Source of the DNA: Cetorhinus maximus | Taxonomy: Eukaryota | DNA length: 64,000 nucleotides | Assembly: GCF_964194155.1 (NCBI RefSeq) | Contig: NC_135901.1 | Coordinates: forward strand, 26,040,001 to 26,104,000 | Reading direction: 5' to 3' | Shown here: one piece after another, positions 1-64,000 of the stretch | Layout: each line of letters begins with the position of its first letter | Numbering within the stretch: position 1 is the stretch's first letter | Program-made: the position numbers and the translations under genes | The notes under the pieces: generated by a model | What the model was told of the DNA's origin: nothing | The model's input: the letters and a program-made list of their open reading frames with translations, nothing else | Databases searched by the model: none

Positions 1-1
1 A

Positions 2-469
2 TTCACAGATCCATCCACCCTGCTGAAGCACCAGAGTGTTCACACTGACGAGAGACCTTTTAAATGCCCAGAGTGTGGGAAGTGCTATAAAAGTTCCCGG
101 GAACTGATGTCCCATCAACGTGTTCACACTGATGAGAAACCTTTTAAATGCCCAGACTGCGGGAAGTGCTATAAAAGTTCCGGGGACCTGATGCGCCATC
201 AACGTGTTCACACTGATGAAAGACCATTCAGGTGCTCTCACTGTGGGACTGGGTTCAGGGGATTAGAACAACTCACTGCACACCAGCGAATTCACACTGG
301 CGAGAGACCGTTCACCTGCGTTATGTGTGGGAAGGGATTTACTCAGTCATCCACCCTGCGGACACACCAGCGTGTTCACACTGGGGAGAGACCGTTCACC
401 TGCCCTGACTGTGGGAAGGGATTCACCACCTCATCCACCCTGCTGAAACATCAGCGAGTTCACAGGTAA
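2..469 (+). CDS. C2H2 zinc-finger gene ZF1, 3' part (5' end lies outside the window)
   Basis: Open frame from base 2 to TAA at 467-469; tandem CxxC-x12-HxxxH fingers with TGERP/TDERP linkers. Confidence 0.85.
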
Positions 470-654
470 CTATGGTGATGGTATTTTGCTGTTTATCACA
501 TCCTGGACTGAACCATGTTCATTGGCATCTGTTGCTGCTGATATTCATAAACTCCAGCCCAGTCATATGGATTAATTGTATGGATAAAAGTCAAATAAAT
601 CAGCTTTGTGTTAAACATAGCGTGTTGAATCTTTTTAATATCTCAAACATAAGT

Positions 655-2155
655 TAGTTCCTTTTGAAGGGCTCTCCCTCTCCCCTGTCTCCTCCATCCT
701 CACCTCCAACAACAAGTCTGAGGAGCTCATGGAGCATCTTTGTCCCTAAGATTGAGACAATCTGATCAGCTGCCTCTGCTACTTCCCTCCCTTCCACTAG
801 CGCACTGGGCAAAACTGTTTCTGAAGTCCCCCCTTGTCCGAGCCCTGATCTCACATCTTTGTCCAGTTTCGCTCCTATCTTCTATTTCCCTCAGAGCTCA
901 CCTTATCCATGAGACCTGCCTTCTGCTCCCTTGATCCTATTCTCACTAAACTGCTGACCATCCAGCTTCCACGTTTTAGCTGATCGTGTTGGCAGTTCTC
1001 TGTCTCTTCTGGTTCTGTCCCTCACCTTTAAATCCACCGTCATCACCCATCATTACAAAAACAACCTTTGAACTCACCAGCTTTGCAAACTAATGCCCCA
1101 TCTCCAATTCTCCTTTCCTCTCCTTGGGAGTCTCCCCAAGGATCAATCCTTGGCCCTTCCTATTTCTCATCTACATGCTGCCACTAGGTGACATCATCCA
1201 AAAGCACCGTGTTAGTTTTCACATGTACACTGACAAAGGCCAGCTCTACCTCACCACCATCCCTCTTCATTCCTCCACTGTTACTAAATTATCAAACTGC
1301 TTATCCCACACCCAGTACTGGATGAGCAGAAATTTCCTCCAATTAAAAATTGGGAAGACCAGAACCATTGTCTCAGTCACCACTACAAATTCCGTTCCCT
1401 AACTACCGAGTCCATCCCTCTCCCTGGGAACTGTCTGAGGCTGAACCACACTCTTCACAATTGTGGTGTCAGATTTGACCCCAAGATGAGTTTCTGACCA
1501 CATATCTACACCATCACTAACACCAGATATTTCAACCTCCATAACGTCGCCTGTCTCCACCCCACCCCAGCTCATCTGCTGCTGAAACCCTCATCCATGC
1601 CTGTGTTACCTTTAGACTTGGCGATTCCAATACATTCCTGACCAGCCTCTCACATTCACCCCACCCCCACACGGAAATGTGAGATCATCCAAAACTCTGC
1701 TGCCCATGTGCTTTCTCACACCAAGTCCCGTTCACCCTTCACCCCTGTGCTCACTGACCTACATTGGCTCCTGGTCAAGTAATGCCTCGATTTTAAAATT
1801 CACATCCTCATTTTCAAAACCCTCCATGGCCTCATCCCTCCCATCTCTGTAATCTCCAGTTTCACACCCTCTGAGATAATCTGTGCTTCTCATTCTGACC
1901 TCTTTAACATCCCTGATTTTAATTACTCCACGATTGGTGGCAGGGCCTAGGCATGAAGCTTTGAAATTCCCTCCCTAAATTCTCCATCTCTTTCCTGATT
2001 GAAGATTCTTGTTCAAATCTGCCTCTCCAATCAATGTTTTTGCCATCCACCTTAATGTTGCCCTATGTGTCAATATTTTCTTTATGAAACTCCTCTAAAG
2101 CATCTTGGGATGTTTTATTACATTAATTATATTATATAAATACAAGTTGTTACTG
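655..2155 (+). mobile_element. Decayed L2-type LINE (RT fragment and 3' end)
   Basis: ORF 1124-1402 reads LFLIYMLPLGDII..VSFHMYTD..WMSRNFLQLKIGKT, typical of L2 RT; L2-like tail near 2100-2155. Confidence 0.75.
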
Positions 2156-2359
2156 TTTCATATCAACCAGTTTGCGCACAGTAAAATTCCAAAAGCAACA
2201 ATCAGACGAGTACCAATTAATCCAGTTCTTTTGGTGGTGTTAGTTAGAACATGAATGTTGGTCGCACTGCACCAGAAGAACTCCCCAGTGGACAGTATGT
2301 GGAGCTGAAAGCCCTTGTATTCATTTAGAACCTTTCACATCCTCAGAACAGTGTCAAGT

Positions 2360-2832
2360 GGGGCGAGGCAGTGGTGTAGTGTCACTACATTGTCACTGGA
2401 CTAGTAATCCAGGAACCCAGGGTAATGCTCTGGGGATCTGGGTTCAAATCCCACCGAAGCAGATGATGGAATTTAAATTCAATAAAAATCTGGAATTAAA
2501 AGTCCAATGACAACCATGAAACCATTTTCATTGTTGTAAAAACCCGTCTGGTTCATTGATGCCCTTAAGGGAAGGAAATCTGCCATCCTTTCCTGGTCTG
2601 GCCTATGTGTGACTCCAGACCCACAGCAAGGTGGTTGGCTTTTAAACACCCTCTGAAACGGCCCAGCAAACCACTTGGTTGTATAAAAAGCGCTAAAAAC
2701 AAGTCAGCACTGTGCGTGTACCTACACTACATGGACTGCAGCAGTTCAAGAAAGCAGCTCACCACCACCTTCTCAAGGGCAATCAGGGATCACCAGTAAA
2801 TGTGACGCCCACATCCCATGAATGAATAAAAA
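2360..2832 (+). mobile_element. tRNA-derived SINE
   Basis: A-box-like TGGTGTAGTG and B-box GGTTCAAATCC; central block also at 23017-23330 and 56050-56200; tail CCCATGAATGAATAAAA matches the LINE tail at about 3351-3400. Confidence 0.75.
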
Positions 2833-2835
2833 CAT

Positions 2836-3150
2836 GTATCAATAATCAGGGTACTGTTACATCAGTAATGATGATCCTATTACATTAATGATCAGAGTCC
2901 AATTACTTTAATATTCAGGATCCCAACACATTAATAATCAGGATATTATTACATTAATAGTCTGGTACCTATTGCATCAACAATCAGGATCTTATTGTAT
3001 AAATAATCAGCGTCCTATTACATTAATAATCAGGATCTAATTACATTAATTACACAGTTCCCATTGCATTAATAATCAGCTGCCCATTGCTCCAATAATC
3101 AGGAAATTATTGCAATTATCAGGATGTTAATATATTAATAATCAAAATTA
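2836..3150. repeat. Degenerate 23-bp minisatellite (consensus TACATTAATAATCAGGATCCTAT)
   Basis: About 13 diverged tandem units read directly from the sequence. Confidence 0.75.
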
Positions 3151-3154
3151 TTTC

Positions 3155-3350
3155 AATGATAGAAAGGTAGGTGGGAGAGTAAGTTTTGAAGAGGACATAA
3201 GGAGGCCACAAAGGGACACAGATAGGTTAAGTGAATGGGTAAAGATCTGGCAAATGGGGTATAGTGTGGACAAATGTGGCATTGACCATTTTGTCAGGAA
3301 GAATAAAAAAGCATATTATCTAAATGATGAGAGATTGCAGAGCTCTGAGA
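3155..3350 (+). mobile_element. CR1 LINE RT fragment
   Basis: Degenerate LQRDxDRLSEWxxxWQM-like segment. Confidence 0.6.
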
Positions 3351-4460
3351 TTTTATTCATTCATTGATGGGATGTGGGCTTCGCTGGCTGGGCCAGCATT
3401 TATTGCCTATCCCTAGTTGCTCTTGAAAAGGTGGCGGTGAGCTGCCTTCCTGAACCGCTGCAGTCCATGTGGTGTAGGTACATTCACAGTGCTGTCAGGA
3501 AGGGAGTTCCAGAATTTTGACCTATCGACAGTGAAGGAACAGCAATATATTTCCAAGTCATGATGGTGAATGACTTGGAGGGGAACTTCCAGGTGGTGGT
3601 GTTCCCATCAATCTGCTGATCTTGTCCTTCTAGATGATAGTGGTCGTGGGTTTGGAAGGTGCTGTTGACGGAGCCTTGGTGAATTCCTGCTAGTGCATCT
3701 TGTAGATGGTACACACTGCTGCTACTGTGTGTCAGTGGAGGAGGGAGTGAATGTCTGTGGATGTGGTGCCAGTCAAGCGGGCTGCTTTATCCTAGATGGT
3801 GTCAAGCTCCTTGAGTGTTGTGGGAGCTGCACTCATCCAGGCAAGTGTTGGGTATTTCATCACAATCCTGATTTGTGCCTTGTAGATGGTAGACAGGCTT
3901 TGGGAAGTCAGGAGATGAGTTACGCGTCACAGGATTGCTAGCCTCTGACCTAATTTTGTAGCCACAGTATTTATATGGCTAGTCCAGTTCATTTTCTGGT
4001 CAATGGTAACCCCCAGGATGCTGATAGTGGGGGATTCAGTGAAGTTAATGCCATTGAACCTCAAGGGGCGATGGTTTGATGCTCTCTTGTTGGTGATGGT
4101 CATTGCCTGGCATTTGTGTGGCACAAATGTTACGTGCCACTTGTCAACACAAGCCTGGATATTGTCCAGGCCCTGCTGAATTTGGACATGGACTGCTTCA
4201 GTATCTGAGGAGTCGCGAATGATGCTGAACTTTGTGCAATCATCAGTGAACATCCCCACTTCTGACTTTATAATGGAAAGAAGGTCATTGATGAAGCAGC
4301 TGAAGATGGTTGGGCCAAGGACACTACCCTGAGGAACTCCTGCGGTGATGCCCTGGAGCTGAGATGACTGACCTCCAACAACCACAACCATCTTCCTTTC
4401 TGCCAGGTATGACTCCAACCAGTGGAGAGTTTTCCCCCTGATTCCCATTGACTCCAGTTC
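3351..4460 (-). mobile_element. 5'-truncated CR1-group LINE (RT and 3' tail), likely partner of the tRNA-SINE
   Basis: ORF 3927-4517 contains GVPQGSVLGP and MFTDD; 3' tail shared with the SINE. Confidence 0.8.
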
Positions 4461-4746
4461 TACTACAGTTCTGCTTTTGCAGACCATTTTAGTGGAAATG
4501 TGCACTCCCAAACTCAAAGAGCATCAGGCCACTGGAAGCAAAGTCAGTCCAACAGAGCATGAGCCCACTGGAAGAAAAATCAGTCTAGCAGAAAGAAATC
4601 CTTCGACCCTCCCACTTCACCAAGTGTCAAAATGAACATGGCTCAGTTTGGATGAGATTAACAGCAGCAATAATAGCAGAATCCAACCCCTACAATCAAC
4701 CATGAACTTGCTGGTGTGTCTGCAAATTTGATAACTGAGTGAATCC

Positions 4747-5454
4747 CTACCCACACTCAGAGCTGGTGAATGGCCTCTCCCTAATGTGAACTCGCTGGTG
4801 ATTCTGCAGATTGGAGGACAGACTGAATCCCTTCCCACATTCAGAGCAGATGAATGGCCTTTCCCCGGTGTGAACACGCTGGTGTGTCAGCAGGTTGGAT
4901 GATTGAGTGAATCCCTTCCCACATTCAGAACAGTTAAATGGCCTCTCCCCGGTGTGAACACGCTGGTGTGTCAGCAGGTTGGATGACTGAGTGAATCCCT
5001 TCCCACATGCAGAGCAGGTGAATGGCCTCTCCCCAGTGTGAACTCGCTGATGTGTCCGCAGGCTGGATGATTGCGTGAATCCCTTCCCACACTCAAAGCA
5101 GGTGAATGGCCTCTCCTTGGTGTGAACTCCCTGATGTGCCACTAGGTGGGATGACTGAGTAAATCCCTTCCCACATTCAGAGCAGGTGAATGGCCTCTCC
5201 CCAGTGTGAATTCGTTGGTGATTCCACAGGTCAGATGACTGGAGAAAACGCTTCCCGCACACAGAGCAGGTGAATGGCCTCTCCCCGGTGTGACCACATT
5301 GATGAATCTTCAGTGCAGACGGGGTACAGAATCCTTTCCCACACACAGAGCACGTGAACGGCCTCTCCCCAGTGTGAACACGTCGATGGGTTTCCAGTGC
5401 AGACGGGATCCGGAATCCCTTTCCACAATCCCCACATTTCCATGGTTTCTCCAT
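4747..5454 (-). CDS. C2H2 zinc-finger gene ZF2 (8 intact fingers, 9th broken by a stop)
   Basis: 235-aa ORF starting MEKPWKC; acceptor TTTTGCAG|G at 5769/5770; candidate exon-1 donor GTGAGT at 6706-6701. Confidence 0.8.
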
Positions 5455-6700
5455 GGTGCGGGTTTCCTTATTTCTTTCCAGGTTTGACGATCAGTTGAAG
5501 CCTCATCCACACACAGAACACGTGTACCGTCTCTCCCTGTTATGAATGGTGTGATGCACTGGAATACACTCACTCAGGTCTCTCTGTCTCAGTGATTTTC
5601 CAGTCACACTGATGTTTAAAATCTTTTGGAGCAGACAAAACAGACAAACATTTCTTCTTCTAGATTCAAAGGCCGGTAATATTCAGGTCCCATTGAATCA
5701 GGTGACTGTCAGATTCTTAAGTGACGTTTGGTTTGATAATCTGTCTGCAAATCCGCCCATTCCAATGTCCTGCAAAAGGAGTTTACAAAGGTCATCACTG
5801 TCAGTACAGGATAGAAATTTGGACCAGGCAATTCTAGTTCCTGTGGATCATTCTTTCCACAAAAGCTGTAAATCTCCATCCCACATACTTTCCCTCCATT
5901 CTCACTCTGCCATACCTAATATACACCCTTCCAATTCTCCTGAAGGTGCGAATCCATGCTGGTCGACAGATCCATGCTTACCAGTTCTATATATCTATTG
6001 GAGAAAAACTCATGTAACATAGAATACTGTATTATATGATACATGGGGGATGTGAGGAAGCACTTTATTTAGGAAATGAGTGGTCATGACCTGGAACTCT
6101 CCGCTTAAGAGTGTGGTGGAAGCAGAGGCAATCAATGATTTTAAAATGAAATGGGATGGCACTTGAAGGAAATAAACTTGCAGGGGAATGGGGATATAGC
6201 GGGGGAATGGGACTGACTGACTGAATTGCTTGACAGAGAGTCAGCATTGACTCAAGTTGCCAAATGGATTTCTTCTGTGCTGTAATGACTCTATGACTGG
6301 AAATATACAAAGTAGCTACAGTACTATATCGCAAGACTATAAATAATGACAAATGTACTTTATTACAGAAACATTAATATATCTAATTTTTAGCATATAA
6401 CACTAAATCTGTCCAATATTAATTTACTGTCCCCTTAAATGCCAGCCATCTCCTGGGGAAACCACCCCTTTAATTAGAAACATTAAGAAAGAGGCCATCC
6501 TTTTAGCCAGACAAATAAATGTAGCGAGCTGAGGGAGTAAAGGATGTCACTGCCTTTAAGAGTGAGAGAGACCTGGGCCAACCTTTCCAGAGTCTGCACC
6601 CTCCCTGGATTCACTTCCTTTCCCTTCAGTTCCTGCAAGTCAACAATTTAAACCCATAATGAGAAAAAAAAATGGAAAGGGGGAGAAAATAAAGTGTTTT

Positions 6701-7450
6701 ACTCACAGAAGTGGGACAGAGGAAGAAGTTTTGATGTGTGTGACGCTGAATCTTCATTCAGAGTTTGTTAATCTGCTCATTACAGTTTTGCTGGGCAGTA
6801 ATGAACATGTTCACAAGCTCATTGTCCAACACCCGCATTCAGACAATGGGGGAAGCTCCGTGCAGCCATTAGCACAAAGCCCAATTCAGGTCCACAAGCT
6901 CATCCCATTGGTCAACCCGGTCCGACCACAATGAGGGAGCGTAACCCGTGCCCACGTGGGGCGGGGGTGACTTTGACCTCCAGACGTGCTAAGCTATTGT
7001 CCAATCCGCAGTGTTTTGCTTCTGTAACCAGAGCTATTGCTCCCAATGGGACACTGTGTACTGGGAACGAACCTCTGAGTCATTGTGACGCCCACAATGG
7101 AACACTGGCTGAATCAACCAATAGGAATCACTCTGCTCTGCGGTGACGTCCTCTGCCTGCAGGCCGCGCGGACACGGGAGCCCCGCCCCCACCCCAGCAC
7201 TGCCCCCAGACAAGGTCTTCAGGCAAAAATAAAAATACCTGGAAAAACTCAGCAGGTCCGACAGCATCTACGGAGAGGAACACAGTTAACGTTTCGAGTC
7301 CATATGACTTTTCAACAGAAGGTCTCCAGGCAACCGATGACGGCTCCGGCCAATAGCGAGCGCTGGAATACCGGAAGGACTTTGGTCCTCCACCCAATCA
7401 GAAGATGGGCTTCACACAGACCAAAACTTCCTCCTGTGTCCAGGATATGA
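6701..7450. promoter_or_regulatory. CpG-rich bidirectional promoter with first exons of ZF2 (-) and ZF3 (+)
   Basis: CpG-rich; CCAAT boxes, TGACG motifs and a GC box; exon-1 end motif AAACTTC(C/T)TCCT on both strands; homologous to 16850-17240 and 32657-33030. Confidence 0.65.
7227..7318 (-). mobile_element. Short Penelope-derived insertion with a hammerhead-like motif and ~15-bp TSD
   Basis: Flanked by AAGGTCTTCAGGCAA (7212-7226) and AAGGTCTCCAGGCAA (7319-7333); empty paralogous site at about 32870; matches the end of the Penelope copy at 54724-54880. Confidence 0.75.
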
Positions 7451-7454
7451 AAGT

Positions 7455-8040
7455 TTGTTTGCGTTGAAAAGAAAAAGAGAAACAGGCGGGGTTGAGAGGT
7501 TCAGGTTTTCAGGAGAAAAGGGAATAATTCAGTAACAGAACAGTGAAGCTGTGAGTGGGAGATGGAGAGGAAGGAAGTCTGAGCAGCTGGGAAAAGAAGA
7601 GCAAAAAGGCTGATTGGGGGAATCCAACAGTGAGAGATCCAGAGGCTGTGACTCTTGGGGCTGCCTGTGGAAATGGGCTGTGGGAAGACAGCCCTCTGAA
7701 CGGACTTCAGTCCAACCTCCTGTAGGAGGAAAGGAACTGAATGTATACCTTGGAAATACAGAGAGTTGTGGGACTCTGTAACTGGAATTAGTGTCAAATA
7801 TGCTGAAGGGGGAATTTCTTGTGATTTTGTGGAAGAAGCTTTTATTGTGCAAGCTATTTAAAGTGAAATTTAGCTCTTATTATAAAAACTTTTTTAATGC
7901 ATGCTTCATTTATGCTGATTTTAGTTTGATACAGTAAAAGTTAAAAGTGAAACCTTGCCCTTTGGTTTATTCCGTTGGGGTTGTCTGGGAATTTGTTTCT
8001 TTTTATTTTAAGGTTATCGTTCTCCATGGGGATTGTAACA
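7455..8040 (+). mobile_element. LTR-like insertion in the ZF3 intron
   Basis: Ends in GGGATTGTAACA; absent from the ZF2 and ZF6 introns; same junction in reverse at about 15258. Confidence 0.45.
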
Positions 8041-8623
8041 ACAGAGATGTGTCTAGTGTTGTTATATAGTACATATTAGATGTCATTTATGGTTCTGTAG
8101 TAAAGTTCATTCATTATTATTTCTAGTCTTGCAATACAGTACTGTAGGTATGTTATATATTTCCAGTCATAGAGTTATTCCAGCACAGAGACAATTCAGT
8201 TACTCAGGTCCATGCCAACTCTCTGTAGAGCAATCCAGTCAGTCCCATTCCCCCTCTATATCCAGGTAACACTGCAAGTTTATTTCCTTCAAGTGTCCAT
8301 CCAATTTAATTTTGAAATCATTGATTATCTCCGCTTCCACCACCCTTGTATGGAGTGAGTTCCAGTTCATTTTCAGGGCCCTGTGTCCTGGACAGGAAGC
8401 AGTGAGCATGTATCTGTCAATCAGCATGAACTGGCACCTTCAGGAGAACTTGGAGAGTGTATATGAAGGACAGCAGAGTGGGATTAGAAGGAAAGTGTGT
8501 GGGGTGGAGGTTTACACCTTTTCAGGAATGAAAGAAGAAAAAGTGTTCATATAAACTAGAATTGTCTGTTCTGAGCTTCTATTCTCTAATAACAGTGATG
8601 ACTTGTGTAAACTCCTTTTACAG

Positions 8624-9489
8624 GATATTGGAAGGAGAGGATCTGAAGTCAGAAATCTCAAAACAAGCATCACATTAAGATCTGACAGAGTCACTCAATT
8701 AATTGCAATGTGAATATCATTGGCCTTTGAATCTAGACAGAGACATGTTTGTCTGTTCTGTCTCTTCAAAAGGTTTAAACATCGGTATGACTGGAAAAGC
8801 ACTGAGACACACACACCCGAGTCAGTGTGCTCATGTTAAGCAGCCTGAAAAAACATCACACCATTCACAGTGGTGAGAGACTGTACACGTGTTCTGTGTG
8901 AGGATGAGGCTTCAACTGATCATAAAAACTGGAAGGACAAAAGGCAACCCGCACCAGGGAGAAACTGGATATGTGGGGATTGTGGGAAGGGATTCAAAGC
9001 CCCATCTGAGCTGGAGATTCATCGACGCAGTCACACTGGGGAGAGGCCGTTCACCTGCTCCGTGTGTGGGAAGGGATTCACTAAGTTATTCAATCTGCTG
9101 ATACACCAGAGAGTTCACACTGGGGAGAGGCCATTCATCTGCTCCATGTGTGGGAAGGGATTTGTGGAGTCATCCAGCTTCCGGAGACACCAACGAGCTC
9201 ACATTGGGGAGAGGCCGTTCACCTGCTCTGTGTGTGGGAAGGGATTCAGTGAATCATCCACCCTGCAGAAGCACTGGGCGGTTCACACTGGGGAAAGGTC
9301 ATTTACCTGCTCTGTGTGTGGGAAGGGATTCACTCAGTCAACCAGTCTGCGGACAGACCGACGCGTTCTCACTGGGGAGAGGCCTTTCACCTGCTCCGTG
9401 TGTGGGAAAGGATTCACTGAGTCATCCAACCTGCTGAGTTAGCATGGCAGTCACACCGATTGAGACTTTTTAAATACTCTGACTGTGGG
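8624..9489 (+). pseudogene. Disrupted C2H2 zinc-finger gene ZF3
   Basis: Acceptor TTTTACAG|G at 8623; MEKPW start changed to AGG (8956); about 6 fingers with lost His residues; TAG at 9440; 3' end replaced by an LTR element. Confidence 0.75.
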
Positions 9490-11948
9490 TGTTCATTATA
9501 TCATTTGGGCTTCAGTATATACAGGTGCTGGGCATTGATTGGTTGGTTACATGAGCGCATATGAAGAGGCACTTACTGACATAGAGTGGAGTTAGGAGGT
9601 ATATACCTGTAATGTTTCACTCTGTGAATAAATCTATACCAATAAGATTGGTTCCAGTTTCTTCCTTCACCATAAGGCTGTCAGGACTGAATGACCGGGG
9701 AACAATTAACAGGTGTTTCAGGTCTAACTCACAATATCATTGTGTGATGAACTGCCCAAAGCAGAAAATCAGGGTCTTCAGAGTGACACATGATGCTGAG
9801 AATTCTGAGGCTGAAAATGATAATGATTGCTCTGAATAAATTGTACCAGTTAGAAGGAGCTTTGGCCCAATTATGAGTGGATCCTATTGTAAACCTTCCC
9901 TTGGCAGGTGACTCCATAACAAGGTAGATGCCATGGATCGAAAGGAATGGGACAAAGACAGAAATATTTTCATTCTACACTTTATAGACATGGTAACCGA
10001 TTTAGTCTTTCTCCAATAAGACATCGCAAGGACAAAAGGGTGATTATAGACCAAGTCATGGAGAAATAGATAGGGAGGGTTTAAACTAGATTGGCAGGAG
10101 GATGGGAACCTGAGGGGAAATTCAGAGAGGAGAGGAGAAAAACTGCCAGTGGGAAGTAGAGAAGTAGAAGTAGCTGATGAGGATATATCAGAGAGTAGTA
10201 TCAAGGTAAGTAGAACACTCGGAGAGTCTGATAGAACTAGAGTAGGCTATCATAAGTCATTAAATGGAGTCAGAGCAAGGGGGAAAGTTTAAAAAGCCTA
10301 AGTTAGTATTAATGTGCATGCGTGTGAATGCATGGAGTGTGATTAATAAGATTGGTGAACTAAAGACACAGGCTGACAAATGGAACTATGATATTATTGC
10401 TATAGCTGAGACCTGGCTCAAAGATGGACAGGACTGGGCATTAAATGTTCCTGGGTATAAGGTATTTAGGAGGGACAGGGAAGGAAGAAAGTTGGGGAGG
10501 GCGTGGAGTGGCTGTATTGATTAAAGATGGTATTACAGTACTGGAGAGAGAGGATGTTCCAGAGGGGTCAAGTATGGAATTGTTCTGGCTAGAGGTTGAT
10601 AAGGGCAATGTTGTTGATGTTGTGTATATGGATTTGCAAAAGGCATTTGATACAGTGCCACAGAACAGAGTTGTGAGCAAAATTCTAGCTCATCGAATAA
10701 AAGGGAAAGTAGGAACTTGGATAAGAAATTGGCTGAGTGACAGGAAAGAGAGAGTAGTGATAAATGGTTGTTTTTCAGATTGAAGGAAGGTCTGTAGTGG
10801 AGTTACCCAGGGTTCAGTGTTGGGACCCTTGCTCTTCTTGATACATATTAATGACCTAGACTGTGGTGTGCAGGGCATGATTTCAAAATTTGCGGATGAT
10901 ACGAAGATTGGAAGCATTGTCGACTGTGACGAGGATAGTCTTGAACTTTAAAAGGACATAGACACATTGGTGGACTAGGCAGACAAATAGCAGATGAAGT
11001 TCAATGCAGAGAAGTGGGAGCTGATTCATTTTGGCAGGAAGAATGTGGAGAGACTGTATGAAATAAAGGGAAGTTCTTAAGGAAGTGCAGGAACATAAGG
11101 ACATCAGTGTATATGTACATAACTCATTCAAGGTGGCAGTGCATGTTGAGAGAGCAGTTAATAAAGCATATGATATCCTACGTTTTATTAATAGGGGAAT
11201 TGAGTACAAGAGTAAGGAGGTCATGTTAAACTTGTGTAAGACACTAGTTAGGCCTCATCTGGAGCACAACATCCAGTTCTGGGCACCATACTTGAGGAAG
11301 GATGTGAAGGCATTGGAGAGAGTACAGAGGAGATTCACAAGAATGTTTCCAGGGATAAACGACTGTAGCTATAAGGTAAGATTGGAGAGGTTGGGACTGT
11401 TTTCCTTTGAGAAAAGAAGGCTGAGAAGAGACTTGATAGAGGTATTCAACATCTCGAGAGGTATGGACAGGGTAAATAGTAAGAAACCGTTCCCACTCAA
11501 GAGAACATCAAGAACTAGAGGGCACAGATACAAAATAATTGCCAAAAGGAGAAGTGATGAGAGGAAATTTTTTCACCCAGAGGATGATTTGAGTCTGGAA
11601 CGAACTTCCTGAGAGGGTGGCGGAGGCAGGTTTGATCGAGGTATTCAAAAGGGAATTGGATTGCTACCCAAAAAGAGAGAATGTGCAAGGTTACGGGGAT
11701 AAGGCAGGGGAGTGGGATTAGGTAGAACATTCTTTCAGCGAGCTCATGCAGACTCGATGAGCCGAATGGCCTCATTCTGCATTGTAAAAATTCTGTGACT
11801 AGACCTGGCACACCAGCTAAATTTCTGACTGATAATTGAGGGGAATTTGCGAATGATGAGTTTAGAGATGTGTGAAAACATGAACATTATGTTCATGAAC
11901 ATCGCAGCTGAAAGTCCTTTCAGCAATGGACTCTGTGAAAGGAATCAC
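9490..11948 (+). mobile_element. Ty1/Copia-like LTR retrotransposon remnant (LTR part, gag knuckle, integrase), split by a CR1 insertion
   Basis: Starts TG with an AATAAA-containing LTR-like part; RCFRSNSQYHCVMNCP knuckle (about 9711-9758); integrase PIVNLPLA..AMDRKEW..ILHFIDM (9883-10075) continues as GTPAKFLTDN*GEFANDEF..AAESPFSNGLCERNH (11807-11948). Confidence 0.7.
10075..11797 (+). mobile_element. Internally deleted CR1 LINE (ORF1 end, APE start, RT, 3' end)
   Basis: YDIIAIAETWL (APE); VYMDLQKAFD (RT); LVRPHLE..QFWAPY..LERVQRRFTRM C-terminus. Confidence 0.85.
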
Positions 11949-12352
11949 GAGTGGTTGAGGTGAACAGCATGAATACATTTAAGGCGAAGCTAGGTACATA
12001 CATCATGGAGAAGGAATAGAAGGATATGCTGATGGGGGAGATGAAGAGGAGTGGGCGGAGAATCATGTGGAACATAAATACTGACAAAGACCAGATGAGC
12101 CTGGCCCTGTGCTGTAGACTCAGTGAAACAGAGACAAATGTATATACTTTAGATCTAACTGTAGTGGTAGGAAAAACACTATTTACTATCCAGGATAAAA
12201 TAAATGTCCTCCATCAGCTTTTGCAGGGGAAATGTGCACTCCCAGGCTCAAAGAGAATCGGCCCACTTGAAGCAAAGTTGTGAGACCGGCCAGTCCAGCA
12301 GAAAGAAACTCTCCAACCCTCCCACTTCACCAGCTGTCAGAATGAACATGGA

Positions 12353-13676
12353 TCAGTCCTGGATGTGATTAACAGCAGCAATAACAGCAGAATCCAACCC
12401 CTGCAGTCACTTGTGAACTCGCTGCCATGCCTGCAGGTTGGATGATGTTCTAAATCTCTTCGCACAGCGAGAGCAACTGAACGGACTCTCCTCAGTGTGA
12501 ATGCACTGGTGAGCCATCAGGTCCCGAGAGCTTTTGAAACAACTCCCACAGTCAGAGCATTTGAAAGGTCTCTCATTGGTGTGGGTGACATGGTGTCTCA
12601 GCAGGCTGGACGATGTACTGAATCCCTTCCCACATACACAGCACGTGAACGGCCTCTCCCCTGTATGAACTCGCTGGTGTGTCAGCAGGGTGAATGAGTC
12701 AGTGAATCCCTTTCCACACGCGGAGCAGCTGAACAGCCTCTCGGTGTGAACTCACTGGTGCCTCAGCAAGGTGGGTGAATCTCTGAATCCATTCCCACAC
12801 TCGGAGCAGGTGAACAGCCTCTCCTCGGTGTGAATTCGTCGACGTGTCAGCAGGGTGGATGAGTCAGTGAATCCCTTTCCACACACGAAACAGATGAACG
12901 GCCTCTCACCATTGTGAACTCACTGGTGCCTCTGCAGGGCAGATGAATCTCTGAATCCCTTCCCACATTCAGAGCACGTGAACGGCCTCTCCCCAGTGTG
13001 AATTTGCTGGTGTTTCCGCAGGGTGGAATGATCACTGAATGCCTTCCCACACTCAGGGCAGGTGAATGGCCTTTCCCCGGTGTGAGCACGCTGGTGCGTC
13101 TGCAGGCTGGATAACTGAGTAAAACCCTTCCCACACCCTGACCAGGTGAATGGTCTCTCCCCAGTGTGAACTTGCTCGGCTTGCATAGGATGGATGAATC
13201 ATTGAATCCTTTCCCACACTCAGAACAGGTGAACAGCCTCTCCCTGCTATGAATGAGTTTCCAGCTGACATGGGAATCTGCATCCCTTCCCACAGTCCCC
13301 ACAATCCCACACTTTCTCCATGGTGCCAATGGCCTTCTTTCTCTGCAGGTTCGGTGATCAGTTGAAGCCTTGTCCACACACACAAGTGTACAGTCTCTCC
13401 CCACTGTGAATGGTGTGATTTTTTTTTTCTGGCTGTGTAACCGGTTAAAGCTCTTTCCACAGTCAGTGCACTGGAACTGAGGTGAGTGTGTCTTGGTGCT
13501 TTTCCAGTCAAAGATATGTTTAAAACCTTTTGAAGCAGACGGAACAGACAAACATTTCTTCTTCTAGATTGAAATGCTATTGGTATTCAGGTCCTGAAGA
13601 ACCAAGTGACTCTGTCAGATCTTGATGTGAAGTTTGTTTTGAGATTTGCGTCTTCAAATCCTCACCTTCTAATATC
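12353..13676 (-). pseudogene. Frameshifted C2H2 zinc-finger pseudogene ZF4
   Basis: About 11 finger units with frameshifts and stops; conserved acceptor AG mutated to TG (13677-13678); exon-1 donor GTGAGT at 16707-16702. Confidence 0.8.
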
Positions 13677-14315
13677 CAGTAAAAGGAGTTTATAAAAGTC
13701 ATCACTTTCAGTCCGGAATAGAAATTCAGACCAGGCAATTCTAGTTTCTATGGAACATTCTTTCTTCTCTCATTCCCCAAGTCTGTAAATTTCTGTTCCC
13801 CACAGCACCCGCCACCCCCACCCCCAGCTCTCTCTCCATTCTCACTCTGCTGTACCTCATATACATCCTCCTAATTCTCCTGAAGGTGTCAATTCATGCT
13901 TACTGCTTCCTATGCTGGACAATGAGACCTGAAAATCTTCATGCAGGCTGTTCACCATATACATATATATATATATATAATCTTTAATATTGGACAAAAA
14001 ATGTGTGTAATATACAGTACTATATCACTTGGTTAGAGATATAGTGGGGATGTGAGGAAGATTTTTTCTTAGGTAGCGAGTTGCCATGACCTGGAACTTG
14101 CAGCATGAGAGGGTGATGGAAGCAGAGACAACCAATAATTTCACAATGAAATTGGATGGACACTTGAAGGAAATAAACTTGCAGGGTAACGCGGATATAG
14201 AAGGGGGAATGGGACTGACTGGATTGCTCTACAGAGAGTCGGCATGGACTCGAGTTGCCGAATGGACTCCTTCTGTACTGTAATGACTCTACAACTGTAA
14301 ATATATAATGTAGCT

Positions 14316-15139
14316 TGTCATGAAGATATGAATGTAAATAATGCTATTGGAAATTATTTTTTAAATTGGACTTATAGTAGGGTCTGTGTCTGTGGGTGTG
14401 TATGTGTGGCTTAATTGGATTCTAGCCAGATAATCTGGGTGCTTTTATGTATAGTAGATTTGAGGTGGTAATTGGGTGAACAGTAAGTTAAAAGGCAAAG
14501 AGTATATCTGCATTTGTTGAATAAACCATTCAAAAGAAGGGGGTAACATCTTGGGGCACCTAGCTAGGAGACCAAGAAATGTGTTCATATTACTAATAAA
14601 ATTGGTGCTATGAAAGGGGTTTTATTGTTAGAAGAGGTGAAGTTCAAAGACCTAATGATACAGTTTGAATTTACGTTCAAAGGGAGAGCTAGGTGTAACC
14701 CAAGAGGAGTTTGTGTGTGCAGGTCAGAGGCATGTAACATCTAAAAAGCCTGTAAGCCCTACAACTGTCTGCAAAGGAAACAAATTGAAAGGAACCTCAT
14801 TTTGAATTCGTAAGATGATATGTACTTTGCCTGGTGTCTGTTTAACGTCTGTGGGTTGTTGTTGCCTTGGTGAAGATTTACCTGGGTGTGATTAATTTGG
14901 GGATTTGTTTAAAAATTATGGTAGTAATTTGTAGACATGTATATGTGTTTAATTTCTTGTTAAATTAATAAATGTTTAAGTTAGTTTAGATAAAAAAAAC
15001 CTCTTGAGGCTTAGTGGTTTTATTTCTGAACTCAGAGCTGCATTTCAAACATACCAATTGAAAATATAGGTTTTGACAGTTGTTCAAGTTTCCATCTGGG
15101 ATTTAAACAACTCAGCCTTTACAAGTTGCTGTGTCAACA
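14316..15139 (+). mobile_element. Solo LTR
   Basis: TG...CA termini, 5-bp TSD TAGCT/TCGCT and internal AATAAA; paralogous empty site GTAGCTACAGTACTAT at about 6312. Confidence 0.75.
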
Positions 15140-15257
15140 TCGCTGCAGTACTATATTACAACATTACAAGACTAGAAATAGTAATAAATGTACTTTTTTG
15201 CAGAACCATAAATAATATATCCAATATGTACAATATTACACCACTAGACATATCTAT

Positions 15258-15550
15258 GTTGTTACGATCCCCTTAAAATAAACAAATTCCCAGACAACCC
15301 CCAACGGAATAAACCTAAGGATAAGGTTAACTTTTAAAACTTTTACTGTAACAATCAAATTAAAATCAACATACATGAAACCTGCATTAACAGACAAACA
15401 GGATTTGAGTAGACAGGATAAATTTGACTTTAAAAAGTTTATACAATAAAAACAGGTTCCACAAAATCACAAACATTTTCCCCCTCAGCATATTTGGCAC
15501 TAATTCCGGTTACAGAGTCCCACAACTTTCTGTATTTCCCAGGGGAGGGA
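15258..15550 (-). mobile_element. LTR-like fragment (same insertion as 7455-8040)
   Basis: Reverse-complement similarity to about 7740-8040 with the same intron junction. Confidence 0.45.
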
Positions 15551-15555
15551 AAGAA

Positions 15556-16680
15556 AGCATCTGCCCTCACGCCTTCTCCTCCCTCCCAGAAACATGATAG
15601 GGTCCCCTTTGTCTTCACTTATCACCCCACCAGCCTCCGCATTTAAAGGATCATCCTCCGCCATTTCCGCCAACTCCAGCATGATGCCACCACCAAACAC
15701 ATCTTCCCTTCACTCCCCCCGGCGGTATTCCGTAGGGATCGTTCCCTCCGTGACACCCTGGTCTACACCTCCATCACCCCCTACTCCTCAACCCCCACCT
15801 ACGGCACCTCCCCATGCAAACGCAAAATATGCAACACCTGCCCCTTCACTTCCTCTCTCCTCACCGTCAAAGGGCCCAAACACTCCTTTCAAGTGAAGCA
15901 GCTTTTCACTTGCACTTCCCTCAACTTAGTCTACTGCATTCGTTGCTCCCAATGCAGTTTCCTCTACATTGGAGAGACCAAACGCAGACTGGGTGACTGC
16001 TTTGCAGAACACCTTCGGTCTGTCCGCAAGCATTACCCAGACCTCCCTATCGCTTGCCATTTCAACACTCCACCCTGCTCTCTTGCCCACATGTCTGCCC
16101 TTGGCTTGCTGCATTGTTCCAGTGAAGCTCAACGCAAACTGGCAGAACAGCACCTCATCTTCCGACTAGGCACTTTACAGCCTTCCGGACTGAATATTGA
16201 GTTCAACAATTTTCGATCTTGAACTTTCTCCTCCATCCCCATCCCCTTCCCGTTTCTTCCCCCTCCTTTTTGTTTTTTCCAATAATTTATATAGATTTTT
16301 CTTTTCCCACCTATTTCCATTGTTTTTAAATGTATTTCCACCCATTGTTTATTTCTACCTTTTAGTATTCCCCCACCCCAACTAGAGCTATCTGTACCTT
16401 GCTTGTCCTGTTTTCTACTCTTAATTCGCACATTCTCTTAGATAATATCACCACCTTCAACACCTCATTGTTCTTTTGTCTGTGTTCTTTTGGTTATCTC
16501 CACCTATTACTGGCTGCTTGTCACCACAACCCATCCACCCACCCCCCCCACCCCACCCCCCCAAACCAGCTTATATTTCACCCTTTTCCTATCTCTTAGT
16601 TCTGTTGAAGGGTCATGAGGACTCGAAACTACTGCCAGACCTGCTGAGTTTTTCCAGGTATTTCTGTTTCTGTTTTTGTT
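15556..16680 (+). mobile_element. 5'-truncated Penelope-like element (GIY-YIG endonuclease and pLTR)
   Basis: ORF 15893-16222 reads FTCTSLNLVYCIRCSQCSFLYIGETKRRL..EH..HFN..LGTLQPSGLN; hammerhead-like motif at about 16599-16629. Confidence 0.85.
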
Positions 16681-16701
16681 GTGAGGGAAAGAAAGTGTTT
16701 T

Positions 16702-17240
16702 ACTCACAGATGTTAGACAGAGGAGGAAGTTTTAGTGTCTGTGTGAAGTTAATAACAAATGTTGTATTGTTTAAAATCAAACTTGAAAGAAAATGAGTGG
16801 AAGACATTTTGTGAGCTGCACTCCCTCTGCGGGCAGCCCAGCGCGCAGGCGCAGAAGGGGCTGCTGACCCGAGCTGTCTGGAGCACGCGCAGTGCAGCTG
16901 CCGCTAGCGGTCGCTCTCGATCTATTTTTGGACCAGCCGCCGTAGTCAGTGGGGGGAGGGGGAATTCGCCGAGCGGCTTCTCGCTCTGGCCGGTGCCGTC
17001 AGCCGGTTGCCTGGAAACCTTGGCTCGAGGAGATGCAGGGGGAGCGGGAACAATGGGTGGGGGCGGGGCTCCAGTGTCCGCGGGCCTGGCCTGCAGACTG
17101 GAACCCGAAGACGTCACCGCGGAGCAGAGTGATTCCTATTGGCTGATTCAGGCATGGTGTTCCATTGTGGACGTCACAATGCGGAAGTTGGACAATGAGC
17201 TTCAGACTAAAACTTCCTCCTCTGGGCATCATCTGTGAGG
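16702..17240. promoter_or_regulatory. CpG-island bidirectional promoter with first exons of ZF4 (-) and ZF5 (+)
   Basis: Donors at 16707 (-, GTGAGT) and 17235 (+, GTGAGG); NRF1-like GCGCAGGCGCA, GC box GGGGCGGGGC, reverse CCAAT, GACGTCA and ETS-like GCGGAAGT. Confidence 0.7.
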
Positions 17241-17914
17241 AAATCAATGTTTCCCCCTTTCCATTTCTTTTCTAATTCTGGGCTTAAATTGTTGACTTGC
17301 AGGAACTGAAGGAAATGAAGTGAATCCAGGGAGGGTGCAGACTCTGGAAAGGTTGCCCCAGGCCTCTCAATGAAAGGGGTGGTTTGTCCAGGAGTTGCCC
17401 GGTATTTAATGAGACAGTACAGTCAGAGAGACATTGAGTATTGCTGTAAAAAGAGAGATTCTGTCGAAGCTTTTCATTTGCACGCATCAGAATAGATGCT
17501 AGAATGTCAAATTTCAAAGGGAACAATAATTCATATTGTAAAACAGTGAGCTGATTGTTTTGCAAGTGTACTCAGGTCACGTTGTTGCTTTGGGGTATGC
17601 ACCAGGGAACAATCATGGCTAGCTTTTAATTAAATTCAGAAAATCCGAGTCAAATCCAGTTGGTTGAGAGATGCCACTGGGGGAAACGACAAGGAATAGT
17701 TGTCCATGTAGCTTTTGTTTAATTGAAAAGCCACAATGCCTCGACAAATTCATTTTCCCTGCTGAGGACCAGGCCCAATATAAGATTATCAGTTGGACTC
17801 ACAATGTGGCTCACTTATACTTGCTAGAAGGTCCATTTGTCCCTATTCTGGGTCCGGTCCACTACTCGCAAAGGAATTTTTCAGGAAGTCTTGCTACAGC
17901 TGCACAGGGCATTG

Positions 17915-18460
17915 TTGAGGCCACACGTTGAGTATTCTGTACAGTTTTGGACTCCTTCCTTAAGGAGGGATATACTGGCTTGGGAGCCATTTTAGAAGGT
18001 TCACTAGACTGATTCCTGGGATGAAGGATTGTTTTATGAAAAATGCTAAGCAGGTTGAGCCTTAACTCATTGGAGTTTAGAAGAACGAGAGGTGATCTTA
18101 TTGAAACAAATAGCATTCTGAGGGGGCTCGACAGGTGCTGGGAGAATGTTCCCTCTCATGGGGAAATCTAGAACAAGGGGACACAGTTTTTAAAAAGGGG
18201 TCTCCTATTTAAGATGGAGATGGGGAGGAATTTATTCTCTCAGAGGAGCATTAGTCTTAGGAATTCTCATCCACAGAGAGCAGTGGAGACGGGACATTGA
18301 ATATATTCAAGGCCGAGTTAGACAGATTTTTGATCGACAAGGGAGCCAAATGGTTAGTGGATAGGCAGGAAAGTGCAGTTAAGGCCACATCAGATCAAAC
18401 ATGATCTTATTGAATGGTGGAGCAGGCTTGATGGAATGAATGGCCTACTGATGTTCCCAT
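17915..18460 (+). mobile_element. CR1 LINE 3' fragment
   Basis: Degenerate RPxLEYSVQFW..RGDLIET..FFSQR segment. Confidence 0.7.
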
Positions 18461-19068
18461 TTCTTATAACCTCCGTGCCCAGGACAGGAAGCAGTGAACA
18501 TGAATCTGTCAATCAGCTTGAATCAGCACCTTTAGAAAAATTGGAAGGGTGTATATTTGGTATGGCAGAATGAGGATGTAGGGAAAGTGTGCGGGATGGA
18601 GATTTAGAGATTTTGGGGATTGAGAGAGGAAAGAATGTTCTATCAAAATTACAATAGCCTGTTCTGAATTTCTCCCCTGTACTGACAGCAATGACTTTTG
18701 TAAACTTTTACAGGACATTAGAGGGGGAGGATTTGCAAACTGAAATCTCAAACCAAATGTCACATCAACAGTCACTCGGTTCATCACAATGTGAGTATCA
18801 TCGGCCTTAGAATCTAGAAGGAGAACTGTTTGTCTGTTCTGTCTGCTTCAAAAGGTTTTAAACATCAGTGTGACTGGAAAAGCACTGAGACACACAGCCC
18901 GAGTGAGAGTGTTCCAGTGCACTGACTGTGGAGAAAGCTTTAACGGGTTACACAGCTTGACAAAAACATGAGACCATTAACAGCAGGGAGAGACTGTACA
19001 CGTGTTCTGTTTGTAGAAGTGTTTTCAACTGATTGTTGAAACTGGAGAGACACAAGGACACCCACACA

Positions 19069-20274
19069 ATGGAGAAACCGTGGAAGTGCAGGGACTGTGG
19101 GAAGGGATTCCGGACCCCATCTGCACTGGAAAATCATCGACGCAGTCACACCAGGGATAGACCATTCACCTGCCCTGTTTGTGGGAAGGGATTCACTCTC
19201 TCAGCCAACCTGCTGACACACAAGCGAATTCACACCGGGGGGAGACCATTCACCTGCTCCAAGTGTGGGAAGGGATTCACTCAGTCATCCGCCCTGCGGA
19301 GACACCAGCGAGTTCACACTGGGCAGAGGCCGTTCACCTGCTCTGACTGTGGGAAGGCATTTACTCAGTTATCCAGCCTGATGACCCACCAGCGAATTCA
19401 CACTGGGGAGAGGCCATTCGCCTGCTCTGACTGTGGGAAAGGATTCACTCAGTTATCCAGCCTGCTGATACACCAGCGACTTCATACCGGGGAGAGACCT
19501 TTCACTTGCTCAGTGTGTGGGAAGGGATTCAATCAGTCAACTAACTTGCTGACACACCAACGAGTTCACACAGGGGAGAGTCCGTTCACCTGCTCCGAGT
19601 GTGGGAAGGGATTCACTCAGTCATCCGCCCTGTGGAGACACCAGCGAGTTCACACTGGGCAGAGGCCGTTCACCTGCTCTGACTGTGGGAAGGCATTTAC
19701 TCAGTTATCCAGCCTGATGACACACCAGCGAATTCACACTGGGGAGAGGCCATTCGCCTGCTCTGACTGTGGGAAAGGATTCACTCAGTTATCCAACCTG
19801 CTGATACACCAGCGACTTCATACCGGTGAGAGACCTTTCACCTGCTCTGAGTGTGGGAAGGGATTCAATCAGTCAACTAACTTGCTCACCCACCAGCGAG
19901 TTCACACAGGGGAGAAGCCGTTCACCTGCTCCAAGTGTGGGAAGGGATTCACTCATTCATCCGCCCTGCGGAGACACCAGCGAATTCACACCGGGGAGAG
20001 ACCATTCACCTGCTCTGACTGTGGGAAGGGATTCATTCATTCATCTGCCCTGCAGACACATGAGCGACTTCACACCGGGGAGAGACCGTTCACCTGCTCT
20101 GAGTGTGGGAAGGGATTCAGTGATTCATCCAACCTGCTGATGCACCAACGAATTCATACTGGGGAGAGGCCATTCATCTGCTGTAACTGCGGGAAGAGAT
20201 TCAGACATTCATCCACCCTGCTGAAGCACCAGCAAGTTCATGCTGAGAAGAGGCCATTCACCTGCTCTGTTTGA
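19069..20274 (+). CDS. C2H2 zinc-finger gene ZF5 (14 fingers, 15th cut by TGT>TGA)
   Basis: ATG of MEKPWKC at 19069; acceptor TTTTACAG|G at 18713; long open finger array. Confidence 0.85.
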
Positions 20275-23016
20275 GGGAAGGGATTTACTCAGTTATCCAG
20301 CCTGATGAGACACCAGCGAGTTCACAGATGATTGCAGGGATTCTGCTGTTATTGCTGTTGTTAATCACATCCAGGACTGAACCATGTTCATTCTGACTGT
20401 TGATGAAGTGGGAGGGTCAGAGGGCTTCTTTCCGCTGGGCTGGCTGGTCTCAAGGCTTTGCTTCCAGTGGGCTGATGTTCTTTGAGCCTGGGAGTGCACA
20501 TTCCCACTGAAATGATCCACAAAGCTGATTAAGTACATTTATTATATCCTAAATAGTAAACAGTGTTTTTCCTACCACTACAGATAGATCACAAATAAAT
20601 ACATTTGTCTCTGTTCCATTGAGTCTACAGCATGGGGCCAGGCCAGTCGGCTCAATTGGTCTTTGTCAGTATTTATGCTCCACATGAGCCTCCGCTTCAT
20701 CTCCCCCCATCAGCATATCTTTCTATTCCTATCTCCCTCGTGTATGTATCTAACCTCTGCTTAAATGTCTTCATGTTTTTCACCTCAACCACTCGCTGTG
20801 GTAGCAAGTTCCACATTCTCACCACTCGCTGGGTAAAGAGGTTTGTCATGAAATCCCTATTGGATTATTGAATCCCTTCATAATCTTAAAGACTTCCATC
20901 AGGTCATCCTCCAGTCTTCTCTCTTTTTCCTGAGAAGTGTCAGTGAAGAAAATGCTTTTGGTTCTGGTATTGTTCTTTTTCTAAATGGAGATCACTAATG
21001 TTGACAGTACTCCCAGTTAGTCTAACCATGGTTCGAAACAAGATGAACATAAACTCCCTGGTTTTCAATTCTATCCGTCTATAATGGAACACTATATATG
21101 GACCACACATTAAAGGAAAGATGTGAATTCTTTGAGAGGCTGGAGACAGGATTTATGAGAACGGCACCAGGGATGAGGGACTTCAATTAGTTGGAGAGAC
21201 TGGAGTAGATGAAATTCCTCTCTTTAGATCATAGAATTATGCATTCGGCCCATCAATTGCATGCCAGCTCTCCAGAGTGGACCAGTCAGTTCCATTGCCC
21301 CGTTCCATCCTCACATCCCTATAGGTTTATTTGTCCACCCAATTATCTCCGCTTCTCTCACCCTCATTGGAAGCAGATTCCAGGTCATGACCACTCACTT
21401 TAAATGCCTACAAGGCTCACAGAGCAAAGAGGGAGGCCATTAGGCCCATCATGCTCATGCTGGCTCTTTGAAAAACAACTCAATTAATCCAGTCGCCCTG
21501 CAGTTTTCTTTCCCTTTCAAGAATCTGTCCAGATCCCTTTTTAAAGATAGAAGTGAATCTGCTTCTCGCACCGTTTTCAGGCAGTGCGTTCCAAATCACA
21601 ACAACTTGCTGTGTTTTAAAACAAATAATTCAGGATATTGTGTGTTTGAAGTTTCACATAGTATTCAAAATGGTGTCAAAGGTGTGGTTATTACACAAAA
21701 TTAAGGTTCAATCTTTATCAATGATTTTGACAAGGGGATTGTGTGTAATATATTCAATTTTCTGGACAATTACGAAACAATACATTTCTATAGCACCTCT
21801 CAGGACCACAGGACCTCTTGAAGTGTTCTGCAGCCAATGAAGTAGTTTTGAAGTTTCATCATTGTTGTAATGTATGAAACTATAGATAGGGCGGGGTAGT
21901 CAAATTTCATTTTAAAAATCAATCACTTTCATCCTGTATTCACTGTTTTAAGTAACAAGGTCAAGGGAGCCATTTTAAACTCTTAACACGTGGCTTCTTG
22001 AAACTTTTGCACATTGTATAACTTTTCTTTATTAAATACATATTGGTTTTGTATTAATAGCCAGTCATGAACCAGATGATTATTCAGTAATGAACCTTGA
22101 ATAAGTTATCACTTAGTGCATCAATGTAATAGATAATTATATTATAAAGGGTGCATCTGCATTTTAAAAAATGAACACCATATAAACCTATTTTTTCTAG
22201 AAACTGCAGAACTAGCAGAAATTGTTTAAACAAATAAATTATTTTCTAATTTTGATAAGCTATAGGACATCATATTCTGCCAAAATCCAGTTTAAGAATA
22301 AGGCTCATTATTTAATCCATTCAGGATTAGTAAAAAAGCTATTGTTTTCCACGAACTGTTGTTTTGAACCACTGTATCTTGTATTAACCAAATGTATTGA
22401 TTAAATATTACTGTATTAATTAACTATCAGTCAGTAACAGATGTTTAAGTAGTGAGCCTTAATTGAGTTACAATTAATGAATCAATAATGAATCAGTAGT
22501 TATAGTAAAAGACTGAGTTTTATTCACTGTAAAGATGTGAAACCTTCACTGCTGCGTACATAAAGAATGTGCAATGAAGATAAATGTACTGGTAAGAGAG
22601 ACCTTCAAGCTCTGATTAGCCTCAAAGTTTGAAACTGTCTGAAAACCTGTCTGATTGTATAGAATCAGATAAAGGGATAGTATGAAACAGTTCTATTGTA
22701 TTCCTGTCAAAGATAATGAGAGAAGGTCGTGTAAGTAATTGTGAATACAATTAATCTAGTAACTAAATTGATCCATTGTCATGTTACAACAAGCCCCATT
22801 CTGATGTGAGGTAATGGTCACTTTGGGGATAAAAATAGAGGTTCCAAAGGTCTTCCTTGCTAGCCAAGTGCTGAAGATTCCCAAGGCTGAGTTCCAAGGA
22901 AATTACTGTCAAAGAAGGAGCCAGAGAGGGTGACGCTTCTACGGACTGATCACCCACATGAAGTTGTAAAAGTTAATGTCTTAAAATTGTTAATTAAACC
23001 TTTATCTCATAATGTA

Positions 23017-23330
23017 TGGGGGAGGCAATGGTGTAGTGGTATTATCGCTGGACTAGTAATCCAGAGACCTAGGGTAATGCTTTGGGGACCAGGGTTTGAA
23101 TCCCACCATGGCAGATGATGGAATTTGAATTCAATAGGAATCTGAGATTAAAAGGCTGATAATGACTCATGAAACCATTGTCAGGGAAGGAAATCTGCTG
23201 CCCTTACCTGGTCTGGCCTACATGTGACTCCAGACTCTTAAATGCCCCTCTGAACAAGGGCAATTAGGGATGGGCAATAAATGCTGACCTAGCCAGCGAC
23301 GTCCACATCCCATGAATGAATAAAAAAATA
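23017..23330 (+). mobile_element. tRNA-derived SINE (same family as 2360-2832)
   Basis: TGGTGTAGTGG A-box and GGTTTGAATCC B-box; same tail and poly(A). Confidence 0.75.
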
Positions 23331-23483
23331 AGTTTTTTTTAAGTTTACTATCGAGAGAAGTCTGCTTTGCCTTAATTGGTTAAAATCTTGTTCGGACCAA
23401 AGTGAATTTATTAAGTGGCAAGCTGAAATCAATTAAGTTACAGATCGCAAGATCAGATAATATAAATCTTAATTTTAAGATAT

Positions 23484-23770
23484 TACATTTATATAGCGTC
23501 TTTCACAACCACAGTACATCACAAAACGCTTTGCAGCCAATGAAGTACTTTTGAAGTGTAGTCACTGTCGTAAAGTTGGAAACATGGCAGCCAGTTTACA
23601 CACTGCAAGATCCCACAAACATCAATGTGATAATGAGCAGATGATCTGTTTTAGTGATGCTGATTGATAAATATTGGCCGGGACACCTGGGATAGCTCCC
23701 CTGCTCTTCTTCAAAATATTGGCCATGAGAACTTCCATCTCCGCCCAAAGGGGCAGATAGGGCCCTTGAG
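23484..23770 (-). mobile_element. Deu-domain SINE (SacSINE1/AmnSINE1-related)
   Basis: Reverse strand reads GAAGAAGAGCAGGGG..CAGATCATCTG..ACTACACTTCAAAAGTACTTCATTGGCTG, recognised from memory as a Deu domain and tail; further fragments near 2165, 21780 and 31725. Confidence 0.65.
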
Positions 23771-26379
23771 TTGACACTACAGACAATACAAAGTTAGAAA
23801 GGGAAAGTTATCCTTTAAATTCCCCACATTTTGCCTCTAGTGCCTAAATCTAATAATCAAAACTCCAGCATAAATAACATGTATTTGACTGACAAACGTT
23901 AGTGTTGGTTTACAGCCCGCCACAAGTTTTGAGCTCCCATTTGAGCCTCTGGCTCCTTTCTGTCTCTATTGCTCATGTCAATGATGGAGCTGAGGGCTGA
24001 ATTTAGCTGAGAATAACAGGGTCTGCATCGCAGTTAAGAAACTGCCATGGGTATTGACTAATAGGAAGATGCTGGAAGGCTGACTGGGAAGTGGGCCTCC
24101 AACCAATTGAGGAAGGAGTGGCGGGGCGACTGGGTCTGATGGTGACGTGACCCCTGGGGTTCAGTTCCCCTGATTCCAAAGCGGGGAGTCTTGGGAACAG
24201 CTTACAGAGGAGCTGAAGAGAAACCATTTGGGTCCAGAACATTGTGCAAATCCTTTTACTCTGGTTGTCTTTGATCCTTAAGTAATTTTCTTTTTAACCA
24301 TGTTCTGTTTCATTAATAAACTTTTATCAAAAAAAATATTTGATTTTGCTGGGCTTTACATGATTAGATTTATGCACTTTAGGGAGAGTGGCAGGCTCTT
24401 TAACAGAAAATGAGTCCCTCTAAGGTAAGGGAGCCACAGGGGGAGATGAGATTTTGTTTTTGACACAGCGATGTTAGAAAATGGGGTTCAGGGAGTTAAT
24501 TAACCTTTTGTCCCTCTTTCCCAAACTCTTAAATGAGTCACAGTGATAACAATTATTGGTGATAGTGGCGAGATATTATTCAAATAAGAGCTGACACTTG
24601 CTCATGTCTGAGCAGTAGTATCAAAGTGCAGCAGCATTACCATTACACTCTGGATAGAAGCACCATCTCCACGTAAATGCTCCCTGGTCTGTCCCAGACG
24701 CCATGGCACCAGTCAATGCAACATGTAAAACCTCTACAAATCCCTGAACTCGGGGGATCACTTCTTTTACTTTTATACATTGCAAAGTCTACGGAGACTG
24801 ATTTAACCCAATCATTGCCAAGCTAATATTTGAATGAACCAATTAAAAATCTGTCATTGATCCATCTGTACCCGTCCAAGCCAAATCAAACTCTGAAACA
24901 ATTGATTTCCCCACATTCCATCCCCGGTACAGGGAGTCAGCATTCCCAGGCCAAGCAGTGAAAACATGGTGGCCTTCACACCCAGGTGTCGTCTAAGATT
25001 CAAGGTACTCTTGTTTTCTCTGTCCTCTGGGAGCCTGTTTGTCTCCCTGTTCCCACATAGAACCATAGAAAAGTTATAGCACAGGAGGCCATTCGGCCCA
25101 TCTTGTCCATGCCAGCCCGAGGACACCCAGCAAGTCATTTCTTCTCAGCTCTGCTAGGCTCCTGCCAAAGTTTGGCCCCTTTTACACCTTTCAGATCAAT
25201 AAAACATTTGGTCAATGAAGACCCAAGCCACAATATCCCATCCTGTCACCTATCAACCATCCTTACTCAGAGCGTAATCACAACAGGAATAAAAACAGAA
25301 GCATAAGAATAAAATTAAAAATAAATGCACAGCCAGTTATCGAATTTATTTTATTGTTCACTAATTAGCAAGAAAACCCCAAGCGGGGATCCCCCAGGAT
25401 TCTTACAGCCCACATCTTGAGGGGGAGCAGTACTCTCTCTCTCTGACTCCCTCATTCAATTTCACTCTGTTATTTTCCAGTTCTGTTCTGGCCCCATCTG
25501 GAGTAACATTTACTCAATCTTTTCTTCTCATGAAGGAGCTCCATGAGCTCTATGGTACTAGTACATGAGGAATATCAAAGAGCATCAAGAAGCAACTTAT
25601 CAAGCATGGATGTCAAAGATTCTCCAGCTCTCTCTTTATCCCTATCCAACTTGTGGACAGTTCTTACTGAGTATTATTTCTCCCAAGCCCTTGATTTTCC
25701 CAATCGAAAATTTTTATCCCTTTAACTTTAATTTAATTCATCTTTTGAGTGTGACCAGTGTGCTTAATTCTATCCTGATTGTTTTAAAGTCAGTTTCTCC
25801 ATGGAGTATGAGTCAGTGTCTTAATGATGTCAAAATGTTGTCTCATTTCCCTGGTCACATTAACCATTTCATGTCATGGTGTTTGTCAAGTAGCTGTCCA
25901 TGTTTGGAACCCATTCTTCAGTGCCTTTCACCATGAATTTACACGTTAGTTGCTTCACATGTAACAAATTACATCTGTACACACAAATCGGTATTCCAAT
26001 ATCATGCCACATATTCTGAACTTTCAGGTGTTCTTATTAAAAGATGAAAGTGGGTGTTAATCTCGAGATCTTTGCTTATCTCCCCTGATATGGTGTTGAT
26101 ATTTTAGGTATTAGCCAGGCTATCAAATGTGGTTTTCTTATAAAAAGAATATAAGCAAAGGATACAAATATTTCCAAGATAAAGCTATCAACTTGTTCAT
26201 CTCATCGACACTTCCTTGACTTTCACTAGAATGTATGTGGATACCGGATTGATATATTCCATTGAACAACACCCAAGGTGAGTAATTCCAATTCCTTTAC
26301 TGTCCGGTACAATATTTTCAAAATACCTTTAAATTCCCATTTGATTCCAGGCATTAACATATTCTGTTTGTTCTTTATT

Positions 26380-26800
26380 TTAGATGACAAACTGGGATTG
26401 TTCTCCTTGGCGTAAAGGAGGTTCAGGGGAGATTTGATAGAGGTGTACAAAATTATGACAAGTTTACATAAGGTGGACAAAGAAAAGCTGTTCCCATTAA
26501 CTGAGGTACAAGGAGTGGGGGACATGGATTTAAGCTTTTGGGGAGGAGATGCAGGGGGATTTGAGGTAGAATATTTTACACACTGAGTGGGAATGACCTG
26601 GAACTCACTGCTTATAAGGGCAGTGGAAAAGGAGACAATGAATAATTTCAAAAGGAAATTGGATGGACACTTGAGGGAAATAAACATTCAGGGTAACAGG
26701 GATAGAACAGGGCAATGGGACTGACTAATTTGCTCTGCCAAGAGTCGACATGGACTCGATGGGCTGCATGGCCTCCTTCTCTGCCCTAATGACTCTATGA
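26380..26800 (+). mobile_element. CR1 LINE 3' end
   Basis: LGLFSL..RRFRGDLIEVYKIM segment followed by a CR1-type tail. Confidence 0.7.
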
Positions 26801-27702
26801 TCTAAAGACAGAAATTTCAGCTGCTCCCGTCTCTCCAACTAACTGAAGACCCTCATCTCTGGCGCATTCTCACGATTCTCCTCTGCGCTCTCTCGCATAA
26901 TTTCACATCTTGTCTAAAGTGCGGGGCTCAGATGTAGGGTTCCTTTCTAGAGGGACAGAATTGAAAAGCAGGGAAGTTATATTCAACTTGTTTCGAACCA
27001 TGATTAGACTACACTGGGAGTACTGTCAACATTTTTGATGTCCATTTAGAAAAGGGAAATAGAGGCACTGGAGAAGGGGCAACAAATATTTACAAGAATA
27101 ATACCAGAACTGAGAGCATTTCAACCCTCGGGAAAGTCTGGGGCTGCTTTTCTCTAGAAAAGAGAAGACTGAAGGGTAACCTGATGGGAGTCTTTAAGAT
27201 TATGAAGGGGTTCAATAATCCAATGGGGATTTCATGAGAAACCTCTTTATCCAGTGAGTGGTGACAATGTGGAACTCGCTATCACAGTGACTGGTTGAGG
27301 TGAACAGCATGAATACATTTAAGGGGAAGCTAGATACAAACAAGAGGGAGAAAGGAATAGAAGGATATGCTGATGGGGGAGATGAAGAGGGGTGGGTGGA
27401 GGCTCATGTGGAGCACAAATACTGACATAGACCAATGGAGCCGACTGGTCTAGCCCTGTGCTATAGACTCAATGGGAAAAAAGCAGATGTATTTATTTTA
27501 AATCTACCTGTAGTGGTAGGAACAACACTATTTACTATCCAGGATAAATAAATGTACTTCATCAGCTTTTATGGATCATTTCAGTGGAAAAGTGCTCTCC
27601 CACATTCAAAGAGCATCAGCCCACTGGAAGCAAAGTCATGAGACTGACCAGTCCAGCAGAAAGAAACCCTCTGACCCTCCCAACTTTCATAATGAACATG
27701 GT

Positions 27703-28683
27703 TCAGTTCTGGATGTGATTAACAGCAGCAATAGCAGCAGAATCCAACCTCTGTAAGCACTGGTGAGCTCGCTGGTGTCTTAGCAGGTGTTGTGACTGTG
27801 TGAATCCCTTCCCACACTCGGAGCAGATGAATGGCTTCTCCCCACTGTGAACTCGCTGGTGTGTCACCAGGTTGGATAACCGAGTGAATCCCTTCCCACA
27901 CTGAGAGCAGGGGAACGGCCTCTCCCCAGTGTGAACTCGCTGGTGTGAAAACAGGTTGGATGAATCACTGAATCCCTTCCCGCACACAGAGCAGGTGAAC
28001 GGTCTCTCCCCAGTGTGAATTCGCTGGTGTGTCTGCAGGCTGGATGACTGAGTAAATCCCTTCCCACACACAAAGCACATGAACGGCCTCTCCCCAGTGT
28101 GAACCCGCTGGTGTGAAAATAGGTTGGATGAATCACTGAATCCCTTCCCACACTGAGAGCAAGTGAAAGCCCCCTCCCCACTGTGAACCTGCTGGTGTCT
28201 CAGCAGGTTGGATGAGTGAGGGAACCTCTTCCCACACACAGAGCAGGTGAATGGCCTCTCCGCAGTGTGAACTCGCTGATGTGAATACAGGTTGGATGAC
28301 TGAGCGAATCCTTTCCCACACATGGAGCAAGTGAACGGTCTCTCCCCAGTGTGAACTCGCTGGTGTGTCTGCAGGGTAGATGAATCACTGAAACCCTTCT
28401 CACACAAGGAGCAGGTGAACGGCCTCTCCCCGGTGTGAACTCGCTGGTGTATCAGCAGGTGGGATGACTGAGTGAATCCCTTCCCGCACTCAGCGCAGGT
28501 GAATGGCCTCTCCCCAGTGTGAACTCGCTGGTGTGTCAGCAGTGTGGATAATCGTGTGAATCCCTTCCCACACTCGGAGCAGGTGAACGGCCTCTCCCCA
28601 GTGTGACTGCGTCGATGAATTTCCAGCACAGACGGGGAACGGAATCCTTTCCCGCAATCCCCACATTTCCACGGTTTCTCCAT
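27703..28683 (-). CDS. C2H2 zinc-finger gene ZF6 (11 intact fingers plus C-terminal tail [17 protein letters not shown])
   Basis: Intact 326-aa ORF from MEKPWKC; acceptor TTTTACAG|G at 28940/28941; exon-1 donor GTGAGT at 31008-31003. Confidence 0.88.
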
Positions 28684-29239
28684 GGTGCAGGTGTCCTTGT
28701 GTTTTTTCAGGTTATTCCACAGTCGTACAATGGAAAATTCTCACTTGGGTGTGTGTGTCTCAATGCTTTTCCAGTCACACAGATGTTTAAAACTTTTTGA
28801 AGCTGACAGAACAGACCAACATTTCTCCGTCTAGATTCAAAGGCTGATGATATTCAGTTCCCGTGAATTGAGTGACTGTCAGATCTTGACGTGACTTTTG
28901 TATTGAGATTTCTGTTTGCAAATCCTCCCCTTCTAATATCCTGTAAAAGGAGTTCACACATGTCATCAGTCTAGGATAAAAATTCAGAACAGACAATTCT
29001 AATTTCTAAGGAACATTCTTCCCTCCTATGTTCCAAAATGTGTAAATCTCCATCCCACACACTCTCCCTCCTTTCTAACTCTGCATTACCTAATGTACAC
29101 CCTCCCAATTCTCCTGAATGTGGCAAATCATGCTAACTGACAGTTCCACACTCACCGCTTCCTGTTCTGGACGCAGAGGCACGAAAATCTATCACAGGAC
29201 TAAAAATGTGTGTAATATTCAGTACTCTAATACTGATAT

Positions 29240-30003
29240 TGAGATACTGTATTCTACTATGGAGCTGGAGATACAGTACTCTATTGCTGAGTGATACAGT
29301 GCTCTACCACTGAGTTAGAGATACAGTACTCTATTACTGAGCTAGAGATACAACACTCTGATGTTGAGTTAGAGATACAGTACCCTAAAGCTGGTTTAGA
29401 GAGACAATACTCTGCTGAGTTAGAGACACAGTACTCTGATGCTGAGTTACAGATACAGTACTCTGATGCTGAGTTACAGACACAGTACTCTGATGCTGAG
29501 TTACAGACACAGTACTCTGATGCTGAGTTACAGACACAGTACTCTGATGCTGAGTTACAGACACAGTACTCTGATGCTGAGTTACAGATACAGTACTCTG
29601 ATGCTGAGCTAGAGATACAGTACTCTGATGCTGAGCTAGAGATACAGTACTCTGATGCTGAGCTAGAGATACAGTACTCTGATGCTGAGTTACAGACACA
29701 GTACTCTGATGCTGAGTTACAGATACAGTACTCTGATGCTGAGCTAGAGATACAGTACTCTGATGCTGAGCTAGAGATACAGTACTCTGATGCTGAGCTA
29801 GAGATACAGTACTCTGATGCTGAGCTAGAGATACAGTACTCTGATGCTGAGCTAGAGATACAGTACTCTGATGCTGAGCTAGAGATACAGTACTCTGATG
29901 CTGAGCTAGAGATACAGTACTCTGATGCTGAGCTAGAGATACAGTACTCTGATGCTGAGCTCGAGATACAGTACTCTGATGCTGAGCTAGAGTTACAGTA
30001 CTC
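29240..30003. repeat. 27-bp minisatellite (AGAGATACAGTACTCTGATGCTGAGCT)n in the ZF6 intron
   Basis: About 21 near-perfect units from about 29425 to 30003, preceded by degenerate units. Confidence 0.95.
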
Positions 30004-31002
30004 TTAGATTTACTTGGAACTTGCTGCCTACGATGCTGGTAGAAGCAGATATTAACAATGATTTGAGGATGAAATTAGGCATTTGAAGGAAATAAACTTG
30101 CAAGACTATGAGAATCTACAGGGTGAATGGATTGCTTTATGGAGAGTGAGTGAGGACTAAGCTTGCCAACTGTGATGAAATGTATTCCTGGAGGTTTCAC
30201 CACATGATTTACCTCCACGTTCCAGCCGTTAATCAACCAACACAGCCAACCTTGTGGCACACTGCCTTCCTCCAGCAACTGGAAAGCAAAAAGACTCAAT
30301 ATCCACTTGGATGATGCTCAACTGTCAGCCAAGCAGCCTTCCACGCCCTCCCCAGCCACCCAACACCCACCTCCATCCCCACACACATTTTCAATAGTTT
30401 TACATCTGGCAAAGTGAAATGTTCTAAGAAAATTACAAAAAAACCCAATCTTTATTAATTTCCTGATGAATTTTCTCCAGGGTTGCACGCAGCAGTGAAT
30501 TGGAGAATGGTCTTCAATTCCTGGAGACTCCAGGCTAATCTTGGAGAGTTGGCATGGACTCAAATCGCTGAATGCCAAAATGACTCTATGGTTGGAAATA
30601 TAAAATGCTACCACCTAATATATTACAAGAATAGAAATAATAATAAATGTACATGATTAAAGAACCATAAATAATATCTCTAATATGTATGATATAACAA
30701 CACTCAACATAACTCTTCCAATATAATTTACTGTCCCTTAAATGTCAGCCATCTCCTGGGGAAGCCATCCCCTTAGTTATGAACATTAAGAAAGAGGCCA
30801 TCCTTTTAGCCAGACAAATAAATGTGTCGAGCTGAGGGAGCAAAGGATGTCAATGTCTTTAAGAGAGAGAGAGACCTGGGCCAACCTTTCCAGAGTCTGC
30901 ACCCTCCCTGGATTCACTTCCTTTCCCTTCAGTTCCTGCAAATCAACAATTTAAACTCAGAATGAGAAAAGAAATGGAAAGGGGGAGAAAAGAAATGGTT
31001 TT

Positions 31003-31300
31003 ACTCACAGATGTTGGATACAGGAGGAAGTTTCGTCTCTGCGCTGGAGACACAAAGCCTGCGCTCTGATTGGCTAGAGCACCCGGATACTTCCGGTCCT
31101 CCAAGTATTCCCATTGGCCAACATCTCAGCATGATAGTAATGTTGGGGGGAGGGGCTCTCCCTCGCACATGCGCAACTTCCCTCTCCCTTGGACATGCGC
31201 AGTCCCGGGTCGCCCACCGCGCGGCGGATAGAGCGGTTTCACCAGCGCGGGGGATTGTGGGAGCTGGGGCCGCCATTACTCATCCGGATCCCAGTCTCCA
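31003..31300 (-). promoter_or_regulatory. Promoter and exon 1 of ZF6
   Basis: CpG-rich; CCAAT boxes, CCGGAAGT and NRF1-like CGCACATGCGCA; donor at 31008. Confidence 0.65.
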
Positions 31301-31439
31301 AGCTCCTCAGACCTGGATGAAATGTGGGGGTGGGAGGCGCACTGACCCCACACTGACAGAAAGTATATGTGGGTAGTTACTGTATTTTATTGTGACGCCC
31401 CCTTACCCAATCAGTTTGTTAACTTCAAGCGTAAGGATT

Positions 31440-31690
31440 TAGATTTAAATACAAGCAGAAAGTGCTACAGATACGCAGGCCTCTGCTATTAAAGAAAAAT
31501 ATTCCACGTGCTTTTTTAACCACCTTATCTACCTGTGCTGTTACCTTCAGGGATCTGTAGGCATACAATCCAGGGTCCTTCTGTTCCTCTACATTTCTCA
31601 CTATTCTACTATTTGTTCTGTATCCCCTTGCCTTGTTAGCCTTCCCCAAATCAATTACCTCAAAATTCTCTGGATTGAACTCGGGGATTC
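31440..31690 (-). mobile_element. CR1 RT fragment
   Basis: EFNPE..VIDLG..EEQKDPG..SLKVTAQVDKVVKKA. Confidence 0.65.
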
Positions 31691-32656
31691 CCTCCTTAAA
31701 CCTTTCCACCTCTATAAATCAATGTCAGTACTGAGAGAATGCTGCACTGTCTGAGGTTCTGTATTTCGAATGAGAGGTTAAACTGGGGTTCCATCTGCCC
31801 TCTCATAGGTACATAATATATTTATAGCAGAGAAGACCATTCGGTCCATCATGTCTGTGCCATCCAAGAAAGAACAATCCAATCTAACACCACCTTCCAG
31901 CGCCTGGTCTGTACCCCCATAGGTTACATCACCTCAAGTTCATATCCAAGATACTTTGCTGCACATAACTTTGAACCTCCTAATTGTCCTGAAGGAGAGA
32001 TTCATGCTGATCGACAGACCATGGTCAGTGCTTCATGTCCTGGAATTAGAGACCGAAAATGTTTATGGAGGCTGCTAAAATGTTTATGGAGGCTGCTAAA
32101 ATGTAAATGGTTTTAAAATGAAATTGGATGGGCACTTGAAAGAAATAATCATGCAAGGATACAAGAATGTAGAAGACGAATCGGGCTGAGTGGATTGTTC
32201 CACATTGAGTCAGCATGGACTCAAATTGACAACTGGACTCTTTCAGTACGAGAAATATATAACATAGCAACAGTATTACATAATGAGATGAAAAAAGAAC
32301 TTTCTTACAGGACCATAAATTATATATTTAAAATGTACCTTATGACAATATTAAACATATCTCTGTCCTATATTAATTTAATGTCCCCTTAAATATCGGC
32401 CATCTCTTGGGGAAACCATTCCTTTAATTGTAAACAATTAGGAAGGAGCCAGCCTAATTTAGCCAGACAAATAAATGTGTCAAGTTGAAGGAGCAAAGGA
32501 TGTCAATGTCTTTAAGAGAGAGAGAGCGAGACCTCGGCTTACCTTCTCAGAGTCTGGAATCCCTCCCTGGAATCACTTCATTTCCCTTCAGTTCCTGCAG
32601 GTCACCAATTTATCCCCAGAATTAGAAAAGAAATGGAAAGGGAGAAGCATTGATTT

Positions 32657-33030
32657 CCTCACAGATGTTGCCCAGAGGAGGAAGTTTTCGTCTGAAGCTC
32701 ATTGTCCAACTTCCGCATTGTGACGTCCACAATGGAACCCTGCCTGAATCAGCCAATAGGAATCACTCTGATCCGCGGTGACGTCCTCGGGTTCCAGTCT
32801 GCAGGCCAGAGCGCGGACACGGGAGCCCCGCCCCCACCTATTGTTCCCGCTCCGCCGACTCCTCGAGCCAAGGTTTCCAGGCAACCGGCTGACGGCTCCG
32901 GCCAGAGCGAGTAGCCGCTCGGCGAATTCCCCCCTCCCCCCACTGACTACGGCGACTGCTTGGTCCAAACAGAGATCGCTCCAGACAGCTCAGGTCAGCA
33001 GCGCTTTCTGCGCCTGCGTGCTGGGCTGGC
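32657..33030 (-). promoter_or_regulatory. Orphan copy of the ZF5-type promoter and exon 1
   Basis: Close reverse complement of 16830-17240; donor GTGAGG at 32662-32657; intron homology stops at about 31975 with no finger exon. Confidence 0.65.
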
Positions 33031-33059
33031 AGGTGGGGGAAGGGAGTTTAATTTATGTT

Positions 33060-33175
33060 AAAAACAAAAAAACTGCGGATGCTGGAAATCCAAAACAAAA
33101 AATAAAAAATACCTGGAAAAACTCAGCAGGTCTGGCAGCATCGGCGGAGAAGAGTACAGTTGACGTTTCGAGTTT
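33060..33175 (-). mobile_element. Penelope pLTR fragment
   Basis: AACTGCGGATGCTGGAAATCC..AAAACTCAGCAGGTCTGGCAGCATC matches 54730-54850. Confidence 0.7.
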
Positions 33176-33469
33176 ATTTTTTATTTTTAGTTTACTCTAT
33201 GTCTTCCCTTTATTTTCTCCCACGTCATGTTGTTTGATTTTAAATAGCACCACATTTGTTTTTAGCTTCACAAACGAGGATATCAATGGACTGGTCAGGT
33301 GGGCAGAGCAGTAGCAAATGGAATTCAACCCGGAAAAGTTTGAATTAATGCACTTGGGGAGGGCTAACAAGGCAAGGGATTACACTGTGAATGGCAGGAC
33401 CATGGAAAGTACTGAAGGTCAGAGGGACCTTGGTGTGCATACCAGAGGTAACTGTGTGGGAACAGGTAG

Positions 33470-34240
33470 AGAAGCCATTGAAGGTGATCCTCTGGCTGTG
33501 ATTAGATAGATTACAAGGAACCAGGCGAGAGTAGTCCCATCGGCTGGGTGATAGTGGAGAAGTGCAGGAGGATTGTGTGGTCAACCATGTCGAGGCTGCA
33601 GACAGGTCCAGAAGAACAAGGAGGGTTACTTAACCTTTGTCACAGTCACAGAGGATGTCATTTGTGACTTTGAGAAGAGCTGTTTCCGTATTGTGGCAGA
33701 GGCTGAAATCTGCTGGAAGGGATTCAAATACGGACTTCCGGGAATGATGGACAGATAATTAATTGGGAGTCGATAAGATGATCTCGGACTTTGGAGAGGA
33801 ACGGCAGTTTGGAAATGGGGCTTTAGTTTGCAAGGACAGTGGAGACAAGGGTCTGTGTTTTGAGGAGGTGGCGATGGCGGCAGATTTAAACGAAAGCGGG
33901 AAAACAACTGAAGAGAGAGAACTGTTAACAAGATCAATTTACATGGGAATAGGGTCGATGGAGCAGGAGGTGGGTCTCATGGGCAAGATGAGCCCTGAGA
34001 GGGTATGAGGGGAGATGGGAGGGAGCCTAGAGAAAGAGGGACGTTCTTGGATCAGGCCCGGGGGGGTAACTTTAAAGGCAGTTTGTCCCGGTGGGCTAGT
34101 GGAAGGGTGGAAAGCAGCAGAGGCAGCTGATCAGATTGTCTCAATCTTAGTAACAAAGAAGCTCCATGAGCTCCTCACACTTGTTTTTGGAGGTGAGGGA
34201 GGAGGAGACAGGGGAGCGGGAGAGCACTTCAAAAGGAATT
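33470..34240 (-). mobile_element. L2 LINE fragment forming the 3' flank of ZF7
   Basis: Homologous to 655-1120; reverse strand YRLPINYLSII..QQISASATIRKQL resembles L2 RT. Confidence 0.6.
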
Positions 34241-34582
34241 AACTTGTTTCAGAGACATTAAAAAGACTCAACACACTTTGTTTAAGACAAAGCTGATTTA
34301 TTTGGCTTCTATCCAGAATATTAACCACTATAACTATGATGGAGTTTATTAACATCAGCAGAAACAGACCCCAAAGAACATAATTCAATCCTGGATGTGA
34401 TTTACAGCAAAATCCAATCACTCGTGAACTTGCTTGTATCTGAGCAGATTGGTTCAATTAATGAACCCCTCCTTACACTCTGTGCAGGTGAATGGCCTCT
34501 CCCCAGTGTGGATTCACTGGTGTTCAGCGAGTTAAGATGATTTCCTGAACTCAGTCCCGCACTGAGAGCACCTGAATGGTAT

Positions 34583-35545
34583 CTATTCAGCATGAATCTG
34601 TTGATGGGACATGAGTTCCCAGGAGTTTTTATAGCATTTCCTGCAGTCTGGGCATTTAAAAGGTCTCTCCCCAGTGTGAACCTTCTGGTGTCTCTGCAGG
34701 TTGGTTGAACTAATGAATCCCTTCCCACACACGGGGCAGGTGAATGGCCTCTCCCCAGTGTGAACTCGCCGATGCCTCAGCAAGCTGAATGACTGAGTGA
34801 ATCCCTTCCCACATGCTGAGCAGGTGAATGGCCTCTCCCCAGTGTGAACACGTTGGTGGGTCAGCAGGTTGGATGAATTACTGAATCCCATCCCACACTC
34901 GGGACAGGTGAATGGTCTCTCTTCAGTGTGAACTCGCTGGTGTCTCAGCAGGCTGGATGACTGAGTAAATCCTTTCCCGCACTCCGTGCAGATGAACGGC
35001 CTCTCCCCAGTGTGAGTTCTCTGGTGTTCAGTGAGGTCAGATGATCGCCTGAACCCAGTCCCGCAGTGAGAGCACCTGAACGGTCTCTCATCAGTGTGGA
35101 TACGTTGATGGTACATCAATTCACCTGAACTTTTATAGCCCTTCCCGCAGCCCGGACATTTAAATGGTCTCTCCTCAGTGTGAACACGCTGGTGTGCCAT
35201 GAGGTGGCACGTCCGAGTGAATCCCTTTCCACATCTGGTGCAGGTGAACGGCCTCTCCCCAGTGTGAACACACTGGTGCCGAAGCAGGTGGGATGAACGA
35301 GTAAATCCCTTCCCACACTCTGAGCAGGTGAACGGCCTCTCTCCAGTGTGAAAGTGCAAATGAGATTCCAGCTTAACAGGACAATTCAATCGCTTTGCAC
35401 AGTCCTCACATTTCCATGGTTTCTCCGTGGTGCGGGTGTCTTTGTGTCTCTGCAGGTTGGATGAAAAGTTGAAGCTTTGCCCACAGACAGAACATGTGTA
35501 CGGTTTCTCTCCGCTGTGAACGGTGCTTTTTCCTTCCATGTTCAC
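34583..35545 (-). CDS. C2H2 zinc-finger gene ZF7 (MNMEGKS type; 10 fingers, last two lost behind an in-frame TAG)
   Basis: 320-aa ORF; acceptor TTTCACAG|G at 35649/35650; decayed fingers continue to about 34420. Confidence 0.75.
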
Positions 35546-36109
35546 TATCTGATGATGATATTCAGATTGCGATAAACTGGGAGACTGTCAGATCCTGACA
35601 TGATGTTTAGTTTGAGTTTCCCGACTGCAAATCCTCCTCTTCTAATACCCTGTGAAATTGATGTAAAACAGAAAAAAGGGAGTGAGAGAGAACCCACAAA
35701 AACACAAAGGCAGGTTGTGAAATTGAGCTGAATGAATCTGGTAATTTGTGGGGCCAGGACTAGGAAAAAATGACCATGAAAACTGCTGGATTGTCATAAA
35801 AACCCAACTGGTTCACTAATGTCCTTCAGGGAAGGGAACAGGCCTCCCAGTCTGGGCCTACACAAGGTTCTGGCCTCTATAGGGGGAGAGATGAGAGAGA
35901 GAGAGAGAGATGGCAGAGTGAGGGGGGTAAAGGAGAGTGATTTTATGTATCCACAACTCAACCAGAACTTCCCAAACCCTCAACCCAGAAGGGCCAAGGG
36001 AGCAGGTGTATGTGGATTGTTGTAAACCTAACTCATTCACTAACGTCTTTCAGGGAAGGTAACCTGCCACCTGGTCTGCATCACCTCCAACTCCAAGTTC
36101 CCCTCCAAT

Positions 36110-36965
36110 TCACACACCGTTCTGACTTGTCCGGCAGCCAGTACTGGATGAGCAGAAATTTCCTCCATTTAAATATTGGAACGACCGAAGCCATTGTCAT
36201 CAATCCCCGCTACAAACTCCTCTCCCTGGCCGTCGACTCCATCCCTCTCCCTGGCAACTGTCTGAGGCTGAACCAGACTGTTCACAACTTTGGTGTCATA
36301 TCTGAACTCATGATGAGCTTCCAACCACATATCTGCATCGTCACCAAGACTGCCTATTTGCACCTCAGTCACATCGTCCAACTCCACCCGAGTCTTAAAC
36401 CCTCATCCATTCCTTTGTTACCTCTAGACTTAACTATCCCAACACACGCGCGACCGGACTCCCATATTCAACCTCCCTGTAATCTTGAGCTCATCCAAAA
36501 CTCTGTTGCCTACGTGTTTCCTTGCATCAAGTCTTCTTCACCCATTACCCTGTGCTTGCTGCCTACAAAGGTTCTCATTTAAGCACCAAACTTTAAAATT
36601 CTCATCCTTGTTTTCAAATCCCTCTATGGCTATGATCATCCCTATCTCTGTACTCTCCTGCAGCCGCACAACCCTTTGAGATCTCTGCGCTCATCTAATT
36701 CCTGCCCCTTGAGCATTTCTGATTTGATTCGCTCCACCATTGGTGGCTGTTCTTTCAGTTGCCAAGGCCCCAAGCTCTGCCTCTCCATCTCACTTTCCTC
36801 CTTTAAAATATTCCTTAAAACCTACCTCTTTGACCAAGCTTTTGGTCACCTGCCCTAATATGTCCTTATGTGGCTCAGTGTCAAATGTTGCTTTATAACA
36901 CACCTGTGAAACACCCTGGAAAGGTCTATTACATGAAAGGCACTATATAAATACACATTATTGCC
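36110..36965 (+). mobile_element. L2 LINE 3' fragment
   Basis: WMSRNFLHLNIGTTEAIV..LELIQNS segment followed by an L2-type tail. Confidence 0.7.
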
Positions 36966-38197
36966 ATTGATTTGGACATACATCACTGTTCCTTCATCAT
37001 CACTGAGTGAAAATCCTGTAACTCCTTACCTAACAGCATTGTGGGAGCACCTTCACCACACGGACTGCAGCGGTTCAAGAAGGTCAAACATCATCTTCTC
37101 CACAGGTAACTGGGGATGGGTAATATCTGCTGCTGGTAGGAATAAATTTTCAAAATATGTATATGTAAAATAAATTAAAAGCATCTATAGAAATATTTAT
37201 TCCAAAAACAATATTCTTTTACATTGTACGGACAGTGTCCATTTAACAACCTGATCTCCCTGGAATCCACCTCCCTCGACAATTTCACATTGGAAATTTC
37301 TGGGTTCCGAAGAACTCAGGGTTAAACCCAGCAGCTTCTCCTCCATCTCCACTCCAGCTTAAACTGATGCAATAAAGGCTTTCAAAAGGGAATTGGAGAA
37401 GCACCTGAAGTTAAAAGTTGGGCTACGCGGAAAGGGCAGGGGAATGCGACTAGCCGATTTGCTCTTGCAGAACGCCAGCACGGGCTTGACCATGACAGGC
37501 TGAATGGCCTCCTGTATTGTAATCACACAATGATTATGTGAATAAGCACCTACCATGGAGGCCAGGGGCCAAAATCTGCAACCAACACCCAACCTAATAA
37601 TCAGTTCTTAATTGGTCCATCTCTGTTTTTAGATTCAGTTCTGTGAGAAACATCTGCAATAAAACAAAAGGAAAATAATGCAGCCGCTGGGAATCTAAAA
37701 TAAAAAGAGCAAATGCTGGAAATACTCAGCAGGTCAGGCAGTAACTGTAGAAAGAGCAACAGAGTTAATGTTTCAGAGTGTGCAAAATGAATTACGGGGA
37801 ATAAAAATGGACCAGAATTTGATGGTCAATATAAGTTTAGAAGTGGAAGAGAAATGATCTCTCGTGAAGGAGAAAACAATTCCTAACCGTGGAGAAATAA
37901 AGCTGGTAAATCAGTAGTGAATAACTGGGGGGGATGGGCAGCAGTGGAAACCTCATTTAGACACAGTTGGTGGAAATAACAGCAAAATATCAAACATGGT
38001 TAAAACACACCCATTAGAAGAGACAGAGGAAGTTAGACAATGACAGAGAGGTGATCAGGGAGGGCAGAGGTGAAACAGAGCAATGGATGGACATGGATTG
38101 AGATCCACAATAAAGGAGCCACACCAGCCCCTGAGCCATGGAACCAGAGCACAGCACTAAAAACTCTAAATTGTCAAGAATGCTCAATAACACTCAC

Positions 38198-38316
38198 CTC
38201 TGAAACAATTTCACTGTTTTCAAATTTAAAATCTCCTGCTGCTGCCTGCAGCTGTAAAGATATCAGAAGCACTGGATTCAGAGAACAACCTGGCAGTCTT
38301 CAAATCTTTTAACACC
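38198..38316 (-). other. Candidate internal 5'UTR exon of ZF7
   Basis: Bounded by a copy of the family acceptor (CTCCTTTTACAG|GG) and a GAG|GTGAGT donor. Confidence 0.4.
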
Positions 38317-38899
38317 CTGTAAAAGGAGATCACAAAAGTCATAAGTGTCAGTCGAGGTTCGAGATTCAGAGGAGACAATTCTCTTGGTACTCTTAATTTG
38401 ACTTGTCGTTGGTAATTCCTCCCCTTCAGACCCCAAGGAAAAGGAGTTTCCAACATCCATCACTGTCAGTCCAGGATAAGAATTCACAACACTCTCCCCT
38501 GGCTGTGTTTTCTACCAGTGTGATACATGCACAGTTGTATGCTGATGGCAGACCCAGGTTAGCGACTGCCATCTTTATAGGGGGCAATATGCGGCAGGGC
38601 ATATTCGCTGTTTTCCCTGTCAGCAGGAGGAGAGAATATTGTGCATTTCTATCCTGGACTGACACTGATGGATTTTGGAAACTCCTTTTACAGGGGTTTT
38701 GAGGGGGAGAATATGCAGATGGGAAAGTAAAATATTTTCCTTGTGGGATCTTTTACTGCAGACATGTTGGAAACTTTGTCTCTCTGTCACAATAATGTGC
38801 ATGGATTGTAGATTGCTGTGAGTGTTAGACTATATTGCCTCTCCTCATTCTTCTCCCTTCTCCCACTCCAGGTTCCAGGCTGCAGGCTCCAGTGGTGAA

Positions 38900-39900
38900 G
38901 CCATTGGATTTCTGGAGCAGTGCGCATGTGCAGATGAGTATTGGTGGACATCTTGGATTGACAGGAGACACAACATTCCCTCCTCCTGCTGCAAGGGACA
39001 GTGATGACTGCGCATGCCCTCTGCTGCTCATCGCTTCTAAAGATGGCGGCCGTGCATGCGTCCTCCTGCCCTTCGCCGGCTGTGTTTGCTACCAATGCTG
39101 TGCATGCACAGTTGTACTGTCTGACTCCATTAAGTCATTACAAGTGGCAGGGTCAGCAGCAGCCAGGAGCAGAGATGCTTATCAAACAGTTATTAGGACA
39201 TTTTCCCCTCAGTTTTGAAAGATATTTTAAACAAATGCATACACTGTGAGAAAACACCAGGCAAGACCCAGTCTCCAAACCAGTAAAATCTGACATTGTG
39301 CCCAAAGTTGCCCCCACTTGGGAAGTTGAGGGCTATGAGGAGTTGGCACCAAAGAGGAGTTGAGGCCTGCGGCAGGTCAGCCGTGATCTTATTGAATGGT
39401 GGGGCAGGCTTGAGGGGCCGAATGGCCGACTCCTGCTCCTGATTCTCATGTTCACAGCTCCACCCAAACTAGAGGTTCCTCAGTGACGTCACGGGCCATT
39501 GTCCCGGCTCCGAATCAGTGAGACACCCACTGCGCATACGCCCCTCCGCCCCTTGCCCCAAGATGGCGGCCGTTAACTGGGCGTGTTCCGGGGAAAAGCG
39601 CCGGAGTTGCAAACGCGGGACATGGAGGTTCTAATCCAGGATTTCGGCCTACACCTAGTGTTTACATGAGGCCTCACCTCCCTCCCCTCCCCTCCACTCC
39701 CGGCTCCATTCCTCCCTCCCCACCACCGGCTCTCACCCTCTGAATAAAAGCATCTTCCACACTCGCAGGCCTCTGAGCAAAGTGACACTGCGCACGCTCC
39801 AGATACAGCCCAGCACTGCGCCTGCGCACTGGGGCGTCCTGTCGAGTGAATAGAGCATATTCACATTCGCGAGGATTGCTGGGTAACAACAGCGCCATTG
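38900..39900. promoter_or_regulatory. CpG-rich promoter region (probable ZF7 promoter)
   Basis: YY1 motif AAGATGGCGGC at about 39040 and 39560; full CRE TGACGTCA at 39484-39491; several NRF1-like TGCGC motifs; Staf/ZNF143-like site at about 39868-39885. Confidence 0.6.
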
Positions 39901-40000
39901 AAACTCCAAACAGGCAATAGGCTATTTTCTGCTACCCAACTGAGATGAATTAATTTAAGAGGTTACACTTTGGGATCAAATCAATGAGCAGGACTCTGAT

Positions 40001-40190
40001 AAAAAGCAAAATACTGTGGATGCTAGAAATCAAACAAAAACAAAAATTGCTGCAAAAACCCAGCAGGTCTGACAGCATCTATGGAGAGAAAGACTCTGAA
40101 GAACAGTCATACGGACTTGAAACGTTAACTCTGTCTTTCTCTCCACAGATGCTGGGAGTTTTTCCAGCAATTTTTGTTTTTGTTTCAGGA
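40001..40190. mobile_element. Fold-back Penelope-derived mini-element containing a hammerhead motif
   Basis: Inverted arms; TSD-like GGACTCTGAT/GGTCTCTGAT; empty paralogous site at about 43379-43388. Confidence 0.7.
40094..40129 (+). ncRNA. Minimal type I hammerhead ribozyme motif
   Basis: CTGAAGA-AC-AGTC-ATACG-GACT-T-GAAACGTT-AAC. Confidence 0.55.
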
Positions 40191-40605
40191 GGTCTCTGAT
40201 CTGTTTGGGAAGCTATCAAAATATTTGGTCCTTGTAAAACATGAGCTCAGGGTTACATTGGGCAGGAAGAGAATCAGAAACTAAAACGGGACAAGAGACT
40301 GACTTTAACTTAGAGAGGGAGAGAAGGAAGGAAGGAAACCCTGGGAGGTTTGGAGAAACCACCTTCACAATTGCTCGTTAAATCTCTACACAGAAAGTTC
40401 CGGACACAAGGTTAATGTCTGTTATTCTGTTTAGTTGAATTAGGGTGATTCAGATTAATATTTTGTCATGATGATTCTGATAATTCCAGTAACTTTAGTT
40501 ATCTTCGGTATGTAATCGAGAAATTAGGGAAACAAGCTCTAGTGTAGAAATAATTAGGTTAGTCAGAAACAGTTGTGAGTATATTTCCTTTTCAAAGGGG
40601 AGTGC

Positions 40606-41290
40606 TGTAAGAGATGTATCTTTAAGAATATTACAAAATTATTATAGAATCAGCAGGTATTGCATAAGACTGTCTGACACAAGGTTGTTACTTTGTCTCT
40701 GCTGTCTCTGTCACTTTGAATAAACAGTTCATAGCAGCCAGAGCCAGGGACAAACAGAGATAACAGCCAAGAAGAATCTAGACAAGTGTCTGGCAGGAGG
40801 TAACAGGTGGCGTACCAAGCACAAGATAAGCTGCAAGATGATCTTGAAGCAAAGTGATGGACAAGGGTGGAGGGGAGGGGGTGACACCATGGCTACCTCG
40901 CCTCTGGTCACTGACCAGATGGGGAATCGAACAAGTGATTGACATGGGGTAAACTACCAGCCCCTAGAAATAAAGTATTTTAATGGGTGCTCAGAGGGAA
41001 AGGGGGCAGTCCTCATCGGCAGAAACATTCCTAACTTCCTAACCCCTCAGTCAGCTCGAGAAGACAGAACAAAAGAGAAAACAGATGCAAACATCGAACA
41101 AGAGACTGCTATCAAAACCACTTTCACCTGTCACGGGTCAAGTGTAATTTTATATCCATTTAGTTTATGATCATATTTAATCTGGTTCTTCTGAATAAAC
41201 TACTTAATAATTAATAAACAACTTTAAAATCACTGAGGAACTTGAACATTTTTTTTGTTTAATCCATGACTCCCAAACCTTAATCTTATA
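40606..41290 (+). mobile_element. Possible solo LTR
   Basis: Ends TGTAAGA...TCTTATA (imperfect inverted termini) with internal AATAAA; no TSD seen. Confidence 0.35.
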
Positions 41291-41854
41291 GAGGTGGGGA
41301 TGGAGGAGACAGGGGAGAGGGATAGCACTTCAAAAGGAACTAACATGTGTTATAGATATTTTAAATAATAAACACACCTTGTGTTTAACACAAAACTGAT
41401 TTATTTGACTTTTGCTGTGGGGGACACACACTAAATCCAGTAGTTGAGAGTGATTAACAGGCTGGCTTTTGTGTTTATTGATCCTGGGAGTGTTACAGAT
41501 ACCTTCCCAGGATCCCAAGGCCAGGAGAGACATTCTGGAAGGTATGGGGAGCTGGGAATTGTCCATGAGAGTAACCGAAGGTATGAGAACTGAAATAATC
41601 TTGAGTTAGAAAGGAAAAAAGACGCAAAAAAGCAGCAGTCAGTATCAGGACATCAATTATTCTCCTCTTATCTTAGAGAAATTAAGGACACGACACTCTG
41701 TGTTTCAAACAACATGAATATCTTGAGATCTGTCAAATGAATCAAACTTCAGCCCAGTTACATGGTTATTAACATCAGCCCAACTGTCAGAATGAACCTG
41801 GTTGTCCTGTATGTGATTAACAGCAGTGATAACAGCAAAATCCAACCCCTTTGT

Positions 41855-42620
41855 TCAATTGTGAACTCGCTAGTGCCTCATTAAGTGGGATGAATGAGTG
41901 AATCCCTTCCTACACACAGAGCAGGTGAACGGCCTCTCCACAGTGTGAACTCGCTGGTGTCTCAGCAGAACACCTGTGGTTTTAAAAGTCTTCTCACATT
42001 TTGAACATTTGAAAAGTCTGTAATCAGTGTGAACAATGATGTGAATTGAGGTGAGCTAGACAAGTGAATCCCTTCCCACATGTGGAGCAGGTGAATGACC
42101 TCTCCCCTGTGTGAATACACTGGTGCATCAGTAGATCCCTTGTAGTTTTAAAGCTCTTCTCACAGTCAGAACATTGGAAAGGTTTCCTAATAGAGTGAAC
42201 TTGCTGGTGCAGCTTGAGGTTGGTCAAACAAATAAAACCCTTCTGGCAGATGGAGCAGGTAAACGGCCTCTCCTCAGTGTGAACTCACTGGTGTCTCAGT
42301 AGATCACCTGCAGTTTTAAAGCTCTTCTCACATTCTGAACATTGGAAAGGTCTGTTATCAGTGTGAACAAGTTGGTGTGACCTGAGGTGAGATAGTCGAG
42401 TGAATCCCTTCCCACACATGGTGCAAGTGAGTGTGAACTTGCTGGTGTTTTATGAGGTTCAGTGATTGTCTAAACACTTTCCCACAGTGAGAACAACTAA
42501 CTGTCTCTCAGTGTGAACAAACTGGTGCTTGACCAGGTCCTCTCGTCTTTTAAAGCTCTTCTCACAATCAGAGCAGTTAAACAGCCTCTCATCAATGCGA
42601 ACTAGCTGGTGTCTCAGCAG
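41855..42620 (-). pseudogene. Zinc-finger pseudogene ZF8 (5'-truncated)
   Basis: About 9 finger remnants (FQCSDCEKSFKT..) with stops and deletions; family 3' block follows. Confidence 0.8.
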
Positions 42621-43439
42621 CTGGGACAGCAGAAAACTCCAGAATCCCACCTCTCAAAGGCACTGCCCAACCACATGGAAGTAAATGCATAATGGAGTTC
42701 AGGAGAAAAGATAACATCTGCAAATAAGCTATGGGACAAATACACTACAAGACAGCCCGATCATCCACTGTATAAAACTCATAAATAGGATGTAAATGAT
42801 TGAGAGTTTAATGAACTCAAGCTGACAACATATGATCGAAGGACTTTAATAGAAAATGCAGAGTGCAGTAGACCTTTCATTTCTAATCTATAAATTAAGG
42901 AGTCCTGCATTTTGTAACATATTGTAATGACTTTATGCTGAAATGATCATAATTGTGCAACCCTTTAACTGATTAATATTTTCACTTTATTTTAATATTG
43001 CCTATAACTATGTCATGAATGATGATTACTTGTTTTATTTGTATCATCATCACAATTCAGTACCTGGCACCGTGATGACTTTTCCATAAACCAATTATCT
43101 ATCGAACCAAACCAATTATCTATTAATCTGAATCACCCTGACCGACCATACAGAATATCAGATGTTAACCGTGTGTCCAGAACTTATTGTGTGGAGATTT
43201 AATGTGCAATCATGAAAGTGGTTTATCCAAACCTCCCAGGGTTTCTTTCCTACTTCCTCTCCCTAACTAATTTAAACTCAGTCTCTTGTCCCGTTTTGGT
43301 TTCTGCTTCTCTTCCTGCCCAATGTAACCCTGAGCTCAATTTACAAGGAGCCATTTGTTCATAGTTTCCCAAAGAGAGATCAGAGTCCTCATTGATTTGG
43401 GCCCAAAGTGTAACCTTTTATTTATTGTCCCCCCTCCCC

Positions 43440-43860
43440 CATCCTCTGATGTGAACCATCCTCCACTCGCTGACACAGGATGGCGGCCGTTAACCTGGAC
43501 CTGTTCCCGGGAGGGAGAAGCCCCGCAGCTGCAAACCAGGAGCTGACAATTATTCCTCAGGGTTTCCGGATCCACAGTGTTTCCAAATCCTCCCCGTCCA
43601 GCCGCCGGCTCCATCGCTCCCTCTACCGGTTGCAGAAGCGACAAACAAGTGGCTCTCCGTGGTCATGACTGACACTGCGCATGCTCCAAACACTGGGGGG
43701 CACTGAACCTGTGCACTGGTCTCCTGTTGTGTGGATAGGGGACATTCTCTACCTCGGGGAATGCTGGGTAAAAGCCCCACCATTGTGATTCACAATTCAG
43801 GTTGTGATTATTTTGTGGGAATGAGGTGGAGACTGACCATAGCGCCAATCAATAAAGTCA
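43440..43860. promoter_or_regulatory. Promoter module paralogous to 39550-39900
   Basis: GATGGCGGCCGTTAAC, ACTGCGCATGCT, GGAATGCTGGGTAA and a CCAAT box. Confidence 0.55.
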
Positions 43861-44164
43861 GGAACTTGACGTTCTGTAACCTACAAGGTTACAGACGAAG
43901 AACTGGATAGTGGGATTGGGCTGGCACAGATATGACGGGCCATATGGCCTCCTTCAGTCCTGTAAAGTTTCATTTTCAGTTTCCATCGTTGAAGATGTTG
44001 AAGACTGAGATTTAGACTGAGACAGAATTTTGGTCTCTCTCAGGGAATCGAGGATCATGGTGAACAGGCAGGAAAGTGGAATTGAGGCTGAAATCGGCCA
44101 TGATCATTTTGAATGGCGGAGCAGGCGTGACAGGTCATCCAGTCTAATCCCGCTCCTAGCCCTT

Positions 44165-47100
44165 ATAGAAACAAAGAAACTAGGAGCAGGAGTAGGCCAT
44201 TGGGCCCTTCGAGCCTGCGCCGCCATTCATTATGATCATGGCTGATCATCCAGCTCAATAGCCTGCTCCCACTTTCTCCCCTTATCCTTTGATCCCTTTC
44301 ACCCCAAGAGCTATATCTAACTCCTTCTTGGAAGCATACAATGTTTTGGCCTCAACTACTTTCTGTGGTAACAAATTCCACAGGCTCACCACTCTCTGGG
44401 TGAAGAAATTTCTCCTCATCTCAGTCCTAAATGGTCTACCCCATATCCTCAGACTGTGATCCCTGCTTCTGGACTCCCCCACCATCAGGAACATCCTTCC
44501 TGCGTCTACTCTGTCTAGTCCTGTTAGAATTTTATAGGTTTCTATGAGATACCCCCTCATTCTTTTGAACTCCAGCGAATATAATCCTCACTGACTCAAT
44601 CTCTCCTCATATGTCAATCCCGCCATCCCAGGAATTAGTCGGGTAAACCTTCACTGCGCTCCCTCCATAGCAAGTACATCCTTCCTCAGATAAGGAGACC
44701 AAAACTGCACACAATATTCCAGGTGTGGTCTCACCAAGGCCCTGTACAATTGCAGGAAGACATCCCTGTTCCTGTACTCGAATCCTCTGGCTATGAAGGC
44801 CAACATACCATTTGCCTTCTTTACCGCCTGCTGCACCTACATGCTTACCTTCAGCAACGGGTGTACGAGAAAACCCAGGTCTTGTTACGCATTCCCCTCT
44901 CTCAATTAATAGCCATTCAGATAATCATCTGCCTTCCTGTTTTTGCTACCAAAATGGATAACCTCATATTTATCCACATTATGCTGCATCTGCTATGCAT
45001 TTGCCCACTCACTCAGCTTGTCCAAATCACACTGAAGCATCTCTGCATCCTCCTCACAGCTCACCCTCCCACCCAGCTTTGTGTCATCTGCGAATTTGGA
45101 GACATTACATTTAGTTCCCTCATCTAAATCATTAATATATATTGTGAATAACTAGGGTCCCAGCACCGATCCCTGCGGTACCCCACTAGTCACTGCCTGC
45201 CATTCGGAAAAAGACCCGTTTATTCCTACTCTTTGTTTCCTGTCTGCCAACCAGTTTTCTATCCATCTCAATACACTACCCCCAATCCCATGCGCTTTAA
45301 TTTTACACGCCAATCTATGTGGGACTTTGTCGAAAGCCTTCTGAAAGTCCAAATAAACCACATCCATTGGCTCCCCCTCATCAACTCTACTCGTTACATC
45401 CTCGAAAAATTCCAGTAGATTTGTCAAGCATGATTTCCTTTTCATAAATCCATGCTGACTCTGTCCAATTCTGCTACTGTTTTCCAAGTGCTCAGCTATT
45501 AAATCTTCTATAATGGACTCAGAATTTTCCCAAGTACCGATTTCAGGCTGACTGGTCTACAATTCCCTGGTTTCTCTCTACCTCCCTTTTTAAGTATTGG
45601 GGTTACATTAACTACCCTCCAATCTGTAGGAACTGTTCCAGAGTCTATAGAATCTCGGAAGATGACCACCAATGTTTTCACTATTTCTAGGGCCACTTCC
45701 TTAAGTACTCTGGGATGTAGGTTATCAGGCCCTGGGGATTTATTGGCCTTCAATCCCATCAATTTCCCCAACACTATTTCCCTACTAATTCTGATTTCTT
45801 TCAGTTCCCCCCTCTCACTAAACCCTGTGTTCCCCAACATTTCTGGTATGTTACTTGTGTCCTCCTTTCTGAAGACAGAACCAAAGTATTTATTTAGTTG
45901 GTTAGCCATTTCTTTGCTCCCCATTATAAATTCTCCTGTTTCTGACTGTAAGGGACCTACATTTGTCTTCACCAATCTTTTTCTCTTCACATACCTACAG
46001 AAACTTTTACAGTCAGTTTTTATGTTCCCCGTAAGCTTACTCTAGTACCCTATATTCCCCTTCTTAATCAATTGCTAGGTCCTCTTTTGCTGAATTCTAA
46101 ACTGCTCCCAATCCTCAGGTCTGTTACGTTTTCTGGCCAATTTGTATGCCTCTTCCTTGGATATCATACTATCTCTAATTTTCCTTGTAAGCCATGGTTT
46201 GGCCACCGTTCCTATTTTGCTTTTGCACCAGAGAGGAATAAACAATTGCTGCAGTTCACCCATGCACTCTTTGAATGTTTGCCATTGCCTATCCACCCTC
46301 ATCCATTGAAGTAATGTTTCCCAATCCATCATAGCCAACTCACGCCTCATACCATCATAGTTTCCCTTATAAAGATTCAGGACCCTAGTCTCAGAATCAA
46401 CTACGTCACTCTCCATCTTGATGAAGAATTAATTCATATTATGGTCGCTCATCCCCAAGGGGCCTCGCACAACTAGATTGCCAATTATTCCTTTCTCATT
46501 ACATAATACCCAGTCTAGGATGGCCTGTTCTCTAGCTGGTTCTTCAACGTATTGGTCCAGAAAAACATCCCGTACACACTCCAGGAATTCCTCCTCTATG
46601 GTATTGTTACTGATTAGATTTGCCCAATCGATATGCAGATTAAAGTCACCCATAATTACAGATGTTCCTTTATTGCATGCGTCTCTAATTTCCTGTTTAA
46701 TGCCATTCCCAACATCACCACTACATTTTGGGGGTCTATATACAACCTCCACTAACGTTTTTTGCCCCTTAGTGTTTCTCAGTTCTACCCATACAGATTC
46801 CACACCGTCGGAGCTCATATCTTTCCTTACCATTGCGCTAATTTCCTCTTTAACCAGCAATGCAACTCTGCCTTTTCCTTTTTGTCTGTTCTTCCGAAAT
46901 ACTGAATATCCCTGGATGTTCAGTTCCCATCCCTGGTCAACCTGCAGCCATGTCTCCGTAATCCCGGCTATATCATACCTGTTTACATCTATTTGCGTGG
47001 TTAATTCATCCACTTTATTGTGAATGCTCCTCGCGTTAAGGCATAAAGCCTTAAGGCTTGTCTTTTTAACATTACTTGTCCCGTTCCCACTATTTTTCAC

Positions 47101-47990
47101 TGAGGGCCTGTTTGATTCTTGCCCTTGATTTCTCTGCCTATCACTTTTCTTATTCCCCTTTCTGTCTTTTGTTCTTGTCCTTGATTCCCCCTCCTCTGAC
47201 TGCTTGCATAGGTTCCCATCCCCCTGCCATTTTAGTTTAAACCCTTCCCAACCACTCTAGCAAATGTTCCTCCTAAGACATCAGTCCGGGTCCTGCCCAG
47301 GTGTAACCCGTCCAGTTTGTACTGGTCCCACCTCCTCCAGAACTGGCCCCAATGTCCCAGGAATCTGAAACCCTCCCCTTCACACCATCTCTTCGGCCAC
47401 GTATTCATCCGACATATCCTGCTATTTCTACTCTGACTAGCACGTGGCACTGGTAGTAATCCTGAAATCACTACCTTTGAGATCCTACTTTTCAACTTAC
47501 TTCCTAACCCCCTATATTCTGCTTTTGGGACTTCATCCCTTTTTTTGCCTATGTCGTTTGTACCAATGTGTACCAGGACCACTGGCTGTTCACCCTCCCC
47601 CTTCAGAATGTCCTCCAGCCGCTCTGAGACATCCTTGACCCTAGCACCAGGGAGACAACATACCATCCTGAAGTCTCGTTTGCGGCCACAGAAATGCCAA
47701 TTTATTCCCCTTCCAATTGAATTAATTATTGCATTCCCACACTTTTTACTCTTCACCAGTGCAGCAGAGCCAACCACGGTGCAACGAATTTGGCTGTTGC
47801 TGCTTTCCCCTGAGAGGCCATTCCCTTCAACAGTATCCAAAGTGGTATATCTGTTTTACAAGGCAATAGCCACAGGAGATTCCTGCACTGTGTGCCTAGT
47901 CCTCTTGCTCTGCCTGATGGTCACCCATTCCCTTCCTGTCTGTGGACTCTTAGCCTACGGTGTGACCACCTCTCTATGATACTCTCCGCC
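44165..47990 (-). mobile_element. Near full-length CR1 LINE with a disrupted ORF2
   Basis: ORF1 esterase, APE (GITETW, MGDFN, SDH), RT (DFQKAFD, GVPQGSVLGP), C-terminal domain and 3' tail, in the expected order. Confidence 0.92.
47232..47840 (-). pseudogene. CR1 ORF1p SGNH esterase domain
   Basis: VCCLPGARV..VHIGTND..DGLHL motifs. Confidence 0.8.
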
Positions 47991-48241
47991 TCGCAGATGC
48001 TCCACAGTGTCCCCAGCTGCCGCTCCAGCTCCAAAACCCGGGCTTCCAGGAGCTGCAGCTGGAGACACACCTCTCACGCTTCTCTTCCCTCTCTTAGGTT
48101 CTTACAACAGCGCTGTCTGCTTTCATCTAAACTCATTTATTTGACAGATATCCAGAATATTAAACTCCAGCCCAGTTACAAGGGTTACTAACAGCAACAG
48201 AAACAAAGGATGTGATTAACTGCAGAATCCAACCTCTGCAG

Positions 48242-49190
48242 TCATTTGTGAACTCGCTGGTGCGTCAGCAAGTGAGATGATCGAGCAAATCTCTTCCCAC
48301 ACACAGAGCAGGTGAACGGCCTCTCCCCAGTGTGAACTTGCTGGTGTGTCAGCAGGTTTGATGACTGAGAAAACCCCTTCCCACACACAGAGCAGGTGAA
48401 TATCTTCTCCCCTGTGTGAACCCGCTGATGTGTCACCAGGTTGGATGATGAAGTGAATCCCTTCCCACACACGGAGCAGGTGTACGGCCTCTCCCCGGTG
48501 TGAACTCGCTGGTGTTGAATGAGGTGAGGCGATTGTCTGAATCTCTTCTCACATTGAGAACAACTGAATGGTCTCTCGTCAGTGTGAACAAGCTGGTGTT
48601 TAATTAGGTCCGGTGAGATTTTAAAGCCTTTCCCACAGTCAAAGCATTTAAAAGGCCTCTCGTCAGTGTGAACTCGCTGGTGTAACTGAATGCTGGACAT
48701 CAGAGTGAATCCTTTCCCACACACGGAGCAGGAGTACGGTCTCTCCCCAGTGTGAGTGCGTCGATGAGCTTCCAGCTGGGATGGGCAAGTGAATCCCTTC
48801 CCACACTCCCCACATTTCCACGGTTTCTTTGTGGTCTCAGTGTCCTTGTATCTCTCCAGGTTGGACGATCAGTTGAAGCCTCATCCACACACAGAACACA
48901 TGTACAGTCTCTCCCCACTGTGAATGTTGTGACGTTATTTCAGGCTGTGTAACTGGTTAAAGCTCTTTCCACAGTCAGTGCACTGGAACGCTCTCACTCG
49001 GGTGTGTGTCTCGGTGCTTTTCCAGCCACACTGATGCTTGAAATCTTTTCCCACAATCAGAACAAACATTTCTCCTTCGACATTCAAAGACTGAAGATAT
49101 TCTGGTCCTGATGAATCACATGACTCTGTCAGATTGTGATGAAATGTTTGGTTTGAGTTTCCCATCTTCAAATCATCTCCTTCTAATATC
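48242..49190 (-). pseudogene. C2H2 zinc-finger gene ZF9: 7 open fingers but start codon lost
   Basis: Frame open from TKKPWKC to VHK*; ATG replaced by ACA; acceptor ACAG|G at 49190/49191; upstream intron replaced by repeats. Confidence 0.65.
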
Positions 49191-49529
49191 CTGTAAATAC
49201 AGTTGACAAAAGTTATCACCGTCAGTCCAAGATAGAAATTCAGATCAGACAATTCTAGTTTCTATAGAACATACTTTCTTCTCTCAAGCACGTTGTCCAA
49301 TTAAATGAAAAGAGCCCAAAATCAGCATCAAAGCCCCAACAAGAGTGAAGAGAACCTTCCTAACTAAACCAGAATGTTGTTTCCAGTGTCTCCGAGACAC
49401 TCTGTACCTTGAGGTACCCACCGGTGGTGGAAAGTATCAACCGTATGAGTGGACACCACATGCTCCCTCTCCAGAGCCACCCAGACACGGACAAGACCAT
49501 GGAAGGGTGGCCAGAAGCCTCTTATGGGG

Positions 49530-49626
49530 TAGAAACAAAAATTCTGGAAAAACCCAGCAGGTCTGACAGCATCTGTGGAGAGAGAAACAGAGTTATGTTT
49601 CAAGTCCGTATGACTCTTCTTCAGAG
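49530..49626 (-). mobile_element. Short Penelope-derived element with a hammerhead core
   Basis: Reverse strand reads CTGAAGA-AGAGTC-ATACG-GACTT-GAAACAT-AAC followed by the pLTR tail. Confidence 0.65.
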
Positions 49627-49629
49627 CCA

Positions 49630-50412
49630 GTGAAGTCGCCTCTGCTTGATGAGAGTCAGCATACTTGGGAGATTTGTCTTTGAGAGGACTGCCACATTCC
49701 TGATTCTGTCCCTGAGACGCCCTGAATGTGCCGCAAACAGCGAAAGTTAAAGATATTGAGCTTCCTTTCCTGATCACTGTAAATCGTCCATGTTTCAGAC
49801 ACAAGCCTCATAAACCAGCATCTTGGTGCTGAGAGACAGCTTGATGTGAGTCGGCCAAAGGTGAAGCCGCTTTCCCGATGCGTGTATCGAGTTCTGCATC
49901 AAGAAACAGATTGTCTGTCATTGTGGACCCAAAGTCACAGATTTCACTGGCCACTTCCAGTGTGATCAAGGACGGACACCCAGTCCCCAAACCACAGTTT
50001 TCTTGATGTTTACAGTAAGGGAGAACAAGTTACAGACACGGGAGAGACAGTCCATGGGTCTTTGTAGCTGAGTTTCTGTGTGAGTCACAAGCATGACATC
50101 ATCAGCATAGAGGAGGTCTCTGATCGAGACAGGCTGTATTTTGTCTTCATTTTCAGTCTGGACAGATTGTGGAATTTTCGTCTGACTGAGTATTCAGGGA
50201 AACTCCTTCCATATCTGCAGGGAAGGGCAAGGTCAGGAACATGGAGAAGAAAATGCCAAACAAATTGGGGACTCGGACACAGCCCTGTTTCACACCATTC
50301 TTCACCCTGAAACTGTCAGAAGTGGAGCCGTCAAACTGTACAGTACAGGGCATGTTGTCATGAAAGGAGTGGATGAGACAGAGGAACTTTGGTGGACAAA
50401 GTTTTTGTTGCA
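49630..50412 (-). mobile_element. RTE-clade LINE RT fragment
   Basis: CPPKFL..SFHDNM..SDSFRVKNGVKQGCV..LFGIFF. Confidence 0.75.
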
Positions 50413-50648
50413 ATCTCCTCTGTCCCCTTTGTTTTTGTAAACTGTGATTATTGTTGTGTCATGCACGTCCTGTGGAACGGATCCGACCTTCCAGCAGAGT
50501 TCATGAATTAAGGGGAATGATCACAGTTGGTGTTTTTAAAAAGGGACACTAAAGCCCCGAGTATCAGTGACATCTCCAGAATATTAAACTCCAGCCAGTT
50601 ATAGGGGTTGTTAATGTCAGCAGAAACAAACTTGACATTGTCAGACTA

Positions 50649-51986
50649 TCAATCCTGAACATGATTAACAGCAGTGATAACAGCAGAATCCAACCCCTGC
50701 AGTCACTTATGAACTCACTCATGTGTCACTAGGTTGAAGGACCGAGTGAATCTCTTCCCACACACGGAGCAGGTGAATGGTCTCTCTCCAGTGTGAACTC
50801 TCTGATGTGCCAGGAGAGCAGATGAACACCTGACACTCTTTCCACAGTCCGTGCCGCTGAATGGCTTCTCCTCAGTGTGAATTTGCTGGTGTGACTCGAG
50901 GGCGGATGATACAGTGAATCCCTTCCCACATACAGAGCAGGAGAATGGTTTCTCCCCAGTGTGAACTCGCTGGTGTGCAATGAGGGTGGATGACTGCCTG
51001 AAACTCTTTCCACAAGAAGTGCAGCTAAACGGCTTCTCCCCAGTGTGAACTCGCTGGTGTCTCAGCAGACTGGATGACTGAGTAAATCCCTGCCCACACA
51101 CAGAGCAAGTGAACGGCCTCTTCCCAGTGTGAACTCGCTGGTGTTCAGCAAGGGCAGAGGAATGCCTGAAACTCTTTCTACAGGAAGTACAGTTGAATGG
51201 CTTCTCCTCAGAATGAACTTGCTGGTGTGACCTTAGGCCGGATGAATGAGTGAATCCCTTCCCACACACAGGGCAAGTGAATGGCTTCTGCCCAGTGTGA
51301 AGTCGCTGGTGTATATGGAGGTCAGATGAAGACCTGAACCTCTTTTCACAGTAAGTGCAGCTGAACGGCCTCTCCTCAGTGTGAATTCGCTGGTGCAACA
51401 TAAGACAGGATGTCTGAATAAATCCCTTCCCACATACAGGGCAGGTGAATGGCCTCTTAATGTGAATTCGCTAGTGTGACATGAGTTTGGTTGTCTGAGT
51501 GAATCCCTTCCCACACACGGAACAGGTGAACGGCTTCTCCCCAGTGTGAATGCATCGATGGATTTCCAGCTGAGATGGATAATTGAATCCTTTACCACAA
51601 TCCTCACATTTCCATGGTTTGTCCATGGTGCCGGAGTCCTTATATCTCATCAGGTTGGACGATCAGTTGAAGCCTCATCCACAAGCAGAACACATGTACA
51701 GTCTCTCCCCACTGTGAATGGTGTGATGTTTTTTTCAGGCTGTGTAACTGGTTAAAGCTCTTTCCACAGTTAGTGCACTAGGACACTCTCACACGGGTGT
51801 GTGTGTCTCGGTGCTTTTCCAGTCACACTGATGTTTGAAATCTTTTCCCACAGACAAAACAAGTATTTCTCCTTCCACATTCAATTGCCGATGATATTCA
51901 GGTCCTGATGAATCGAGTGACGGTTTTAAATCTTGATGTGAAGTTTGATTTGAACTTCTCTCTGTAAATCTTCCCCTTCTAATATC
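50649..51986 (-). pseudogene. Disrupted C2H2 zinc-finger gene ZF10
   Basis: MDKPWKC start; TAG plus frameshift after finger 2 (about 51455-51475); open array 50715-51401; TGA in the last finger; acceptor at 51986/51987. Confidence 0.75.
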
Positions 51987-52249
51987 CTGCATAAGGAGTT
52001 TACAAAACTCTTGACTGTCAGCACAGCCTAGAAATTCAGAACAGACAATTCTAGTTTCTATGGACCATTTCTTCCTCTCTTGTTCCCCCAAACCTGTAAA
52101 TCCCCGCCACACACACTCTCCCTCCTCCCTGGGCTGAAATCCAAACCCATCTCCACCATTTTTTTCCTCCACTCCCAGTTTTCTCCCTCCCTCTCCTCTG
52201 CCTGGGTTCAGTTCTCCAGCTCCTGTCTGCAGACTGACAATAAAATCAA

Positions 52250-52620
52250 TGAGTCTCGTTGGGGGTTTGGGGCCTCCAGCGGGTGTTTCTGAATCCTCCC
52301 CGCCCACCTCCTCGCTCTGACTCCGCTTCTTCGGGACAAACTGGCGCCTCTTCCCGCAAGGCCATCAATCGCATTGCGCATGCTCCAGACTCTTCGACAC
52401 TGCGCCTGCGCACTGGCGCCTCTTCCCGCACTGGCCTCAACAGCCACACTGCGCATGCTCCAGCTCACGGTGCTCGCCTGATTGACAGCATCTCCGGACC
52501 AATAGAAAAAGGGGGCGTGGCTGGGAAACAGAACTTGAGAGGCTGGTTCTTCAACCAATCGGAGTGAATGAGGGGCGAATGAGTCCGGATCTTCCTCATT
52601 GGCTGAAACTGCATCACTTT
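52250..52620. promoter_or_regulatory. CpG-rich promoter of ZF10 (possibly divergent to ZF11)
   Basis: Three NRF1-like TGCGCATGC/TGCGCCTGCGCA motifs and three CCAAT boxes. Confidence 0.6.
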
Positions 52621-53077
52621 GAAAGTTGATTTGTCTCAAACTCCAGGAGAAAACTGGACCTTTCTGTTTGTGGCTTTAAACAGATGAAACCCTGTGGGTG
52701 TGGAGCAAACATTTCAACATTTGTTAGTGAAAATTGGGAACATGATGAAACAATGCACAAACAATTCAAGGGCTGACTTAAAGTGATAATTGGGCAGACA
52801 GGGAATGTCATCATTAGAACAAGGAGAGTCCCTTGTTTCAATAAATGAACCAACAGAGCAGTTAAGACAGGTTACAGAGAAGGTCTTCTCTCTGACAGGA
52901 TTTCCTTTTGGCTCTTTCACCATGTTCACCTTCATTGTTTTCCATTTCCCACCTGGTGTTTGACAAGGTGTTCACCAAAACTCAAACATAACCATTAACA
53001 CTCACACTGTCTTGTGTCCATGACGTCTTGTCAAATTTATCCTTGGCTCCCATCTGTCCTGACCTTCTACTTTGCTT

Positions 53078-53405
53078 CACCTGTTCGCACTGGGGAGAGG
53101 CCATTCATCTGCTCCGAGTGTGGGATGGGATTCATTCGGTCAAGCACCCTCATTTCACTCCAGCTTGTTCACACTGATAAGAGAACATTTAAATGTTCTG
53201 GCTATGACAAGAGCTTTAAATACAAAAGGGAACTGCTGAGGCACCAGCGCACTCACACTCGGGAGAAGCCTTTTACATGATCCGTATGTGGGTAGCCATT
53301 TAATCTATCATCTACCCTGCTGAGATGATAGATTATCAATGAATTCACAAGTGACTGCAAGCCTTGGATTCTGTTCTTATTTCTGCTGCTAATCCACTGA
53401 ACTGA
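53078..53405 (+). pseudogene. Zinc-finger relic ZF11 (last three fingers and 3' block)
   Basis: [12 protein letters not shown]..; followed by the ZF1-type 3' flank and L2 piece (53650-54060). Confidence 0.7.
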
Positions 53406-54723
53406 AGGCTGAGCTAAGTTTACAGTTGGGGTTGTTGCTGCTGTTGTTAATAACCATATAACTGGTTTCAAATTCATATACATGTTGAATAAAGTAAAGC
53501 AGGAGGGGTCACTTTTTAAGAAGCTTACTTCCATTAATGTAAACTACCATGATCAATCTTCATGTTGCATTGGTCTTCCCGATATCTCTCCATCCCTCGC
53601 CTCATAGCAAATATAGTATTCGGATCTGTTTCTGCTAAAGTTAATAAACTCTCAGTTATATGTGTCAATATTCTGGATAAAAGCCAAATAAATACATTTT
53701 GTGTTAAACAGATGGAATGATGAGTCATTTTAATATCTCCAATGCAAGTTAGTTCCTTTTGAAGTGCTCTCCCTCTCCCCTGTCTCCTCCATCCTCACCT
53801 CCAATGACAAATGCGAGGAGCTGATTTACTTCCTTGTTTCCAAGATTGAGACCATCTAATCAGCTGCTTCTGCCACTTTCCTCCTTTTCACTCGTCCACT
53901 GGGCCAAACTGCTTCTCCAGATCTGACCAGTCCTAGCTCTGAACAAGAATCTTTCTTTAGTTTCTCTCCTACCTCCCTTTATACTTTCATGAGCTCAACT
54001 TGTCCATGAGACACACTTTCCGCTCTGTGGTCTCCATTCCCACTAAACTGCTGTCCACCCAGAAGAGTTTTGGATGAGCGTAAGTTTATAGAGGGTGGAA
54101 AATGGGAGACTAATCAAGAGAGCATTGGAATAGGCGAAACTGGAGGTAACAAAGGAATGGATGAAGATTTCAGCAGCAAATTGGCCCAGGTGGGATGGAG
54201 ACAATTGATATGACAGAGCTGGAAACAGGTGATCTTAGTGATAGAGAGGATATGTTGTTGGTAGCACGATACTCAACTCAGGTTCAAATAGGAGGCGAAG
54301 GTTGCAATTTGTCTGGTCCAGCCTCACAGTGTGGCAAGGAGGGGGATGGAGTCGGTGCTGAGTTTATGGTGGGGGGTTTCATGGCCTGAGTATTAATTCA
54401 CCTCTTGGGCCGCAACTGCATAGACCTAAGTATTAATCCACCTCTACCCCATAGGATTTTATTACAGAAACAGGCCATTTGATCCAATCTCAATTTGTTG
54501 ACAAAAAATTCCGTTCACCAATTGGTTTTCCGTGATGGTGATACAATGCACGATTTCTCAAGTGGCCAGACTGTGCCCCATCAAGTACTACAGGAGCCCA
54601 GTGTGATTACTCAGCACCGGGTTGTACTCTGAGCATGCGCAGTACAAGGTGGATGTGCAATATGCTGATCAGGAGTTGGGAGGAGATGACACCGAATTAC
54701 AGAGAGCACTGAATCCAGAAACA

Positions 54724-55472
54724 GAATAACTGATTCACCTAGATAAAAGCAAACAACTGCGGATGCTGGAAATCCAAAACAAGAACAAAAATACCTGGAA
54801 AAACTCAGCAGGTCTGACAGCATCTGCGGAGAGGGATACAGTTAACATTTCGAGTCCGAATGACTCTTCATCAGAACTAAGGAAAAATAGAAAAGAGGTG
54901 AAATATAAGCTGATTTGAGGGGCGGGGTGGAACAGGTAGAGCTGGATAGAGGGCCAGTGATAGGTGGAGATTGCCAAAAGATGTCATAGACAAAAGGACA
55001 AAGAGGTGTTGAAGGTGGTGATATTAGCTAAGATATGTGCTAATGGTGACATTAAGGGTAGAAAGCAGGACGAGCAAGGTACAGATAGCCCTAGTGGGGG
55101 TGGGGTGGGGGGAAGGGATCGAAATAGGCTAAAAGGTAGAGATAAAACAATGGATGGAAATGCATTTAAAAATAATGGAAATAGGTGGGAAAAGAAAAAT
55201 ATATATAAATTATTGGAAAAAGGGGGATCGGAAAGGGGGTGGGGATGGAGGAGAGAGTTCATGATCTGAAGTTGTTGAACTCAATATTCAGTCCAGAAGG
55301 CTGTAAAGTGCCTAGTCGGAAGATGAGGTGCTGTTCCTCCAGTTTGCGTTGAGCTTCACATTGGAACATTGCAGCAGGCCAAGGACGGACATGTGGGCAC
55401 GAGAGCAGGGTGGAGTGTTGAAATGGCAAGCGACAGGGAGGTCTGGGTCATGCTTGCGGACAGACCGAAGGT
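54724..55472 (-). mobile_element. Penelope-like element, 3' part with pLTR
   Basis: Reverse complement closely matches 16010-16680 (GIY-YIG C-terminus and pLTR). Confidence 0.85.
54841..54877 (-). ncRNA. Minimal type I hammerhead ribozyme in the Penelope pLTR
   Basis: GTT-CTGATGA-A-GAGTC-ATTCG-GACTC-GAAATGTT-AAC: canonical core, perfect stem II, and stem I AGTT/AACT. Confidence 0.7.
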
Positions 55473-55499
55473 GTACTCAGTGACCCTGCCTCCACTGCC

Positions 55500-55845
55500 T
55501 TCTGAGGCATATGAACAAACATACGAACAAGGAGCAGGATAGGCCATTATCGAGCCTGCTCTGCCATTCAATAAGATCTGGCTGATCTGATTGTAGCCTG
55601 AAATCTGCATCCTGCCTACTCCCAATAATCTATCACTCCCTTGCTTACCAAGAATCTATCCACCTCTGCCTTAAAAATATTCAAAAACTCTGCTTCCACC
55701 ATCTTTTCAGGAAGAGGTTTCCATCGACTCACGACCCTCTGAGAGAAATTTTTTTTGCCTCACTTCCGTTTTAAATGGGTGACCCCTAATTTTAAAACAG
55801 TGCTATCTAGTTCTGGACTCATCCACAAGAGGAAACGTCCTTTCC
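55500..55845 (-). mobile_element. CR1 LINE 3' end
   Basis: Reverse strand homologous to the CR1 tail at 18160-18450. Confidence 0.6.
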
Positions 55846-55911
55846 ACCAGGGAGATGCAGTTCATCTGCTCCATACGTGGGAAAGGATTCACTTGTGCAT
55901 CCAGCCTCATC

Positions 55912-56010
55912 TACAGAAAATGCTGGAAAAACTCAGTAGGTCTGGCAGCATCTGTGGAGAGAGAAACAGAGTTAATGTTTCGAGTCCAATATGACTTCTT
56001 CCTCAGTTCT
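55912..56010 (-). mobile_element. Short Penelope-derived element with a degenerate hammerhead motif
   Basis: Reverse strand AGTC-ATATTG-GACTC-GAAACATTAAC followed by the pLTR tail. Confidence 0.55.
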
Positions 56011-56204
56011 GAATTGATATATCTAGAATATAAATCTAGTCGAAGCAATGGTGACCATGACAACTATCAAAAATTGTTCTAAACCCCACCTGGTTCACTA
56101 ATGTCCTTCAGGGAAGGAAATCTGCTATCCATACCCAGTTTGGCCTACATGTGACTCCAGACCCAGAGCAATGTGGTTCACTCTTAGCTGCCCTTTAAAT
56201 TGGG

Positions 56205-59200
56205 TGAAGAAGAGGAGGAGGCATTGCATTATTAGTTAAGGAGTCAGTTACTGCAGTAAGGAGAGATGATATCTTGGAGGGGGCATCGAATGAAGCTTTG
56301 TGGGTAGAGCTTAGGAATAAAATAGGGGCAGCCACATTGTTAGGTGTTTATTATAGACCCCCAGATAGTCAGTGGGAAATTGAGGAGTAAATATGCACAA
56401 TTTGTGGAGGTGTGTAGAAACAATAACAATCGGGTAATTATATTAGGTGATTTCAACTTTCCTAACATTAATTGAGATATACATAGTGTTAAGGGCTTGG
56501 ATGGAATAGATTTTTTGAAATGTGTACAGTTAGGTCAATATGTAGAGGGTCCAAAAGGGATGGCGCGGTGCTGGACCTAATTCTGGGGAATGAAGCCGGA
56601 CAGGTGGCTGAGGTGTTGGTGGGGGAGCATTTTAGTGATAGCGACCACAACATAGAACCATAGAAAAGTGACAGCACAGAAGGAGGCCATTCGGCCCATC
56701 TTGTCCATGCAGCCAGAGGACACCCAGGTGCCCTTTCTAATCCCACCTTCCTGCATCCGGCCCATAACCCTGCAGTTTACAGCAATTTAGGTGCAGATCC
56801 AGGTACTTTTTAAAAGAGTTTAGAGTTTCTGCCTCTACCACCAACTTGGGTAGTGAATTCCAGACACCCACTACACTCTGCATAAAAAAGTTCTTCCTCA
56901 TGTCCCCACTACACCTTCTGCCACTTATTTTGAATCTATGTCCCCTGGTTCTAGAACTCTCCTCCAAGGGAAACAATTTTATCCTGTCCACTCTTTTTAT
57001 TCCCCTCATAATTTTGTACCCCTCAATCAAGTCACCTCTCAGCCTTCTTTGTTCTAAGGAAAATAACCCCAACCTATCCAATCTCTCCTCATAGCTACAC
57101 TTTTCTAACCCTGGCAATATTCTTGTAAACCTCCTCTACACTCTCTCCAGAGATATTACGTCCTTCCTGTAATCTGGTGACCAGAACTGCAGACAATACT
57201 CTAGTTGTGGCCTCACCAGTGTTTTATACAATTCCAACATAATATCCTTACTTTTATATTCTATACCTTTGCCAATGAAGGAGAGAATTCCATATGTCTT
57301 CTTTACAACCTTGTCTACTTGAACTACTGCCTTCAGGGACATGTGTACTTGAACGCCAAGATCTCTCACTTCGTCTACCCCTCTTAGTATATTCCCATGA
57401 TACAGTTTAAGTTTGTTATGGACAAAGAAATAGACAAGTTGCAAAAAAATGTTTTGGATTAGGGGAGAGTGGATTTTAGTAAAATAAGGCAGGATCTGCC
57501 CAAGGGAGGCTGGGAACAGCTACTTGTGGGGAAATCTACAGAGGAGCAATGGGGGACGTTCAAACAGGAAATGGGAAGGGTACAGGCTCAACATGTTCCC
57601 GTTAGGGTGATAAGAAGGAGTAACAAGCCCAGAAAACCATGGATAACCAGAGATATTCAGGCTATGATGAGAAGGAAAAGAGAGGCTTTTAGCAGGTACA
57701 AGGGAAGCAAATTAGCGGAGGCATTAGTGGAGTACAGAATGTGCAGGGTGTAGCTTAAGAAAGCAATTATGAGAGCAAAGAGGGGATATGAGAAAGCTCT
57801 GGCTGGTAAAAGTAGGGAAAATCCCAAGATATTCTATAAGTATACCAATGGGAAGAGGATAACCAGGGAAAAAGTAGGGCCTGAAAGGGACCAAGGGGGA
57901 AATCTATGGGTAGGGCCAGAGAACATCACTAGAGTGTTGAATGAATGTTTCACATCCGTCTTCACCCAGGAGAATGAGGATGAAGGTTATCAAACTCGGG
58001 GAGAGAGACTGCGAGGTTATTAAGCAAATTAATATAGGGAGTGACAAGGTATTGGAGGTGTTGGCTTAAAAGTGGACAAATCTCCAGGTCCAGATGATTT
58101 GTGTGCCAGACTGCTGAGGGAGGCAAGGGAGGAGATCGCAGGGGCACTGACCCAAAATTTTAATTCCTCTCTGGCCACAGGGGAGGTTCCAGAGGACTGG
58201 AGAACAGCTAATGTGGTTCCGCTATTTAAAAAGGGTTTTCGAGATAAGCCAGGGAACTACAGGCCAGTAAGTCTCATGTCAGTGGTAGGGAAACTATTGG
58301 AGAAAGTTCTGAAGAAGAGTATCTATCCCCACTTGGAGAGGCAAGGTTTGATCAGGGATAGTCAGCATGGCTTTGACAGAGGGAGGTCATGCCTAACAAA
58401 TTTGATTGAATTTTTTGAGGAGGTGACCAGGTGTGTAGATGAGGGTAGAGCAGTTGATGTAGTTTGTATGGATTTCAGCAAAGCCTTTGACAAGGTCCCA
58501 CATGGGAGACTTATAAAGAAGGCAAATGCACATGGGACACAGGGTAATTTGATAAGGTGGATTCAAAATTGGCTTAGTTGTAGGAGGCAGAGGGTGATGA
58601 CAGAAGGATGCTTTAGTGACTGGAAGCCAGTGTCCAGTGGCGTACCACAGGGATCTGTGCTCGGTCCCCTATTATTTGTCATTTATGTAAATGATATAGA
58701 TGACTATGTGGAGATGGAATTAGTAAGGTTGCAGGTGACACAAAGATTGACCAGGTGGTTAACAGTGAGGTTGAGTGTCTTGGGCTACAGGAAGATATAG
58801 ACGGGATGGTCAAATGGGCAGATAAGTGGCAGATGGAATTTAACCCTGAAAAGCGTGAGGTGATACACTTTGGAAGGAGTAACTTGACAAGGAAGTACTC
58901 AATGAACGGCATGATACTAGGAAGTTCTGAGGAACAAAGGGACCTCAGCGTGTGTGTCCATAGATCTCTGAAGGCAGAGGGGCATGTTGGTGGAGTGGTG
59001 AAAAAGGCATATGGGACACTTGCCTTTACCAATCGAGGCATAGATTACAAAAGTAGGGAGGTCATGTTGGAGTTGTAAAGAACCTTGGTGAGGCCACAGC
59101 TGGAGTGCTGTGTGCAGTTCTGGTCACCACATTATAGGAAGGATGTGATTGCACTAGAGCGGGTGCAGAGGAGATTCATCAGGTTGTTGCCTGGGATGAA

Positions 59201-59660
59201 ACATTTAAGTTATGAAGAGAGGTTGGATAGACTTGGGTTGTTTTCGTTGGAGCAGAGAAGACTGAGGGGCGACCTGATCGAGGTGTACATGATTACGAGG
59301 AGCATGGACAGGGTGCATAGGGAGCAGCTATTCTCCTTTGTTGAAGGGTCAGTCACGAGGGGACAAAAGTTCAAGGTGAGGGGCAGGAGGTTTCGGGGGG
59401 GGAATGTGAGGAAAAATCTTTTTACCCAGAGGGTTGTGATGATCTGGAATGCGCTACCTGGGAGGGTGGTCGAGGCGGGTTGCCTCACATCCTTTAAAAA
59501 GTATCTGAATGAGCACTTGGCAGGTCATAAAATTCAAGGCTATGGGCCATGTGCTGGTAAATGGGATCAGGTAGGTAGGTCAGGTGTTTTTCATGTGTTG
59601 GTGCAGGCTCAATAGGCCAAAAGGCCTCTTCTGCACAGTGTGATTCTGTGATTCTGTGAG
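56205..59660 (+). mobile_element. CR1 LINE ORF2 (APE to 3' end), interrupted by a nested CR1
   Basis: YRPP, GDFN and SDH (APE); KSPGPD, DFSKAFD and GVPQGSVLGP (RT); tail (ATTCTGTG)n. Confidence 0.9.
56650..57395 (-). mobile_element. Nested CR1 3' fragment
   Basis: ORFs 57136-57444 and 56737-57117 encode the CR1 ORF2 C-terminus on the opposite strand. Confidence 0.85.
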
Positions 59661-60049
59661 GTGTCACTCAGTTATATTCAAGAAGGTGGCTCACCAACAC
59701 CTTCTCAAGGTTAATTAGGGATGGGCAACAAATGCTGGCCTTGTCAGCGATGCCCATATTCCATTGAAGAATAAAGAGAGAAATCACATTCAGGAGTGAA
59801 CCACATTCATCCTGACAGTTGGAGATTATTGATCAGTTGGAATGAATTGTCGATTTCTCTTTGATAAGAGACCAATTGATGTCCTGTTACTGATTATTCA
59901 GTTTCTTGTCATTTCTCCTTTCTTACTCCAGATTATTTCAGTTCTCAAATCTTCAGTTTCAAGTCCCAGCTCCCCAATCCTGCCATTGAATTTCCTTTCT
60001 CACTACACTGTGTTATTACTTCAAATTATCCCTGCTGTCTGTCCCGAAT

Positions 60050-60310
60050 CAATGCATTTCACTAACAAATGTTGAAATGTTTGCTCCACACCCACATGGT
60101 TTCATCTGTTTAAAGTCATAAACAGAAAAGTCCAGTTTTCTCCTGGAGTTGGAGACAAATCAGCTTCCAAAATGATGCAGAGTTTCAGCCAATGAGGCAA
60201 ATCTGGGCTCAGCTCTGCTCCCTCATTCACTCCGATTGGCTGGAGGACCACGGGTCAGCCAATCGGTACTCCAGTCCTGCCCCCTCTTCCTATTGGTTCG
60301 GAGCATTTTC
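60050..60310. promoter_or_regulatory. Inverted paralog of the CCAAT module at 52490-52735
   Basis: Clear reverse-complement similarity including the CCAAT boxes. Confidence 0.55.
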
Positions 60311-60329
60311 TTTACTCACATGCAGGATG

Positions 60330-61150
60330 CGGGGTGTCACTGGCTGGACTAGCAACTATTGCCCATCCCTAATTGCCCTTGAGAAGGTGGTGATGAGCTG
60401 CCTTCTTGAACAGCTGCAGTCCCTGTGATGTAGATACACCCATAGTGCTGTTTGGGAGAGAGTTCCAGGATTTTGACCCAGCGACAGTGAAGGAATGATA
60501 TGTTTCCANNNNNNNNNNNNNNNNNNNNNNNNNNNNNNNNNNNNNNNNNNNNNNNNNNNNNNNNNNNNNNNNNNNNNNNNNNNNNNNNNNNNNNNNNNNN
60601 NNNNNNNNNNNNNNNNNNNNNNNNNNNNNNNNNNNNNNNNNNNNNNNNNNNNNNNNNNNNNNNNNNNNNNNNNNNNNNNNNNNNNNNNNNNNNNNNNNNN
60701 NNNNNNNNTCATTGAGGATGGGGATGTTTGTGGAACCTCCTCCTCTGGTGAGTTGTTTAATTGTCCACCACCATTCACGACTGGATGTGACAGGGCTATA
60801 GAGCATAAATCTGATCCATTGGTTGTGGAATCTCTTATCTCCATCTATCACTTACTGCTTATGCTGTTTGACACGCAAGTAGTCCTGTGTTGCAGCTTCA
60901 CCAGGCTGACACCTTATTTTTAGGTATGCCTGGTGCTGCTCCCTACATGCCCTCCTGCACTCTTCATTCATCCAGAGTTGATCCCCCTGACTTGGTGGTA
61001 ATGGGAGAGCAAGGGATATGCCGGGCCATGAGGTTACAGATTGTTTTCAAGTACAATTCTGCTGCTGCAAATGGCCCACAGTGCCTCATGGATGCCCAGT
61101 CTTGAGTTATTAGATCTGTTCGAAATCTATCCCATTTAGCACGGTGGTAG
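60330..61150 (-). mobile_element. LINE of the same family as 3351-4460, spanning the gap
   Basis: Same 3' tail (KSWNSLP..FKKAAHHHLL); ORF2 linker peptides after the gap. Confidence 0.65.
60509..60708. other. Assembly gap (200 N)
   Basis: Run of N. Confidence 0.99.
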
Positions 61151-61249
61151 GTCAGGTGAGAGACCAATGGTTGGAGCCTCTTTCTCTGCTGTCCTATTCA
61201 GGCTTCTATGATCTATAATAATATAATGATTCATAGTAAATACAGTATG

Positions 61250-61995
61250 ATAGAACCACAGAGCACAGATGGTGGCCATTCAGCCCACTGTGCCTGTATT
61301 GTCTCTGAGAATGTTACCAATCTGTCCCACTCCCCTGCTCTTTTCCAATAGCCCTCCAAATCTTTCCTTATTAAGTAAAAGTCCAAATCATTTTTGACTG
61401 TTACTATTGGACCTGCTTCTACCAGTCATTCAGGCAGTGTGTTCCTGATCATGATAACTCACTGATTAAAATACTCTCCCCTCATCGTCACTTTGGACTT
61501 TTGCCAATTATTTTGAACCTGTGTTCTGTGGTCACTAACCATCCTGCCAATGGAAACAATTTCTCCCTAAGCAGAGGAAAACTCCTAAAAAATATCAACA
61601 TTGCTATGAAATCACTCCCTAACCTCTGCTCTAAAGAGAACAATCCCAGCTTCTCCAGTCTCTCCACATAACGGAATCCCCTCATCCCTATTAACCATTC
61701 TGGTAAATATTCATTACATCCGCTCTAAGGCTTTGACATCTTTCCTAAAATGTGGGACTCAGAATTGAACACAATATTTCACTTTAGGATTAACCCCAGG
61801 TTTATAAAGATACTGGATAACTGACTTTCTTTTGTACTCCATGCCTCTATTGATAAATCCAAGGTCCCCATTGGCTTTTGTCAAACACTTTGATCAACTT
61901 CTCCTGTCGTTTTCTAGGATTTGTTCACTTACACTCCCAGGTCACTCTGTTCCTGCACTCTGTTTAAAATTGTACCATTTATTTTATACAGCCTC
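61250..61995 (-). mobile_element. Old CR1 3' fragment
   Basis: MRGFRYVERLEKLGLFSLEQRL. Confidence 0.65.
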
Positions 61996-62346
61996 TCCTC
62001 ATTCTCCCTTCTCCTGGTGCAGTGGGACCAACATTTGTGCTTTAACTAACAGCATCAAAAAAACTTGACTAATTGGTTATTCATCTAATCGCTGTTGTTG
62101 GAATCTTACCTTGTGCAAACTGATTGTCATGAAACAGTAGTAACTTGTATTTATAGAACATGTTTGTTGTAATAAAACTTTGCAATGTGCTTCAGAGGAG
62201 TTTCATGAAGCAGAATTAGACACCGAGTCACTCAGGGCGATATTAAGGTCGATGGCCAAAAGCTGGATTCGAGAGGCACATTGCAACAAGCATCTTTAAT
62301 CAGGAGAGTGGCCGAGAGGTTTAGGGAGGGAATTTCAGAGCTTCAT

Positions 62347-62466
62347 CCACCTTGTGATCCATGTGTAAAAGTTGAATATGATCGCACTTTTTGTGATGGC
62401 GATTTAGAAATGTTTTGTAATGTTCTTTCAGATATTTTATGAATAAAGTATATTTTTCAAAAAAAA
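62347..62466 (+). mobile_element. Very short 5'-truncated Tx1-like LINE (3'UTR and poly(A))
   Basis: Direct repeat of 63085-63200; flanked by the TSD AAT(T)TCAGAGCTTCAT. Confidence 0.7.
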
Positions 62467-62481
62467 AATTCAGAGCTTCAT

Positions 62482-63209
62482 CACGTTACCCTCGAGGTGG
62501 CTGTGGTGGGGAAGACACTGTTATTCACCTCCTTCTGGAATGTGCCTTTGGAAAGAAGGTCTGGAGAGAGATACAGTGGCTTTTGTCCAAATTCATCCTG
62601 AGCAATGCTGTGACACAGGACTCTGTGCTCTACGGGCTGTTCCCAGGGACACGCAGCGAGACAAACATCAACTGCAGCTGGAGGATCATCAACTCGGTGA
62701 AAGAAACTTTGGTCTGCCTGAAACTTGTTGGTCTTCCGGTGCAAGGAGTTGTCCCCAGCCGAGTGTTGCAGACTGACACATTCCAAGGTCTAGGACCACA
62801 TGCTGAGGGACGCACTAAAGCTTGGGGCAGCCACTGCAAAGGTGCAATGGGGAAAGGTCACTGTCTAAGACCTTTCTGCCACAGTGCACCGAGATGCTGG
62901 GAATTGTATGGACCCCTTGGGCTGTACGGCTCACAATGAATGTATGTAGTGAATACTAAATGTATTATAATTGTACCTCAGAGTGCAACATGATGTATGT
63001 TGATAACTCCAATACTATTGCACTGTCTGACAACCTGTAATGACCATAATGAAATGACTGTAATATTCATTGATTGTATTGAAGCACCTCATGATCCATG
63101 TGTAAAAGTTGAATCTGATTGCACTTTTTGTGATGGCCAACTAGAAATGTTTCGTAATGTTCTTTCAGGTGTTTTATGAATAAAGTATATTTTTCAAAAA
63201 AAGTAAATA
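62482..63209 (+). mobile_element. 5'-truncated Tx1/L1-group LINE (C-terminal CCHC domain, 3'UTR, poly(A))
   Basis: PRGGCGGEDTVIHLLLECAFGKKVW..WRIINSVKE; AATAAA plus A-tail; TSD. Confidence 0.75.
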
Positions 63210-64000
63210 AATTTCAGAGCTTCATGCCTAGGCCCTGCCAGCAATGGTGGGGTAATTAAAATCAGGGATGCTCTAAGAGGATAGAATGAGGGGAGCGCAG
63301 ATATATCAGAGAGTGTGAAACTGGAGATTATGGAGATAGGGAGGGTTGAAGTCATGGTTGGATTTGAAAACAAGAATGTAATTTTTAAAATTGAGGCATT
63401 GCTTGACCAGGAGCCACTGTAGGTCAGTGAGTGATGGGTGAACAAGACTTGGTGTGAGAAAGCACATGGGCAGCAGAGTTTTGGATGATCTCACGTTTCC
63501 ATGTTGGGGTGGGGTGAACATGAGAGGCTGATCAGAAATGCATTGGAATCATCGAGTCTAAAGGTAACATGGGCATGGATGAAGGTTTCAGTAGCAGATG
63601 AGCTGGGGTGGGGTGGAGACAGGCGACGTTATGGAGATTGAAATATCTGGTATTAGTGATGGTTAGAAATGTGGTCAGAATGTCATCTTGGGTTCAAATT
63701 GGGCTTTGGTCTTCCCAATTATTAATTGGGGGAAATTTCTGCTTATCCAGTACTGGATGTTGGATAAGCAGTGTGATAATTTAGTAACAGTGGAGGAATG
63801 GAGAGGGATGGTGGTGAGGTAGAGCTGGGCGTTGTCAGTGTACATGTGAAAACTAACATGGTGCTTTTGGATGATGTCACCTAGTGGCAGCCTGTAAATG
63901 AGGAATAGGAGGGACCAATGATAGATCCTTGGGGGACACCATGTACAAGGACTTTGGAGAGGAAAGGGAGGTTGGAGACGGGGTGGTAGTTTGCAAAAAC
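63210..64000 (-). mobile_element. L2 fragment, inverted duplicate of 1080-1980
   Basis: Shares idiosyncratic sequence (TTCACCCCACCCC..GGAAA(T/C)GTGAGATCATCC) with the ZF1 3' flank. Confidence 0.75.

Follow-up and report, generated by a model that had tools for sequence, protein, structure and literature searches.

A Cetorhinus maximus cluster of finger-only C2H2 zinc finger genes with a conserved cap finger

What are the clustered C2H2 zinc finger genes of sharks, and which part of their products could silence anything? KRAB families are reported missing from cartilaginous fish (PMC8455134; PMC11603059), yet some 700 to 3,600 poly-finger ORFs are found in sharks and a skate (703-3586 ORFs of at least five fingers, alongside 66,000-242,000 retroelement ORFs; PMC10547256 supplement), and no description of such genes was found in the literature searched. 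We analyzed a 64,000-nt window of Cetorhinus maximus, meaning the whole stretch of DNA under study, that holds a cluster of these arrays. The best explanation, toward which we lean with a little less than even confidence, is a long-standing family of the shark lineage, made up of finger-only poly-C2H2 genes that undergo birth-and-death evolution and often sit in head-to-head pairs.

A sequence-only reading of the window had counted about 11 homologous finger units, from intact to relic, in 53 kb. Our census bears this out, with 11 units on both strands of positions 1..53405. Four contain complete ORFs. U2 (4747..5454, minus strand) encodes 235 aa with 8 fingers, U5 (19069..20274, plus) 401 aa with 14 fingers, among which fingers 3-6 are duplicated as 7-10, U6 (27703..28683, minus) 326 aa with 11 fingers, and U7 (34583..35539, minus), a type A unit, 318 aa with 10 complete fingers and a dead finger after the stop. 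The 5' end of U1, a type A array of five fingers (2..469, plus) with a 3' flank homologous to U7, is lost at the window edge. U9 keeps an open seven-finger frame in exon 3 (48242..49190, minus), where the family start codon is replaced by ACA. The five broken units have decayed in different ways: U3 (exon 3 at 8624..9442, plus) lost its start codon and carries a frameshift ahead of finger 1; U4 (exon 3 at 12407..13676, minus) has an altered acceptor AG, frameshifts, and stops; U8 (41852..42600, minus) is a 5'-truncated relic with frameshifts and stops; a stop in finger 2 breaks the frame of U10 (exon 3 at 50700..51986, minus); and U11 (53083..53405, plus) is a relic with only 3' fingers and the 3' flank. 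A canonical product is possible from at most 5 of the 11 units. Under a strict finger pattern, U1-U10 contain 85 fingers and U11 none; 74 of the 85 are stop-free, with 65 distinct fingerprints at helix positions -1, +2, +3, and +6.

The genes are laid out as a CpG-rich first exon followed by a single finger exon whose 5' portion is a leader made of a spacer and two or three dead fingers. Such leaders precede the coding sequences of U2 (5455..5769, minus; non-coding), U5 (18714..19068, plus), and U6 (28684..28940, minus). Farther upstream, U2 has an exon 1 (6707..6985, minus) and a candidate exon 2 of 50 nt bounded by AG and GT (6583..6632, minus). In contig 26 of run X7, positions 6706-6985 are joined to 5496-5766, at most 3 nt from the predicted donor and acceptor, and the candidate exon 2 is skipped; this splice evidence is a single contig, from a run that is only guessed to be RNA. 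Contigs of the RNA-like runs also cross introns, and their summed depth, which equals neither copy number nor expression level, was left unused. U5 has a candidate exon 2 of 49 nt (17303..17351, plus), and U6 has two copies of promoter, exon 1, and exon 2, the proximal one (30886..31500, minus) 85% like that of U2 and the distal one (32543..33250, minus) 84% like that of U5. Two regions probably serve as shared promoters: the CpG-rich sequence between the head-to-head units U2 and U3 (6700..7500) and a CpG island that contains the exon-1 donors of U4 (minus) and U5 (plus) (16700..17250).

This anatomy determines where the proteins begin. In all five units checked (U2, U5, U6, U7, and U10), an in-frame stop lies inside exon 3, respectively 13, 13, 20, 17, and 13 codons upstream of the start, so translation must begin within the finger exon. 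The type-B leaders are themselves eroded: six of the seven units share a TGA at one site, all six that retain a second site have TGA there too, and every one of the seven carries at least one frameshifting indel. Leader divergence is about that of the adjacent intron (76-81% versus 77%). We considered whether the shared TGAs might be read through or decoded differently and rejected both, because CGA, TGA, and CAA coexist at these sites and the leaders contain frameshifts besides. A conserved effector peptide in the leader was rejected as well, given its intron-like divergence and the lack of a Pfam match; Rfam returned 0 matches. The proteins are finger-only and lie behind a non-coding leader of dead fingers. 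Models that join exon 1 to exon 3 contain 3-12 upstream ATGs, so translation may be low.

KRAB, SCAN, and BTB sequences, which the earlier reading had not seen, match none of the 228 upstream stop-free stretches of at least 40 aa at a Pfam cut-off of E 0.05, while the positive control, P0001, gave KRAB at E 3.7e-21. At the same cut-off there was no Pfam match to a SCAN-, BTB-, or ZAD-type N-terminal domain. The ORFs of U2, U5, U6, and U7 are C2H2 fingers alone, and the best 25 of 45 Pfam matches for U5 and the best 25 of 32 for U7 are finger-type or cysteine-rich models, with no effector among them. Among leader-bearing relatives, 19 were scanned out of 36 retrieved, and these yielded no effector family. 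An upstream exon encoding a known effector domain, which the earlier reading had named as evidence against itself, was not found. Because the in-frame stops in exon 3 block fusion of an upstream exon at the conserved acceptor, the absence of an effector is firmer than it was from reading the sequence alone, and we consider it highly probable that no separate effector domain exists. It is very improbable that these are true effector-plus-finger genes, with an unrecognised effector exon reached through a cryptic acceptor, or with functional members elsewhere in which exon 1 plus the spacer persists as an N-terminal domain. In type-A relatives P0125, P0141, P0148, P0150, and P0152, spacer and fingers share a reading frame, the start of P0146 resembles the sequence read from exon 1 in U5 and distal U6, and a short pyrimidine-AG directly follows the U7 upstream stop. 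Yet the 34 leader-profile matches, judged by eye, share no common N-terminus, the spacer is broken in six of eight aligned window copies (the exceptions being U6 and U9), and in U2, U5, U6, and U10 the interval from stop to start lacks a pyrimidine-rich acceptor.

That anatomy narrows the silencing question. With probably no separate effector encoded, the sole constant surface to consider belongs to a single finger in which three or four residues are fixed. This cap finger, the first finger in type B and the second in type A, occurs in U5 (F1, 19081..19149, plus), U2 (5374-5442), U3 (8966-9034), U6 (28603-28671), U7 (35348-35416), U9 (48752-48820), and U10 (51546-51614). Trp, Pro+1, and Glu+5, residues chosen after their invariance was seen, are all present in 7/7 window copies; the combination of Pro+1 with Glu+5 occurs in 0/78 internal fingers and 0/1055 other fingers. 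Cap fingers of shark-type relatives have Pro+1 in 11/12 cases and Glu+5 in 10/12. Among 10 relatives, Arg+8 is replaced by Gln in two and by Trp in one. At +8, the CpG codon CGA is retained in six of seven cap copies, and the leader's CGA codons have decayed into TGA or CAA. The conserved cap finger is a new observation. A PDB sequence search returned generic finger arrays, with no cap-signature finger among the alignments listed, and an ESM Atlas search with the first 60 residues of U5 found generic C2H2 clusters only. A two-copy complex prediction for the first two fingers scored 0.00 and gave no answer. One could propose, though rather doubtfully, that the outer face of the cap (Trp, Pro+1, Glu+5, Arg+8) docks a common cofactor in place of KRAB or FiNZ; alternatively, the proteins would act by steric occlusion. 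The cap may also be merely an inherited finger class, since the class of U7 finger 4, whose fingerprint is that of a Pristiophorus finger, persists as well. If the cap is inert, nothing sets the cluster apart from other cases of poly-finger birth and death.

The family extends to other sharks. A profile of the leader found 34 matches among 1.84 billion representatives; eight of ten leader matches are named, and all eight come from two sharks. Gene models of Pristiophorus japonicus and Heterodontus francisci have the same leader, the same cap finger, and the same two start types, and the window genes are members of their family. The proposal of a lineage-restricted zinc finger family with no known effector is supported, for a poly-C2H2 family that shows birth and death. 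The gene models bear only automatic names (zinc finger protein 239-, 271-, 530-, or ZFP2-like), and our literature search found no paper describing this shark finger family. Other queries were less discriminating: among 120 matches listed for the full-length protein, only one was a named shark protein, generic finger proteins swamping the rest, and the N-terminal region gave three candidates, one of them an unrelated fish protein.

The cluster had also been described as rapidly turning over, which the data do not show. Over intron and leader, identity within the type-B group of seven units is 75-82% for all 21 pairs, and near-identical duplicates are found only among the fingers within U5. The paralogs in the window are old rather than recent.

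The earlier description of a constant scaffold with variable DNA contacts holds in part. Entropy per column drops to 0 bits at the Cys and His ligands, stays low at Leu+4 (0.21) and Phe-3 (0.35), and reaches 3.1-3.2 bits at -1, +3, and +6. However, non-contact columns are equally variable (3.16 bits at +5 and 3.07 bits at the second Cys-x-x-Cys spacer residue), and +2 is mostly Ser (52/74 fingers). Moreover, the strings quoted as contact residues (QSSH, DSSN, RLST, HSSA, QSTN) are actually helix positions -1, +1, +2, and +3, not -1, +2, +3, and +6. Selection at the contacts, for which a test had been suggested, proved borderline. Omega at contact sites, estimated under a model free of recombination between fingers, is 1.68-1.89; the value of 1.68 was reached by 0/36 neutral simulations and the scaffold-paired value by 4/36, and with all-nucleotide pairing the likelihood ratio (2.3) is not significant. 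We discarded a first estimate (omega 2.62, p 2e-5), since scaffold-site pairing inflates omega (null mean 1.34); under that pairing, broken genes (3.97) exceed intact ones (2.62), which indicates method bias. Non-contact sites also score high, with omega of 1.66 at the Cys-x-x-Cys spacer and 1.33 at +5. The fold has been under purifying selection (scaffold omega 0.16-0.27), and change at the recognition positions is either unconstrained or weakly favoured.

These results bear on whether the cluster is simply a drifting amplified family, one that grew through segmental duplications amid repeat-rich DNA, with neutral fingerprints, a minority of members ever selected for the fold, a cap that is the ancestor's finger, and no target-specific surveillance. 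Such drift would fit the 6 of 11 units that are broken or start-less, a contact omega that non-contact sites match and that does not clearly exceed the simulated null, and the long leaders rich in upstream ATGs. It would also fit the leader's occurrence in Pristiophorus gene models that are fusions with histone genes, in the manner of a widespread repeat. The low scaffold omega argues the other way, as do three type-B ORFs of 235-401 codons that stay open behind leaders that are 20-25% diverged and carry stops and frameshifts, and the fact that decay ends at the cap finger. On balance we regard drift as a possible but rather doubtful account.

In the best explanation, the variable fingers would read DNA, and across many members most of the sites bound would be repeats, making the family a repeat-occupying repertoire; we find this plausible, though not quite an even bet. 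Functional finger-only proteins aimed mainly at other targets, be it gene promoters, satellites, RNA, or the family's own genes, are unlikely. Binding to satellites, promoters, and other ZNF genes is common among KRAB-ZNFs, ZAD-ZNFs apparently do not target transposons (PMC10547256), and the one fingerprint common to U7 and a Pristiophorus protein fits a stable target. By contrast, the 65 fingerprints in 74 fingers and the numerous dead copies agree with a changing set of targets, and counts of ZNFs and retroelements correlate across animals (PMC10547256). A bolder extension of the repeat-occupying reading, which we consider improbable, is that sharks may have, genome-wide, hundreds to thousands of finger-only transposon silencers whose first finger recruits a co-repressor, the ancestral head having been lost, new start codons having arisen in the finger exon, and the cap having been kept as the sole fixed part.

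Among known systems, the KRAB-ZFP genes of tetrapods and lobe-finned fish likewise form tandem clusters with pseudogenes and have a long C2H2 array in one exon, HTGE(K/R)P linkers, a constant scaffold, and variable helix residues. The window genes differ in having neither KRAB nor an in-frame upstream coding exon, and TRIM28 binding, H3K9me3 deposition, and transposon binding are further traits of KRAB-ZFPs. FiNZ genes resemble it as a lineage-restricted, KRAB-less fish expansion with a common N-terminal family signature (PMC10547256). However, gene anatomy sets the two apart: the cyprinid FiNZ signature, an acidic domain of 28 residues, has an exon to itself (PMC10547256), while that of the window genes is a zinc finger in the finger exon, and their named leader relatives are from two sharks, not cyprinids. 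Positive selection, embryonic expression, and repression have been shown for FiNZ (PMC10547256); contact-site selection in the window is borderline. ZNF-only polydactyl genes of vertebrates likewise encode C2H2 fingers and lack KRAB, SCAN, and BTB, but in humans they are mostly old and tetrapod-conserved (PMC3971581), whereas the window family is multi-copy, includes dead members, and has a fixed cap finger.

The retroelements around the genes had been called diverse. Non-LTR pieces do occur (RVT_1 at five places, an endonuclease, and a GDSL-esterase ORF), but no LTR-type domain was detected in 175/175 non-finger ORFs of at least 75 aa; the same 175 ORFs gave no transposase or integrase match. 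Having retroelements close by does not demonstrate targeting. The background includes a decayed, nearly full-length non-LTR retroelement with esterase ORF, endonuclease, and reverse transcriptase (44174..47979, minus). A fragment inside the U4 intron (15477..16676, plus), which we take to be Penelope-like, has a weak GIY-YIG match (E 0.029) and a second copy at 54776-55477. On the question of a finger-carrying transposon, the finger units retain introns and sit head to head. An inverted repeat (40189-40460/43121-43390), considered as transposon ends, was taken instead to be homologous intron sequence from gene copies that face opposite ways.

The C2H2 zinc-finger family in the window is real and shark-wide. 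Six-frame translation located arrays at ten places within 1-51650, and self-comparison of the window added an eleventh unit, a relic at 53083-53405, so that the roughly 11 homologous units in 53 kb described in the sequence-only reading were all recovered (U1-U11, numbered along the window). Four are open from their start codons: U2 (235 aa, 8 fingers), U5 (401 aa, 14 fingers), U6 (326 aa, 11 fingers), and U7 (318 aa, 10 fingers). U9 has an open frame with ACA at the site of the others' ATG, U1 is truncated at the window edge, and U3, U4, U8, U10, and U11 are broken. Since homology between units runs on through introns, promoters, and 3' flanks, the units are DNA-level duplicates, and a retrocopy origin is ruled out. 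Exon 1 is CpG-rich and ends in a conserved donor; it is followed by a candidate exon 2 of 49-52 nt and by exon 3, the finger exon, which begins at a conserved acceptor. Head-to-head pairs surround CpG-rich regions (U2/U3 and U4/U5). For U2, at least one contig from a sequencing run that is only guessed to be RNA links 6706-6985 to 5496-5766 in a splice-like join whose ends fall within 3 nt of the predicted splice sites 6707 and 5769; the contig (depth 10) has 41 differences from the window over 552 nt and may stem from a processed copy in DNA. Two subtypes can be distinguished. In type B (U2-U6, U9, and U10) the start codon lies in a former linker, immediately 5' of a conserved "cap" finger, while in type A (U7, plus U1, U8, and U11 by 3' flank) it lies one finger earlier.

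Relatives were found among sharks. Among the 120 protein matches listed for U7, the best by identity (60%) is from Pristiophorus japonicus and opens with the first finger of U2, U5, and U6. A profile of the exon-3 leader, the noncoding part of the finger exon ahead of the start codon, matched 34 proteins among 1.84 billion representatives, and 10 among 830 candidates. Eight of these 10 are named, four from Pristiophorus japonicus (Squalomorphii) and four from Heterodontus francisci (Galeomorphii), so the poly-C2H2 family appears to span both shark clades, in line with the lineage-specific family proposed earlier. Two Pristiophorus gene models (P0122 and P0126) fuse the leader to histone H2A and H2B models, which suggests that histone genes are interspersed with the family in that species.

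The absence of KRAB, SCAN, and BTB noted previously was upheld. Neither these domains nor ZAD were found by Pfam in any of 228 sense-strand stop-free stretches of at least 40 aa upstream of U2-U11, in a scan that detected a positive-control KRAB (E 3.7e-21). More decisive are in-frame stops, which lie 13 (U2, U5, and U10), 17 (U7), or 20 (U6) codons before the start and, in all five units, inside exon 3; no sequence spliced to the conserved acceptor can therefore fuse to the fingers. A hidden head, that is, an effector exon joined by another route, is thus very improbable, with a cryptic acceptor between stop and start plausible, on sequence grounds, only in U7. Of 36 distinct leader-bearing relatives, 19 were scanned, and any match that rose above noise was finger-type. 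The leader itself consists of a spacer and two or three dead fingers. In type B, TGA occupies one site in 6/7 units and another in all six that keep the site; at other sites CGA, TGA, and CAA coexist, as is characteristic of CpG decay. Relative to the consensus, every one of the seven type-B leaders has one or more frameshifting indels, and leaders are 76-81% identical between units, compared with 77% for the intron. Three named shark gene models (P0122-P0124) terminate one residue ahead of the first shared leader stop, suggesting from protein models that this stop is old.

The finger arrays are varied. By a strict pattern, U1-U10 contain 85 fingers; the 74 that are free of stops show 65 distinct fingerprints. 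Ligands and core residues are near-invariant and positions -1, +3, and +6 are variable (entropy about 3.1-3.2 bits), as had been claimed, but +5 and one spacer residue, which are not base-reading positions, are equally so. The tetrads earlier quoted as DNA-contact residues are in fact helix positions -1 to +3. A codon model that lacks finger shuffling, fitted to 44 internal fingers of intact genes grouped into 22 independent pairs, demonstrated purifying selection on the finger fold (scaffold omega, 0.16-0.27). At -1, +3, and +6, omega was 1.89 under scaffold-based pairing (likelihood ratio, 14.2) and 1.68 under all-site pairing (likelihood ratio, 2.3), values matched by 4/36 and 0/36 neutral simulations, respectively, through the same pipeline. 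Yet omega was similar at noncontact positions (spacer, 1.66; +5, 1.33) and, under scaffold pairing, higher in broken than in intact genes; given also the missing shuffling, positive selection at contact positions is possible but not established. Drift as the source of this variability is a rival reading that we consider rather unlikely. Nor is rapid turnover supported. Outside the coding part, all 21 type-B unit pairs are 75-82% identical; this is an old cluster, in which the only recent changes are the duplication of four fingers within U5 and the death of genes.

The cap finger carries a constant set of residues. All seven recognizable first fingers have Pro+1 and Glu+5, and their first aromatic position is Trp. 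Pro+1 with Glu+5 is absent from the 78 other window fingers and from 1,055 fingers of the 120 other proteins listed by the protein searches, mostly tetrapod by name; in cap-type fingers of shark-type relatives, Pro+1 is kept in 11/12 and Glu+5 in 10/12. The Pro and Glu codons vary silently. CGA (Arg+8) is retained in 6/7 cap fingers, where a single CpG change would yield Gln, the +8 residue of 62/74 stop-free fingers. Positions +1, +5, and +8 share one helix face, pointing away from bases, and the cap finger's own DNA-contact positions are variable. This pattern is consistent with a fixed surface for protein binding. Three points count against that reading: the residues were picked post hoc, Arg+8 occurs in just 7/10 relatives, and a second finger class is conserved among sharks with its contacts included (U7 finger 4 versus P0125). 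That finger (35096-35158) has a fingerprint identical to a Pristiophorus finger and belongs to a distinct class, also found in U1, which is an old conserved class inside otherwise variable arrays. The sole internal finger with Pro+1, U2 finger 2 (5281-5358), copies the cap finger's helix start, probably through partial duplication.

Taken as a whole, our tentatively preferred explanation, which we hold at slightly less than even confidence, is that the products are finger-only putative DNA-binding proteins, encoded behind leaders with 3-12 upstream ATGs, whose internal fingers would read varied sequences. For a large family, the most frequent targets would be repeats (by extension from PMC10547256), and repression, if any, would act via the cap finger or occlusion. 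Tables in PMC10547256 count 703-3586 poly-finger ORFs in five shark assemblies, 1223 in skate, and 475 in chimaera, figures that cover every such ORF and not this family alone. Its binding predictions treat seven species, sharks excluded, and its main text has no word beginning "shark" or "cartilaginous." Our search of the full-text literature, outside which most subscription papers lie, found no description of the family. Its anatomy is apparently new, a variation on lineage-specific poly-C2H2 expansion, and it belongs to neither the KRAB-ZFP nor the FiNZ-ZNF family. A putative transposon-surveillance role is plausible; that the targets are something other than transposons seems improbable to us, and retroelement proximity is uninformative on targeting. 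The diverse retroelements reported among the genes were borne out by reverse-transcriptase matches (3930, 10445, 45155, 49969, and 58045), an endonuclease and an esterase ORF (46432-47855), and a weak GIY-YIG match (15647), but not by any LTR-type domain in the 175 nonfinger ORFs of at least 75 aa. By sequence appearance, we take these elements to be CR1/L2, RTE, Penelope, and Tx1.

Several other features were observed. An insertion of about 850 bp in the U4 intron (14308-15163), missing from the homologous U3 intron, has TG...CA ends and near-matching 4-bp flanks and is possibly a solo LTR. The U6 intron holds 29 copies of a 27-bp tandem unit (29220-30004; 90% matches), open in three frames with no meaningful Pfam match. 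A single tRNA-Thr(AGT)-like call (23025-23113) overlaps a repeat also present at 2361-2530 and is thus probably a tRNA-derived SINE head. U6 has two tandem promoter/exon 1/exon 2 blocks (30560-33250), one U2-like and the other U5-like, which implies that two gene copies underwent a deletion or rearrangement between them. At 38300-38720, the exon-3 acceptor region recurs several times, in either orientation and not followed by a finger array; these copies are remnants of additional units. Finally, the promoter-like region that precedes U10 has an inverted 84% copy at 60057-60303, beside a 200-base assembly gap beyond which the cluster may continue.
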